The notes below the pieces were generated by a model. The model saw only the letters and a program-made list of their open reading frames with translations, had not been told where the DNA came from and did not search any database. Below are positions 1-64,000 of a DNA stretch of 64,000 bases, piece after piece; the first letter of the stretch is position 1, and the number at the start of each line of letters is the position of its first letter. Source of the stretch: Podarcis bocagei. Its lineage: Eukaryota. The translations under genes and the position numbers were made by a program. The stretch lies in assembly GCA_964188305.1 (NCBI GenBank), contig OZ076904.1. The stretch is one strand, 5' to 3'.

Positions 1-52
1 AAGGGAACAGGGTTTTACCTTCAAGAACCTGGACATTGAAGCTATAACTGAT
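1..52 (-). CDS. V2R-A exon 3 (truncated by window edge)
   Basis: Acceptor ttcctag, then [17 protein letters not shown]. Confidence 0.88.
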   Translation of the reverse strand, partial: MSYSFNVQVLEGKTLFP

Positions 53-3000
53 CTAGGAAGGAAAGCAAAAAAACAGCAATTATATTTTATTTCAGAATAA
101 CAGATATTTAATTATCTGAAATGTCTGATATCTATCTAAATTTCTGCTGGCTGAGGCTGATGGGAGTTTTAGTCGGAAACATCTGGAGGTGTCAAGTTGG
201 TGAAAGCTCAGTTTTGAAAAGGGGATGTTGGATCCATAGCTCAGGATTTCCCCATTTTTAAAAATATCCACGTGTCAGGGGCTCAGGAGCAGAGGCGCAG
301 GGGAGAGAGGAAATGGAGAGCGAAGGGGAAGAATCTGAGGGCAGCGGAGGGCAGAATGACAGTGACCCGAGAGATTCCATAAGCCTCTCCAGTGAATCAG
401 AAGATTCCCAGAAGGGGGCGCCGATGGCCAGGGCAAGGGGGGTCCCAGGGGGGACACACCAGAAGCAGGGGGCCAGCGGAGACTCCCAAAGCAGTAGCTG
501 GAAATCAGGACCAGCTTCCCCACCGGAGCGTAGTGGGGTGGAAGAGCCCCATAGGTCAGAGTCAACCCCAGCTGGCATCCCTGAAGAGGGAAGCAGCGAC
601 AGGAGCAGTATAACGGTCAGAAGGAAGGTGGCAGGCTGGGTGCGCGCGCCAAGTTCAAATGTACAGGCGCGCGGGACAGCAGAAAGCACGGATTGGGAAC
701 CAGGTCCTAAAGCTCGCCGGAGGGAGGGGGAAGACTCAGGGGATTCAGCCTCAGAAGAGTCTAGGAGGGGCAAGACCTCGGCAGACAAGCGGACCCAGAG
801 GAAGAGGGAGCAGAGGAAGAGGTGGAGCAAGGCTAGGGTCTTAAACTGGTGTCTGGGGGGAGGAGACTCAGACGGAGCTTCGGCGGTCTAGGGTTTAAGA
901 CGTAGAGCTGCGCGCCGTGGCTGTAAATGAGAAACTGAACTTCAATAAAGGCTATTTAATATAACAACGGACTGGCGTTGGTCCTCTGTGAGCTGGGACC
1001 TGGGGCAGCTCTGACACCATGTTTGACCTATCCAAATTGAAAGTAGTATTTTACGCAGTTGAAATCCTCTGTGCTTCCATGCTCTCCCACTACTTACCTG
1101 TGGGATTTTGTAGATGCCTGACAAGGCTGAAATCTCTTTTGAGATGACAGTATTGCCTCTTTCAAGAACAGCCAGCAGGTGATTCTGTTCTCCACAGTGA
1201 TAATTGGGAATATTGCATCCACTGCCTGCAAGCAGCTCTAGCATGGCGTCCGAAGTCATCCTTGCATCGAAATAGTTCTCATAGATGTTGTAGCCCAGAG
1301 TAATGTTGGGTAAGATCCTGAGATCCTGGTTGATCTCTTGGATGGTGAACAGGAAAGACAACATGTGCCAGTAGAACCTAGTTGCCTCCCTGCAATAAAT
1401 GAATCCTTTAAAAAGAGTGAAACTGATATTCATATGATTGGGAGGGAGGGAATATTATATGATTCACAAAGATTAGTATTTATTTATCCTTTTACATTAA
1501 TATCAAACCTTTTCCTGTCTAGCATAGAACAAAAATTTGGAGATCTCTGCTCCATGACTGGAGCTTTGATGCAAACAGCACACAGAGCTGTTCAGCAGTG
1601 GAACAGACTCCCTCTGAAGGTGACCATGTGTCATGGATGCTTCAGGTGAGATTCCTCCAGGTTCCTTCCATCTCGACAACTCTATGATTCTTTTCTACTG
1701 TGATTCTATGAGTAAGAAATGAAGGCACCTCTCAAAATGTGTGTTATAGTGGGAAGTGGGTCCAGAGCGGCTTTTGCTGCAGTGGTCTTTGGTTTCTTCC
1801 AAGGGTCTAGAGTATAGTTAGATAAGAGACAATTTTATTGAAGGAGGAAAAGCACCAAATACCTCAGTTCCCTTTTAGATACAAATGAGGCCTGATGGCT
1901 TTCAGGTTTGAGTGTGTGGTAAAATTATAATTTTGCCCATGTTTGGATCAGTGACTTCACCAGAGAGGACACCCCCTGGTTATTTTATATAACCATTTTA
2001 TTTGAAGCATATCGTTCCTGCTTTCACCCATAAAAATCCACCCATTTTCAAGAGTTTCTTAAAACGCTTTTAATTTTTTTAAAACAGTGAAAGAAAGGAA
2101 AAAGTGCTGAGATTGGAGGAGGAAACCTTTAATGTAGCCCATGGTGGGCTGTAGGTCTCCTGTGGTATTGTGTCAAGAGAACTGTGCTAAGGTTATTCAC
2201 AAATGATCCAAATAGAATAAACATAGAATAATTTTGGCATCTTGGAAATTGCTAGAGTTTCATGCCTCCCTCTGGGATAGGAAACAGGTAGCTATGGATT
2301 CCAAGTGAAGAAATCTCAAACATCTCACTACTTAGAAATGAGGCCAGTTGTCTATGTGAAAAAAGGAATAATTCGTTTTCACATTATAGAGACCTGACTC
2401 CGCGAACAAGGAAGTATGCTAATTCATTTTTTTCCTTCATCATTTCAATTAAAGCACATCTTTCCTGCTCTTCAGCCACCAAAAGTCACCTAGAGGATCT
2501 TAAAAGTCCATTTGTAAAACTGTAACATTCCTTAACGACAGTTTCTGAATTGTCCAAATGGAATAATATTGAATGAAACCTTTGAGCCTTGGAAATTGCC
2601 TGAGTTTCATGGCATCCTGCAGGTGGGGAAATTCAGTGCATCCTTTTGAACCCTGACCAGATTCACTAACATTCTTGCATTCTTCTAAAAGCAACACAGA
2701 ATCAAAGGTAGGAAAGTGTTTTCCTAAGGAAGACCCAGAGGACATGGAAATAGGAGAGGGTTGGGTGGAATCTTTTACTAGACCCCCCCCAGCTCCCATC
2801 ACCCCCAGCCAGCAAGACCAATGGTCAGGTCCTGCAACATCAGCCCTTGGCTCCCCAGCCCTGAGAAAGGGGCTCTTTCCTTGATAAATAGGAACCACTA
2901 GAAGGACTGGAAGACCATGAAACTGTGAAGTACATACACTTCATTCCTGGCGAAGGGTGTCTGAGAAAAGATGTATGGAGTTTGCGAATAAAAGTGTTTT

Positions 3001-3149
3001 GGAGAGATGATCCCGCTGATGAGAAAGTGTCCAGGCCGGTAGAAATTGAAAGCATCTGATTGATCCCTGACCAGATTCAAGGGGCATTTCGCCTTGTGGT
3101 TCCCGCAGACTCCAAAGGGCATCATGAGCAGCAGAAGCAGGGATCTCAT
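1..3149 (-). CDS. V2R-A: vomeronasal type-2 receptor, 5' part (exon 1 2938-3149, exon 2 1098-1389, start of exon 3 <1-52); continues beyond window start
   Basis: Signal peptide [16 protein letters not shown]; exon-2 V2R motif [21 protein letters not shown]...IPNYHCG...YKIPQ; GT-AG sites and phases match paralogs B-E. Confidence 0.9.
273..1016 (+). mobile_element. Solo LTR (744 bp, Gypsy-type hallmarks) in V2R-A intron 2
   Basis: TGTCAG...CTGACA termini; 5-bp TSD CCACG/CCATG (268-272, 1017-1021); AATAAA at 944-949; intron 2 is 1045 nt here versus about 292 nt in paralogs. Confidence 0.88.
1098..1389 (-). CDS. V2R-A exon 2 (292 nt)
   Basis: tgcag acceptor, CAG/gtaagt donor, V2R Venus-flytrap motifs. 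Confidence 0.92.
2938..3149 (-). CDS. V2R-A exon 1 (212 nt; signal peptide 5 Leu shorter than in paralogs)
   Basis: ATG at 3149; phase-2 gtatgt donor as in paralogs. Confidence 0.85.
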
Positions 3150-3660
3150 TCTGGCTCTGCCTCCTCCTCCTCTTACCTGCCAAGGAGGCATAGCAGAAGA
3201 ACCCAAAGACTCCTGCAAGGCCAGACTGCCTGGGCTTTCCCAATCTGGGTGGTTTTCAACTCTACCTTCGGAGCTAGGAAGCCCAAGGCAGGCACACCCC
3301 TCTTTCGCCAGCTCTGCATCTTCACTCAGTCTGTCTCCAACACAGGAAATATTCTCGGCACCAACTTTTTCTTTCCCAGACACAGCACAATTAATATTGC
3401 CATGCTGTTGTTGCTTTCCAAGGCTTGTGCTACCCCCAGAAACATCTCCTGAGCTTTCAGAAGATGAGATGACTATAATTTTGATTATTCCAAGTGGAAT
3501 AAGTTTCATCACACTAACTTTCTGGAGTCTAGAATGGCTCAAGCGGCAGGTGCAGAGCTGGAGAAAAACATTTTGGACAGAAGTCAAGGGGAGTGTTTGG
3601 AAGTTGGAAGTTTGGCCTGAACTTTGCTCCCCGGGACCAAAGAAGGAGCTGGATCCAACC
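3150..3660 (-). promoter_or_regulatory. Conserved ~500-bp V2R upstream/5'UTR block (copies at 23364-23860, 35251-35760, 47707-48220 and inverted 56065-56566)
   Basis: Strong similarity directly upstream of all five ATGs; regulatory function inferred. Confidence 0.55.
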
Positions 3661-3712
3661 ATGGACTCTCCTTCCTTGGAGGTTTTTAAGCAGATGGTTG
3701 GATGGCCATCTG
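3661..3712 (+). mobile_element. CR1 LINE 3'-end fragment (longer copies at about 23860-23997, 35760-35900, 55835-55917)
   Basis: gactctccttccttggaggtttttaagcag...ggatggccatctg, typical CR1 3' region. Confidence 0.7.
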
Positions 3713-3715
3713 ATT

Positions 3716-3970
3716 CAGAGACAGGACCCCTGCGGTGATGGTGGGGAGAGAGGAGAAAGAGAGCAGCCCAAAATGAGACAGGAACCCACATTGAGTCGCT
3801 AGCCAGGGAAGCCCTACAGCCCTGGCACCATGGGGGGCTGGTCCATCAGGACAAGTGGGGCAGCAAGCATAGCCTGCCCTTAGCAGCCTGTCTGCCCCCT
3901 TGCTCACAACAGGTCCAGAAGGTGGCCTGACCGGCCGGCCAACTTCCTCCTCCTCCTCCTCCCCAGCCTA
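3716..3970 (-). repeat. Remnant copy of the orphan-gene intron repeated at about 7545-7830, 8260-8545 and 10808-10990
   Basis: Shared cagagacaggacccc...gagtcgctagccagggaagccctacagccctgg...cagcaagca. Confidence 0.8.
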
Positions 3971-3984
3971 TAGGACACAGGACC

Positions 3985-5175
3985 CTTGTTTGTGAGAAGA
4001 AGGGGCAGCACAGCATGCTGGGAAGAAGGATGTGAGGGAAATGAAATGAAACCTAATAGAGGTGAAATTATCCATAAAGCTAATAAGTGAAAACGAACAA
4101 AAGACACCTTGGGATTTATTTATTTGGTTATACACTGGAAGAAACGGTTAAATTTCAAATTTAACCCGGGGAGGCTGGCAGGGGCAGGGCCCCCAGGTGA
4201 GCCCGGGAGAGAGGGGGGCCCCTTGGGGGATCTGCACTCTGCACGCCCTCAGAGGCCGGAGAGGCTGGCAGGGGCAGGGCCCCCAGGTGGGCCCGGGAGA
4301 GAGGGGGGCCCTGGGGGGATTTGCACTCTGCACGCCCTCAGAGGCCGGAGAGGCTGGCAGGGGCAGGGCCCCCAGGTGAGCCCGGGAGAGAGGGGGGCCC
4401 CTGGGGGATCTGCACTCTGCACGCCCTCAGAGGCCAGAGAGGCTGGCAGGGGCAGGGCCCCCAGGAGGGACCGGGAGAGAGAGGGGCCACTGGGGGAACT
4501 GCACTCTGCACGCCCTCAGAGGCCGGAGAGGCTGGCAGGGGCAGGGCCCCCAGGTGGGCCCGGGAGAGAGGGGGGCCCCTGGGGGATCTGCACTCTGCAC
4601 GCCCTCAGAGGCCGGAGAGGCTGGCAGGGGCAGGGCCCCCAGGTGGGCCCGGGAGAGAGGGGGGCCCTGGGGGGATTTGCACTCTGCACGCCCTAAGAGG
4701 CCTCGTAGTCTAAGCTCAGGGGGCTCTCTGAGCCAGCATCTCTCTGGGGGGTGAGGGGTTTCTTCCCATTTGTCGACATGCTTCTTAAATAGTGGTGCCC
4801 GGAATTGGACACATTATTCCAGCTGCCGCCTGACCAAGGCAGAATAGAGCTCAGTCTTGTAAGCCACTGGTATTAGTCGCAATAAAAGTAATAATAATCA
4901 CAACAAGATAGTAATATTAGACTTAGTTAGCAAATATTTATGCTGCTTAACTGTGTGCATTGCAATCCCTTATTCATTGTTGTGCATAGTAATTTTAAGT
5001 GCATTCTTAATATTACAATCAAGGTGCAGTACTTTTAAAATGCATATTTTCTTTAAATATAAACACAGAAATAAATGAAGCTCCAAATTCATCGGATGAT
5101 GACCTGTGCCACAAAGAGGGAACCAGGCAGAGGGCCTTTTCAGTGGTGGCGCCCGCCCTGTGGAACGACCTCCCA
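3985..5175 (+). repeat. Local segmental duplicate of about 12855-14300
   Basis: Colinear flanks, minisatellite, CR1 fragment and AT-rich tract in both copies. Confidence 0.85.
4168..4702. repeat. GC-rich minisatellite, 6 x 89 bp
   Basis: cactctgcacgccct recurs at 4235, 4324, 4413, 4502, 4591, 4680. Confidence 0.95.
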
Positions 5176-5265
5176 GCAGATGTCAAGGAAAGAAACAACT
5201 ACCTGACTTTTAGAAGACATCTGACGGTAGCCCTCTTTAGGGAAGTTTTTAATGTTTGATGTATT
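5118..5265 (+). mobile_element. L2-clade LINE 3' fragment (related pieces at about 7135-7370 + and 6655-6760 -)
   Basis: Encodes RAFSVVAPALWNDLP-type ORF2 C-terminal motif. Confidence 0.7.
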
Positions 5266-5274
5266 TATCGTGGG

Positions 5275-5495
5275 AAAGAATATTCCACCTAAAGATTAGG
5301 AAGAACTTCCTGACAGTAAGAGCTGTTTGACAGTGGAATTTGCTGCCAAGGAGTGTGGTGGAGTCTCCTCCTTTGGAGGTCTTGAAGCAGAGGCTTGACA
5401 ACCATATGTCAGGAGTGCTCTGATGGTGTTTCCTGCTTGGCAGGGGGTTGGACTCGATGGCCCTTGTGGTCTCTTCCAACTCTATGATTCTATGG
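5275..5495 (+). mobile_element. CR1 LINE 3' end
   Basis: attaggaagaacttcctgacagtaagagctgtt...ccaactctatgattctatg terminal repeat. Confidence 0.8.
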
Positions 5496-5845
5496 ACTCT
5501 CCTTCCTTGGAGGTTTTGAAGCAGAGTTTGGATGTCCATCTGTTGGGATGCTTTAGCTGAGATTCTACGCCATATTGCCCCTTCCTTTCAAGCCACCTTC
5601 CAGGATCGTTCCCCTCTCAGTCCTGCCTTCTCTTTCTCCTCCAACACCGCAGACGCTGTCGTTCTCTCACACTTCTCCTTCGCCGTCCACCCTTTGCCCG
5701 CTGTCTTCTCAAAAGGTGTCGCGCTCTAGGACTGGGGCTGGCCGTGTGGGACGCTGGTGTAGGGCCACGAGAGTTTGGGTTTCTCGCCCGGCTTGCCTCC
5801 GCGTTCTGATAATTTATTCCTCCTCTCCAGTTTGTACCACAAGGA

Positions 5846-8800
5846 TTAAGACCTGTGGAAGGACAACAAAAAGGAAATGTCCCTTAGGACTCTGGCGCCT
5901 CCAGGTGCTACTTCCCCTGCCACCACTGACGGAGGAAGGTGGATGCAGGGGGGGGGGGTATTGCCCCAAGTGTCATCCCTGGGGTGTGTGTGACAAAATC
6001 TCCCCGGGTGAATCAGTGCGAGCCTCCCAACTCCTCCTCACCTTGGTTCGGGGTGGACACAGCTGCGATGCTGCCACATCCAGCGCCTGAGCCGCGCGCA
6101 GAGTGGCTTCCTTTCTGCCTGCGCCCCGCTGCTGGTGCTTGTACTGGGTTGCCCCGGTGGCACTGGTGGTGCTGGTGACGGCGCTCTTCTGAAGACCTTG
6201 TGGACCCAGGAGATGATGGAAGCCAGGCAAGTGGGGGTCTTCGGGGGCCTTTTTTCCTCGCAGTCCTGTGAGAAACGTAAACAATTCACCTCCAGATTCT
6301 GGGAAAATGCCACAATCATTAATCAATCAAACAATCAAACGATTGATTAAACCCGTATGCCATCCTTCATCTGAAGCTCTCAGGGCGGCTTACAGCATAA
6401 AAATACAAAATAAAAACACAGCATATGTATTAAAAACAAAAACGAACTCATAAGCCAACCTCCCAATCCACAAGCATGTTGAAAAGGCCACGCGTTGTTC
6501 CATTAGCCAAAGGCTGGTTCTGGAGCAGAACTTTCCACGTTGGTGACACACTTTGGAGACATGCCTCATTTCGCAACACAGGGATTCAGTTCAACTAGCC
6601 CCTTTCCAGCCCTGGGAGGAGCACACAGGTTGGGAAGCTCTGTTCTAGAGAAACGTCTTTGCTTGGCATCCAAAGATACATAATGAAGGTGCCAGATGAG
6701 CCTCCCTGGAGAGAGCATTCCGCAAGTGGGGAGCCACCACAGAAAAGGCCCCTTCTTGTGTTGCTGCCCTCCAGACCGTTTGTGAAGGAGCCACACGAAG
6801 AAGGGCCTGTGTGGTGGCAGGCTGTCATAACCCCTCCTTTTTTTGGGGGGGGCGAGGCGTTATACGAAAGGGTTGTAGTCAGGAGGGAACACTCCTCTCC
6901 CAAGTTCTCATGTGGTCAGCCTTGGAGAGATCTGAACGAGACACAAAACCAAGAACAAGAGGGTGGGGGGAAGGTATAGGAGGCAGGAAAACCCCAGAGA
7001 GAACTGGCTTTGCGAAGTGCCAACATGGTTTTATTATCGCCAAACCCACTTTGCAATTAATAACTTCATTTGGCAGGAGCCACCTGGAAACTCATTCTAA
7101 AGAGATATCTTACAAAACAAATACCAAACCAAAAGGAACCCAGGAGAATTATCTCCACCCCCATCGTTCTGCCCGGACACTGAGATGCAGCGCCAGGGCC
7201 TTCTGGCAGTTCCCCCACTGCAATAAGCGAAGTTACAGGGAACCAGGCAGAGGGCCTTCTCGGTGGTGGCACCTCCTGTGGAATGCCCTCCCAGCAGATG
7301 TCAAAGAAATGAACAACTCTCTGACTTTTAGAAGACATCTGAAGGCAGCCCTGTTCAGGGAAGCTTTTCATATGTCATGAATGAGTGTATGTTTTGTCTG
7401 ACCTCAAGTACGCTTGCCTCCAGGTGTTCTCCGGGTGGGGGGCACGGCAAATCAAGGGCCTCCTTGTCCTCCCCGTCCTCCTCTGGGGGGCTGCCTGGTT
7501 GTTCTTGTGGCTCTTCCTCCTTGCTAGCCACTTCAGAGGCTGACTGCTGGCAGAGACAGGACCCCAGAGTTGACGGTGGGGAGAAAGGAGAAAGAGAGCA
7601 GCACAAAATGAGACAGGCAGGAACCCAGAAGGGAAACTCTCTTGCCTACATTGAGTCACTAGCCAGGGAAGCCCTACAGCCCTGGCGCCATGGGGGGCTG
7701 GTCCATCAGGAGGAGTGGGGCAGCAAGCATGGTCTGCCCTTAGCAGCCCCCTGCCTGTCTGCCCCCTTGCTCACCACCGTCCAGAAGGTGGCCTGGCCGG
7801 CCAGCTTCCTCCTCCTCCTCCTCCTCCTCCTCAGCCTCAGGGTAGCCCTTGTGCAGCTCAGCAGGGCTTCCCTCCTGCTCTGTCTGCTACGTACCTCATT
7901 GACGGAATCCCAGAAGGAATCGAGGGAAGACAGGGAGGACACAGAGGACAGAGAGGAAAGGTTGCTGAGGGAGCTGGTTGGGGAAAGTTTCGGAACGTGC
8001 AAGGAAAAGATGAAAAAGACGAGCAATTAAAAAAAGCAACCAAACATTAAAACTCAAGGTACCCATAACTGAAGCAACAGTTTCATTCTGCGGTTGATAT
8101 GCCCCCCTCCACTTCTGCCAATCACCGCTTAGGCCATGGCCACCTACCCAGTCGGGACTGAGGAGATCCAGACACGGTCTCGGGGTCTCCTCCTTGCCTT
8201 TGCCTTCGTCCTCCTTGTTAGCTACTTTTTCAGAGAATTCTTCATATTCGGAGGCGGACTGCTGGCAGAGACAGGACCCCAGAGGTGGTGGCAGGGAGAA
8301 AGGAGAAAGAGAGCAGCCCAAAATGAGACGGGCAGGAACCCAGAAGCCAAACTCTACTGCCCCCATTGAGTCGCTAGCCAGGGAAGCCCTACAGCCCTGG
8401 CGCCATGGGGGGCTGGTCCATCAGGAGGAGTGGGGCAGCAAGCATGGTCTGCCCTTAGCAGCCCCCTGCCTGTTTGCCCCCTTGCTCACCACCGTCCAGA
8501 AGGTGGCCTGGCCGGCCAGCTTCCTCCTCCTCCTCCTCCCCAGCCTCAGGGTTGCCCTTGTGCAGCTCAGCAGGGCTTCCCTCCTCCTCTGTCTGCTACG
8601 TACCTCATTGACGGAATCCCAGAAGGAATCGAGGGAAGACAGGGAGGACACAGAGGACAGGGGGGAAAGGCTGCTGGGGGAGCTGGTTGGGGAAAGTTTC
8701 GGAACCTGCAAGGAAAAGATGCAAAAGACGAGCAATTAAAAAACCAAACCAAACATTAAAACTCAAGGCACCCATAACTGAAACAACAGTTTCTTTCTTT

Positions 8801-11680
8801 TTTTAAATAAATTTTTATTGAGTTTTCACATTCTATATAGACATAACAAACACAAAAAGACAAAGACAAACATGTATAATTTCCAATTCTTACTTTCATA
8901 ACCACTTTCTCCGACTTCCCCGCACCTCCCCTTCATGCATCCTAATTCCAGGAATTAGTTCAGCAAGTTCTAGTCTCTTATCTTTAAAATATTAAATCAT
9001 ATTTTAACTTAATTCTTCTTAATTAATCAAATTTAACTTATATACATCAATTATAATCATTACATCCTTTCCAAAGGTCGACCTAAGTTCCCTTCCACCA
9101 ATTTCCCGATTTTCGTGTTAATTACTAAACATAATAACTAAACATAAAAATCATAAAATTATCCTGCTTTTAGATTCAAATAACTCTCACCCCCCCCCCT
9201 CTTTCCCGGTTTCAATCTCCCCAAAAGATGTCCACAATATCAGTTCCTAGCCTGGATTTCTCACGTCCGAGGCCTTCAAATCTCTATCAGTCCCTCTCCG
9301 TCGGTTTTGTTGGTCATCCTTTATGTTGGCCCTCAAATTTCGAAGAAGCTCTATCCCAGTAAGGTCAATGTTTCTTCCAACCAGCCCTCCAAATCCAAAA
9401 GCAAAAGCGGAGTCCCAATCATATTTCTTGCTTCTTTTAAGTCCAAATAGTCCAAATGTCCCATAGGCTCCCTCTTTCATCTTACACAAATTTATAATCC
9501 ATAGTTCTTTCGATCTCCCCATAAAGGGGCCTTCTTCATTCTTGATTTTCATCCAAATTCTCATTATCCATATCTTGTTTTCCTTGTATTCCCCATCTGT
9601 AGGCTTATGGTTGGCCCTTTCCTCCTGAAGTATTTCCGCTCCTCCTTCCCTCTCCTCTGGCTCCAAAGATATCTCTTCTGGTTCAGCTGCAGAATTTTCC
9701 TTTGTCAAGTCCATAACACAGTCAACAGAGTTGCTTACTTTAAAATTCAAGGCCACCAGCTTTGTAGCCATATCTGTGCTTTGTTCTTGAAGTTTTCCCA
9801 CAAGAGAGAACATTTTTTCCAGCTCTGCCTGTAATTTTCCATCTGCAGCCATTGTAATGTCTCAGAATCCCCCCTAGAGGGATTCTGGTTACTTAAGAAT
9901 CCTTCTCCAGCAGTCAATTACTCTTACTTATTTCTTCATTGTTTCCAACAACTTTAGATCAAATGTGGCCCATCTAGCCCACAAAAATAATAAGTAGCAG
10001 ATTTTTCTAGCTTAAACAGCTCGTTTGACAGCTGTCAAACTCCTTATGTCTCCTCACCAGGCTCACTCGCAGATCGCTCGCGGCTCCAGGGGGGGGGGGT
10101 TATATCTTCTAAAATTCGGTTCTTATCCTCCAGCACAAAAACTTGCCAATAGTGAAATTAATAACTTTTATCTCACAAAGAGAAAGACAGTCTCTCCACC
10201 TTAGTTATCCGATTCTTGCTTTAAATGACTACAGAGAGGGGGGGGTGCAGACTTCCTTTTAATACACCCCCGATCGTGCCGAATTCAAGGGAAAGAAGAT
10301 TTTTAGATCCAAATTCCGTACTACTCACGGGTTATTTCTTTTTCAGTCCAAATGTTCAAGGAAAAAAGTCAGCGCTCTCCGGCCATGGCTCGCGGCTTCA
10401 CTCCACTGAAGTAGCGGTCTACTCACAGCACCACGCCACTCTCCGCACCCTCTCCGAAGCCTTTAAAAAGGCTTCTTTGTGGGTCGGGGGGGCGCAAATG
10501 GTGCCCGCCGAGTCACCAAGTCCACAGGCTTCAGCGCCTGTGGTTTCTGAGGGTCCCCGCGTCACCGCCGCGGCAGGATCCGTCCTCAGTAGAGCCGATT
10601 CCCTCCGGAGCTCGGAGGGAATCCGCCATTAGTCGATCGCGCTAACCCGGAAGTCACTGAAACAACAGTTTCATTCTGTGGTTGATCACCGCTTAGGCCA
10701 CGGCCACCTACCCAGTCAGGACTGAGGAGATCCAGCCGTCTTGCGGTCTCCTCCTCGCCTTTTCCTTCACCGTCCTTTTCATGGAAAATGTCATCCTCGC
10801 TGGCTGACTGCTGGCAGAGACAGGACCCCAGAGGTGGTGGCGGGATTAAGGAGAAAGAGAGCAGCCCAAAATGAGACAGGCAGGAACCCAGAAGGCAGAC
10901 TCTCCTGCCCACATTGAGTCGCTAGCCAGGGAAGCCCTACAGCCCTGGCGCCATGGGGGGCTGGTCCATCAGGAGGAGTGGGGCAGCAAGCACAGCACAT
11001 TCACTCTCAAGGCACCCATAATTGAAACAACAGAACAGCGGCATAGCCAGCCGCTCGGGTGCCCGGTTCAACGCGGGGGTCCTGCGGGCGGGGGGCGCTG
11101 CCTGGAGCCTCTCTGCCGCCTCCCCCCCAGCTGTAGGGCGGCTGAGGGAGAGGCAGGGGGCAGACGCAAGCCCCACGCTGCCGTTTCAGGCCGCACCCAG
11201 CCTGCAGGGGCCCAAGCCAACACGTCACTCCCAGGAGAGATGCATGGATCAGGCACTCTGCAGCCCCCCCCCCGGTAAGTGCCAGACCCTGAGATTTGGC
11301 GCCCAGTGCCAGCCGTGTTTTTTGACTCAACTAAAGGGTTTGGTGAGGCCATTTTTTATTTTTATTTTAAACTCGGCTTTTTGTCCTTTTGCCACCCCCC
11401 TCAGTGGTGACACCTGGGGCGGCTCCCAACCCCCCACCCTCCTTTCTCTGCAACTGCAACAGAATAAAAGGACTCAAAACTCCCTTAGCAGTTTCCTGCT
11501 GGTCCCCTCACCATTTTCTTCTCACTTTGCAGTTGCAGATGAGGCCCCCCAAAGGCGGCTGCGCAAGGCAGGGTTTGGCCTCAACTGCAAAGTGAGGTTG
11601 GGATTCTGAGCCGATGTCACAGCCAGGTTCCGATCAGTCCATTTCCTCCAAGGGGGGGGGGCTGTTTCCCCTGAGGGCGA
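5846..11680 (-). CDS. Uncharacterised multi-exon orphan gene or recent pseudogene; acidic/Ser/Pro-rich protein. Exons 11526-11680, 10712-10807, 8604-8705, 8148-8258, [7895-7996, dead acceptor], 7403-7543, 6042-6265, 5846-5852
   Basis: Polypyrimidine+CAG acceptors and GT donors; 96/102/111/102/141-nt phase-0 exons join in one frame; 224-nt phase-2 exon joins a terminal exon ending ...HPEPRS*; AATAAA 28 nt after the stop. The 5'-most exon is out of frame and no start codon was identified. Confidence 0.6.
6042..6265 (-). CDS. Orphan gene penultimate exon (DCEEKRPPKTPTCLASIISWVHKVFRR...RLRRWMWQHRSCVHPEP)
   Basis: tttctcacag acceptor; CAAG/gtgagg donor. Confidence 0.6.
7403..7543 (-). CDS. Orphan gene exon, 141 nt (SASEVASKEEEPQEQPGSPPEEDGEDKEALDLP...VLE)
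   Basis: cagcag acceptor; GAG/gtcaga donor. Confidence 0.58.
8148..8258 (-). CDS. Orphan gene exon, 111 nt (SASEYEEFSEKVANKEDEGKGKEETPRPCLDLLSPDW)
   Basis: cagcag acceptor; TGG/gtaggt donor. Confidence 0.6.
8604..8705 (-). CDS. Orphan gene exon, 102 nt (VPKLSPTSSPSSLSPLSSVSSLSSLDSFWDSVNE)
   Basis: cttttccttgcag acceptor; GAG/gtacgt donor. Confidence 0.6.
8794..10655 (-). mobile_element. Full-length non-autonomous L1-like retroposon (HAL1-like), 1862 bp, one 201-aa ORF (9247-9852), no ORF2
   Basis: Perfect 17-bp TSD ACTGAAACAACAGTTTC (8777-8793, 10656-10672); 5' end GACTTCCGG...ATGGCG; AATAAA plus A-tail; empty site preserved in the paralogous intron at about 8068-8090. Confidence 0.85.
9247..9852 (-). 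CDS. Retroposon-encoded 201-aa protein with coiled-coil-like N-terminus (ORF1-like position)
   Basis: Uninterrupted ORF; strong Kozak acaATGG; heptad-like LQAELEKMFSLVGKLQEQSTDMATKLVAL. Confidence 0.55.
   Translation of the reverse strand: MAADGKLQAELEKMFSLVGKLQEQSTDMATKLVALNFKVSNSVDCVMDLTKENSAAEPEEISLEPEEREGGAEILQEERANHKPTDGEYKENKIWIMRIWMKIKNEEGPFMGRSKELWIINLCKMKEGAYGTFGLFGLKRSKKYDWDSAFAFGFGGLVGRNIDLTGIELLRNLRANIKDDQQNRRRGTDRDLKASDVRNPG
10712..10807 (-). CDS. Orphan gene exon, 96 nt (SASEDDIFHEKDGEGKGEEETARRLDLLSPDW)
   Basis: cagcag acceptor; TGG/gtaggt donor; paralog of the 8148-8258 exon. Confidence 0.58.
11036..11440. mobile_element. GC-rich non-autonomous DNA transposon remnant (hAT-like end)
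   Basis: Starts cagcggcatagc, resembling the TIR of the 16723-17173 element; far end not clearly defined. Confidence 0.4.
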
Positions 11681-11797
11681 CTGCTGAACACACCACCCAA
11701 GAGAAAAAGAAGGAGAAAAGCGGAGAAATCTTTTAATTCTGTAGCAAGAAAGAATGAGTGCCAGGAGTTTTCTTTTCCCTGCACTCCTCCATTGCAA

Positions 11798-11833
<36 letters not shown>
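11798..11833. repeat. (CAT)n microsatellite
   Basis: Direct observation. Confidence 0.95.
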
Positions 11834-11897
11834 ACTAGATTTAATGAACACTCATATTAGAGTGCTCTGTAGCCATAGTCTTTGTCGTAGTACATTA

Positions 11898-12143
11898 CCG
11901 TATTGGCCTGATTATAAGCCTCAATTTCCTCCCAAATTCTGACCGCGAAAGGTTAAAGTGCGGCTTAAATTCACGACCTTACGAAAGCTGGCTTTTACAA
12001 TATCGCTGCCGGAACAGACATACGGTAAAATGGAACAGGAGAGAGTGCCTGCGGAATTTGAAGGGAGCGGCTTTTAGTCCGGTATTGTCTTCTTTCCTCC
12101 CCCTTGAATTTTGAAGGTGCGGCTTATATTCGGGCCAATACGG
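11898..12143. mobile_element. Tc1/mariner-type MITE (246 bp)
   Basis: TIRs ccgtattggcctgattataagcc / ggcttatattcgggccaatacgg; TA on both sides. Confidence 0.8.
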
Positions 12144-12361
12144 TAATGTACTAAATAAATATTTTTATAACTAAATTTACTCAATACTCCAAATTTCTTC
12201 TCCTTTATTTGATTTATATGCCACCCTTCCTCATGAAAGATCCCAGTTTAACATCTCAGGGTTATTGGGAAAAGAAGAATGGTTGGTGTAAACCCAAAAC
12301 CAAGTTAATAATTGCATTTCAATGGGTCTGCTTTAGGTTTCATTGCAATCAAGGCGATGAG

Positions 12362-12413
<52 letters not shown>
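12362..12413. repeat. (AAT)n microsatellite
   Basis: Direct observation. Confidence 0.95.
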
Positions 12414-12415
<2 letters not shown>

Positions 12416-13409
12416 CTTTCCCTGGCCACTCTGGGCGGCTCCCAACAGAATATTAAAAGCACTATAAAAATCACAGCCTCAACATGCATTTAAAGCATTT
12501 TTGGAGCTCTAAATTGCAGGTAAAGCAACTGGCGGGTGGCCAGCGCCATTTTGGCCTCTGTTGTCCAGGGCGCAGGAGCCGCGGGACGTGGGGAAAAGGG
12601 GGAAGCCGTTCTCGGTGCCTCCAAGGGAAGGAGGAAAAGGACGAGGTCTCTTCGCGACTTCCTGGGTTATGGGGGTTGATGAGTATAATAATTGGTTGTT
12701 ATTAGTTTATTAGCAGGCCAGGAGGAAGGTTGCGCAGGGCAGCCTGGGAAGGGCGAGGGAAAGGCTGTGAGGAAAAGCCTCCTCTCTTTCTCCCTCAAGT
12801 TTAAATGGAAGAATCCAAATAGGTTTAGAGAAAAATAAGATGATAGGAAACAGGATCCTTCTTTGTGAGAAGAAGGGGCAGCAAAGCATGCTGGGAAGAA
12901 GGACCTGAGGGAAATGAAATGAAACCCAATAAAGGATAATTTACCAATAAAGCTAATATGTGAAACCTAACAAAAGACACCTTCAGATTTATTTATTCAG
13001 TTATACGTTGGAAAATGGGTAAATTTCAATTATAGGAAGCTGGATCCATGTTTGTGAGAAGAAGGGGTAGCAAAGCATGCTGGGAAGAAGGACGTGAGGG
13101 AAAGAAACCTAATAAAGGGTAATTTACCAATAACGCTAATAAGCGAAGCCGAACATAAGACTCCTTGAGATTGAATTATTTGCTTATACACTGGAAAAAC
13201 GAGTAAATTTCAAATTTATTCATGCTGGGATTCGACCATTGGCCCAACGGAGCTGGCAGTGCATGCTGGGAAGTCTGCCGGTGGAGGCTGGCGGGAGTCG
13301 CAGGGCCTTTTGAAGGTGGCCCCTTCCCCTCCGAGGGCCACATGACCCTCCTCGTCCGCCAGGGACACCAGCGCCTGCAGCCCGTCCAGCTGGCCAGAGT
13401 CAACCAAGG

Positions 13410-13830
13410 GCCAGAGAGGCTGGCAGGGGCAGGGCCCCCAGGAGGGAGAGGGGCCCCTGGGGGATCTGCACTCTGCACGCCCTCAGAGGCCAGAGAGGCT
13501 GGCAGGGGCAGGGCCCCCAGGAGGGAGAGGGGCCCCTGGGGGGATTTGCACTCTGCACGCCCTCAGAGGCCGGAGAGGCTGGCAGGGGCAGGGCCCCCAG
13601 GAGAGAGAGGGGCCCCTGGGGGGATTTGCACTCTGCACGCCCTCAGAGGCCGGAGAGGCTGGCAGGGGCAGGGCCCCCAGGTGGGCCCGGGAGAGAGAGG
13701 GGCCCCTGGGGGGATCTGCACTCTGCATGCCCTCAGAGGCCGGAGAGGCTGGCAGGGGCAGGGCCCCTAGGTGGGCCCGGGAGAGAGAGGGGCCCCTGGG
13801 GGGATTTGCACTCTGCACGCCCTCAGAGGC
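13410..13830. repeat. GC-rich minisatellite, 5 units (80- and 90-bp variants), same family as 4168-4702
   Basis: Core motif at 13469, 13549, 13629, 13719, 13809. Confidence 0.95.
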
Positions 13831-15046
13831 TTCGTAGTCTAAGCTAAGGGGGCTCTCTGAGCCAGCATATCTCAAGGGGGGGGGTGAGGGGTTTTTTCCC
13901 ATTTGTCAACGTCCTTCTTAAATAGTGGTGCCCGGAATTGGACACAGTATTCCAGGTGGGGTCTGACCAAGGCAGAATAGAGCTGAGTCTTGTAAGCCAC
14001 TGGTATTAGTAGCAATAAAAGTAATAATAATCACAACAAGATTAGACTTCGTTAACAAATATTTATGCTGCTTAACTGTGTGTGCATTGCAATCACTTAT
14101 TCATTGCTGTGCGTAATAATTTTAAGTGCATTCTTAATATTACGATCAATGTGCAATACTTTTAAAATGCATAATTTCTTTAAATATAAACACAGGAATA
14201 AATGAAGCTCTAAATTCATCGGATGATGACCTGTGCCACAAACTGGGAACCAGGCAGAGGGGCTTCTCGGTAGTGGCGCCTGCCCTGTGGAACGCCCTCC
14301 CCACCTCCTTTCACAATGACTCAACCCAGATTGGCGTAGACGGCCTGCCACTCCCGTGAGCGCCGGAATTCCCTCTCCCCTCTAACCCTATTCCTAACCC
14401 TGGCCAATGCAGTAAAATTCATTGGATCCCAGTCACGGCTTGGCTAAGGTCAGTTGCTACTCTTTGGAACAGGGAGCAGAGCTTACACAATACAGAAATT
14501 AAACCAACAGACTACGGAAGATGTCTTAAATGAATTTCTCAGTTTATTGATATACAAAGCTTAGGAGAACAAAATGATGTGAAGTGAGCTTATGAATGAT
14601 AGCGCATAAATGCGGGAAATGGAGCATAGAAAATTGAATACATAGAACTGGCATAACCAAACAGTATTGTGGAATATTAGAATTGATATGGTTAATAGGT
14701 AGTCATGACAAAGGAAACAGACTCAAAAACCTAACTCTTCTCTCCCTCCAGTCTATCTTGTTGTGAGATAAATATAAGTTCCCAAAACACAAAATTTTAA
14801 AAAGATAATAGTATACAAACTAAGGGCAGTAGACCAGGACTCATTGTAATCATGGGCAAAGCAAGGTAGCAAAACATTTCCTCCCATCTTCCTGTTCGTG
14901 TGAACAGGACTACACAAAACCAGGGCTACGAAGGAACACAATCTCTTTCAGAGGTGGAGAAGGAGGAACATGGATGATCAGGTGTGTTTCCTTTATGTAC
15001 TTCTGGAGATAGGGAACATGGACTATTTTAAGAATCAGATGTCCCC

Positions 15047-15945
15047 CTAATTCCTTGTTGTCAGGTGCTCCTTTGTGTTCAGATCAGGCCTCAGCACAAT
15101 AATGTAGCACTTGGGAAGGAAGATGCAGCCCAGAAGCCCAGCACTGGAGGCCAACATAGAGAAGATCTGCACGGCCACCATGTACTTGCCCTTGGTGCTC
15201 AGGTAGGGGGGCACAAAAGACACCCAAACACTGCAGAAGACCAGCATGCTGAAGGTGATCAGCTTGGCTTCGTTGAAGGAGCCGGGCAGCTTCCTGGCTA
15301 GGAAAGCCACCGTGAAGCAGGTGGCAGCCAAGAAGCCCAGGTAGCCGAGGGCAACGTAGAACATGGCCACAGACCCTTCGTTGCATTGCAGGGTGATCTC
15401 TTCCACCTGGGAGCGCATGTCGGGCTCTGGGAATGGGGGAGAAGAGCCCAGCCAGATGGTGCAGATGAGAACTTGCCCCCCAGAACAGGAGATGACAATG
15501 GAGTTGGCCAGACTCTTGCCCAGCCATCTCCGCACCCTGTTCCCGGGCTTTGTGGCCAGGAAGGCCAGCACCACCGTGATGGTCTTTGCCAAGACAGAAG
15601 AAACAGCAGCTGAGAAGATGATGCTGAAGGCCGTTTGTCGGAGAAGGCAGGTCTCTTTCCTTGGGCGCCCGATGAAGAGGAAGGAGGACAGAAAGGAAAG
15701 CAGGAGGGAGACGAGCAGGATGTAGGAGAGGTCCCGGTTGTTGGCTTTGACAATGGGAGTTTCCTTGTATTTAATGAAGATTCCCAACACAATGCCTGCT
15801 GTTAAGGACAAGAAGAGGGCAATGGAAGCTAAAACCATTCCCAAATATTCTCTATAAGTCAGGAAGGTGGTAATCTTGGGGACACATTGATCTCTGTCCT
15901 TGTTTGAATGGTGATCTTCTGAGCATTTGGTGCAATGTTCTGCAT
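15047..15945 (-). CDS. V2R-B exon 6 (end of Cys-rich domain + 7TM)
   Basis: 899 nt, class C 7TM motifs, TAG stop. Confidence 0.95.
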
Positions 15946-18900
15946 CTGGGGAAGAGAAAAAGAGTGGCTGTAGCATCACTTACATCCCTAATGATCTGTG
16001 CTCTATTAACATTGTGATCTAGGATCAACTGAGAGGCAGAGACCACTCCACTTCTGTTAACTGCATTGTTTGGATCCTGCCTATTCCTCTTTGTCTGAAC
16101 CTTTAAAATGCAGACATTGCTTCCATGCAATGTTCATAGCAGTGAGATCAGAACGGTCCATAGATTATATTGTAATAATTTTCACATGAAGTATTTATTT
16201 TTATTGTGCTTTTGCTGTTAGTATTTTGCTGCTTTTCATCGTCTATCCATTATTTTTGATAAGTGTCAACATTATTTCCTTTTTGTGTGGCTTGGTCTAA
16301 AAAATCAAAAAGGAATGCTTTGTGGGCATTCCTCTCACAGCTGCCCAGTTTGCAGCCCAGAGATTTCTTCCTTATGGTCATTCCTATCAACTCACTTCCT
16401 GGATGTAATAAAGGTGATTAATACTAAGGAAGTCAAGGAAGGATTCCCATTCCCCTATGTCTGCAGTGTGTGAGACTGAATTTCTGTCCTGTGTTTACTC
16501 TCTCCAGGAATTTCTTCCCCCTTGGAATCACCCACCTTCCCGAGTGGAGAAGGTCCCTTCTGCACACTGAGCACAAGCATAGCAGCAAATGGGCTTTCCT
16601 TCTAGAACCACCTTGGCATATCCAGGTCGACATCTTTCTGTACACCTGGAACGAGGTACGGCCTAACCAGAAAGACAAGAAGGTGCAACAAAGAGGAACA
16701 GTTAGGAGTATTTGTGGGTATGCAGCGGCGTAGCGTGAGTTGTCAGCACCCGGGGCAACGCAAGTAATTTGCGCCCCCTAACCCGGGGCAAGGCAAGTAA
16801 TTTGCGCCCCCAACCCCTAACCTGCGAGTTTCCGCTGGCGCTGCCACCCAAATGACGTCGCTTGCTCGGAGGAGGAGGGGGGCAGAGAGGCGAGGAAAAT
16901 TCAACGGCCCAGCAGCTGCAGCAGCAGCGGCGGAGGCAGGGCTGTGAAGAGGGGCTGCCTGGCGCGTCCTCCGCGGCGAGCGCTGAGAGCCGCTGCCTGC
17001 CGGGCGCCTTCAGCCTGGACACGCGCACAGCTCGTCGGTTCCGCGAGACATGCGGCTCTGCTACAGCCTGCGCCCGAGGCTCTTCGGCGACTCCGGAGGC
17101 ATCGAGCACGCCCCCCCCAGATGTTGCGCCCGGTGCGGCCGGCACCCCTGGCACCCCCCACGCTACACCACTGTGGGTATGTAATTCACTCAACGCAATC
17201 TCTATAGCATGGTGGTGATCCCTGACAACTGGTCTTGCCAGCTCAGGATGATGGGAGCTGTAGTCCAAAGACAGCTGGGGACCCAAGTTTGGGGAACCCT
17301 GATCTACCCCAAGATTTGCAGTTGTGGCCCCCAATGAATCATTCAGGAAATCATCACAGCTCTACATCAATCACATAGAGGTTGGAGAGGGGTCTGTCTG
17401 GCAGGGAATCCTGAGAGATCCCAGTTGCCCTTTCCAGCAGCCAAGATCCCCAGTTGCCTGCCATCTCCCCATTCCCTTAATGCGGTCAGTTCTCTTTAGC
17501 TGCAGAACATGATCTCTGGAATGCAGCCTTGACCCCTCATCAGGGTCCTTTCAACCCCCCGCTGACCATTGGGGTGACCAGAATATCTTGTGCCTTAAAT
17601 TGAGTTCAGTACAGCTGAGGTTTGAGCCACAGAACTCTGTTTCCTCTTCTCCATTTACCTGTTTCCCTTCTTAAAAGAACTTCTAAGCAAATGACAATGG
17701 GTCTGACATGTGATTCCCCCAAATTTCAGGATTTGAATTATCTCTCACACGGTTCATTCTCGTCTTTGTGTGTGTCAGAGAGAGAGAGAGAAAGTGCTTT
17801 GCTTTTCAATGCCCAACTGAAAGGAGAGTTGGGGTTTTGGGTTTTTTTTGCCAAATTGCCTTAATTCATTTTCCAAATTTCACCACATCAACCACAAATT
17901 AAGACAAATTTAATACAAGTGAGCTTACTCACAAATTTAAAAAAATATGCAATAAATCAGTAATTATCATTTGTAAAATAAATTACTTTTCATCCTCCTG
18001 CATGTATGAAAGGTCAATATCCTTTATTTGAGCATCCCAAATTCCCCCCCCCCTATCTCAGCTGATTTAGAAAGAAGGCGTGCTGGTTCCAGCTGTTACT
18101 GGACAGTCAACCTGACATGGTCATTCTGCAGTGGTTGTCAAGGAACAGCACAATCAGGATCTCCTAGCCCCCTCCCCCAATTATCCCCCCTACCTTATTG
18201 AATTTCTTGTTCCACTCAATGGCTTCTGGGTTAATGGTGAACTTTATGCCAGCAGATGCTCCTCTCCTTATATTCCCAATTTTCACAAGGTCACGGGACT
18301 TATTGGGAGACATCGCCCAGTTCATAATATTGAAGTCCGTTGGCATCTCCCAGTTCTCATCCAAGCACAGTCTGCCCCTGGAAGTATTCAGACACCGGAT
18401 TTCTCTCAAGAAAGGGTGAAGCTGGAATGGCAGGGGAAAGCGCCAGCATTAAGAAACTGGGAAGCTACAACAGGCAATTAATCAAGCCAAAATGGGGAAA
18501 ACACCAGGGCCAGGGGGGCTATCAGCAAAGTACTATAAGAAATTGCAAGATTGTTTGGCACAACCACTAAAAGATTTAAGATACTTAGATTGTGCTGATT
18601 CTGAAAAAAGATACAGATCTATTATCAGTCAAAAATGATAGGCTGATTTCTCTATTAAATAATGACTATAAACTGTTTGCATACCTATTGGCAAATGACA
18701 TGAAAGTGCTATTAACGGATTTAATTCATCAGGACCAGGCTGGTTTTTTACCAGGCTGCCAGATGAAGGATTATATAAGGAATATAATTGATATAATAGA
18801 ATATCTGGAAGTTAGAAATGATAAGCAAGCAGTGTTGATTTTTATAGACGCAGAGAAGGCCTTTGACCATGTTTCATGGACTTCTACGAAGAAGACTATA

Positions 18901-21900
18901 GAGATGATGAATGTCAGAGAGTCATTACAGTGGTACTTCAGGTTAAGAACTTAATTCGTTTTGGAGGTCTGTTCTTAACTTGAAACTTCTTAACCTGAGG
19001 TACCACTTTAGCTAATGGGGCCTTCCGCTGCCCCCGCACGATTTCTGTTCTCATCCTGAAGCAAAGTTCTTAACCCCAGGTACTATTTCTGGGTTACCAG
19101 AGTCTGTAACCTGCAGCATCTGTAACCTGAAGCATCTGTAACCCGAGGTACCACTGTACTTAGAGGAATTGACTCAATTTATTCTGACTAACAGGCTATG
19201 ATGATAGTAAATAATGTAATAACAGAAAAAATCAAAATAATGAAAGCAAAAAGACAGGGATATCCCCAGTCACCATTATTATTTTAGTTTTAGAGACCCT
19301 GGTCAGATGTAGAAGATCAGATGAAGAAATAAAAGGGATAACAGTAGGTTAAAGGTAAAGGTAAAGGGACCCCTGAACATTAGGTCCAGTCATGACCGAC
19401 TCTAGGGTTGTGGCGCTCATCTTGCTTTATTGGTCAAGGGAGCCAGCGTACAGCTTCCGGATCATGTGGCCATGACTAAGCTGCTTCTGGCGAACTAGAG
19501 CAGCGCACGGAAAAGCCGTTTACCTTCCCGCCAGAGTGGTACCTATTTATCTACTTGCACTTTGACGTGCTTTCGAACTGCTAGGTTGGCAGGAGCAGGG
19601 ACTGAGCAATGGGAGCTCACCCCGCCGTGGGGATTTGAACCGCCGACCTTCCGATCGGCAAGTCCTAGGCTCTGTCGATTAACCCACAGCGCCACCCGCG
19701 TCCAAACAGTAGGTTACAAAGCATATGAACTCAAGGCCTTTGCAGATGACTATGTGGTAACTGTAGAAGACCCCATGGCTAGCCAACCAAGGGTCTTGAA
19801 CAGATTCTCAAGTTGGAGAAGTAGCAGGTTTTAAACTAAATAAAGGTAGAACGAAAGTATTGGTGGAAAATGTGACAGAAGTGATGATTGAGAAGAAAGT
19901 TTAATATTTAGGAGTATGGATAACAGATACGAACATAAATATTTTTAAGAATAAGTATACAGGAATTGGAAATAAATGAAAAAAAGCTTAAATAAAAAAC
20001 ATATATAAAATAGAGATATCTGGAGGGTGGCAGCACGACAACAGGACTTTTCTGTGGTGGCTCCTCGCTTGGGGGATGTTCTCCCAGAGAGGCTCCCTGG
20101 ACACCTTTGTGACAAATCTTTAGGTGCCAGGCGAGAAAGTTATTCTGTAACCAGGATTTGGGTGGATAAAACCATCTCTGGGCATTTTAATGTGCTTTTG
20201 GTTTGCTTGTTTTCTTTCTTTCATTTGCTTTTTCTGTTCTCATTTTGTATTTTTATTCTGCAAACCACCCTCTGATCTTCAGATGAAAGTTGATATATAA
20301 ACAGAATAATACTAATATTATTACTACAGACCCTCCAAAGGTCAAAATGGCACCCAGTTGAGAGGTGCTGGAGCTGAGTTCCAGCGAGTTCCCCCTGAAG
20401 AAAGCCCTGGGTATAAATAGTAAAATGATCTTTATGGGATGGGACATCCCTATTTTCACCGGAGACATGTTGGAAGGTCAGCTACTATTACTAATACTAA
20501 CTATGATATTTTACATGTCTATCCCCAGTCAAGATCAGCATCTGTGTGGACTGCAGTTTGCAAAAGGGGGAAGGAAATACCTGCCACGGCTGTAGCCTTT
20601 GGGGTCCCCATTGCTCTCCTTCCTCCACCATCAGCCTCCTCTGGGATCTCGATGAAAGCGAAGCATGCAAGGCCTGAGCCACAGCCTGAACATTGATGTA
20701 AGTGCTATAGCTATCTAGAGACAGGATTGTCTCACAAACCCTTTGGGACACCATCTCCATTTCCTCCTCCTCTTTGCATCTTCTCCGGCCTTTCACAGAC
20801 AACAGATGCTTTGAATATGAACACTGATAAGCTTCATCCAAAAAATCTCCAAGAAGATTGGACTGCGATTTATATTTCTCACCTTTGCTGCTCCTTATTC
20901 CAGTCTGAATTTCAAAGGACAGAGAACCATGGAGGTGCTGGAATATATTTGGAGGGAAGTAAAAGCCAATTCTGATTTCTAGCAAAGCTGTTGTGATCCA
21001 GACTTTCGCGCCTATTTCCTTCTCATAGATATTGTTTATTGCCATGAGTATTATGATAACATGTGCATTGGTTATATAGGAAAGAAATACCCCAACTTGT
21101 CTCCATAGGAAAAATGGTTCCCCAGGTGTTATAAATTCATCAAAATAACTTTCTGGTACTCTTTTTGATAAAGCAATGCAGATCCCTTTGCTGAGCATCA
21201 GAGGTTTCACAGCGCTCACAAATCTTTCTCCACTGTCATTGTCTGGAGTGAAGAGGCCAATCCACGTCCATCCAAAATGCAGGAGCAATTCAACAATCCC
21301 CTGGTACTGACTTTCCTCTTTGGGACTCATCCGGTAGACAAAAGGGAACAGGGTTTTACCTTCGAGAAACTGGACAGTAAAACCATGACTGATCTAGCAA
21401 GGAAAGCAAAAGACCAGCAATTTACTTTAATTTCAGCATAACAGATATTTAATTATCTGTAATGACTGATATCGAAATCTCTGCTGGCTGACGCTGATGG
21501 GAGTTTTAGTCTGAAACATCTGGAGGTGACAAGATGGTGAAGGCTCAGTTTTGAAAAAGGGATGTAGGATCCATAGCTCAGGATTTCCCCATTTTTAAAA
21601 ATATCCCTACTTGACCCCTCCAAAGAGAAAATAGAATCTTATGGAGTTGAAATTCTTTGTCCCTCCATGCTCTCCCACTAGTTAGTTACCTGTGGGATTT
21701 TATAGATGCCTGACAAGGCTGAAATCACTCTTGAGATGACAGTATTGCCTCTTTCAAGAACAGCCAGCAGGGGATTCTGTTCTCCACAGTGATAATTGGG
21801 AATATTGCATCCACTGCCTGCAAGCAGCTCTAGCATGGCGTCCGAAGTCATCCCTGCATCTAAATAGTTCTCATAGATGTTGTAGCCCAGGGTGATGTTG

Positions 21901-23363
21901 GGTAAGATCCTGAGATCCTGGTTGATCTCTTGGATGGTGAACAGGAAAGACAACATGTACCAGTCAAACCTAGTTGACTTCCTGCAATAAATGAATCCTT
22001 TAAAAAGAGTGAAACTGATATTCATATTAATGGGAGGAAGGAAACATTANNNNNNNNNNNNNNNNNNNNNNNNNNNNNNNNNNNNNNNNNNNNNNNNNNN
22101 NNNNNNNNNNNNNNNNNNNNNNNNNNNNNNNNNNNNNNNNNNNNNNNNNNNNNNNNNNNNNNNNNNNNNNNNNNNNNNNNNNNNNNCCTTTTCCTGTCTA
22201 GCATTGAACAAAATTTTGGAGACCTCTGCTCCATGACAGGAACTTTGATGCAAACAGCACACAGAGCTGTTCAACAGTGGAACAGACTCCCTCCGAAGGT
22301 GACCATGTGTCATGGATGCTTCAGGTGTGATACCTCCGGGTCCCTTCCATCTCTACAACTCTGTGATTCTATTCTACTGTGGTTCTATGAGTAAGCAATG
22401 AAGGTGCCCCTCAACATTTGAGATATACTGGGAAGCTGCTCCCTAGGTTGCTTTTGCTGCAGTGGTCTTTGTCGCCTTCCAAGGTGCTAGACTACAGGTA
22501 GATAACAGACAATTTTATTGAAGGAGGGGAAGCACCAAATACCCCAGTCCCCTTTGACTTGGAAATGAGGCCTGTTGGCTTTCAGGTTTGAGTGTGTGGT
22601 AAAATTTATAATTTTGCTCATATTTTTCATCGCTGACTCCACCAGTGAGGACACCCCCTGGTCTGTATTATTTTATATAATTATTTTATTTGAAGCATAT
22701 CATTCCATGTGCAAAACTGTAGCATTCCTTAATGACAGTTTATGAATTGTCCAAAGGGAATAATATTGAATAAAACCTTTGAGCCTTGGAAATTCACTGA
22801 GTTTCATGGCATCCTGCAGGTGGGGAAATTCAGTGCATCCTTTTGAACCCCTACCAGATTTCTTGCATTCTTCTAAAAGCAACACAGAGGAATAGGCACA
22901 GGATTGTTTTACTTAGGAAGACAGAGGGAATAAGGAAATTGGAGAGGTTTGTGTGGAATCTTCTCCTGGACCCCCCAGCTCCCATCAGCCCAGGCCAGCA
23001 AGACCAATGGTCAGGACAGGGCAGTCCTGCAACATCAGCCCTTGGCTCCCCAGCCCTGAGATAGGGGCTCTTTCCTATCACAACCATTACAAGGACTGGA
23101 GGACCGTGAAACCCATCCGCATATGATTTTACATACACTTCCTTCCTGATGAAGGGTGTCTGAGTAAAGCTGTATGGAGTTCTCTCAAGAAGGCGTTTTG
23201 GAGAGATGATCCCACTGATGAGGAAATGTCCCGGCCGGTAGTAATTGCGAGCATCCGTTTCATCCCTGACCAGATTCAAGGGGCATTTTGCCTTGTGGTT
23301 CCCGCAGACTCCAAAGGGCATCATGAGCAGCAGAAGCAGCAACAGAAGGAGCAGGGATCTCAT
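15047..23363 (-). CDS. V2R-B: complete vomeronasal type-2 receptor, 861 aa (exons 23137-23363, 21690-21981, 20581-21393, 18194-18421, 16536-16662, 15047-15945)
   Basis: Exon lengths 227+292+813+228+127+899=2586, frame-consistent and all GT-AG; signal peptide, Venus flytrap, Cys-rich domain, class C 7TM ([31 protein letters not shown]). Confidence 0.93.
16536..16662 (-). CDS. V2R-B exon 5 (Cys-rich domain)
   Basis: [15 protein letters not shown]...[15 protein letters not shown], 127 nt. Confidence 0.92.
16723..17173. mobile_element. Non-autonomous hAT transposon (451 bp) in V2R-B intron 4
   Basis: TIRs cagcggcgtagcgtg / cacgctacaccactg; perfect 8-bp TSD TGGGTATG; absent from C, D and E. Confidence 0.88.
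18194..18421 (-). CDS. V2R-B exon 4
   Basis: [14 protein letters not shown]...EWNKKFNK, 228 nt. Confidence 0.92.
18928..19156. mobile_element. Tc1/mariner (Tigger-like) MITE nested in L1; also 31025-31221 and 61213-61427
   Basis: TA + cagtggtac...gtaccactg + TA. Confidence 0.85.
19352..19703 (-). mobile_element. Sauria SINE, full length, nested in L1
   Basis: tRNA-like head, (ACCTTT)n tail, 12-bp TSD AACAGTAGGTTA. Confidence 0.88.
20581..21393 (-). CDS. V2R-B exon 3 (Venus flytrap core)
   Basis: ISHGF...[32 protein letters not shown]...LQPWQ, 813 nt. Confidence 0.95.
21690..21981 (-). CDS. V2R-B exon 2
   Basis: 292 nt, V2R motifs. Confidence 0.93.
22050..22186. other. Assembly gap (137 N) in V2R-B intron 1
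   Basis: Run of N. Confidence 0.99.
23137..23363 (-). CDS. V2R-B exon 1
   Basis: MRS(L)10MMPFGVCG signal peptide, 227 nt. Confidence 0.88.
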
Positions 23364-26299
23364 TCTGGCTCTGCCTCCTCCTCCTCTTACCTGCCAAGGA
23401 GGCATAGCAGAAGAACCCAAAGACTCTTGCAAGGCCAGACTGCCTGGGCTTTCCCAATCTGGGTGGTTTTCAACTCTACCTTCGGAGCTAGGAAGCGCAA
23501 GGCAGGCACACTCTCTTTCGCCAGCTCTGCATCTTGACTCAGTCTGTCTCCAACACAGGAAAAATTCTCTGCACCAACTTTTTCAATTAATATTGCCATG
23601 CTGTTGTTGCTTTCCGAGGCTCATGCAATTTCCAGAAACATCTCCTGAGCTTTTAGAAGATGAGATCACTATAATTTCGACTATTCTAAGTGGAATAAGT
23701 TTCACCACAATAACTTTCTGGAGTCTTGAATGGCTCAAGCGGCAGGTGCAGAACTGGAGAAAAACACGTTGGACAGAAGTCAAGGGGTGTGCTTGGAAGT
23801 TGGAAGTTTGGCCTGAACTTTGCTCACAAGCACCAAAGAAGGAGCTGGATCCAACCATGGACTCTCCTTCCTTGGAGGTTTTGAAGCAGAGTTTGGATGG
23901 CCACCTGTTGGGATTCTTCAGCTGAGATTCCTGCATTGCAGAGGGTTTGACTAGAGGACCTTGGGGTCCCTTTCCAAGTCTCCCATTCTATGATTCATTG
24001 GAGGTTTTAAGAAGAGGTGGGAGAGTCAGGGATGGACAACAGCCAGATGAAGGAGTCCCAGCCTTGTATCCCAGGCATCCTAAGCCCTTTTAAAATGTGG
24101 AGGTTTGGGGGGGCATTATTGGCTTGTTGTTTTTATATTGATTATATATGTTGTGGTTTTATATTTTGAACTGCCTTGAGACCTCCAGGGGTAGGGCGAT
24201 ATATAGGTTCAGTACATCAATAAATAAAGGAATAAATATGAATAAATAAAAATCAATCAATGGAGAATGCTGAGAAATGCCATCCTCAGTACTGTCAATG
24301 GGATACATGGTGGTGGGATTTTGTTTCTTGGAGGCTGCCAGAGACAGAGACTGGTGGAGCCTGCGATGGGGAGGGATTTCTCAAGCCCACCCTCTGGCCG
24401 CTTTGGGTGGGTCTGGGCTGCTTGATTCCTGCCGCTCTCTTCTGGTTCTCCCCCTGAAGGGAAGTAGCGCCTTGGTGGCTTCGAAGCAACTTCAAGTGAA
24501 TTTCCATCCCATCTTTGAAAGGCTTCTCCAACAGAGGGAAGCTCTCTGGATTTGGTTGAGGGGAGAAATGTTGCTCTGAACTTTCCACTCTCCCTTCCCC
24601 TTTGACATGTTCTGCGGAAGGGGAGCTTCTGTTGCACATGGAGCCAACTTGCTCCTCGTCTTTGAGCAGAAACTTCTCTACTCATAAACAAATTGTCTGT
24701 GCACAAGCCAGGCTAGTATTCTAGCAGCTTTGTTATTCTTTATCAATTTATTTATTCTTCTTTATTTATTTACTTATTTAATCTGATTCATAAAATCCAG
24801 CAGCACTTGATTAGGCCAATAACCCCTAAAGCACTTTATTTTAAGATAAGCAGGACATTCAGAAAAAAGTTTGCAAAGTTACTTCAGAACATTAAAAAAG
24901 TGAAAATAACAAAACGGACTGAAATTGTATCAGCTTCCTAAGAATCTGGCTGGATGCTATATTTATTAATTTTTTTTAATTTTTTTTTATTAAGTCTCCA
25001 TAGATATTCCAAAACACTTAATTTTATAATGAATGATTTTAGAGTGTTGTTTGTGCTGTACTTTTGTACTGTTTATTGTTGTTAGCCACCCTGAGCCCGG
25101 CTTCGGCTGGGGAGGGCGGAATATAAATAAAATTTATTATTATTATTATTACCAGAGTTTTTTTTAAAAAAACAACTAAATACATAATTGCTTCTTGACT
25201 CCCCACCCCTCTTGATGTTTGTTTTATTACTCCTTTTTATCACCTGTTTTAAAAAACATGTTTAAGTTATCTAAGCCCCGAAGTCGTATATCAGTAATCC
25301 TCTGCTTATATTTCAAATCCTGCCTTGGACTTCATGTCTGGATGTTAGTATGACAGATAATATAACAATGGTCTCCATTCTTCCTTGAACCATTCTTCCT
25401 TATGTCCTCTTCGTTTAGCAGGGAATTTCTCCCTTTCCGCATCTTCCACCAGCTTCATCAGCCATTCCTCCTTGGGGGGGAATTCTACTTCTTTCCACTT
25501 CCGTCTGTATAAAGTCCTGGCTCTTGTGGTTGCATTCAGAAAACCTCACGAACCACCGGCCAGTTTCTCATCTCCCTTTCCTGAGGAATGTTCTGGAGCG
25601 AGCGGCCGCAGACCAGATCCAGGCGCTTTGGAAAGAAACTGGTTTTCTGGATCCGTTTCCAGTGGGGTTTCGGCCATGGGACCAAGAAGCAGCCCAGCAG
25701 GCTGGGAAGTGCTGGGACTGCGCCGTCCTTTGGGCCTAATCCTGTTCTCCAGGCCGGACTGCTGACTGCGGAGTCACTCTGGCCTGGGACTGGGCAGCCA
25801 TTGTGTCTCTGCCTTCTCTGTCAGGTTTCAGTCAGAGTCAGTCTGCCTCCGTTGTGAGCAGTGTGTCATCTCCGTCAAACTCTTTGGAACCATGTTGTTT
25901 AGGAAGAAGTTTATTTTAACTCAGTAAAGTCAATTAAAAACTCTGCATTAGTAGTTTACGCTGCGCGTCAGTTTAGGTCTGACGTCGTTTCCAGACGGTG
26001 TTAGTTGGGGAATGTTTTTCAGCTCCGGGAGCCTTGAATGTGGTGTTTACAGGGATCGATCCTATCCACAGGGCACTGGCTCCCGGTGGAGTACAGGATA
26101 ATAATCATAGTAGTAATACTAATAATAATTTATACCCTGCCCATCTGGCTGGGCTTCCCCAGCCACTCTGGGCAGCTTCCAAAAAAATATTAAAATACTG
26201 TAATACATCAAGCATTAAAAGCTTCCCTAAACAGGGCTGCCTTCAGATGTCTTCTAAAAATCTGGTAGTTGAATAATAATAATATGTAGGATAAGGTTA

Positions 26300-26790
26300 G
26301 GATGCTGGCTTAACCTTCAAAGCCCTATAGGGCCTAGGTCCCTCGTATCTACGGGGCCGCCTCTCCTGGTATGTCCCATGGAGGACCTTATGGTCTTCAA
26401 GCAAAAACATCTTGGAGGTCCCGGGCCACAGGGAGGTTAGGCTGGCCTCAACCAGAGCCAGGGCTTTTTCGGCTGTGGCCCCGATCTGGTGGAACGCTCT
26501 GTCCCAAGAGACTAGGGCCCTGCGGGACTTGACATCTTTCCGCAGGACCTGCAAGACGGAGCTGTTCAGCCAGGGCACAGTCGGACCCCCTCCTTTGGTC
26601 ATCCCCGCAGAACTGTAGCCCAATGGTTGCCATTAATTTGATTTTGAATTGATTTTAGAATGAATTGATTTTAGAATTCTGTGTTACTTTTATTGTTAGC
26701 CGCTCTTAGCCTAGGGGAGGGCAGGATATAAATAAAATCATCTTCTTCTTCTTCTTCTTCTTCTTCTTCTTCTTCTTCTTCTTCTTCTTC
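26300..26790 (+). mobile_element. L2-clade LINE 3' end with (TTC)n tail; duplicate at about 38260-38740
   Basis: RARAFSAVAPIWWNALS...FRRTCKTELF motif, 3'UTR, microsatellite tail. Confidence 0.75.
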
Positions 26791-27611
26791 CCCACATTGT
26801 TTAACATCTACATGAAGCCACTGGGTGTGGTTATCCGGAGGTTTGGAGTATGTTATCAGAATTATGCTGACAACACTCCGCTCTATTTCTCCTTCACATC
26901 TGCAGGGGAGGCAGTGGAAGTGCTGGACTTCCTTGGTCTTGTCTTGGTAATGGATTTCAAGTGGGGTTTAGGCCTGGTTTTGGCACAGAAACTGCTTTGG
27001 TCGTCCAGTATGGTGACCTCTGTTGAGAGAGAGAAACATATCCCTGATAATTCTTCTCAACGTCTCACCGGCTTTCAGTACCATTGAGCGAGGGGTGGGT
27101 GGCAGCGTTTGCGGTGGTTCCAGTCCTACTTGGATGGTCATTTCCAGACAGTGTTACTTGGGGAATGTTTTTCAGCTCCGGGAGCCTTGAATGTGGGGTT
27201 CCACAGGGCTGAATCCTATGCCCGCATTGTTTAACATCTACATAAAACCGCTTTTCAGTCAAGGCTTGGCTAAGGTCAGCTGCTACTCTTTGGAACAGGG
27301 AGCAGAGCTTAAGCGATACAGAAATTAAACCAACAGACTACAGAAGATAACTTAAATTAATTTCTCAGTTTATTGATATACAAAACTTAGGAGAACGAAA
27401 TGACATGAAGTGCACCTGTAAATGACACAGCATACAAAAGATTTCCACCCATCTTACTCTTCATGTCAACAGGACTACACAAAACCTGGGCTAAAAAGGA
27501 ACATAATCTCTTTCAGACGTGGAGAAGGAAGAACATGGATGAGCAGGTGTGTTTCCTTTATGTACTTCTGGAGATAGGGAACATGGAATATTTTAAGAAT
27601 CATATGTCCCC

Positions 27612-28510
27612 TTAATTTCTGGTTGTCAGGTGCTCCTTTGTGTTCAGATCAGGCCTCAGCACAATAATGTAGCACTTGGGAAGGAAGATGCAGCCCAGAA
27701 GCCCAGCACTGGAGGCCAACATAGAGAAGATCTGCACGGCCACCATGTACTTGCCCTTGGTGCTCAGGTAGGTGGGAACAAAAGAGACCCAAACACTGCA
27801 GAAGACCAGCATGCTGAAGGTGATCAGCTTGGCTTCGTTGAAGGAGCCAGGCAGCTTCCTGGCTAGGAAAGCCACCGTGAAGCAGGTGGCAGCCAAGAAG
27901 CCCAGGTAGCCGAGGGCAACGTAGAACATGGCCACAGACCCTTCGTTGCATTGCAGGATGATCTCCTCCACCTGGGAGCGCATGTCGGGCTCTGGGAATG
28001 GGGGAGAAGAGCCCAGCCAGATGGTGCAGATGAGAACTTGCCCCCCAGAACAGGAGATGACAATGGAGTTGGCCAGACTCTTGCCCAGCCATCTCCTCAC
28101 CCTGTTCCCGGGCTTTGTGGCCAGGAAGGCCAGCACCACCGTGATGGTCTTTGCCAAGACAGAAGAAACAGCAACTGAGAAGATGATGCTGAAGGCCGTT
28201 TGTCGGAGAAGGCAGGTCTGTTTCCTTGGGCGCCCGATGAAGAGGAAGGAGGACAGAAAGGAAAGCAGGAGGGAGACGAGGAGGATGTAGGAGAGGTCCC
28301 GGTTGTTGGCTTTGACTATGGGAGTTTCCTTGTATTTAATGAAGATTCCCAACACAATGCCTGCTGTTAAGGACAAGAATAGGACAAGAGAAGCTAACAC
28401 CATTCCCAAATATTCTTCATAAGCCAGGAAGATGATAATCTTGGGGACACATTGATCTCTGCCCTTGTTTGAATGTTGATCTTCTGAGCATTTGGTGCAA
28501 TGTTCTGCAT
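27612..28510 (-). CDS. V2R-C exon 6 (7TM)
   Basis: 899 nt, class C 7TM motifs. Confidence 0.95.
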
Positions 28511-31500
28511 CTGGGGAAGAGAAAAAGAATAGCTTACATCCCTAATGATCTGTGCTCTATTAAGATTGTGATCTAGGATCAACTGAGAGGCAGTGACCAC
28601 TCCACTTCTGTTAACTGCATTGTTTGGATCCTGCCTATTCCTCTTTGTCTGAACCTTTAAAATGCAGACATTGCTTCCATGCAATGTTTATAGCAGTGAG
28701 ATCAGAACGGTCCATAGATTATATTGTAATAATTTTCACATGAAGTATTTATTTTTATTGTGCTTTTGCTGTTAGTATTTTGCTGCTTTTCATCGTCTAT
28801 CCATTATTTTTGATAAGTGTCAACATTATTTCCTTTTTGTGTGGCTTGGTCTAAAAAATCAAAAAGGATTGCTTTGCGGTCATTCCTCTCACAGCTGCCC
28901 AGTTTGCACCCCAGATATTTCTTCCTTATGGTCATTCCTATCAACTCACTTCCTGGATGTAATAAAGGTGATTAATACTAAGGAAGTTGAGGAAGGATTC
29001 CCATTCCCCTATGTCTGCAGAATTCTCACAAAAAGTGTGTGAGACTGAATTTCTGTCCTGTGTTTACTCTCCAGGTATTTCTTCCCCCTTGGAATCACCC
29101 ACCTTCCCGAGCGGAGAAGGTCCCTTCTGCACACTGAGCACAAGCATAGCAGCAAATGGGCTTTCCTTCTAGGACCACCTTGGCATATCCAGGTCGACAT
29201 CTTTCTGTACACCTGGAATGGGGTACAGTCTAACCAGAAAGACAAGAAGGTGCAACAAAGAGGAACAGTTAGGAGTATTTGTGTGTATGTAATTCACTCA
29301 ACGCAATTCACTCAACGCAATGGTGGTAATCCCTGACAACTGGTCTTGCCAGCTCAGGATGATGGGAGCTGTAGTCCAAAGACAGCTGGGAACCCAAGTT
29401 TGGGAAACCTAGATCTACCCCAAGATTTGCAGTTGTGGCCCCCAATGAATCATTCAGGAAATCATCACAGCTCTACATCACATCATATAGAGGTTGGGGA
29501 GGGGTCTGTCTGGCAGGGAATCCTGAGAGATCCCAGTTGCCGTTTCCAGCAGCCAAGATCCCCAGTTGCCTGCCATCTCCCCATTCCCTTAATGCGGTCA
29601 GTTCTCTTTAGCTGCAGAACATGATCTCTGGAATGCAGCCTTGACCCCTCATCAGGGTCCTTTCAACCCCCCGCTGACCATTGGGGTGACCAGAATATCT
29701 TGTGCTTTAAATTGAGTTCAGTACAGCTGAGGTTTGAGCCACAGAACTCTGTTTCCTCTTCTCCATTTACCTGTTTCCCTTCTTAAAAGAACTTCTAAGC
29801 AAATGACAATGGGTCTGACATGTGATTCCCCCAAATTTCAGGATTCGAATAATCTCTCACACGGTTCATTCTCGTCTTTGTGTGTGTCAGAGAGAGAGAG
29901 AGAGAGAGAAAGCGCTTTGCTGTTCAATGCCCAACTGAAAGGAGAGTTGGGTTTTGGGGTTTTTTTTGCCAAATTGCCTTAATTCATTTTCCAAATTTCA
30001 CCATATCAACCACAAATTAAGACAAATTTAATACCTGTGAGCTTACTCACAAATTTAAAAAAATATACAACAAATCAGTAATTATCATTTGTAAAATAAA
30101 TTACTTTTCATCCTTCTGCATGTATGAAAGGTCAATATCCTTTATTTGAGCATCCCAAATTCCCCTCCTATCTCAGCTGCTGTAGAAAGAAGGCGTGCTG
30201 GTTCCAGCTGTTACTGGACAGTCACCCTGACATGGTCATTCTGCAGTGGTTGTTCAAGGAAGAGCACAATCAGGATCTCCTAGCCCCCTCCCCCAATTAT
30301 CCCCCCTACCTTATTAAATTTCCTGTTCCACTCAATGGCTTCTGGGTTAATGGTGAACTTTATGCCAGCAGATGCTCCTCTCCTTATATTTCCAATTTTC
30401 TCAATGACAGGATGCTTATTGGGAGAAATCGCCCAGTTCATAATATTGAAGTCCGTTGGCATCTCCCAGTTCTCATCCAAGCACAGTCTGCCCCTGGAAG
30501 TATTGAGACACCGGACTTCTCTCAAGAAAGGGTGAAGCTGGAATGGCAGGAGAAAGTGCCAGCATTAAGAAACTGGGAAGCTACAACAGGCAATTAATCA
30601 AGCCAAAATGGGGAAAACACCAGGGCCAGGGGGGCTATCAGCAAAGTACTATAAGAAATTACAAGATTATTTGGCACAACCCCTAAAAGATTTAAGATAC
30701 TTAGATTACGCTGATTCTGAAAAAAGATACAGATCTATTATCAGTCAATTATTATTAAATAATGACTATAAAATGTTTGCAGACCTATTGGCAAACGACA
30801 TGAAAGTGCTATTAATGGTTTTAATTCATCAGGACCAGGCTGGTTTTTTGCCAGGCCACCAGATGAAGGAGAATATAAGGAATATAATTGATATAATAGA
30901 ATATCTGGAGGTTAGAAATGATAAGCAAGGTTGATTTTTATAGACACATAGAAGGCCTTTGACCATTTTTTCATGGACTTCTACGAAGAAGACTATAGAG
31001 ATGATGAAATTCAGAGAGTCATTACAGTGGTACCTCAGGTTAAGAACTTAAATTGTTCTGGAGGTCCATTCTTAACCTGACACTGTTCTTAACCTGAGGT
31101 ACCACTTTAGCTAATGGGGCGATTTCTGTTCTCATCCTGAAGCAAAGTTCTTAACCCCAGGTACTATTTCTGGGTTGCCATGGTCTGTAACCTGAAGCGT
31201 CTGTAACCCGAGGTACCACTGTACTTAGAGGAATTGACTCAATTTATTCTGACTATCAGGCTATGATGATAGTAAACAACGTAATAACAGAAAAATTCAA
31301 AATAATGAAAGGGACAAGACAGGGATATCCTCAGTCACCATTATTATTTTAGTTTTAGAGACCCTATAAAGCTCATCTCGCTTTATTGGCCGAGGGAGCC
31401 GGCGTCCAGCTTCCGGGTCATGTGGCCAGCATGACTAAGCCGCTTCTGGCGAACCAGAGCTGCGCACGGAAACGCCGTTTACCTTCCCGCCAGAGCAGTA

Positions 31501-34500
31501 CCAATTTATCTACTTGTACTTTGACGTGCTTTCGAACTGCTAGGTTGGCAGGAGCAGGAACTGAGCAACGGGAGCTCACCCCATCGCGGAGATTTGAACC
31601 GCAGACCTTCTGAGTCCTAGGCTGTGTGGTTTAACCCACAGCGCCACCCGTGTCCCAACAGTAGTTTACAAAGCATATAAACTCAAGGCCTTTGCAGATG
31701 ACTATGTGGTAACTGTAGAAGACCCCATGGCTAGTAAACCAAGGGTCTTGAACAGATTCTCAAGTTGGAGAAGTAGCAGGTTTTAAACTAAATAAAGGTA
31801 GAACGAAAGTATTGGTGGAAAATGTGACAGAACTGATGATTGAGAAGAAAGTTTAATATTTAGGAGTATGGATAACAGCTACAAACATAAATATTTTTAA
31901 GAATAACTATACAGGAGCTTGGAAAGAAACGAGAAAAAAAATTAAATAAAAATGTATATAAAAAATAGAGATTTCTGGAGGGTGGCAGCACGACAACAGG
32001 ACTTTTCTGTGGTGGCTCCTCGCTTGGGGGATGTTCTCCCAGATAGGCTCCCTGGACACCTTTGTGACAAATCTTTAGGTGCCAGGCGAGAAAGTTATTC
32101 TGTAACCAGGATTTGGGTGGATAAAATCATCTCAGGGCATTTTAATGTGCTTTTGGCTTGCTTGTTTTCTTTCTTTCGTTTGCTTTTTCTATTCTCATTT
32201 TGTATTTTTATTCTGCAAACCACCCTCTGATCTTCAGATGAAAGTTGATATATAAACAGAATAATACTAATATTATTACTACAGACCCTCCAAAGGTCAA
32301 AATGGCACCCAGTTGAGAGGTGCTGGAGATGAGTTCCAGCGGGTTCCCTCTGAAGAAAGCCCTGGGTATAAATAGCAAAATGATCGTTATGGGATGGGAC
32401 ATCCCTATTTTCATCGGAGACATGTTGGAAGGTAAGCTACTATTACTAATAGTAACTATGATATTTTACAGGTTTATCCCCAGTCAAGATCAGCATCTGT
32501 GTGGACTGCAGTTTGCAAAAGGGGGAAGGAAATACCTGCCACGGCTGTAGCCTTTGGGGTCCCCATTGCTCTCCTTCCTCCACCATCAGCCTCCTCTGGG
32601 ATCTCGATGAGAGCGAAGCATGCAAGGCCTGAGCCACAGCCTGAACATGGATGTAAGTGCCATAGTTGTCTAGACACAGGATTCTCTCATACTCCCCTTG
32701 GGGCAATGGCTGCAGTTTCTCCTCCTCTCTGCATCTTATCCTGCCTATCACGGACAACAGATGCTTTGAATATGAACACTGAAATGCTTGATAGAAATAA
32801 TCCGTAATATTGATCTGCAATCTATATTTGTCACCTTTGCTGCTCCTTATTCCAGTCTGAATTTCAAAGAACAGAGAACCATGGAGGTGCTGGAATAGAT
32901 ATGGAGGGATTAAAAAGCCAATTCTGTATTCTACCAAAGCTGCTGTGATCCAGACTTTTGCCCCTATTTCCTTCTCATAGATATAGTGTACTGACATGAA
33001 TAACATGATATCCAGTGCAGTGGTTATATAGGAAAGAAATACCCCAACTTGTCTCCATAGGAAAAAAGGTTCCCCGGGCCTGATAAATTGATTTATATCA
33101 TTTTCTGGTACTCTTTTTGATAAAGCAATGCAGATCCCTTTGCTGAGCATCAGAGGTTTCACAGCGCTCACAAATCTTTCTCCACTGTCATTGTCTGGAG
33201 TGAAGAGGCCAATCCACGTCCATCCAAAATACAGGAGCAATTCAATAATCCCCTGGTACTCACTTTCCTCTTTGGGACTCATCCGGTAGACAAAAGGGAA
33301 CAGGGTTTTACCTTCGAGAATCTGGGCAGTGAAGCCATGACTGATCTAGCAAGGAAAGCAAAAGACCAGCAATTTACTTTAATTTCAGCATAACAGATAT
33401 TTAATTATCTGTAATGACTGATATCGAAATCTCTGCTGGCTGAGGCCGATGGGAGTTTTAGTCCGAAACATCTGGAGGTGTCAAGTTGGTGAAGGCTCAG
33501 TTTTGAAAAAGGGATGTAGGATCCATAGCTCAGGATTTCCCCATTTTTAAAAATATGCCTACTTGACCCCTCCAAAGAGAAAATAGAATCTTATGGAGTT
33601 GAAATTCTTTGTCCCTCCATGCTCTCCCACTAGTTAGTTACCTGTGGGATTTTGTAGATGCCTGACAAGGCTGAAATCACTTTTGAGATGACAGTATTGC
33701 TTCTTTCAAGAACAGCCAGCAGGGGATTCTGTTCTCCACAGTGATAATTGGGAATATTGCATCCACTGCCTGCAAGCAGCTCTAGCATGGCGTCCGAAGT
33801 CATCCCTGCATCTAAATAGTTCTCATAGATGTTGTAGCCCAGGGTGATGTTGGGTAAGATCCTGAGATCCTGGTTGATCTCTTGGATGGTGAACAGGAAA
33901 GACAACATGTACCAGTCAAACCTAGTTGACTTCCTGCAATAAATGAATCCTTTAAAAAGAGTGAAACTGATATTCATATTAATGGGAGGAAGGAAACATT
34001 ATATGATCCACAACGCTTAGATTTATTTGTTTATTTATTTATTTATTTATTTATCCATCCATCCATCCATCCATCCATCCATCCATCCATCCTTTTGCAT
34101 TAATATCAACCCTTTTCCTGTCTAGCATTGAACAAAATTTTGGAGACCTCTGCTCCATGACAGGAACTTTGATGCAAACAGCACACAGAGCTGTTCAGCA
34201 GTGGAACAGACTCCCTCCGAAGGTGACCATGTGTCATGGATGCTTCAGGTGTGATACCTCCGGGTCCCTTCCATCTCTACAACTCTATGATTCTATTCTA
34301 CTGTGGTTCTATGAGTAAGCAATGAAGGTGCCCCTCAACATTTGAGATATACTGGGAAGCTGCTCCATAGGTTGCTTTTGCTGCAGTGGTCCTTGGCGTC
34401 TTCCAAGGTGCTAGACTACAGGTAGATAACAGACAATTTTATTGAAGGAGGGGAAGCACCAAATACCTCAGTCCCCTTTGACTTGGAAATGAGGCCTGTT

Positions 34501-35250
34501 GGCTTTCAGGTTTGAGTGTGTAGCAAAATTTATAATTTTGCTCATATTTTTCATCGCTGACTCCACCAGTGAGGACACCCCCTGGTCTGTATTATTTTAC
34601 ATAATTATTTTATTTGAAGCATATCATTCCATGTGCAAAACTGTAGCATTCCTTAATGACAGTTTATGAATTGTCCAAAGGGAATAATATTGAATAAAAC
34701 CTTTGAGCCTTGGAAATTCACTGAGTTTCATGGCATCCTACCAGATTTCTTGCATTCTTCTAAAAGCAACACAGAGGAATAGGCACAGGATTGTTTTACT
34801 TAGGAAGAGAGAAGGAATAAGGAAATTGGAGAGGTTTGTGTGGAATCTTCACCTGGACCCCCCAGCTCCCATCAGCCCCAGCCAGCAAGACCAATGGTCA
34901 GGGTAGGGCAGTCCTGCAACATCAGCCCTTGGCTCCCCAGCCCTGAGATAGGGGCTCTTTCCTATTACAACCATTACAAGGACTGGAGGACCGTGAAACC
35001 CATCCGCATATGATTTTACATACAGTCCATTCCTGACGAAGGGTGTCTGAGTAAAGTTGTATGGAGTTCTCTCAATAAGGCGTATTGGAGAGATGATCCC
35101 ACTGATGAGAAAGTGTCCCGGCTGGTAGTAATTGCGAACATCCGTTTCATCCCTGACCAGATTCAAGGGGCATTTCGCCTTGTGGTTCCCGCAGACTCCA
35201 AAGGGCATCATGAGCAGCAGAAGCAGCAACAGAAGGAGCAGGGATCTCAT
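27612..35250 (-). CDS. V2R-C: complete vomeronasal type-2 receptor, 860 aa (exons 35024-35250, 33642-33933, 32536-33345, 30310-30537, 29103-29229, 27612-28510)
   Basis: 227+292+810+228+127+899=2583 nt, frame-consistent and GT-AG. Confidence 0.93.
29103..29229 (-). CDS. V2R-C exon 5
   Basis: 127 nt, Cys-rich. Confidence 0.92.
30310..30537 (-). CDS. V2R-C exon 4
   Basis: 228 nt. Confidence 0.92.
31370..31656 (-). mobile_element. Sauria SINE (tail deleted), same insertion as 19352-19703
   Basis: Same sequence and same junction within L1. Confidence 0.85.
32536..33345 (-). CDS. V2R-C exon 3
   Basis: 810 nt, Venus flytrap motifs. Confidence 0.95.
33642..33933 (-). CDS. V2R-C exon 2
   Basis: 292 nt. 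Confidence 0.93.
34021..34092. repeat. Compound (ATTT)n(ATCC)n microsatellite
   Basis: Direct observation. Confidence 0.9.
35024..35250 (-). CDS. V2R-C exon 1
   Basis: 227 nt, signal peptide. Confidence 0.88.
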
Positions 35251-38027
35251 TCTGGCTCTGCCTCCTCCTCCTCCTCTTACCTGCCAAGGAGGCATAGCAG
35301 AAGAACCCAAAGACTCTTGCAAGGCCAGACTGCCTGGGCTTTCCCAATCTGGGTGGTTTTCAACTCTACCTTCGGAGCTAGGAAGCGCAAGGCAGGCACA
35401 CTCCTCTTTCGCCAGCTCTGCATCTTGACTCAGTCTGTCTCCAACACAGGAAATATTCTCTGCACTAACTTTTTCTTTCCCAGACACAGCGCAATTAATA
35501 TTGTCATGCTACTTTCTGAGGCTGATGTAATCTCCAGAAACATCTCCTGAGCTTTCAGAAGATGAGATGACTATAATTTTGATTATTCCAAGCGGAATAA
35601 GTTTCAGCACAATAACTTTCTGGAGTCTTGAATGGCTCAAGCGGCAGGTGCAGAACTGGAGAAAAACATGTTGGACAGAAGTCAAGGGGTGTGCTTGGAA
35701 GTTGGAAGTTTGGCCTGAACTTTGCTCACAAGCACCAAAGAAGGAGCTGGATCCAACCATGGACTCTCCTTCCTTGAAGGTTTTTAAGCAGAGGTTGGAT
35801 GGCCATCTGTTGGGAGTCTTCAGCTGAGATTCCTGCATTGCAGGGGGCTGGACTAGATGACCTTGGGGTCCCTTTCCAAGTCTCCCATTCTATGATTCAT
35901 TGGAGGTTTTTAAGAAGAGGTGGGAGAGTCAGGGATGGACAGCAGCCAGATGAAGGAGTCCCAGCCTTGTATCCCAGGCATCCTAAGCCCTTTTAAAATG
36001 TGGGGGTTTGGGTGGGCATTATTGGCTTGTTGTTTTTATTTTGATTATATATGTTGTGGTTTTATATTTTGATTTTGTTCTGTGAACCGCCTTGAGACCT
36101 CCAGGGATAGGGCGATATATAGATTCAGTACATCAATAAATAAAGGAATAAATATGAATAAATAAAAATCAATCAATGGAGAATGCTGAGAAATGCCATC
36201 CTCAGTACTGTCAACGGGATACATGGTGGTGGGATCTTGTTTCTTGGAGGCTGCTAGAGACAGAGACTGGTGGAGCCTGCGATGGGGAGGGATTTCTCAA
36301 GCCCACCCTCTGGCCGCTTTGGGTGGGTCTGGGCTGCTTGATTCCTGCCGCTCTCTTCTGGTTCTCCCCCTGAAGGGAAGTAGCGCCTTGGGGGCTTCGA
36401 AGCAACTTTAAGTGAATTTCCACCCCATCTTTGAAAGGCTTCTCCAACAGAGGGAAGCTCTCTGGATTTGGTTGAGGGGAGAAATGTTGCTCTGAACTTT
36501 TGACTCTCCCTTCCCCTTCGACATGTTCTGCGGAAGGGGAGCTTCTCTTGCACATGGAGCCAACTTGCTCCTCGTCTTTGAGCAGAAACTTCTCTACTCA
36601 TAAACAAATTGTCTGTGCACAAGCCAGGCTAGTATTCTAGCAGCTTTATTATTCTTTATCAATTTATTTATTCTTCTTTATTTATTTACTTATTTAATCT
36701 GATTCATAAAATCCAGCAGCACTTGATTAGGCCAATAACCCCTAAAGCACTTTATTTTAAGATAAGCAGGACATTCAGAAAAAAGTTTACAAAGTTACTT
36801 CAGAACATTAAAAAAGTGAAAATAACAAAACGGACTGAAATTGTATCAGCTTCCTAAGAATCTGGGTGGATGCTATATTTATTAATTTTTTTTTTTAAAA
36901 AAAAATATTAAGTCTCCATAGATATTCCAAAACACTTAATTTTATAATGAATGATTTTAGAGTGTTGTTTGTGCTGTACTTTTGTACTGTTTTATTGTTG
37001 TTAGCCGCCCTGAGCCCGGCTTCGGCTGGGGAGGGCGGGATATAAATAAAATTTATTTTTATTATTATTATTGTCTACCTACCAGAGTTTTTTTTTAAAA
37101 AAACAACTAAATACATAATGCTTCTTGACTCCCCACCCCTCTTGATGTTTGTTTTATTACTCCTTTTTATCACCTGTTTTAAAAAACATGTTTATATTAT
37201 CTAAGCCCCGAAGTCGTATATCAGTGATCCTCTGCTTATATTTCAAATCCTGCCTTGGACTTCATGTCTGGATGTTAGTATGACAGATAATATAACAATG
37301 GTCTCCATTCTTCCTTGAACCATTCTTCCTTATGTCCTCTTAGTTTAGCAGGGAATTTCTCCCTTTCCGCATCTTCCACCAGCTTCATCCGCCATTCCTC
37401 CTTGGTGGGGAATTCTCCTTCTTTCCACTTCCGGGTGTATAAAGTCCTGGCTCTTGTGGTTGCATTCAGAAAACCTCACGAACCACCGGCCAGTTTCTCA
37501 TCTCCCTTTCCTGAGGAATGTTCTGGAGCGAGTGGCCGCAGACCAGATCCAGGCGCTTTTGAAAGAAACTGGTTTTCTGGGTCCGTTTCCAGTGGGGTTT
37601 CGGCCATGGGACCAAGAAGCAGCCCAGCAGGCTGGGAAGTGCTGGGACTGCGCCGTCCTTTGGGCCTCGTCCTCTTCTCCAGGCCGGACTGCTGACTGCG
37701 GAGTCACTCTGGCCTGGGACTGGGCAGCCATTTTGTCCCTGCGTTCTCTGTCAGGTTTCAGTCAGAGTCAGTCTGCCTCCGTTGTGAGCAGTGTGTCATC
37801 TCCGTCAAACTCTTTGGAACCATGTTGTTTAGGAAGAAGTTTATTTTAACTCAGTAAAGTCAATTAAAAACTCTGCATTAGTAGTTTCCGCTGCGCGTCA
37901 GTTTAGGTCTGACGTCGTTTCCAGACGGTGTTAGTTGGGGAACGCTTTTCAGCTCCGGGAGCCTTGAATGTGGGGTTTACAGGGCTCGATCCTATCCACA
38001 GGGCACTGGCTCCCAGTGGAGTACAGG

Positions 38028-38085
<58 letters not shown>
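38028..38085. repeat. (AAT)n microsatellite
   Basis: Direct observation; shorter interrupted paralog at about 26098-26130. Confidence 0.95.
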
Positions 38086-38086
<1 letters not shown>

Positions 38087-39598
38087 TTATACCCCGCCCA
38101 TCTGGCTGGGCTTCCCCAGCCACTATGGGCAGCTTCCAAAAAAATCTTAAAATACTGTAATACATCAAACATTAAAAGCTTCCCTAAACAGGGCTGCCTT
38201 CAGATGTCTTCTAAAAATCTGGTAGTTGAATAATAATAATATGTAGGATAAGGTTAAGATGCTGGCTTAACCTTTAAAGCCCTATAGGGCCTAGGTCCCT
38301 CGTATCTACGGGGCCGCCTCTCCTGGTATGTCCCATGGAGGACCTTATGGTCTTCAAACAAAAACATCTTGGAGGTCCCGAGCCACAGGGAGGTTAGGCT
38401 GGCCTCAACCAGAGCCAGGGCTTTTTCGGCCGTGGCCCCGATCTGGTGGAACGCTCTGTCCCAAGAGACTAGGGCCCTGCGGGACTTGACATCTTTCCGC
38501 AGGGCCTGCAAGATGGAGCTGTTCAGCCAGGCCACAGTCGGACCCCCTCCTTTGGTCATCCCCGCAGAACTGTAGCCCAATGGGTGCCATCAATTTGATT
38601 TTGAATTGATTTTAGAATGAATTGATTTTAGAATTCTGTGTTACTTTTATTGTTAGCCGCTCTTAGCCCGGCTTCGGCTGGGGAGGGCGGGATATAAATA
38701 AAATCTTCTTCTTCTTCTTCTTCTTCTTCTTCTTCTTTTTCTTCTCCCCCACATTGTTTAACATCTACATGAAACCACTGGGTGCGATTATCCGGAGGTT
38801 TGGAGTATGTTATCAGAATTATGCTGACAACACTCCGCTCTATTTCTCCTTCACATCTGCAGGGAGGCAGTGGAAGTGCTGGACTTCCTTGGTCTTGTCT
38901 TGGTAATGGATTTCAAGTGGGGTTTAGGCCTGGTTTTGGCACAGAAACTGCTTTGGTCGTCCAGTATGGTGACCTCTGTTGAGAGAGAGAAACATGTCCC
39001 TGATAATTCTTCTCAACGTCTCACCGGCTTTCGGTACCATTGAGCATGGTATCCTTCTGGAGTGACTCTCCGAGCGAGGGGTGGGTGGCAGCGCTTTGCG
39101 GTGGTTCCAGTCCTTCTTGGATGGTCATTTCCAGACAGTGTTACTTGGGGAATGTTTTTCAGCTCCGGGAGCCTTGAATGTGGGGTTCCACAGGGCTGAA
39201 TCCTGTCCCCACATTGTTTAACATCTACATAAAACCGCTTTTCAGTCAAGGCTTGGCTAAGGTCAGCTGCTACTCTTTGGAACAGGGAGCAGAGCTTACA
39301 CGATACAGAAATTAAACCAACAGACTACAGAAGATAACTTAAATTAATTTCTCAGTTTATTGATATACAAAACTTAGGAGAACGAAATGACATGAAGTGC
39401 ACTTGTAAATGACACAGCATACAAAAGATTCCCACCCATCTTACTGTTCATGTGAACAGGACTTCCTAAAACCCGGGCTAAGAACGAACACATTCTCTTT
39501 CAGAGGTGGAGAATAAACAGCATGGATGAGTAGCTGTGTTTCCTTTATGCACTTCTAGACATCATGAACATGGTCTATTTTAAGAATCAGATGTCCCC

Positions 39599-40497
39599 TT
39601 AATTCCTTGTTGTCAGGTGCTCCTTTGTGTTCAGATCAGGCCTCAGCACAATAATGTAGCACTTGGGAAGGAAGATGCAGCCCAGAAGCCCAGCACTGGA
39701 GGCCAACATAGAGAAGATCTGCACGGCCACCATGTACTTGCCCTTGTTGCTCAGGTAGGTGGGCACAAAAGACACCCAAACACTGCAGAAGACCAGCATG
39801 CTGAAGGTGATCAGCTTGGCTTCGTTGAAGGAGCCAGGCAGCTTCCTGGCTAGGAAAGCCACCGTGAAGCAGGTGGCAGCCAAGAAGCCCAGGTAGCCAA
39901 GGGCAACGTAGAACATGGCCACAGACCCTTCGTTGCATTGCAGGAGGATCTCTTCCACCTGGGAGCGCATGTCGGGCTCTGGGAATGGGGGAGAAGAGCC
40001 CAGCCAGATGGTGCAGATGAGAACTTGCCCCCCAGAAGAGGAGATGACAATGGAGTTGGCCAGACTCTTGCCCAGCCATCTCCTCACCCTGTTCCCGGGC
40101 TTTGTGGCCAGGAAGGCCAGCACCACCGTGATGGTCTTTGCCAAGACAGAAGAAACAGCAACTGAGAAGATGATGCTGAAGGCCGTTTGTCGGAGAAGGC
40201 AGGTCTCTTTCCTTGGGCGCCCGATGAAGAGGAAGGAGGACAGAAAGGAAAGCAGGAGGGAGACGAGGAGGATGTAGGAGAGGTCCCGGTTGTTGGCTTT
40301 GACTATGGGAGTTTCCTTGTATTTAATGAAGATTCCCAACACAATGCCTGCTGTTAAGGACAAGAAGAGGGCAATGGAAGCTAAAATGATTCCCAAATGT
40401 TCTCCATAAGCCAGGAAGATGATAATCTTGGGGACACATTGATCTCTGTCCTTGTTTGAATGGTGATCTTCCGGGCATTTGGTGCAATGTTCTGCAT
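39599..40497 (-). CDS. V2R-D exon 6 (7TM)
   Basis: 899 nt. Confidence 0.94.
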
Positions 40498-43400
40498 CTG
40501 GGGAAGAGAAAAAGAGTGGCTGCAGCATCACTTACATCCCTAATGATCTGTGCTCTATTACGTTTTGAAGAAATCCTAGAGATTTCTTCCTTGTGATCAT
40601 TCCTTTCAACTCTCTTCCGGGATGTAATGAAGGTGATTAATCCTAAAGAAATTGAGGAAGGTGCCACATTCCACAATGTCTGCAGAATTCTCACAAAAAG
40701 TGTGTGAGACTGGATTTCTGGCCTGTGTTTACTCTCTCTAGGAATACCTTCCCCCTTGGAGTCACCCACCTTCCTGGGCGGAGAAGGTCCCTTCTGCACA
40801 CTGAGCACAAGCATAGCAGCAAATGGGCTGTCCTTCTAGAACCACCTTGGCATATCCAGGTCGACATCTTTCTGTACACCTGGAACGAGGCACGGCCTAA
40901 CCAGAAAGACAAGAAGGTGCAAGAAAGAGGAACAGTTAGGAATATTTGTGGGTATGTAATTCAGTCATAGGGACGCGGCTGGCGCTTTGGGTTAAACCAC
41001 AGAGCCTAGGACTTGCCGATCAGAAGGTCGGTGGTTCGAATCCCCGTGACGGGCTGAACTGCCATTGCTCAGTCCCTGCTCCTGCCAACCTAGCAGTTCG
41101 AAAGCAAGTCAAAGTGCAAGTAGATACATAGGTACCGTTCCAGCGGGAAGGTAAACAGCATTTCCGTGCGCTGTTCTGGTTCGCCAGAAGCGGCTTAGTC
41201 CTGCTGCCCACATGACCCAGAAGCTGTACGCAGGTTCCCTCAGCCAATAAAGCGAGATGAGCACCGCAACCCCAGAGTCGGACACGACTGGACCTAATGG
41301 TCAGGGGTCCCGTTACCTTTACCTTAATTTACACATAGAGTGATTTCAAACAGATCTCTGGTCTGCAGCCTTTCAAAATTTCAAAAATAAATTGCTTTCC
41401 ATCCTTCTGCATGTATGAAAACCCAATTGTTCACTTTTACTAGGTGTTTTCCCTTTTCTTCTACGTAGTCCATTCGGTTAAACATTCTGTCCAGAATTCT
41501 TAAATTCTCAGTCTGGTTTGGAAATAGATAGTGTCTTTTCTAAGGACCTCTTGGCTCTATCCTTTCTTTGAGCACCCCAAATCCCCCTCCTATCTCAGCT
41601 GCTGTGGAAAGAAGGAGTGGCGGTTGCAGCTGTTATTGGACGGTCAAGACATCATTGATCAACCTGATATAGTCATTTTGCAGCAGTTGTTCAAGGAAAA
41701 ATATATTCAGGATCTCCTGGCCTCCCCTCTCTGTGATTCCCCTTACCTTGTTGAATTTCTTGGGCCACTCAATAGCTTCTGGGTTAATGGTGAACTTTAT
41801 GCTAGCAGACGTCTCTCTCCTTATATTCCCAATTTTCACAATGACATGAGACTTATTGGGAGACATCACCCAGTTCATAATATCGAAGTCTCCTGGCAGC
41901 TCCCAGTTCTCATCCAAGCACAGCCTGCCTCTGGAAGTATTCAGACACTGGATTTCTCTTAAGAAAGAGTGAAGCTGGAAGGACAGAAGAAAGCACCAGC
42001 ACTGAGAAACCTTGAAGCCAAGATGGATATCTCAGTCCTACTCACTTCAACCTCTTATGATTTGGGGCCTGCGTGTATCTCATGTAGACTGGAATTCCTA
42101 TTCAGCCATTTCTATTACTACAGACCATGCAAGTAAGTAAGTAAGTAAGTAATCTTTATTTGCTTCAGCCATCGGCCATAGCAATAAAACAACAATATGA
42201 TATACAAAGAATAGAAATAAAAAGTCAATTATATAAAATACATTTTAGGGTTTTGAATCAGTAGTCAAATAGTGGATCTTATTCCAGCGCCAAGAATTTA
42301 AAATGCGGATGTATATAAAGCATAAAATGGCCCCAAAAATAGGCTCGGCACATTGGGTTAAAAAGTAATAAAAGAATTTAAAACAGGTCCAGGTCTAGGA
42401 CACACTACCCAGTCAGAGTAGCCCTGAGTTTCAGAGCCTGCACAATAAAGATTGCCACCCCACGTGAAATTTGGGGATTTGCGTCCACAAGAAGCGATTT
42501 CAAACAGTCTTCCTTAGATGTAATATTGGTGGATGTGGAATTATCCAACCCACAAGCTGTCCAATCCTATATCAGGAATTTTTAAATGTTTAATATTTTA
42601 GTATGAATTTCTTTATTTTGGGAGCTGCCCAGAGTGAGGAGGCAACTGAAGTAGATGTATAAGCAGTGCTATTTTTCTAGAAAAGAAGGTGCCGGAACTC
42701 ACCATGAACACCTCCTTCTTACATTGGCAATGGCACCCACCTGAAAGGTGTCAAAACTGAGTTCCAGCGAGTTCCCCTCTGAAAAAAAGCCCTGGGTATA
42801 AGCAGTAAAGGACGCAGGTGGCGCTGTGGGTTAAACCACAGAGCCTAGGACTTGCTGATCAGAAGGTTGGCGGTTCGAAGCTGTATGCCGGCTCCCTCGG
42901 CCAATAAAGCGAGATGAGCGCCACAACCCCAGAGTCGGCAACGACTGGACCTAATGGTCAGGGGTCTCTTTTCCTTTATAAGCAGTAACATTATCGTTAT
43001 GGAATGGGCCGTCTCTATTTTCAACAGAGTTGAATACCAATGTTGGGCGGTATGCTACTATTGCTAATACTAATAGTAACTATGATATTTTGCAGGTTTA
43101 TCCACAGTCAAGATCAGCATCTGTGTGGACTGCAGTTTGCAAAAAGGGGGAAGGAAATACCTGCCACGGATGTAGCCTTGCGTGTCCCCATTGCTCTCCT
43201 TCCTCCACCATCAGCCTCCTCTTGGATCTAGATGAAAGCGAAGCATGCAAGGCCTGAGCCACAGCCTGAACATTGATGTAAGTGCCATAGCTGTCTAGAA
43301 ACAGGACTCTCTCAGGCTCCCATTGGGATAATGGCTCCAGTTTCTCCTCCTCTTTGCATCTTATCCTGCCTTTCACGGACAACAAATGCTTTGAATATGT

Positions 43401-46400
43401 ACACTGAAACGCTTCATCCAAAGAATCCACAAGATTGGACGGTGATTTATAGTTGTCACCTTTGCTGCTCCTTATTCCGGTCTGAATTGCAAAGGACAGA
43501 GAACCATGGAGGTACTGGAAGTCATTTGTAGGGATGTAATAGCCAGTTCCGACTTCTAGCAAAGCTGTTGTGATCCAGACTTTTGCCCCTATTTCCTTCT
43601 CATAGACTATGTTTATTGCCAGGAGTAGCATGATGCCCATTGCATTGGTTACATAGTAAAAAAATACCCCAACTTGTCTCCATAGGAAAAAAGGTTCCCC
43701 AGGCCTGATAAATTGATTTAGATCATTTTCTGGTACTCTTTTTGATAAAGCAATGCAGATCCCTTTGCTGAGCAGCAGAGGTTTCACAGCGCTCTCAAAT
43801 CTTTCTCCACTGTCATTGTCTGGAGTGCAGAGGCCAATCCACGTCCATCCAAAATACAGGAGCAATTCAACAATCCCCTGGTACTGACTTTCCTCTTTGG
43901 GACTCATTCGGTAGACAAAAGGGAACAGGGTTTTACCTTCGAGAACCTGGGCAGTGAAGCCATAACTGATCTAGCAAGGGAAGCAAAAGATCAGCAATTT
44001 ATTTTACTTTCATCATAACGGGTATTTAAACATATGAAATGACTGATATCTAAATCTCTGCTGGCTGAGCCTGATGGGAGTTTTAGTCTGAAACATCTGG
44101 AGGTGACAAGTTGGTGAAGGCTCAGTTTTGAAAAAGGGATGTTGGACCATAGCTCAGGATTTTCCCATTTTTAAAAATATCCCCACTTGACCTCTCCAGA
44201 AAGAAAGTAGAATTTTATGCAGTTGAAATTCTCTATGCTTCCATGCTCTCCCAATACTTACCTGTGGGATTTTGTAGATGTCTGACAAGGCTGAAATCAC
44301 TCTTGAGATGACAGTGTTGCCTCTTTCAAGAACAGCCAGCAGGTGATTCTGTTCTCCACAGTGATAATTGGGAATATTGCATCCACTGCCTGCAAGCAGC
44401 TCTAGCATGGCGTCCGAAGTCATCTTTGCATCTAAATAGTTCTCATAGAGGTTGTAGCCCAGGGTGATGTTGGGTAAGAGCCTGAGATCCTGGTTGATCT
44501 CTTGGATGGTCAGCGGGAAAGACAACATGTACGAATAGAGCCTAGTTGACTCCCTGCAACAAATGAATCCTTTTAAAAGAGTGAAACTGATATTCATATG
44601 ATGGGGGGGGGGGACATTATATGATCCAAAAAGATTAGTATTTATTGATTAATCCTATTGCATTAATATCAAACCATTTACAGTCTAGTATAGAATAAAA
44701 ATAAATAGAATAAAGACATGCTGGCCACATGACCCGGAAGCTGTACGCCGGCTCCCTCGGCCAATAAAGCGAGATGAACGCCGCAACCCCAGAGTCGGCC
44801 ACGACTGGACCTAATGGTCAGGGGTCCCTTTACCTTTACCTATAGAATACAAATTTGCAGATCTCTGCTCCACGACCGGAGCTTTGATGCAAACAGCACA
44901 CAGAGCTGTTCAACAGTGGAACAGACTCCCTCCGAAGGTGACCATGTGTCATGGTCTAAGAGCCTGAGATCCTGGTTGATCTCTTGGATGGTGAACAGGA
45001 AAGACAACATGTACCCGTAGAACATAATTGCCCTCCTGCAATAAATGAATTATTTAAAAAGAGTGAAACTGATATTCATATTAATGGGAGGGAGGAAACA
45101 TTATATGATCCACAAAGATTAATATTTATTTATCATTTTACATTAATATCAAACCTTTTCCTGTCTAGCACAGAACAAAAATTTGGAAATCTCTGCTCCA
45201 TGACCGGAGCTTTGATGCAAACAGCACACAGAGCTGTTCAACAGTGGAACAGACTCCCTCTGAAGGTGACCATGTGTCATGGATGCTTCAGGTGAGATTC
45301 CTCTGGGTTCCTTCCATCTCTACAACTCCATGATTCTATTCTACTGTGGTTCTATGAGTAAGAAATGAAGGGGCCCCTCAAAATGTGTGCTATACTGGGA
45401 AGTTGCTGCAAAGCCTGCTTTTCCTGCATTGGCCTTTGAATTCTTCCAATGGGCTAGACTATAGGTAGATAAGAGACAATTTTATTGAAGGAGGGGAAGC
45501 ACCAAATACCTCAGTCCCCTTTTATTTTATTTTTTTAAAGTAATATTTATTAAAGTTTTACAGACATTAGAAAATTTCAAAGTTTAAACTCAAAAAATAA
45601 AGACAGAGAATAACCCTAATATGATAAAAAGAGAATTACAAAAAACAAAAGCAAGTTATACATCTTTGACAAAATCTTAGTTTTGGGTTCTAACAGTTCT
45701 GTTTCCAACTTTGATTTTTCCACCTGGAAGCCAATTTTTTTGTCCAGATTGTATACTTCTCTTATTTGGTAATAATGAAACCAATCTCGCACTCTATCTT
45801 TTAGTTTCTCAAAACTCTGCAATTTCAATTTGTCTCCTTCTTGCTCCAAAATCTCCCAATATTTTGGCCATTTGGCCTCCATATCGGGCCTTTTCTGAGC
45901 CTTCGCCTCTATTGGTGACAACCACCTTGGGGTTTTATTTTCAAGTAATTCCTTATACCTTGTCCAAACATTAAACAGTGCTCTCCTGACAATATGGTTT
46001 TTAAATGCTTTATGAGCTTTAACCTTGCCGTACCACAAGTATGCGTGCCACCCAAAAACATTATTAAAACCTTCTAGATCCAGAATGTCAGTGTTCTCAA
46101 GAAGTAGCCAATCTTTCAACCAGCAGAAAGCTGCTGATTCATAGTAGAGTTTAAGGTCTGGCAGGGCAAACCCCCCTCTTTCTTTTACATCAGTTAATAT
46201 TTTAAATTTTATTCTGGGCTTTTTGCCCTGCCAGACAAATCTAGAGATGTCTCTCTGCCACTTCTTGAAACAATCCATCTTGTCTAAAATTTGTAATGAT
46301 TGGAACAAAAATTAACATTCTTGGCAGTACATTCATCCTTATAACCGCAATTCGGCCCAAAAAGGAAAGCTTCAGATTTGACCATATTTCTAAATCCTTT

Positions 46401-47706
46401 TTAACCTCCGTCCAACATTTTTCATAATTGTCTTTAAACAAGTTCCCATTTTTAGCTGTCATGTTTATCCCCAAGTATTACCTCAGTCCCCTTTTAGTTA
46501 CAATTGAGGTCTAGTGGCTTTCAGGTTTGAGTGCGTGGTAAAACCTATAATTTTGCACATGTTTTTCATCAGTGACTCTACCAATGAGGACACACCCTGA
46601 TCTGTGTTATTCCATATAATCATTTTATTTGAAGCATATCATTCCTGCTCTTCACCCATAGAAATACAAGCATTTTCAAGAGTTTCTTAAAACGCTTCTA
46701 ATTTTTTTAAAAAAACAGTGACAGAAAGGGAAAAGTGCTGGGATTGGGGGAGGAAACCTTTAATGTAGCTCAGACAGATTTCCCCATGGTGGGCTGTAGG
46801 CCTCCTGTTCCATCGTGTTACTAGAACTGTGATAAGGTTGGGATAGGAAACAGGTACCTATAGATTCCAAGTGAAGAAACATCAAACATCTCACTACTTA
46901 GAAATGAGGCCAGTTGTTTGTGTGTGAGAAAAAGGAATAATTCCTTTTCACATTTTAGAGACCTGACTCCATGAAAAGGAAGTCTCCTGATTCATATTAT
47001 TTATCATTTCAATTAAAGCACATCTTTCCTGCTCTTCAGCCCCCAAACGTCACCCAGAGGATCTTAAAATTCCATTTGTAAAACTGTAACATGGAATAAT
47101 ATTGAATGAAACCTTTGAGCTTTGGAAATTGCCTGAGTTTCATGGCATCCTGCAGGTGGGGAAATTCAGTGCATCCTTTTGACCCCTGACCAGATTCATT
47201 GGCATCCTTGCATTCTACTAAAAGCAACACAGAATCAAAGGTAGGAGAGTGTTTCACTAAGGAAGACCCAGAGAACATGGAAATAGGAGAGGGTTGGGTG
47301 GAATCTTTTAGCAGACCCCCCCAGCTCCCATCACCCCCAACCAGCAAGCCCAATGGTTAAGGGCAGGGTAGTACAGCAACATCAGCCCTTGGCTCCCCAG
47401 CCCTGAGAAAGGGGCTCTTTCCTTGATAAATAGGAACCACTAGAAGGACTGGAGAACCGTGAAACTGTGAAGTACATACTTTTCAATCCTGGCGAAGGGT
47501 GTCTGAGAAAAGACATATGGAGTTTCCTTATAAAAGCGTTTTGGAGAGATGATCCCACTGATGAGAAAGTGTCCAGGCCGGTAGTAATTGCGAGCATCCG
47601 TTTGATCCCTGACCAGATTCAAGGGACATTTCGCCTTGTGGTTCCCGCAGACTCCAAAGGGCATCATGAGCAGCAGAAGCAGCAACAGAAGGAGTAGGGA
47701 TCTCAT
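39599..47706 (-). CDS. V2R-D: vomeronasal type-2 receptor, 860 aa (exons 47480-47706, 44262-44553, 43161-43970, 41747-41974, 40770-40896, 39599-40497)
   Basis: 2583 nt, frame-consistent and GT-AG; a competing truncated exon-2 copy lies at 44957-45035. Confidence 0.85.
40770..40896 (-). CDS. V2R-D exon 5
   Basis: 127 nt, Cys-rich. Confidence 0.92.
40970..41325 (+). mobile_element. Sauria SINE, full length
   Basis: gggacgcgg..ggcgct..gggttaaacc head, ttacctttacct tail. Confidence 0.88.
41747..41974 (-). CDS. V2R-D exon 4
   Basis: 228 nt. Confidence 0.92.
42809..42976 (+). mobile_element. Sauria SINE with internal deletion
   Basis: Head joined to 3' part; 12-bp TSD TATAAGCAGTAA. Confidence 0.82.
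43161..43970 (-). CDS. V2R-D exon 3
   Basis: 810 nt. Confidence 0.94.
44262..44553 (-). CDS. V2R-D exon 2
   Basis: 292 nt. Confidence 0.9.
44716..44840 (+). mobile_element. 5'-truncated Sauria SINE
   Basis: SINE 3' half with tail; TATAGAATA on both flanks. Confidence 0.8.
44957..45035 (-). pseudogene. Truncated second V2R exon 2 (acceptor plus first ~79 nt)
   Basis: tgcag then [26 protein letters not shown], which switches to intron-1 sequence. Confidence 0.85.
45525..46478 (-). mobile_element. Young 5'-truncated, internally deleted L1 insertion in V2R-D intron 1
   Basis: 18-bp TSD TACCTCAGTCCCCTTTTA; ORF2 post-RT motifs ([25 protein letters not shown]); A-rich tail. Confidence 0.88.
47480..47706 (-). 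CDS. V2R-D exon 1
   Basis: 227 nt, signal peptide. Confidence 0.86.
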
Positions 47707-48278
47707 TCTGGCTCTGCCTCCTCCTCCTCTTACCTGCCAATGAGGCAAAACAGAAGAACCCAAAGACTCTTGCAAGGCCAGACTGCCTGGGCTTTCCCAA
47801 TCTGGGTGGTTTTCAACTCTACCTTTGGAGCTAGGAAGCCCAAGGCAGGCACACCCCTCTTTCGCCAGCTCTGCATCTTGACTCAGTCTGTCTCCAACAC
47901 AGGAAATAATCTCTGCACTAACTTTTTCTTTCCCAGTCACAGCACAATTAATATATTCATGCTACTTTCTGAGGCTGATGTAACCTCCAGAAATATCTCC
48001 TGAGCATTTAGAAGATGAGATCACTATAATTTTGATTATTCCAAGTGGAATAAGTTTCATCACAATAACTTTCCGAAGTCTTGAATGGCTCAGGCAGCAG
48101 GTGCAGAGCTGGAGAAAAACATGATGATGAAAAGTCAAAAGGTGTTTTGGGGAAATAGAAGTTTGGCCTGAACTTTGCTCCCAAGGACCAACGAAGAGCC
48201 CTGCATCTGGATCCGACCATGGAATCTCCTTCCTTGGAGGTTTTTAAGTTTGGATGGCTAGCTGTTAGGGATGCTTTA

Positions 48279-48530
48279 GAGAGCCAGTGTGGTGTAGTGG
48301 TTAAGAGCCGTGGACTCGTAATCTGGGGAACCGGGTTTGCTTCCCCACTCCTCCACCTGCAGCTGCTGGGTGACCTTGGGCCAGTCACACTTCTCTGAAG
48401 TCTCTCAGCCCCACTCACCTCACAGAGTGTTTGTTGTGGGGGAGGAAGGGAAAGGAGATTGTTAGCCGCTTTGAGACTCCTTAGGGTAGTGATAAAGCGG
48501 GATATGAAATCCAAACTCTTCTTCTTCTTC
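48279..48530 (+). mobile_element. tRNA-derived CORE-type SINE (Squam3-like) with (TTC)n tail
   Basis: A box tggtgtagtgg, B-box-like gggtttgcttcccc, core ggtgaccttgggccagtcac, L2-like 3' end. Confidence 0.75.
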
Positions 48531-50101
48531 TAGTAGGCCACTTTGGGTGGATTTGATTCCTGCCAATCCCTTCTGGTTCTCCCCCTGAAGGGAAGTAGCG
48601 TGTTGGTGGTTTTGAAGCAACTTCAAGTGAATTTCCACCCCATCTTTGAAAGGCTTCTCCAACAGAGGGAAGCTCTCTGGGGTTGGTTGAGGGGAGAAAT
48701 GTTGCTCTGAGCCTTAGGCTCTCCCTTCCCCTTCGACATGTTCTGGGGAAGGAGAGCTTCTGCTGCACATGGAACCAACTTGCTCCCCGTCTTTGAGCAG
48801 AAACTGCTCTACTCATAAACAAATTGTGTGCGCAGAAGCCAGGCTAGCATTCTAGCAGCTTTGTTATTCTTTATCAATTTATTTATTAATATTTATTTAC
48901 TTTCTTACTTAATTATTTAATCTTTCATAAATTCCATGCACTATTTTGGCCAATCACCCCTAGAGCGCTTTACGTCAAGATAAGTCAGGATGATCATAAC
49001 AAAGTTTACAGTCTTACTTTAGAACATTCCAAAAATTAAAATAATAAAACAGAATCAAATTACCTCAACTTCCTAAGAATCTGGGTGGATGCTGTCTTTA
49101 TTACATTAAAAAAAGTTTAAAAATTATTAAGTCTCCACAGATATTCCAATCACTTGTCTTCGTATACAGTTTAAAAAACAAACAAAAACCCCCACATAAT
49201 TTCTTCTTGACTCTCCACCCTCCCTTCTCTATGTTTGTTTTTGTTACTTCTTTTTATCAGATGTTTTAAAAAACATGTTTTTATTATCAAAGCCCCAATG
49301 TCGTATTTCAGCAATGCGCTGCTTATATGTCAAATCCTGCCTTTGACTTCATGTATGGGTGATAGTTTAACAAATAAGATATCAATGGTCTCCATTCTTC
49401 CTGAAAAGATTCATCCTCATGTCCTCTTAGTTTAGCAGGTAATTTCACCATTTCAGCATATTCCCCCAGTTTCATAAGCCAATCCTCCCTCTTTCCACTT
49501 CTGTGCATATAAAGTTCTAGCTGCTGTGGTTGCATACATACATAAACTAGTCAGCTTTCTCGGGACCTTTAATTATTAAATTTATATAGGAGCCTTCATT
49601 GGATTGCTACAGGTTGAACTGCTATAAGAATAAGTGTTTAGTAAACTTTCTACTAGTCTGGAGAGATGAAAGTCTAAGTAGGATGCAATCTTAGCTAATG
49701 AATCTAAATGCTTTACCAGTGGCTGTTCTGTCAATTATTTTCACTTCCCATCTGATCTTGGTTTTGCTCCATAAATGGGGGCCTCAATGGGAGGAACCAG
49801 AGTTGGAGGAGGAGGCCTCTCGCTCTTCCTTCCTGACTGAGCATAAGATGCCTCCTCTTAAAAGGTTTGGCAAGCAGGGAATCCAACTATTTGGCATGGT
49901 CTCATTTCTTCCCTCCAATGCTGAAATTGTTGCTTGCTCACTCTTCATCTGGTGATCCACTCAACATCAGTGCACAAGGTGTCAGATCCAGGCAATGGAA
50001 TCTGAAATGTGATTTCCCCAAATTTCAGAATTCGAATAATCTCTCAACCACAAATTAAGACCAATTTAATACGAATTGGTTCCCTTCCCTCTGTTATGAG
50101 G

Positions 50102-52011
50102 GATGACAGGAGAGGTTAGGAGATTATTGAAGGCCAGAAATTCTGCTTTTAGAACTGGGGGGACCGGGTATTGTATGGCATAGAAAGAGCGAACTTGAAG
50201 AGGGGTATCAGGAAAGCAAAAGCGGAGTACAGAGGAAAAATTGAGGACCACCTGTGAAATCGTGATCCTAGACAAATGTGGCAGGGAGTCCAACATCTGA
50301 CTGGTTATATAAATCAAGGAATTCATCAGTGGTAGAGAGTACTGCTTCCTTGGTGGGAGAGCTGAATACCTTCTTTGCCCGATTTGAGGTGACACCAACA
50401 GTGACTCCAACAGGGATGCCAGAGCTATTGGCATCACTACCTACAGGAAATGCTGCCAGGGTGGAAGAGGGAGAAGTGAGGCGAATATTAAAGGAGGTAA
50501 ACACAAGGAAGGCTATGGGCCTGGATGGGGTGGCTGGCAGGGTGCTAAGAGATTGTTCGGACCAACTGGCAGGAATCTTTACAAAGATTTTTAACCAGTC
50601 TCTGGCCCAAGCCGCCATTCCACCCTGTCTGAAATCCGCTACCATTATACCCCTGCCAAAAACATCAAAGATAGACAGTCTGAATGATTTTCGCCCTGTG
50701 GCGTTGACACCCATTATAATGAAATGTTTCGAAAAACTGGTGAGGAAGCGCATCTTATCTTGTCTGCCAGTGGGACCTGACCCTTACCAGTTTGCGTACA
50801 AGGCAAAGAGATCCACAGAGGATGCTGTGGCAATGGCTTTACATGCTGTCCTGACTCATTTGGAGAAGCAAGGGAACAATGCGAGACTGTTATTTGTAGA
50901 CTTTAGTTCTGCATTTAATACTATTCTTCCGCATAGATTGGTGCCCAAATTATTAGACCTGGGACTTCCACCATGTTTGTGCAGGTGGATATTAGACTTT
51001 CTATCAAACCGTTCCCAAAGGGTCAGGTTGGGTTCCCACGTCTCTGCAGATCTCATCACAAATACGGGGACATCGCAGGGGTACGTGTTGAGCCCGCTTT
51101 TATATACGCTCTATACAGCTGACTGTGCCCCCAAATACCCCAGTAATAAGATCATTAAGTTCGCAGATGATACAACGGTGGTTGGTTTAATTACTGCTGG
51201 AGAGGGGGAGGCGGCCTATAGGAAGGAAGTCGAGCAGTTGGGGGAGTGGTGCAGGAAAAACAACTTACTCCTTAACTTAAAGAAAACAAAAGAGATCATT
51301 GTGGACTTTAGGAAACGTAAATTGAATATTCAGCCACTTATTATTGAGGGGAAGTGCGTGGAACAGGTTTCGGTGTTTCGATTTCTGGGAATGGAGTTGA
51401 GAGACGACCTAACCTGGGGAGAGAACAGCAAAGACCTGGTGAAGAGAGCACAGTAGAGGTTATATTTTCTGAGAATTCTCCGGAAAAACAATCTCTCAAA
51501 GGACCTGTTGATGGCATTTTACCATTGCACTGTGGAGAGCGTACTAACTTATGGTCTGTGCGTGTGGTTTGGGAGCTGCACAGCCAGGGAAAAAACAATG
51601 CTATCCAGGGTCGTAAAGACTGCAGAGAGAATTATTGGGTGCACTCTTCCCACCTTAGATGGGAAGTGGCAGAGATAGCACATGACAGTACGCGGCAGAG
51701 ATAGCACATGACAGTACGCACCCCGGAAATGATCTCTTTCAGCTTCTCCCTTCTGGAAGAAGGTATAGGGTTACAAAGGCCAGGACTAGCCGTCTGGGAA
51801 ACAGTTTCTACGCTAATGCAATTCTGGCTCTAAACGCAGCATAAGGGGTCTCTGTAGTATAGTGTATTTTAAAATGGGGTTTTAGAGTTTTTAGGGGTTT
51901 TTGAATGTTTTATGTAGTTTTATGTAGTTTTGTGGTAGTTTTATATAGTTTTATGTAGTTTTTCAATTTCATTGTTCCGCAAGGGACAATGACAATAAAG
52001 ATATCGTAATC
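50102..52011 (+). mobile_element. Rex1/Babar-type LINE, 5'-truncated; RT ORF 50278-51456 ended by a premature TAG
   Basis: LNDFRPVALTPIIMKCFEKLV, LLFVDFSSAFNTI, KFADDTTVVGLI; 3' ttcattgt..acaatgacaataaag end; possible 9-bp TSD GTTA(T/A)GAGG. Confidence 0.85.
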
Positions 52012-52277
52012 GTTAAGAGGCATGCAAGGTTTCTTCTTACCGCTGATTTATTTTCCTAGTTATTTCTAATTCACATGCCGTTACTTTCCGTTAACCTTAT
52101 ATTACAATAGGGTTGTTGTTGTTGTTTTTTTTTAAAAAAAGCTTATCATCCTTAACAATCAGCTGTCAACTTGTCAATTCCTGCACATACATTATTTTAC
52201 CATTTGCAACATCTACAAGTGAGCTTACTCCACAAATTTAAAAAAAAATCCACAATAAATCAGTAATTATCATTTCT

Positions 52278-52955
52278 TTTTCTTTTTTTCCTTTTTTTTG
52301 CATCTTACTGGTTTTTTTGTGTTTTTAAAAAAAATATTTTATTAAGGATTTTCTTGTTTTACAGAAGTAAGTGTAATGCCTTGTATTTTTTTCCCCATGT
52401 AACATTTTTACAAATCCGTTTCATTTGTTGAGGCATTAGGGGGAGAAGAAAAAAATGAAAAAAGAAAGGGGGGTGGAGAGAGGGAAGATGGATGGGGGTG
52501 GGGTCGGGTGGCGGTGTTTCTATTATGTTTAATGTATGTAGAGTTTGGTGTCAGCGTTGCTTGTGTTGTTCACTTGTGTTCCTTTGGTGGTGAGAGAGGT
52601 TGGGGTTGGCCTAGGGTGTGATTGGCTGTGGTGGTCTTTGTTTTCGTGTGTGAGTGCGGTGGGTGGGTGTTTTGGATCAGGTTAGCCATACTGATTTGTA
52701 TGCTGTTGGTGGATTATTGTCATTGTCCTGTTGGGCTGTGTATGTGATAAAGGGGAGCCATACCGGGGTGAAGGCGTCTTCTTCTGTTTGTCCCCGTGTC
52801 AGTTTCAGTTTATTAGTTAATTTTTCTAGTAGGGCTGTTTCCCATACTATTTGGTACCATTGGTCCATGCTTACTCCTGACAGGTCTCTCCAGTGTCTGG
52901 TTATGGTGTTTCTGGCTGCTGAAAGTAGGCTGGTTATGAGTTCTTTGTGGTGTAA
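52278..52955 (-). mobile_element. L1-clade 3' fragment
   Basis: ORF2 C-terminus (LLSAARNTITRHWRD...VWLPFITY), 3'UTR and A-tail interrupting intron-4 homology. Confidence 0.75.
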
Positions 52956-53829
52956 ATTTCTAAAATAAATTACTTTCCATCCTTCTGCATGAATGAAAGC
53001 CCAATAGTTCATTTTTACTAGGCGTTTCCCCTTTTCTTCTTAATTGCATAGTCCATTCAATCAAAGATTTTAAAAATCTCAGTCTGGCTCGGAAATAGAT
53101 GGTGTCTTCTCTGAGGACCTCTGGGCTCTATCCTTTCTTTGAGCACCCCAAATCCCCCTCCTATCTCAGCTGCTGTGGAAAGAAGGAGTGGTGGTTGCAG
53201 CTGTTATTGATGGTCAAGACACCATTGGTCAACCTGATATGGTCATTTTTCAGCGGTTGTTTAAGGAAAAACATAATAAGGATCTCCTCGCCTTCTCCCT
53301 CTGTGATTTCCCCTACCTTGTTGAATTTCTTGTTCCACTCAATGGCTTCTGGGTTAATGGTGAACTTTATGCTAGCAGATGCCCCTCTCCTTATATCCCC
53401 AATTTTCACAAGGACATGAGACTTATTGGGAGACATCACCCAGTTCCCAATATCGAAGTCCGTTGGCAGCTCCCAGTTCTCATCCAAGCACAGCCTGCCC
53501 CTGGAAGTATTCAGACACCGGGTTTCTCATAAGAAAGGGTGAAGCTGGAATGGCAGGGGAAAGCACCAGCATTAAGAAACCATGAAGCTAAGATGTCCTA
53601 CTCATTTTGTCCTCTTATGATTTGGGGCCTGCGTGTATCTCATGTAGACTAGAATTCCTATTCAGGCTTTTTTTGTAATATATTAAAGCATTTATATAGA
53701 GTGCATATAAAATAACAAGGAGCTTTACAGATTAAGTTTAATACAAAAGACAAGTTAATACATTCTTAAAATCCACAAAAGCCATAGATACTCAAAATGT
53801 CCTAAAAGTCAGTGTTCATGAATGTGCTT

Positions 53830-55815
53830 GCGAACAATCAAATTGAAACTAGCAGAGAGAGCACAATTTCCGCAGGAGTTCCCTTTAGCTCTAGTGAAGT
53901 TTATCCCACAACACAGGGGTCATTGCAGAGAAGGCCTTCACAGACCCTGCAATCCTCACCTGAGGCCCTTTTTGGAGTGGCACCTCTATGAAAGATCTGG
54001 AGGGTGGCAGATAGAGAATTCACCTTTTTTTCAGAACCAAAGCCATCTGTTGGACGAAGTGACTCAATATGGATATCCAGTGAATTATCATTAAGAACAA
54101 CAACAAAAAGTAGAGATGTGACCAAGGACACTTTCGGATCATAACCAATTACTACTTGAATTAAAAGATGAAAAAACACATCATTCAGGTGGAGATGAAA
54201 CGATGGACTTCTTGCTAACCAAACAATTTTACTTAAAGCTGAAAAAGCTTTGAAAGATTATTTTGAGTTCAACTTAAATCAAGGACTGGATCTGAAGGTT
54301 GTCTGGGACTCAAGTAAGGCAGTAATGTGGGCTTTTTCATTCAAGAAAATGCTTTCTAAAAGAAGATGAGAGAACAAAAAAATCCCAGACCTGCTGGAAG
54401 AGCTGATTGAAAATGAAAATATTTGATGCTGTTAAATCAAGAAACTGAATGGAAGATTAAAATGTTATGGCAGAATTTTTTTTGAATTTGCCAACCAGCC
54501 AGGCAAACTGCTGGCATGGCAGCTAAAGAAGAAGCAGACCATGAACTTAATAAAAAAACTAAATATAGAAGGAAAAATAACCCAAATGATACAAGAAAGC
54601 AATATGTAAGGTATTATTAAGAACTGTATCAAGTCAGTAAAGAGAACATAAATAATATTGAAGAATATTTAAAGCAGAATAACCTCCCAAAAATTGTAAA
54701 AGAGAAACTCAATTCATTAAATGCATCTGACACCATGATGGAGCTACAACAGGCAATTATTCAAAATGGGAAAAACCCCAGGACCAAATGGGCTATCAGC
54801 AAAGTACTAAAGAAACTACAAGATTATCTGGCACAACCACTAAAAGATGTAATGAACGAAATATTAAATATAGGGAAAGTGCCAGATGCTTGGAAAGATG
54901 CTTACATTATAGGGATTCTGAAACAAAATACGTATCTATTATCAGTCAAAAAATTTAGGCCCATCTCTCTATTAAATAATGGCAATAAACTGTTTGCAGA
55001 CATATTGGCAAACCACATTAATTCCACAGCGGAATTAACGCAATTTATTCTGATAATAAATAATGTAATAACAGAAAAATGCAAAATAATGAAAGGGACA
55101 AGACAGGGATGTCCCCTGTCACCATTATTGTTGACTTTAGTTTTAGAGACCCTGGCCAGAAGTATAAGATCAGATGAAGAAATAAAAGGAAAAACAGTAG
55201 GTTACAAAGCATATAACCTTAAGGCATTTATACACCGCCCATCTGGTATAACCTTGTGGTAACTGTAGAAGACCCTGTGGCTAGCAGGGTCTTGGAACAG
55301 ATTCTAAAGTTTGGAGAAGTAGCAGGCTTTAAACTAAATAAAAGTAAAAACAGCTAAGAATATAAATATTTTTAAGGATAACTATAGAAGAGCTAGGAGA
55401 GAAATAAAGAAAAACTTAGAAGTGTGTGGAAGAATGAATTTAGCGCAATTGGGAAGGGTATCATTAACTAAAATGAATGTATTGTCAAGAATGCTATTTC
55501 AAACAATACCCTTGATCAGCAATCCAGGACACTTCAAAGAGTGGCAGAAAGATATTACAAAATTTATCTGGCAGGGGAAGAAGCCAAGAATAAAATATAA
55601 TTTGTTGATAGATTCTAAAGACAAAAGCAGATTCTCCCTACCAGATTTAAGACTATATTATGAGGCATCCTGTTTATGCTGGCTAAGGGAAGGGATGTTA
55701 TTTTAAAAAACCCTGATGTTTTAGAAGGTCATGACAATAGATATGGTTGGCATGCATGTTGGTGGTATGAGAAGGTTAAAGTACATAGAGCTTTCTTAAA
55801 TCATGTTGTAAGAAT
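53830..55815 (+). mobile_element. Degraded L1 (endonuclease to post-RT), longer version of the intron-3 L1
   Basis: FRPISLLN, GTRQGCPLSPLL, KMNVLSRMLFQTIP motifs with many disruptions. Confidence 0.85.
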
Positions 55816-56566
55816 CCTGCAGCTGGATCCCACCATGGACTCTCCTTCCTTGGAGGTTTTTAAGCAGAGGTTGGATGGCCATCTCTAATGGATGCTTTAG
55901 TTGAGATTCCTGCATTGGACAGAGTTCCCCCAGGAGAAATGTTGGGGAGTAAGCTACTATTACTAAGACTAACAATGATATTTTACAGGTCTCTCCACAG
56001 TCGAAATCAGCATCTGCGTGGATTGCAGTTTTCAAAAAGGGGAAGGAAATACCTGCCATGGTCAGATCCAGCTCCTTCTTTGGTCTTTGTGAGTAAAGTT
56101 CAGGCCAAACTTCCAACTCTCCCAAACACACCCCTTGACTTCTGTCCAACATGTTTTTCTCCAGCTCTGCACCTGCTACTTGAGTCATTCAAGACTTCAG
56201 AAAGTTATTGTGGTGAAACTTATTCCACTTGGAATAATCAAAATTATAGTCATCTCATCTTCTGAAAGCTCAGGAGATATTTCTGGAGATTACATCAGCC
56301 TCAGAAAGTAGCATGACAATATTAATTGTGCTGTGTCTGGGAAAGAAAAAGTTAGTGCAGATAATATTTCCTGTGATGCAGACAGACTGAGTCAAGCTGC
56401 AGAGCTGGTGAAAGAGGGGTGCGCCTGCCTTGGGCTTCCTAGCTCTGAAGGTAGAGTTGAAAACCACCCAGATTGGGAAATCCCAGGCAGTCTGACCTTG
56501 CAAGAGTCTTTGGGTTCTTCTGCTTTGTGTCTTTGGCAGGTAAGAGGAGGAGGAGGCAGAGCCAGA

Positions 56567-56793
56567 ATGAGATCCCTGCTCCTTCTGTTGCTGCTTCTGC
56601 TGCTCATGATGCTCTTTGGAGTCTGCGGGAACCACAAGGCGAAATGCCCCTTGAATCTGGTCAGGGATCAAACGGATGCTCGCAATTACTACTGGCCTGG
56701 ACACTTTCTCATCAGTGGGATCATCTCGCCAAAACGTTTATATGAAGAAACTCCATACATCTTTTCTCAGACACCCTTCGCTAGGATTGAAAA
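56567..56793 (+). CDS. V2R-E exon 1
   Basis: Signal peptide; AA/gtatgt donor. Confidence 0.88.
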
Positions 56794-59700
56794 GTATGTA
56801 CCTCACAGTTTCATGGTCCTCCAGTCCTTCTAGAGGTTCCTATTTATCAAGGAAATAGCCCCTTTCTCAGGGCTGGGGAGCCAAGGGCTGATGTTGCTGT
56901 ACTACCCTGCCCTTAACCTTTGGGCTTGCTGGCTGGGGGTGATGGGAGCTGGGGGGGGGGTCCTAGTAAAAGATTCCACCCAACCCTCTCCTATTTCCAT
57001 GTTCTCTGGGTCTTCCTTAGGAAAACACTTTCCTACCTTTGATTCTGTGTTGCTTTTAGAAGAATGCAAGAATGTTAGTGAATCTGGTCAGGGTTCAAAA
57101 GGATGCACTGAATTTCCCCACCTGCAGGATGCCATGAAACTCAGGCAATTTCCAAGGCTCAAAGGTTTCATTCAATATTATTCCATTTGGACAATTTAGA
57201 AACTGTCGTTAAGGAATGTTACAGTTTTACAAATGGAATTTTAAGATCCTCTAGGTGACTTTTGGTGGCTGAAGAGCAGGAAAGATGTACTTTAATTGGA
57301 ATGATGAATAAAATAATATGAATCAGGAGACTTCCTTGTTCGTGGAGTCAGGTCTCTAAAATATGAAGAGGAATTATTCCTTTTTTCACATACACAACTG
57401 GCCTCATTTCTAAGTAGTGAGATGTTTGATATTTCTTCACTTGGAATCCATAGGTACCTGTTTCCTATCCCAGAGGGAGGCATGAAACTCAAGCAATTTC
57501 CAAGATGCCAAAATTATTTTATCTTTATTCTATTTGGATCATTTGTGAACAACCTTAGCACAGTTCTCTTAACACAATACCACAGGAGACCTACAGCCCA
57601 CCATGGGCTACATTAAAGGTTTCCTCCTCCAATCTCAGCACTTTTTCCTTTCTGTCACTGCTTTTTAAAAAAAATAAAATAGAAGCGTTTTAAGAAACTC
57701 TTGAAAATGGGTGGATTTTTATGGGTGAAAGCAGGAACGATATGCTTCAAATAAAATGGTTATATAAAATAACCAGGGGGTGTCCTCACTGGTGGAGTCA
57801 GTGATCCAAACATGGGCAAAATTATAATTTTACCACACACTCAAACCTGAAAGCCACCAGGCCTCATTTGTAACTAAAAGGGGACTGAGGTATTTGGTGC
57901 TTCCCCTCCTTCAATAAAATTGTCTCTTATCTACCTATAGTCTAGCCCCTTGGAAGAAGTCAAAGACCAATGCAGGAAAAGCAGGCTTTGCAGCAACTTC
58001 CCAGTATATCACACATTTTGAGGGGCGTCTTCATTTTTTACTCATAGAATCACAGTAGAAAAGAATCATAGAGTTGTAGAGATGGAAGGAACCCAGAGGA
58101 ATCTCACCTGAAGCATCCATGACACATGGTCAACTTCGGAGGGAGTCTGTTCCACTGTTGAACAGCTCTGTGTGCTGTTTGCATCAAAGCTCCGGTCATG
58201 GAGCAGAGGACTCCAAATATTTGTTCTATGCTAGACAGGAAAAGGTTTGATATTAATGTAAAAGGATAAATAAATACTAATCTTTGTGAATCATATAATA
58301 TTCCCTCCCTTCCAATCATATGAATATCAGTTTCACTCTTTTTAAAGGATTCATTTATTGCAGGGAGGCAGCTAGGTTCTCCCGGTACATGTTGTCTTTC
58401 CTGTTCACCATCCAAGAGATCAACCAGGATCTCAGGCTCTTACCCAACATCACCCTGGGCTACAACATCTATGAGAACTATTTCGATGCAAGGATGACTT
58501 CAGACGCCATGCTAGAGCTGCTTGCAGGCAGTGGATGCAATATTCCCAATTATCACTGTGGAGAACAGAATCCCCTGCTGGCTGTTCTTGAAAGAGGCAG
58601 TACTGTCATCTCAAAAGTGATTTCAGCCTTGTCAGGCATCTACAAAACCCCACAGGTAAGTAGTGGGAGAGCATGGAAGCATAGAGAATTTCAACTGCAT
58701 AAAATTCTACTTTCTTTCTGGAGAGGTCAAGTGGGGATATTTTTAAAAATGGGAAAATCCTGAGCTATGGATCCAACATCCCTTTTTCAAAACTGAGCCT
58801 TCACCAACTTGTCACCTCCAGATGTTTCAGACTAAAACTCCCATCAGCGTCAGCCAGCAGAGATTTAGATGTCAGTCATTTCAGATAATTAAATATCTGT
58901 TATGCTGAAAGTAAAATAAATTGCTGATCTTTTGCTTTCCTTCCTAGATGAGTTATGGCTTCACTGCCCAGGTTCTCGAAGGTAAAACCCTGTTCCCTTT
59001 TGTCTACCGGATGATTCCCAAAGAGGAAAGTCAGTACCAGGGGATTGTTGAATTGCTCCTGCATTTTGGATGGACGTGGATTGGCCTCTGCACTCCAGAC
59101 AGTGACAGTGGAGAAAGATTTGAGAGCGCTGTGAAACCTCTGATGCTCAGCAAAGGGATCTGCATTGCTTTATCAAAAAGAGTACCAGAAAGTTATTTTG
59201 ATGAATTTATAACACCTGGGGAACCATTTTTCCTATGGAGACAAATTGGGGTATTTGTTTCCTATATAACCAATGCACATGTTATCATAATACTCATGGC
59301 AATAAACCATATCTATGAGAAGGAAATAGGAGCGAAAGTCTGGATCACAACAGCTTTGCTAGAAATCAGAATTGGCTTTTTCCTCCCTCCAAATCTATTC
59401 CAGCACCTCCATGGTTCTCTGTCCTTTGCAATTCAGACTGGAATAAGGAGCAGCAAAGGTGACAAATATAAATTGCAGACCAATCTTGGGGATTATTTCA
59501 ATCAAGCATTTCAGTGTTCATATTCAAAGCACCTGTTGTCCGTGAAAGGCAGAATAAGATGCAGAGAGGAGGAGAAACTGCAGCCATTGCCCCAAGAGGA
59601 GCGTGAGAGAGTCCTGTCTTATGACAGCTATGGCACTTACATCAATGTTCAGGCTGTGGCTCAGGCCTTGCATGCTTCGCTTTCATCTAGATCCCAGAGG

Positions 59701-62700
59701 AGGCTGATGGTGGAGGAAGGAGAGCAATGGGGACCCCAAAGGCTACAGCCGTGGCAGGTATTTCCTTCCCCCTTTTGCAAACTGCAGTCCACACAGATGC
59801 TGATCTTGACTGGGGATAAACCTGTAAAATATCATAGTTACTATTAGTAATAGTAGCTTACCTTCCAACATGTCTCCGATGAAAATAGGGATGTCCCATC
59901 CCATAACGATCATTTTGCGATTTATACCCAGGGCTTTCTTCAGGGGGAACCAGCTGGAACTCAGCTCCAGCACCTCTCAACTGGGTGCCATTTTGACCTT
60001 TGGAGGGTCTGTAGTGATAATATTAGTATTATTCTGTTTATATATCAACTTTCATCTGAAGATTACAGGGTGGTTTGCAGAATAAAAATACAAAATGAGA
60101 ATAGAAAAAGCAAACGAAAGAAAGAAAACAAGCAAACGAAAAGCACATTAAAATGCCCAGAGATGGTTTTATCCACCCAAATCCTGGTTACAGAATAACT
60201 TTCTCGCCTGGCACCTAAAGATTTGTCACAAAGGTGTCTAGGGAGCCTCTCTGGGAGAACATCCCCCAAGCAAGGCGCCACCACAGAAAAGTCCTGTTGT
60301 CGTGCTGCCACCCTCCAGATATCTCTATTTTTTTTACATAGATTTTATTTGTTTTTTTTTCCATTTCTTTCCAAGCGCCTGTATAGTTATTCTTAAAAAT
60401 ATTTATGTTTGTAGCTGTTATCCATACTCCTAAATATTAAACTTTCTTCTCAATCATCAGTTCCATTTTTTGTCTTTTTTATATTGCTCTGTCACATTTT
60501 AAACCAATACTTTCGTTCTACCTTTATTTAGTTTAAAACCTGCTACTTCTCCAACTTGAGAATCTGTTCAAGACCCTTGGTTGGCTAGCCATGGGGTCTT
60601 CTACAATTACCACATGGTCATCTGCAAATGCCTTGAGTTTATATGCTTTGTAACCTAATGTTGGGAGATGGGTGGCGCTGTGGGTTAAACCAGAGAGCCT
60701 ACGACTTGCAGATCAGAAGGTCGGCGGTTCAAATCCCCGCGACGGGGTGAGCTCCCATTGCTCGGTCCCTGCTTCTGCCAACCTAGCAGTTCGAAAGCAC
60801 GTCCAAGTCCAAGTAGATAAATAGGTACCGCTCCGGCGGGAAGGTAAACGGCGTTTCCGTGCGCTGCTCTGGTTCGCCAGAAGAGGCTTAGTCCTGCTGG
60901 CCACATGACCTGGAAGCTGTACGCCGGCTCCCTTGGCCAATAAAGCGATATGAGCGCCGCAACCCCAGAGTTGGCCGCGACTGGACCTAATGGTCAGGGG
61001 TCCCTTTACCTTTACCTTTAACCTATGTTATCCCTTTTATTTCTTCATCTGATCTTCTACTTCTGGCCAGGGTCTCTAAAACTAAAATAATAATGGTGAC
61101 TGAGGATATCCCTGTCTTGTCCCTTTCATTATTTTGAATTTTTCTGTTATTACGTTGTTTACTATCATCATAGCCTGTTAGTCAGAATAAATTGTGTCAA
61201 TTCCTCTAAGTACAGTGGTACCTCGGGTTACAGACGCTTCAGGTTACAGACTCTGGCAACCCAGAAATAGTACCTGGGGTTAAGAACTTTGCTTCAGGAT
61301 GAGAACAGAAATCGCGCAGCGGCAGCGTAAGGCCCCATTAGCTAAAGTGGTACCTCAGGTTAAGAACAGTGTCAGGTTAAGAATGGACCTCCAGAACAAT
61401 TTAAGTTCTTAACCTGAGGTACCACTGTAATGACTCTCTGAATTTCATCATCTCTATAGTCTTCTTCGTAGAAGTCCATGAAAAAATGGTCAAAGGCCTT
61501 CTCTGCATCTATAAAAATTAGCACTGCTTGCTTATCATTTCTAACCTCCAGATATTCTATCAATTATATACCTTATATTCTCCTTCATCTGGCGGCCTGG
61601 CAAAAAACCAGCCTGGTCCTGATGAATTAAATCCATTGATAGCACTTTCATGTCGTTTGCCAATAGGTCTGCAAACAGTTTATAGTCATTATTTAATAGA
61701 GAAATCAGCCTATCATTTTTTACTGATAACAGATCTGTATCTTTTTTTCAGAATCAGCGTAATGTAAGTATCTTAAATCTTTTAGTGGTTGTGCCAAATA
61801 ATCTTGTAATTTCTTATAGTACTTTGCTGATAGCCCCCCTGGCCCTGGTGTTTTCCCCATTTTGGCTTGATTAATTGCCTGTTGTAGCTTCCCAGTTTCT
61901 TAATGCTGGCGCTTTCCCCTGCCATTCCAGCTTCACCCTTTCTTGAGAGAAATCCGGTGTCTGAATACTTCCAGGGGCAGGCTGTGCTTGGATGAGAACT
62001 GGGAGCTGCCAGCGGACTTCAATATTATGAACTGGGCGATCTATCCCAATAAGTCTCGTGCCCTTGTGAAAATTGGGAATATAAGGAGAGGAGCATCTGC
62101 TGGCATAAAGTTCACCATTAACCCAGAAGCCATTGAGTGGAACAGGAAATTCAATAAGGTAGGGGGGATAATTGGGGGAGGGGGCTAGGAGATCCTGATT
62201 GTGCTGTTCCTTGAACAACCACAGCAGAATGACCATGTCAGGTTGACTGTCCAGTAACAGCTGGAACCAGCACGCCTTCTTTCTACAGCAGCTGAGATAG
62301 GAGGGGAATTTGGGATGCTCAAATAAAGGATATTGACCTTTCATACATGCAGAAGGATGAAAAGTAATTTATTTTACAAATGATAATTACTGATTTATTG
62401 TATATTTTTTAAATTTGTGAGTAAGCTCACTTGTATTAAATTTGTCTCAATTTGTGGTTGATGTGGTGAAAATCAATTAAGGCAATTTGGCAAAAAAACA
62501 ACCAAAACCCAACTCTCCTTTCAGTTGGGCATTGAACAGCAAAGCGCTTTCTCTCTCTCTCTCTGACACACACAAACACGAGAATGAACCGTGTGTGAGA
62601 TTATTCGAATCCTGAAATTTGGGGGAATCACATGTCAGACCCATTGTCATTTGCTTAGAAGTTCTTTTAAGAAGGGAAACAGGTAAATGGAGAAGAGGAA

Positions 62701-64000
62701 ACAGAGTTCTGTGGCTCAAACCTCAGCTGTACTGAACTCAATTTAAAGCACAAGATATTCCGGTCACCCCAATGGTCAGCGGGGGGTTGAAAGGACCCTG
62801 ATGAGGGGTCAAGGCTGCATTCCAGAGATCATGTTCTGCAGCTAAAGAGAACTGACCGCATTAAGGGAATGGGGAGATGGCAGGCAACTGGGATCTCTCA
62901 GGATTCCCTGCCAGACAGACCCCTCCCCAACCTCTATGTGATTGATGTAGAGCTGTGATGATTTCCTGAATGATTCATTGGGGGCCACAACTGCAAATCT
63001 TGGGGTAGATCAGGGTTTCCCAAACTTGGGTCCCCAGCTGTCTTTGGACTACAGCTCCCATCATCCTGAGCTGGCAAGACCAGTTGTCAGGGATCACCAC
63101 CATGCTTTAGAGATCGCGTTGAGTGAATTACATACACACAAATACTCCTAACTGTTCCTCTTTGTTGCACCTTCTTGTCTTTCTGGTTAGGCCGTACCTC
63201 GTTCCAGGTGTACAGAAAGATGTCGACCTGGATATGCCAAGGTGGTCCTAGAAGGAAAGCCCATTTGCTGCTATGCTTGTGCTCAGTGTGCAGAAGGGAC
63301 CTTCTCCACTCGGGAAGGTGGGTGATTCCAAAGGGGAAGAAATTCCTGGAGAGAGTAAACACAGGGCAGAAATTCAGTCTCACACACTTTTTGTGAGAAT
63401 TCTGCAGACATAGGGGAATGGGAATCCTTCCTTGACTTCCTTAGTATTAATCACCTTTATTACATCCAGGAAGTGAGTTGATAGGAATGACCATAAGGAA
63501 GAAATATCTGGGGTGCAAAATGGGCAGCTGTGAGAGGAATGTCCGCAAAGCATTCCTTTTTGATTTTTTAGACCAAGCCACACAAAAAGGAAATAATGTT
63601 GACACTTATCAAAAATAATGGATAGATGATGAAAAGCAGCAAATTACTAACAGCAAAAGCACAATAAAAATAAATACTTCATGTGAAAATTATTACAATA
63701 TAATCTATGGACCGTTTTGATCTCACTGCTATGAACATTGCATGGAAGCAATGTCTGCATTTTAAAGGTTCAGACAAAGAGGAATAGGCAGGATCCAAAC
63801 AATGCAGTTAACAGAAGCGGAGTGGTCACTGCCTCTCAGTTGATCCCAGATCACAATGTTAATAGAGCACAGATCATTAGGGATGTAAGTGATGCTGCAG
63901 CCATTCTTATTCTCTTCCCCAGATGCAGAACATTGCACCAAATGCCCAGAAGATCACCATTCAAACAAGGACAGAGATCAATGTGTCCCCAAGATTACCA
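56567..64000 (+). CDS. V2R-E: vomeronasal type-2 receptor, inverted orientation, 3'-truncated by window (exons 56567-56793, 58364-58655, 58948-59757, 61931-62158, 63191-63317, 63923->64000)
   Basis: 227/292/810/228/127-nt exons, frame-consistent and GT-AG. Confidence 0.92.
58364..58655 (+). CDS. V2R-E exon 2
   Basis: 292 nt. Confidence 0.93.
58948..59757 (+). CDS. V2R-E exon 3
   Basis: 810 nt. Confidence 0.95.
60663..61019 (+). mobile_element. Sauria SINE, same insertion as in B and C intron 3
   Basis: Same sequence and same L1 position. Confidence 0.87.
61931..62158 (+). CDS. V2R-E exon 4
   Basis: 228 nt. Confidence 0.92.
63191..63317 (+). CDS. V2R-E exon 5
   Basis: 127 nt, Cys-rich. 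Confidence 0.92.
63923..64000 (+). CDS. V2R-E exon 6 start
   Basis: ccccag then [26 protein letters not shown]. Confidence 0.9.

What the first reader, a model, noticed from the sequence alone, without database searches (positions are those of the whole stretch)
5846..11680. Hidden orphan multi-exon gene built by tandem duplication of a two-exon module
Seen: minus-strand segments bounded by polypyrimidine-CAG acceptors and GT donors, with lengths 96, 102, 111, (102) and 141 nt (all phase 0), then 224 nt (phase 2) and a terminal exon with stop and AATAAA. Spliced product: SASEDDIFHEKDGEGKGEEETARRLDLLSPDW-VPKLSPTSSPSSLSPLSSVSSLSSLDSFWDSVNE-SASEYEEFSEKVANKEDEGKGKEETPRPCLDLLSPDW-[VPKL..]-SASEVASKEEEPQEQPGSPPEEDGEDKEALDLPCPPPGEHLEASVLE-DCEEKRPPKTPTCLASIISWVHKVFRRAPSPAPPVPPGQPSTSTSSGAQAERKPLCARLRRWMWQHRSCVHPEPRS*. 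Acidic and Ser-rich modules alternate. The three SASE exons diverge much more than their upstream introns, yet all stay multiples of 3, which suggests selection on a coding frame. I recognise no family. Inference: a fast-evolving, disordered, lineage-specific protein embedded in a V2R cluster, possibly co-regulated with it (by analogy to non-receptor partners such as H2-Mv in rodent V2R neurons) or germline-expressed.
Basis: partly seen in the sequence, partly recalled or inferred. Interest (0 to 1): 0.75.

Follow-up and report, generated by a model that had tools for sequence, protein, structure and literature searches.

The report
Uncharacterised reptile gene inside V2R array
The predicted multi-exon gene is real (spliced RNA in a related lizard, annotated look-alikes in wall lizards), but it is not an orphan: it is a shortened, fast-evolving copy of an uncharacterised gene family found in lizards, snakes and turtles, and it appears to have been copied along with vomeronasal receptor genes.

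Summary
RNA contigs of a related species (run X1) are joined exactly at four predicted introns with GT..AG ends.

The C-terminal exon finds Podarcis muralis LOC144329118, which has the same V|S3|C exon junctions, lies between V2R genes and is collinear with the window.

"Orphan" fails. The gene is a truncated paralogue of a Pfam-less family found next to ARMC6 in Lacerta agilis and present in lacertids, snakes, skinks, iguanians, amphisbaenians and turtles. The family shares a conserved C-terminal module predicted as two basic helices.

I add the missing first coding exon. It ends in ATG|GTGAGG at 11514-11510, the same donor site as the ancestral M-A-G-K-L exon.

Evolution is fast: dN/dS is about 0.6-0.7 and all exon indels are in frame. 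The orthologous P. muralis copy has a frameshift.

There is no expression evidence for the window's own species. Function and any link to V2R neurons are untested. Modest interest.

The parts
11512..11682 (-). First exon E0: 5' UTR ending in the start codon ATG (11514-11512), followed by donor GTGAGG (11511-). The 5' limit is uncertain: 11682 is a possible CAG acceptor, and the transcript start may lie further upstream.
   Evidence: This is the only strong-donor, phase-0, ATG-containing candidate between the gene and the upstream V2R. The donor site aligns with the donor of the ancestral first coding exon (ATG GCT GGG AAA CTG|GTGAGG in Lacerta agilis) and with ATG|GTGAGG in three P. muralis copies. 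X1 depth over 11520-11700 is 295.
10712..10807 (-). Exon S1 (96 nt, phase 0), acidic module starting SASEDD, with a tandem CAGCAG (NAGNAG) acceptor.
   Evidence: The X1 contig joins 10710>8703 with CT..AC ends, depth 211. The P. muralis copies are 88-92% identical and keep the 96-nt length.
8794..10655 (-). L1-type ORF2-less retroposon with target-site duplication, inserted in intron 1. It is not part of the gene product.
   Evidence: Sequence (poly-A end, repeated gaaactgttgtttcagt). A 201-aa ORF lies at 9247-9852 with no Pfam match. The insertion is absent from the collinear P. muralis loci.
8604..8705 (-). Exon V1 (102 nt, phase 0), Ser-rich module starting VPKLSP and ending DSFWDSVNE.
   Evidence: Its acceptor is used in X1. 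It is 95% identical to P. muralis copy B. It is homologous to ancestral exon 2, which ends SLETLGGSEDIKE.
8148..8258 (-). Exon S2 (111 nt, phase 0). This is an extra acidic module with no counterpart in the three P. muralis copies examined.
   Evidence: It is 78% identical to S1 and 71% to the ancestral S exon. No junction evidence was shown for it. One low-depth X1 contig reads through its donor (record 6).
7895..7996 (-). Exon V2 (102 nt), a duplicate of V1. Its acceptor is CAC, so it is probably skipped in this genome.
   Evidence: 4 nt differences from V1, falling in three codons that all change the amino acid. The X1 joint 7543>7895 was laid here, but the relative probably has one V exon, as the three P. 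muralis copies checked do, so that joint says nothing about V2 use in this genome.
7403..7543 (-). Exon S3 (141 nt, phase 0), acidic and Pro-rich module starting SASEVASKEEE and ending EASVLE.
   Evidence: Both of its junctions appear in X1 (7543>7895 and 6264>7402). It is 96.5% identical to P. muralis copy B. The junctions V|S3|C are the same as in XP_077791798.
6042..6265 (-). Exon C (224 nt, ends in phase 2). This is the conserved C-terminal module of the family: two basic amphipathic helices separated by a Pro/Ser linker.
   Evidence: Both junctions are seen in X1.
5723..5851 (-). Terminal exon: the last codons (R completed, S, TAA at 5848-5846) and the 3' UTR with AATAAA at 5818-5813. In X1 the contig runs on about 325 nt beyond 5723.
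   Evidence: X1 record 1 (513 nt, depth 208) carries the joint 5850>6040.
7544..7729 (-). Conserved intronic element directly upstream of S3. Sister copies lie at 8259-8444 and 10808-10996.
   Evidence: The element is 90-98% identical among 10 copies and 84-88% identical to the ancestral paralogue, far above the exons. There is no conserved ORF, no Rfam hit and no unusual fold. X1 depth here is as high as over the exons.
3716..3969 (-). Truncated fourth copy of the V-to-S intron unit without an exon, downstream of the gene.
   Evidence: 79-82% identical to the units, cut off where a common interspersed repeat begins.

Best explanation
This is a genuine, spliced protein-coding gene on the minus strand. 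Its layout is E0(ATG)-S1-V1-S2-(V2)-S3-C-T, giving about 227 aa, or 261 aa if V2 is used. It is a shortened paralogue of an uncharacterised gene family found in squamates and turtles; the full-length gene examined (Lacerta agilis) sits next to ARMC6.

The derived gene keeps four pieces of the ancestral gene:
- the first-exon donor;
- the exon-2-like Ser-rich module (V);
- the exon-3-like acidic module (S), which has been multiplied;
- the C-terminal exon.

Inferred history: a partial copy landed in a V2R tandem array on the same small chromosome as the parent gene. It has since been copied, altered and sometimes disabled along with the V2R repeat units (birth and death as a passenger).

Inferred mode of action: the product is a charge-segregated, largely disordered protein. 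Its N-terminal modules are strongly acidic (net -28 over S1, V1, S2 and S3) and carry many S/T-x-x-D/E sites. Its C-terminal exon is basic (+7) and predicted to form two amphipathic helices. This is the only part conserved from turtles to lacertids, so it is the likely binding or anchoring end, with the repeated acidic modules as a variable-length tail.

Shown: gene structure, splicing in a relative, family membership, synteny and evolutionary rates. Inferred: the passenger history and the mode of action.
For: - Exons, phases and splice sites are as predicted.
- Spliced contigs of run X1 match four predicted introns with GT..AG ends at depth 99-211. That depth cannot come from genomic DNA in a 73-Mb contig set.
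- The whole-library HMMER search with exon C found P. muralis XP_077791798 (E 1.5e-28, 76% identity) with identical exon junctions.
- The P. muralis locus is flanked by 7tm_3 genes and is collinear with the window.
- A second P. muralis V2R locus, on the 14-Mb chromosome that also carries the parent gene, holds two more copies. One is 92-96% identical to the window's exons.
- P0023 has the S-V-S-V-S3-C-RS* layout.
- Profile searches reach Lacerta, Zootoca, Rhineura, Crotalus, Pantherophis, Lerista, Phrynosoma, Pogona, Anolis and six turtle genera.
- The parent gene lies beside ARMC6.
- The first-exon donor is shared with the parent gene.
- dN/dS is 0.59-0.71, and the indels are +9, -9 and -27 nt, all in frame.
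- 7 of the 11 exon differences listed for X1 are synonymous.
- Two helices are predicted, at residues 14-25 and 55-70 of exon C.
Against: - There is no RNA evidence from the window's own species. The two single-cell runs carrying the species label of the best DNA holder cover only repeats.
- The S2 and V2 junctions are unconfirmed, and the V2 acceptor is CAC.
- A dN/dS of 0.6-0.7 is close to neutral.
- The orthologous P. muralis copy B has a 1-nt deletion in exon C, so copies do decay.
- The window's protein is absent from the protein collection.
- The structure model is weak (pLDDT 61, pTM 0.25).
- No experiment or paper bears on the function.
Confidence: 0.7

Rival explanations
1. Transcribed relic. 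The copy in this genome is a decaying passenger of V2R array amplification. It is still spliced but makes no useful protein.
For: dN/dS is 0.6-0.7. The V2 acceptor is lost. The orthologous P. muralis copy is frameshifted. Only one of about five V2R units in the window carries a copy, plus a truncated fragment at 3716-3969. Intron 1 holds a young 1.9-kb retroposon. There is no coverage in the two RNA runs with the species label of the best DNA holder.
Against: All seven coding pieces are open, and the start codon and stop are intact. All exon indels among copies are multiples of 3. 7 of the 11 exon differences listed for X1 are synonymous. The expressed copy of the relative has no gap at the P. 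muralis frameshift site.
Confidence: 0.2
2. Functional partner of the neighbouring V2Rs. The gene would be co-expressed in vomeronasal neurons and needed for receptor handling, in the way H2-Mv/beta2-microglobulin accompany rodent V2Rs.
For: The gene lies on the same strand as V2R units and between them, at three loci in two species.
Against: - Most V2R units lack a copy.
- There is no signal peptide and no transmembrane segment, so it is unlike an escort of a membrane receptor.
- The parent gene sits beside ARMC6 in Lacerta agilis and occurs in many reptiles, which does not suggest a V2R-specific role.
- Copies decay.
- Tandem arrays carry passengers by default (general knowledge).
Confidence: 0.07
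3. Not a gene: chance open frames in a repeat or satellite unit, or exons of read-through V2R transcripts.
For: The unit is tandemly repeated. Exon C is open in all three frames. The X1 contig runs past the AATAAA.
Against: Four canonical junctions are seen in RNA. Homologous annotated proteins share the junctions. The C-terminal motif is conserved out to turtles. Within the window, the repeat unit occurs only at this locus.
Confidence: 0.02

Closest known systems
Podarcis muralis LOC144326050 (XP model P0023, 280 aa) and LOC144329118 (XP_077791798/9, P0001, 141 aa): NCBI 'uncharacterized protein' models
   Same: They have the same exon modules and junctions (S, V, S3, C, terminal 'RS*') and the same NAGNAG acceptors (the Q-SA variant). 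Exon C is 76-84% identical. Both lie inside V2R arrays, and L001 and L002 are collinear with the window.
   Different: - The window copy has its own S2-V2 unit, with an S2 exon unlike any P. muralis S exon.
- It has a 102-nt rather than a 75-nt V exon, compared with L001 and copy A.
- It has a 13-nt deletion that removes the older upstream ATG.
- It carries a retroposon in intron 1.
- P0023 has a different N-terminal leader and spans 39 kb, probably joining two copies.
Full-length reptile family (e.g. P. muralis LOC114588499, Crotalus tigris LOC120299080, Lerista edwardsae lerEdw1_008504, Mauremys reevesii LOC120391816), all uncharacterised
   Same: - Shared first-exon donor.
- Shared exon-2/exon-3 module with the same intron element between them.
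- Shared C-terminal motif TPSxLSLxSLVSWVRKIFRK...QPSTS...RLRxWxxQ..R(I/V)HP.
   Different: The full-length proteins are 350-540 aa and include a conserved middle region (LLDFRWLQEKEEEE, STGYFPCYRTYVEFPRYQPP, RKSPQKRKHR). The window gene lacks this region. In Lacerta agilis the full-length gene lies beside ARMC6, not inside a V2R array.
H2-Mv (non-classical MHC class I) genes in rodent V2R neurons
   Same: Both are non-receptor genes associated with V2Rs. Here the association is only genomic proximity.
   Different: There is no sequence or domain similarity (no Pfam hit), no signal peptide and no membrane segment. Co-expression is untested.
SCPP genes (secretory calcium-binding phosphoproteins; my own knowledge of the family)
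   Same: Both have runs of small phase-0 exons prone to duplication, acidic Ser-rich products, and an S-x-S-E start to some exons.
   Different: There is no signal-peptide exon: the ORF starts with M directly before SASE. The last intron is phase 2. The gene lies in a V2R array rather than beside SPARCL1.

Membership tests
Reptile uncharacterised family (LOC114588499 / LOC120299080 type) | C-terminal motif: amphipathic helix (L/I)(V/I)SW(V/I)xK(I/V)FR(K/R), a Pro/Ser linker with QPSTS, and a second basic helix RLRxW..Q..R.(I/V)HP | tested here: met
   Alignment A3 has invariant F25, P33, L59 and W62 and near-invariant S19, R26, R52, H71 and P72. HMMER E-values are 1.5e-28 to 1.5e-07.
Reptile uncharacterised family (LOC114588499 / LOC120299080 type) | First coding exon ends in phase 0 at a GTGAGG donor, and is followed by the exon-2/exon-3 module with the conserved intron element | tested here: met
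Reptile uncharacterised family (LOC114588499 / LOC120299080 type) | Conserved middle region (LLDFRWLQEKEEEE, STGYFPCYRTY.EFPRYQPP, RKSPQKRKHR) | tested here: not met
   This region is absent from the window gene. Only the DLLSPDW end of the S exons echoes DLLDFRW. The gene is therefore a truncated derivative, not a full-length member.
Lacertid V2R-array subfamily (LOC144329118 / LOC144326050) | Exon order S-V-(S-V)-S3-C-T with identical junctions and phases | tested here: met
Lacertid V2R-array subfamily (LOC144329118 / LOC144326050) | Position between V2R (7tm_3) genes, on the same strand, collinear flanks | tested here: met
Lacertid V2R-array subfamily (LOC144329118 / LOC144326050) | Transcribed and spliced | tested here: inconclusive
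   Met in a relative (X1). There is no exon coverage in the two runs carrying the species label of the best DNA holder (X21, X22).
SCPP genes | Signal-peptide exon and all-phase-0 introns | tested here: not met
   No upstream ORF-bearing exon other than ATG|GT was found. The last intron is phase 2.
MHC class Ib V2R partners (H2-Mv type) | MHC class I / Ig domains | tested here: not met
   There are no Pfam hits in any exon or in any family member.
   Within the window and three fetched loci, the unit occurs only at homologous gene positions. No repeat-consensus library was available.

The most novel reading that the evidence does not exclude
The roughly 200-nt element directly upstream of every S exon is a selected non-coding part of the gene, either an internal promoter / alternative first exon or a splicing control region. 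It is kept nearly unchanged (90-98% among copies, 84-88% to the ancient paralogue) while the coding exons beside it diverge several times faster. Under this reading, the V2R-array copies form a lacertid-specific, diversifying set of modular acidic proteins expressed with the vomeronasal receptors.
Probability: 0.08. Interest if true: 0.65.

Novelty: new member of a known kind. Interest (0 to 1): 0.3.

Why it matters
The finding gives a correct and complete gene model, start codon included, for a gene missing from the protein collection searched here, which may mean it is not annotated in this genome. It also ties a set of 'uncharacterized LOC' models into one reptile family defined by a conserved C-terminal motif.

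It is a clear example of a partial gene copy captured and amplified by a chemoreceptor tandem array. This matters when annotating V2R clusters and when interpreting 'lineage-specific' genes found in them.

The family has no Pfam model, no solved structure and no literature found here. Its function is an open but modest question.

Tried and rejected
- Pfam on each exon and on six family members gave nothing above noise.
- The word-index protein search with exon C alone found no candidate, because of the length window.
- A PDB profile search found nothing.
- Rfam and folding of the conserved intron element gave no family (one sub-threshold miRNA-like hit elsewhere, at 11095-11163) and a z-score of +0.7.
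- An alternative ATG-led leader inside the intron element was rejected. It is open in only 3 of 11 copies.
- The Toxocara canis hit P0002 (E 2e-16) was rejected. Its score is summed over 14 repeats at 29% identity.
- Paper searches by LOC identifiers and by topic found nothing on the family.
- Earlier scan notes held only the same first-stage notes.
- Exact look-ups for P0003 and P0025 were not on record.
- A fold search of the exon C model was not run, because a two-helix model with pTM 0.25 would give meaningless matches.
Full report
**Observation**

The window is a V2R array. 7TM exons lie at 15047-15979, 27612-28409 and 39599-40531 on the minus strand, with matching N-terminal exons throughout.

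The 715-bp tandem unit is real. The 190 nt upstream of the three S exons are 92-95% identical. The exons themselves are 79% (S1/S2) and about 45% (versus S3) identical. The chance that all five used exons stay open in frame is about 1e-3 by shuffling.

A 1.9-kb L1-type retroposon with a target-site duplication fills most of intron 1 (8794-10655).

**Transcription**

One reads call was available. Contigs of run X1 come from organism A, a relative about 94% identical in the exons. They carry joints 8703>10710, 7543>7895, 6264>7402 and 5850>6040, each with CT..AC ends on the plus strand (GT..AG on the minus strand), at depths 99-211.

That depth, in a 73-Mb contig set, rules out genomic DNA, so X1 is spliced RNA. 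The junctions V1>S2 and S2>V2 or S2>S3 were not shown. The P. muralis copies suggest the relative has only one S-V unit before S3, so X1 says nothing about S2 or V2.

Run X6 (organism B) and the two single-cell RNA runs carrying the species label of the best DNA holder (X21, X22) cover only interspersed repeats, especially a SINE at 7120-7519. Expression in the window's own species is therefore not shown. In X1 the terminal exon runs about 325 nt beyond 5723, past the AATAAA.

**Relatives**

No exon has a Pfam match. The word search with exon C alone was blank, because of its length window.

The whole-library HMMER search with the 74-aa exon C gave five hits. The best is P. muralis XP_077791798 (LOC144329118, E 1.5e-28, 76% identity). 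Its sequence runs ...DSLNE|AASEV...SVIE|DCEEE..., the same exon junctions as predicted here. Three lacertid proteins at 58-59% identity share only the C-terminal part. A Toxocara hit is a repeat artefact.

LOC144329118 lies between 7tm_3 genes. Its locus is collinear with the window: the V2R 7TM exon is 93-94% identical and the gene 85-87%.

A profile of the first hits found 19 proteins.

Its locus is a second V2R array, on the 14-Mb chromosome that also carries the full-length gene LOC114588499. It holds two copies:
- Copy B is the closest to the window. S3 is 96.5% identical, V 95%, C 94%, and the flanks 92-93%.
- Copy B has a single S-V unit and a 1-nt deletion in exon C that breaks the frame.

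A profile of the long forms reached snakes, a skink, iguanians, an amphisbaenian, a cordylid and six turtle genera. All are unnamed or carry composition-driven names, and none has a Pfam domain. In Lacerta agilis the full-length gene lies beside ARMC6. No PDB relative was found.

**Gene model**

In the L. agilis full-length gene the first coding exon is ATG GCT GGG AAA CTG|GTGAGG. Exon 2 (FPETDIGDSEDVCRRSPL..LETLGGSEDIKE) is the counterpart of the V exon. Exon 3 (SAYEGQ...DLLDFRW) is the counterpart of the S exon.

The same donor site exists in the window as aaaATG|GTGAGG (start codon 11514-11512). It also exists in all three P. muralis copies. Two of them (L001 and copy B) also keep the older ATG in frame (M-S-G-E-M), and the window has lost it through a 13-nt deletion.

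This is the only phase-0, ATG-bearing, strong-donor candidate between the gene and the upstream V2R. X1 depth over 11520-11700 is high.

The complete ORF is therefore M + S1 + V1 + S2 (+V2) + S3 + C + RS*. That is about 227 aa, or 261 aa with V2. I counted this exon by exon and did not build the joined sequence.

**Evolution**

| Comparison | dN/dS |
|---|---|
| Window vs P. muralis copy B (S1, V, S3) | 0.71 |
| Window vs P. muralis copy A (S1, S3, C) | 0.59 |
| Window vs the 78-Mb-chromosome copy (S1, S3, C) | 0.71 |
| Window vs the ancestral paralogue (C, S2, S1) | about 0.3 |

- Exon length differences among copies are 0, +9, -9 and -27 nt, all in frame.
- Of the 11 exon differences listed for X1, 7 are synonymous.
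- Against the ancestral paralogue, synonymous sites are near saturation (pS 0.5-0.67).

The gene evolves fast under weak purifying selection, and individual copies die.

The S2 exon is not a simple recent copy of S1. It is 78% identical to S1 and shares GKGKEETPRP and its first codons with the ancestral S exon.

**An unexplained feature**

The roughly 200 nt upstream of every S exon are 90-98% identical among 10 copies in two species. They are 84-88% identical to the ancient paralogue.

Synonymous divergence of the adjoining exons is several times higher:
- S1/S2 pS is 0.33, against 0.05 in the intron.
- Exon C pS is 0.61, against about 0.19 in the intron.

The element has no conserved ORF, no Rfam match and no unusual fold. 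Yet its RNA depth in X1 is as high as that of the exons. Constraint on a non-coding element (internal promoter, alternative first exon or splicing control) and intron-limited gene conversion both remain possible.

**Product**

- S1, V1, S2 and S3 carry net charges of -7, -2, -6 and -13, with 11 S/T-x-x-D/E sites in total.
- The V exons are 41% Ser.
- Exon C has a net charge of +7.
- AlphaFold on a 13-sequence alignment gives two helices (residues 14-25 and 55-70 of exon C, pLDDT about 70-75), a disordered Pro/Ser linker and no globular fold (pTM 0.25).
- There is no signal peptide and no membrane segment.

The C-terminal module is the only piece conserved from turtles to lacertids. I take it as the functional end, and the acidic modules as a variable tail. 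This is inference.

**Verdict**

'Orphan' is wrong. This is a truncated member of an uncharacterised family found in squamates and turtles, already modelled by NCBI in wall lizards. It was most likely carried along by V2R array amplification. A functional tie to V2Rs is possible but unsupported.

**Limits and rules followed**

- The N run at 22050-22186 was left alone.
- Run identities and tissues were coded, so the expressing tissue is unknown.

Noticed in passing
window 8794-10655 (-): A young L1-type, ORF2-less retroposon sits in intron 1. It has a roughly 17-bp target-site duplication, a poly-A end and a 201-aa ORF (9247-9852) with no Pfam match. It is absent from the collinear P. muralis loci, so it was inserted after the split. 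Another first-stage note (s1-359645) flags it.
   Followed up: partly
window 4166-4702 and 13409-13830: Arrays of an 89-90-nt G+C-rich satellite flank the gene on both sides (TRF scores 946 and 601). The same satellite forms an array of at least 3.9 kb at the start of the P. muralis locus L002 (1-3887).
   Followed up: partly
window 7544-7729, 8259-8444, 10808-10996 (-); L003 9914-10117: The intron element upstream of each S exon is far better conserved than the exons and well represented in X1 RNA. There is no conserved ORF, no Rfam hit and no unusual fold. Constraint versus gene conversion is unresolved.
   Followed up: partly
window 7120-7519: A SINE-like repeat in the S3-C intron has very high depth in all four RNA runs (up to 27,700 in X6). 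It carries many loose ends, meaning reads from other copies.
   Followed up: no
L002 48744-48966 (P. muralis OZ076973.1): The P. muralis copy closest to the window has a 1-nt deletion in a C run early in exon C, which shifts the frame. The NCBI model P0023 spans 39 kb and seems to join exons of copy A to the terminal exon of copy B.
   Followed up: partly
L003 10001-10117 (Lacerta agilis CM020433.1): The NCBI model for the L. agilis full-length gene, named 'serine/arginine repetitive matrix protein 1-like', starts inside the conserved intron element. It omits the true first two coding exons (MAGKL | FPETDIGDSED...), which are present upstream at about 7771-7785 and 9706-9837.
   Followed up: partly
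window 10808-10813, 8259-8264, 7544-7549 (-): All three S exons have tandem CAGCAG acceptors. The P. muralis model P0023 uses the upstream one at one S exon (giving Q-SAIEE), so NAGNAG splicing that adds one Gln is likely.
   Followed up: no
window 3716-3969 (-): A truncated fourth copy of the V-to-S intron unit lies downstream of the gene, just upstream of the next V2R's first exon. It is cut off by an interspersed repeat that also occurs at about 5500-5545.
   Followed up: partly

What the first reader, a model, noticed from the sequence alone, without database searches (positions are those of the whole stretch)
20581..59757. Combinatorial shuffling of hypervariable segments in the V2R ligand-binding exon
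Seen in exon 3 of B, C, D and E: near-invariant framework blocks ([55 protein letters not shown]) alternate with hypervariable segments whose sharing pattern switches. FTPD..RFVS versus CTPD..RFES groups BC|[10 protein letters not shown] versus ND(I/L)NQFIR groups BE|CD, and [13 protein letters not shown] is shared by B and E. KS(Q/P)SNL..LDEA..CKEEE versus (R/K)[21 protein letters not shown] groups BD|CE. All three possible splits of four genes occur within 810 nt, which a simple duplication tree cannot produce. Meanwhile the 7TM exons and B/C exon 2 are nearly identical. Inference: short-tract gene conversion or unequal crossover anchored in conserved frameworks generates new receptor specificities cassette-wise, like MHC or Ig-CDR diversification but in the germline chemosensory repertoire.
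Basis: partly seen in the sequence, partly recalled or inferred. Interest (0 to 1): 0.72.

Follow-up and report, generated by a model that had tools for sequence, protein, structure and literature searches.

The report
Gene-conversion patchwork in lizard pheromone receptors
Four neighbouring pheromone-receptor (V2R) genes of a wall-lizard-like genome have swapped short stretches of their ligand-binding exon by gene conversion while selection keeps those stretches diverse, a real but already familiar way for smell-receptor families to evolve.

Summary
The window holds a tandem array of intact six-exon V2R genes from a lacertid lizard (B, C, D on the minus strand, E on the plus strand). In their 810/813-nt exon 3, the 32 informative sites fall into blocks: BC|DE, then BE|CD, then BD|CE, then BC|DE (permutation P<=1e-5).

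Synonymous and non-coding sites follow the same mosaic.

The firm event is a ~236-nt patch shared by B and E (global P=0.0004). A weaker C-E patch follows it. E is a hybrid: D-like on the 5' side and B/C-like on the 3' side.

Sixteen exon-3 copies from four lacertid species show the same thing. PHI gives P=0.0005, and adjacent segments reject each other's trees. Variable segments have omega ~1.7, frameworks ~0.6.

The "cassette shuffling" reading is only partly supported:
- Patchy ancestry is also significant in the introns.
- The segments vary continuously and are not discrete modules.
- Segment types never form more combinations than a tree allows.

The assembly gap lies in a microsatellite in intron 1 of B and is irrelevant. 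Public reads could not bridge the junctions. Mosaic receptors made by gene conversion are long known for olfactory receptors, so this is a new member of a known kind.

The parts
20581..21393 (-). Gene B exon 3 (813 nt, open, Venus-flytrap ligand-binding region)
   Evidence: Alignment and splice-site context; Pfam ANF_receptor E=2e-14
32536..33345 (-). Gene C exon 3 (810 nt)
   Evidence: Private changes are 23 non-synonymous against 2 synonymous
43161..43970 (-). Gene D exon 3 (810 nt). The same arrangement of segments occurs in Podarcis lilfordi, P. raffonei and P. muralis
   Evidence: The flanking DNA is 95-97% identical to P. lilfordi locus L005
58948..59757 (+). Gene E exon 3 (810 nt), the most mosaic copy: D-like, then B-like, then C-like
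   Evidence: It has only 4 non-synonymous and 3 synonymous private changes
20963..21198 (-). B copy of the B-E gene-conversion tract (exon nt 196-431; encodes SYFDEFIT ... [13 protein letters not shown])
   Evidence: 42 polymorphic sites with 4 mismatches, global permutation P=0.0004. pS(B-E)=0.020 against 0.14 for the other pairs. The B+E clade has 97% bootstrap in this segment
59143..59378 (+). E copy of the B-E gene-conversion tract
   Evidence: Same evidence as the B copy. In the B/C/E three-way comparison, C is the odd one out at 23 of 30 variable sites here
59423..59950 (+). Zone where E is closest to C (the core perfect run is E 59555-59596 = C 32697-32738). It continues into the start of intron 3
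   Evidence: Core run global P=0.04. B is the odd one out at 35 of 60 variable sites. pS(C-E)=0.051 against 0.168 for B-E. C and E are 100% identical across the exon 3 end and the intron 3 start
55970..59100 (+). 5' half of gene E (promoter, exons 1-2, introns 1-2, first ~150 nt of exon 3), which belongs to the D lineage
   Evidence: Upstream of exon 3, 125 sites support BC|DE, against 2 and 4 for the other two splits
22050..22186 (.). Assembly gap, inside the microsatellite of intron 1 of gene B
   Evidence: The flanks are collinear with C 34001-34111. The gap was not filled
15047..15961 (-). Gene B exon 6 (7TM; the upper limit is the tblastn limit, and the acceptor is near 15945). The C copy is at 27612-28526 and the D copy at 39599-40513
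   Evidence: Pfam 7tm_3 E~1e-83. dS 0.03-0.06 between copies. D's homology to B/C starts only ~60 nt upstream of this exon
21684..21980 (-). Gene B exon 2 (the C copy is at 33636-33932), nearly identical between B and C
16100..20400 (-). Introns 3-5 with exons 4-5 of gene B (the same block is in C and E). It comes from a more divergent V2R lineage than the rest of the gene
   Evidence: The exon 4 region is 83-87% identical to every Podarcis/Lacerta copy, whereas D's is 89-97%. D's introns 3-5 cannot be aligned to it

Best explanation
The window is part of a tandem array of family-C vomeronasal receptor (V2R, 'Vmn2r26-like') genes of a lacertid lizard. The paralogs are 90-98% identical, lie 12 kb apart in direct and inverted orientation, and exchange sequence by ectopic (interlocus) recombination.

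Short non-crossover gene-conversion patches of ~40-250 nt overwrite parts of exon 3 and of the introns. Larger exchanges have produced hybrid genes: E has a D-type 5' half and a B/C-type 3' half, and B/C/E carry an exon 4 block from a more distant lineage.

On top of this, diversifying selection acts on the segments of the Venus-flytrap domain that follow the beta-strand ends. As a result these segments stay variable while the frameworks, the introns near exons and the 7TM exon stay alike. Together the two processes give an exon in which neighbouring blocks have different nearest relatives.

Shown here: the mosaic, its silent-site support, the tracts, the incongruent segment trees and the excess of non-synonymous change. 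Inferred: that conversion creates functionally new receptors, and that the variable segments line the ligand cleft.
For: - Informative sites are clustered, P<=1e-5.
- B-E tract global P=0.0004 and C-E tract P=0.04.
- Synonymous distances follow the mosaic, and silent sites give Fisher P=1.3e-6.
- The whole-unit alignment shows BC|DE at 125 of 131 informative sites upstream of exon 3, while B, C and E are alike downstream.
- B and E are in inverted orientation, so a short internal shared patch must be a conversion.
- With 16 intact exon-3 copies from four lacertid species, PHI P=0.0005. The same holds within 6 P. muralis paralogs from an independent assembly.
- AU tests: segment nt 196-435 rejects the tree of nt 436-690 (p=3e-7), and the reverse test gives p=0.002.
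- Patchiness is also present in the introns.
- Omega is ~1.74 in the variable segments against 0.56 in the frameworks. Segments c and d are individually significant. Sliding pN/pS reaches 4-6.
- Gene identity: Pfam ANF_receptor, NCD3G and 7tm_3. The AF2 model of the D orthologue matches the CaSR ectodomain at TM 0.65.
Against: - Only four genes come from the genome itself. The donors of B's very divergent 3' part of exon 3 and of the SYFDEFIT segment were not found.
- PHI on third positions alone is not significant (27 sites, low power).
- The BD|CE block has no synonymous support.
- Public reads could not confirm that each mosaic is physically continuous.
- dS between 7TM exons (0.03-0.06) is lower than intron divergence, but not so much lower that purifying selection plus recent duplication is excluded.
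Confidence: 0.8

Rival explanations
1. Cassette-wise combinatorial diversification. Discrete hypervariable modules, bounded by invariant frameworks that act as recombination anchors, are repeatedly reassorted among V2R paralogs. Selection favours the new combinations, as in the MHC peptide-binding region.
For: - Variable segments alternate with invariant blocks and have omega >1.
- Podarcis copies carry other combinations. Examples are FTPD+RFES, CTPD+RFVS, and a KLQ..DYFNQAF segment joined to [12 protein letters not shown].
- Recombination inside the exon is significant across 16 copies.
- Segments a-d each begin at the C-terminal end of a beta strand in the model.
Against: - Mosaicism is just as significant in introns and in the 5' flank.
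- The segments are multi-state and mostly unique, not reused modules.
- At 80% identity, no pair of segments shows more type combinations than a tree allows, and no cycles were seen.
- The F/C and V/E sites are single-nucleotide changes that could recur.
- Breakpoints necessarily map to invariant stretches, so 'anchoring' is not evidence.
Confidence: 0.13
2. There was no recombination. The shared motifs arose by parallel amino-acid substitution under similar selection in different paralogs.
For: All 8 BD|CE sites are non-synonymous. Positive selection is evident.
Against: - The B-E tract shares synonymous changes and is 98% identical, against ~79% to the other copies.
- Silent-site distances switch partner.
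- The adjacent introns show the same hybrid structure.
Confidence: 0.03
3. Assembly or polishing artefact. Reads from near-identical paralogs were mixed, creating chimeric exon 3 sequences.
For: - The array consists of 12-kb units that are 92-98% alike, and the scaffold has a gap in gene B.
- The available reads (short Logan unitigs and 1% of a Hi-C run) did not bridge any junction.
Against: - D's full arrangement recurs in three other species' assemblies.
- Independent P. muralis paralogs show the same recombination signal.
- The B-E patch lies in the most divergent part of the exon, where mis-mapping is least likely. B and E still differ at 4 sites within it.
- Unitigs carrying the [15 protein letters not shown] sequence exist in other samples.
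Confidence: 0.04

Closest known systems
Diversification of olfactory-receptor clusters by gene conversion (Sharon et al. 1999, as summarised in the review PMC1995454, which extends the principle to TAAR, V1R and V2R families)
   Same: Tandem arrays of recent paralogs. Ectopic conversion and recombination produce mosaic receptor sequences. Hypervariable residues lie in the putative ligand-binding parts.
   Different: Those cases concern single-exon class-A receptors. Here the exchange is inside one exon of a six-exon class-C receptor and extends into the introns. The species group (lacertid lizards) and the V2R ligand-binding exon have not, to my knowledge, been analysed this way.
GENECONV-detected conversion among fish OlfC (V2R-like) subfamily 9 genes (PMC6588630), and V1R conversion between mouse species (PMC2644715)
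   Same: Same superfamily (OlfC/V2R) or the same organ system. Conversion was detected statistically among recently expanded paralogs.
   Different: In those papers conversion is treated as a homogenising nuisance, and converted genes were removed before the selection tests. Here the patches sit in the variable ligand-binding segments together with omega >1.
MHC class I/II peptide-binding-region micro-recombination / interlocus gene conversion (from general knowledge)
   Same: Short tracts move between paralogs or alleles in an exon under diversifying selection, giving patchwork sequences with conserved frameworks.
   Different: In the MHC, discrete motifs are demonstrably reused in many combinations and are maintained by balancing selection within populations. 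Here reuse of discrete cassettes was tested and not found, and no population data exist.
Squamate V2R expansion (Brykczynska et al. 2013, PMC3590772)
   Same: The same gene family and clade. That paper raises homogenisation by gene conversion as a possibility that 'could be investigated' with GENECONV.
   Different: That study did not test it. The present window supplies a positive test for one lacertid cluster.

Membership tests
V2R / family-C GPCR (vomeronasal type-2 receptor) | Venus-flytrap (ANF_receptor) domain, then the nine-cysteine domain (NCD3G), then 7tm_3 | tested here: met
   Pfam hits on exons taken one by one: exon 3 ANF_receptor (E 1e-13 to 1e-15), exon 5 NCD3G (9e-15), exon 6 7tm_3 (~1e-83)
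V2R / family-C GPCR (vomeronasal type-2 receptor) | Six-exon gene with a large (~810 nt) third exon, all exons open | tested here: met
   tblastn of the P. raffonei full-length protein P0246 finds six collinear stop-free exons in B, C and D, and exons 1-6 (the last cut by the window end) in E
V2R / family-C GPCR (vomeronasal type-2 receptor) | Closest relatives are annotated V2Rs, and the fold matches solved family-C ectodomains | tested here: met
   The best hits are Podarcis, Lacerta and Zootoca 'vomeronasal type-2 receptor 26-like'. The AF2 model (pLDDT 72.7) matches the CaSR ectodomain at TM 0.65, E 4e-24
V2R / family-C GPCR (vomeronasal type-2 receptor) | Expression in vomeronasal sensory neurons | not tested
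   No RNA run was examined.
Interlocus (ectopic) gene conversion | Spatial clustering of phylogenetically discordant sites beyond chance | tested here: met
   Runs test P<=1e-5; PHI P=0.0005; AU tests p=3e-7 and 0.002
Interlocus (ectopic) gene conversion | A tract of near-identity between two paralogs, flanked on both sides by sequence with a different nearest relative | tested here: met
   B-E tract nt 196-431, global P=0.0004. On its 5' side E is D-like and B is C-like. On its 3' side E is C-like and B is unique
Interlocus (ectopic) gene conversion | The signal is carried by silent (synonymous or non-coding) sites, not only by selected residues | tested here: met
   pS(B-E)=0.020 against ~0.14 in the tract; pS(C-E)=0.051 against 0.168 in the next segment; Fisher P=1.3e-6. 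Caveat: PHI on third positions alone is not significant
Interlocus (ectopic) gene conversion | Physical continuity of each mosaic on single DNA molecules | tested here: inconclusive
   The Logan unitigs are 60-140 nt and only ~1% of a Hi-C run was read. No record bridges a junction
Cassette-type combinatorial diversification (MHC/Ig-like) | Discrete segment types reused in more combinations than a single tree permits | tested here: not met
   With 16 copies and six segments, every pair of segments has no more combinations than (types_a + types_b - 1), and I saw no cycles on inspection
Cassette-type combinatorial diversification (MHC/Ig-like) | Exchange confined to, or enriched in, the variable exon relative to the flanking non-coding DNA | tested here: not met
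   Patchy ancestry is also significant in introns 3-5 (P=0.0006) and in the 5' half (P=5e-5)

The most novel reading that the evidence does not exclude
In lacertid V2R arrays, ectopic gene conversion may act mainly as a generator of receptor diversity and not as a homogeniser. It would move cleft-facing segments of the Venus-flytrap domain between paralogs, with selection retaining the new combinations. A family of perhaps 10-25 near-identical-framework genes would then explore ligand space combinatorially, making it a germline chemosensory analogue of MHC peptide-binding-region evolution.
Probability: 0.2. Interest if true: 0.55.

Novelty: new member of a known kind. Interest (0 to 1): 0.4.

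Why it matters
Squamates have expanded their V2R repertoire greatly, and how new specificities arise so quickly is poorly documented. This cluster is a clean, statistically supported example of paralogs exchanging parts of the ligand-binding exon while that exon is under diversifying selection.

It has three practical uses:
- It warns that V2R gene trees and site-model selection tests in squamates must allow for recombination.
- It supplies natural chimeras (B, E and C differ by defined patches) that could be used to map which segments set ligand specificity.
- It answers, for one cluster, a question that the squamate V2R literature left open (PMC3590772).

Conceptually it extends a principle already established for olfactory receptors. 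It does not reveal a new mechanism.

Tried and rejected
1. Read support. One run search and one read-laying run gave only 60-140-nt unitigs and a thin sample of a Hi-C run. They show that the framework is covered ~25-30x while the variable parts are covered ~1x, and that contigs branch exactly at the framework/segment boundary (59191). They bridge no junction, so the chimera question stays open.
2. PHI restricted to third positions or to purely synonymous codon columns had too few sites (27 and 6) and was not significant. I replaced it with synonymous distances per segment.
3. The perfect-run GENECONV-like score understated the B-E tract, so I reran it with mismatches allowed.
4. The first AF2 model, built from 23 sequences, was unusable (pLDDT 38). 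The second, from 81 sequences, was adequate.
5. The look-up of encoding contigs found nothing for P0246 and P0252.
6. The length window of the protein word search hid full-length V2Rs. I reached them through cluster members.
7. The type-level four-gamete analysis gave no support for cassette reuse.
8. I considered and rejected convergence, and considered unequal crossover as the sole mechanism. The latter is impossible for a short patch between inverted genes.
9. A joined (spliced) protein model of the window genes was not built or searched. Exons were searched one by one by reference.
10. Two Podarcis exon 3 copies that are split by multi-kb insertions were rejoined, but only inside the alignment script.
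11. Earlier scan notes did not bear on this finding.
Full report
WHAT IS THERE

The window carries a tandem array of family-C vomeronasal receptor genes. Long ORFs and a tblastn map with a full-length Podarcis raffonei V2R (P0246) place genes as follows:
- B, C and D lie on the minus strand. Each has six collinear, stop-free exons.
- E lies on the plus strand, and its exon 6 is cut by the window end.
- A is a 5' fragment (exons 1-2 only).
- A lone exon 4 relic sits between D and E.

Taken exon by exon, exon 3 is ANF_receptor, exon 5 is NCD3G and exon 6 is 7tm_3. The closest proteins are 'vomeronasal type-2 receptor 26-like' of Podarcis, Lacerta and Zootoca. Gene D with its flanks is 95-97% identical to a P. 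lilfordi locus. The genome is therefore a wall-lizard-like lacertid.

THE GAP

The N run 22050-22186 lies in intron 1 of gene B, inside a (GGAT)n(AAAT)n microsatellite about 70 nt upstream of the exon 2 acceptor. Both flanks align collinearly with gene C, which has 109 nt there. The gap affects no exon and none of the comparisons, and I did not fill it.

Exon 3 is 810 nt (813 in B), phase 0 and open in all four genes.

At nucleotide level the 32 informative sites occur in blocks: BC|DE, then 13 consecutive BE|CD, then BD|CE, then BC|DE. There are 7 switches where 20.8 are expected (P<=1e-5), and a PHI-like statistic gives P=1e-4. Exon 2 of B and C, and the 7TM exons, are nearly identical as stated.

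RECOMBINATION, NOT CONVERGENCE

They do not.
- In exon nt 196-432, pS(B-E) is 0.020 while every other pair involving B or E is ~0.14.
- In nt 433-690 the nearest silent-site neighbour of E becomes C (0.051, against 0.168 for B-E).
- The four silent informative sites in the B-E tract all say BE|CD, whereas 125 of 131 informative sites upstream of exon 3 say BC|DE (Fisher P=1.3e-6).

A GENECONV-like scan with permutation gives a B-E tract at exon nt 196-431. It has 42 polymorphic sites with 4 mismatches, global P=0.0004. It also gives a C-E core at nt 611-652 with P=0.04.

B and E are 38 kb apart and in inverted orientation. The shared stretch is an internal patch flanked on both sides by sequence with other affinities. 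That is the signature of non-crossover gene conversion, not of unequal crossover.

THE WIDER ANATOMY CHANGES THE PICTURE

Aligning the whole 8-9 kb units shows three things.
- From the promoter to the start of exon 3 there are two clear lineages, (B,C) and (D,E).
- Downstream of exon 3, B, C and E are alike, while D's introns 3-5 cannot be aligned to them.
- D's exon 4 block matches all Podarcis copies at 89-97%, whereas that of B/C/E matches them at only 83-87%. D's homology to B/C resumes just 60 nt before the 7TM exon.

E is thus a hybrid whose switch points lie inside exon 3. The B/C/E genes themselves carry a block from a more distant lineage.

In the B/C/E three-way comparison the odd one out changes in runs. 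It is E up to ~59100, C at 59143-59395 and B at 59423-59950. Similar runs continue through the introns. Clustering is significant in exon 3 (P=5e-5), in introns 3-5 (P=0.0006) and in the 5' half (P=5e-5). Patchy ancestry is therefore a property of the whole array and not of the ligand-binding exon alone.

MORE COPIES

Using cluster members of the protein hits, I fetched about 230 kb from the orthologous ~13-Mb chromosomes of P. raffonei, P. muralis, P. lilfordi and Lacerta agilis, plus a Logan contig. This brought the set to 16 intact exon 3 sequences.

Two of these are interrupted by multi-kb insertions. I rejoined them only inside the alignment script.

Results on the 16 copies:
- PHI is significant for all 16 (P=0.0005) and for the six P. 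muralis paralogs alone (P=0.0005), which come from an independent assembly.
- The segment tree for nt 196-435 puts B with E at 97% bootstrap. AU tests show that this segment rejects the tree of nt 436-690 (p=3e-7), and the reverse test gives p=0.002.
- D's complete arrangement recurs in P. lilfordi, P. raffonei and P. muralis, so it is old and not an artefact.

SELECTION

- Mean pN/pS over the exon is 1.22. Windows reach 4.0 (codons 46-60) and 6.0 (codons 136-150).
- Parsimony counts on segment-specific trees give omega ~1.74 for the six variable segments (368 non-synonymous, 55 synonymous changes) against 0.56 for the frameworks. The excess is significant in segments c (codons 102-123, P=0.001) and d (136-157, P=0.012).
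- Gene C has 23 private non-synonymous changes against 2 synonymous. E has almost none of its own, as expected for a recent patchwork.
- Synonymous change per site is also higher in the variable segments (0.72 against 0.45). This fits older or imported sequence there and homogenised frameworks.

STRUCTURE

HMMER aligns exon 3 residue 2 with CaSR S166 and T1R3 S146. From my knowledge of family-C receptors, exon 3 then starts at the ligand-contacting SYA/SYG motif. Codon 54 corresponds to CaSR Y218, and segment d starts at the position of CaSR E297.

An AF2 model of the D orthologue (81-sequence alignment, pLDDT 72.7) matches the CaSR ectodomain (TM 0.65). In that model, segments a, b, c and d each begin at the C-terminal end of a beta strand and run into the next helix. 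In periplasmic-binding-protein folds that is the cleft-facing side. This is suggestive only, because I could not measure distances.

WHY 'CASSETTE SHUFFLING' IS ONLY PARTLY RIGHT

- Across 16 copies the segments are multi-state and mostly unique. SYFDEFIT, for example, occurs only in B and E.
- When segments are grouped into types at 80% identity, no pair of segments shows more combinations than a single tree allows.
- The BD|CE block rests on 8 non-synonymous sites in a region where B and D differ by ~14%. It mostly reflects C-E similarity together with B's many private changes.
- Breakpoints can only be placed between variable sites, so their location 'in frameworks' carries no information.

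Some Podarcis copies do show other pairings of motifs. Recurrent reassortment is therefore not excluded, but it is not demonstrated.

READS

The one run search found only low-coverage runs of several related organisms, plus Hi-C raw reads. Laid on E exon 3, they gave unitigs of 60-140 nt that bridge no junction.

Depth was about 25-30x in the framework bins and about 1x in the variable bins, for roughly 1.3x genome sampling. That suggests on the order of 10-25 copies sharing the frameworks at >=97%. Contigs branch exactly where the first variable segment begins, at 59191. The assembly-chimera alternative is therefore unlikely on indirect grounds, but it is not directly excluded.

COMPARISON WITH WHAT IS KNOWN

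[quoted passage not shown] It cites the 1999 primate OR-cluster study (PMC1995454).

GENECONV hits are reported for fish OlfC genes (PMC6588630). The main squamate V2R study mentions conversion only as an untested possibility (PMC3590772).

The present case is therefore a new, well-supported member of a known kind: the first explicit test I am aware of for a squamate V2R cluster.

VERDICT

- Observation: confirmed.
- Interpretation: partly supported. Gene conversion is shown, but a special cassette mechanism is not.
- Novelty: new member of a known kind.
- Interest: 0.4.

Noticed in passing
window 1023-3712 (-), and 258-891: Gene A is only a 5' fragment (exon 1 at 2901-3119, exon 2 at 1086-1388), 92.5% identical to the 5' half of E. 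Homology stops at 1023, where exon 3 should follow. In its place is a GC-rich stretch with overlapping ORFs on both strands.
   Followed up: partly
window 53314-53553 (-), within 52954-53665: A lone V2R exon 4 relic with a stop codon lies between D and E. It is 86-87% identical to the exon 4 regions of D and B, and sits next to a reverse-transcriptase ORF (50278-51456). It is probably the remnant of a destroyed array member.
   Followed up: partly
window 44552-45022 (-): Gene D has a duplicated exon 2 acceptor and 5' part, separated by a ~480-nt insertion. The downstream copy gives an intact exon 2.
   Followed up: partly
window 4109-5174 and 13222-14301: Two copies (~90% identical) of a GC-rich tandem repeat whose ORFs read as Gly/Pro-rich units (…LAGAGPPGGPGREGGP…). 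They flank the region between genes A and B.
   Followed up: no
L007:10692-14790 (P. raffonei) and L005:6799-9748 (P. lilfordi): In two Podarcis genes, exon 3 is split by a 3-4 kb insertion, yet the two halves together still form an open 810-nt frame. These are recent insertional knock-outs of array members. The P. lilfordi one is the orthologue of gene D.
   Followed up: partly
window 14870-27435 vs 27435-40560: The duplication unit of the array (~12.5-13 kb) runs from about 60 nt upstream of one gene's 7TM exon, through the intergenic DNA and the whole next gene. This suggests the array grew by unequal exchange anchored in the highly conserved 7TM exon.
   Followed up: partly
window 58964-59183 and 59624-59800 (reads of run X23): Hi-C reads of a related or identical species pile up ~25-30x on the framework parts of exon 3 but ~1x on the variable parts. 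This implies roughly 10-25 genomic copies with frameworks >=97% identical.
   Followed up: partly
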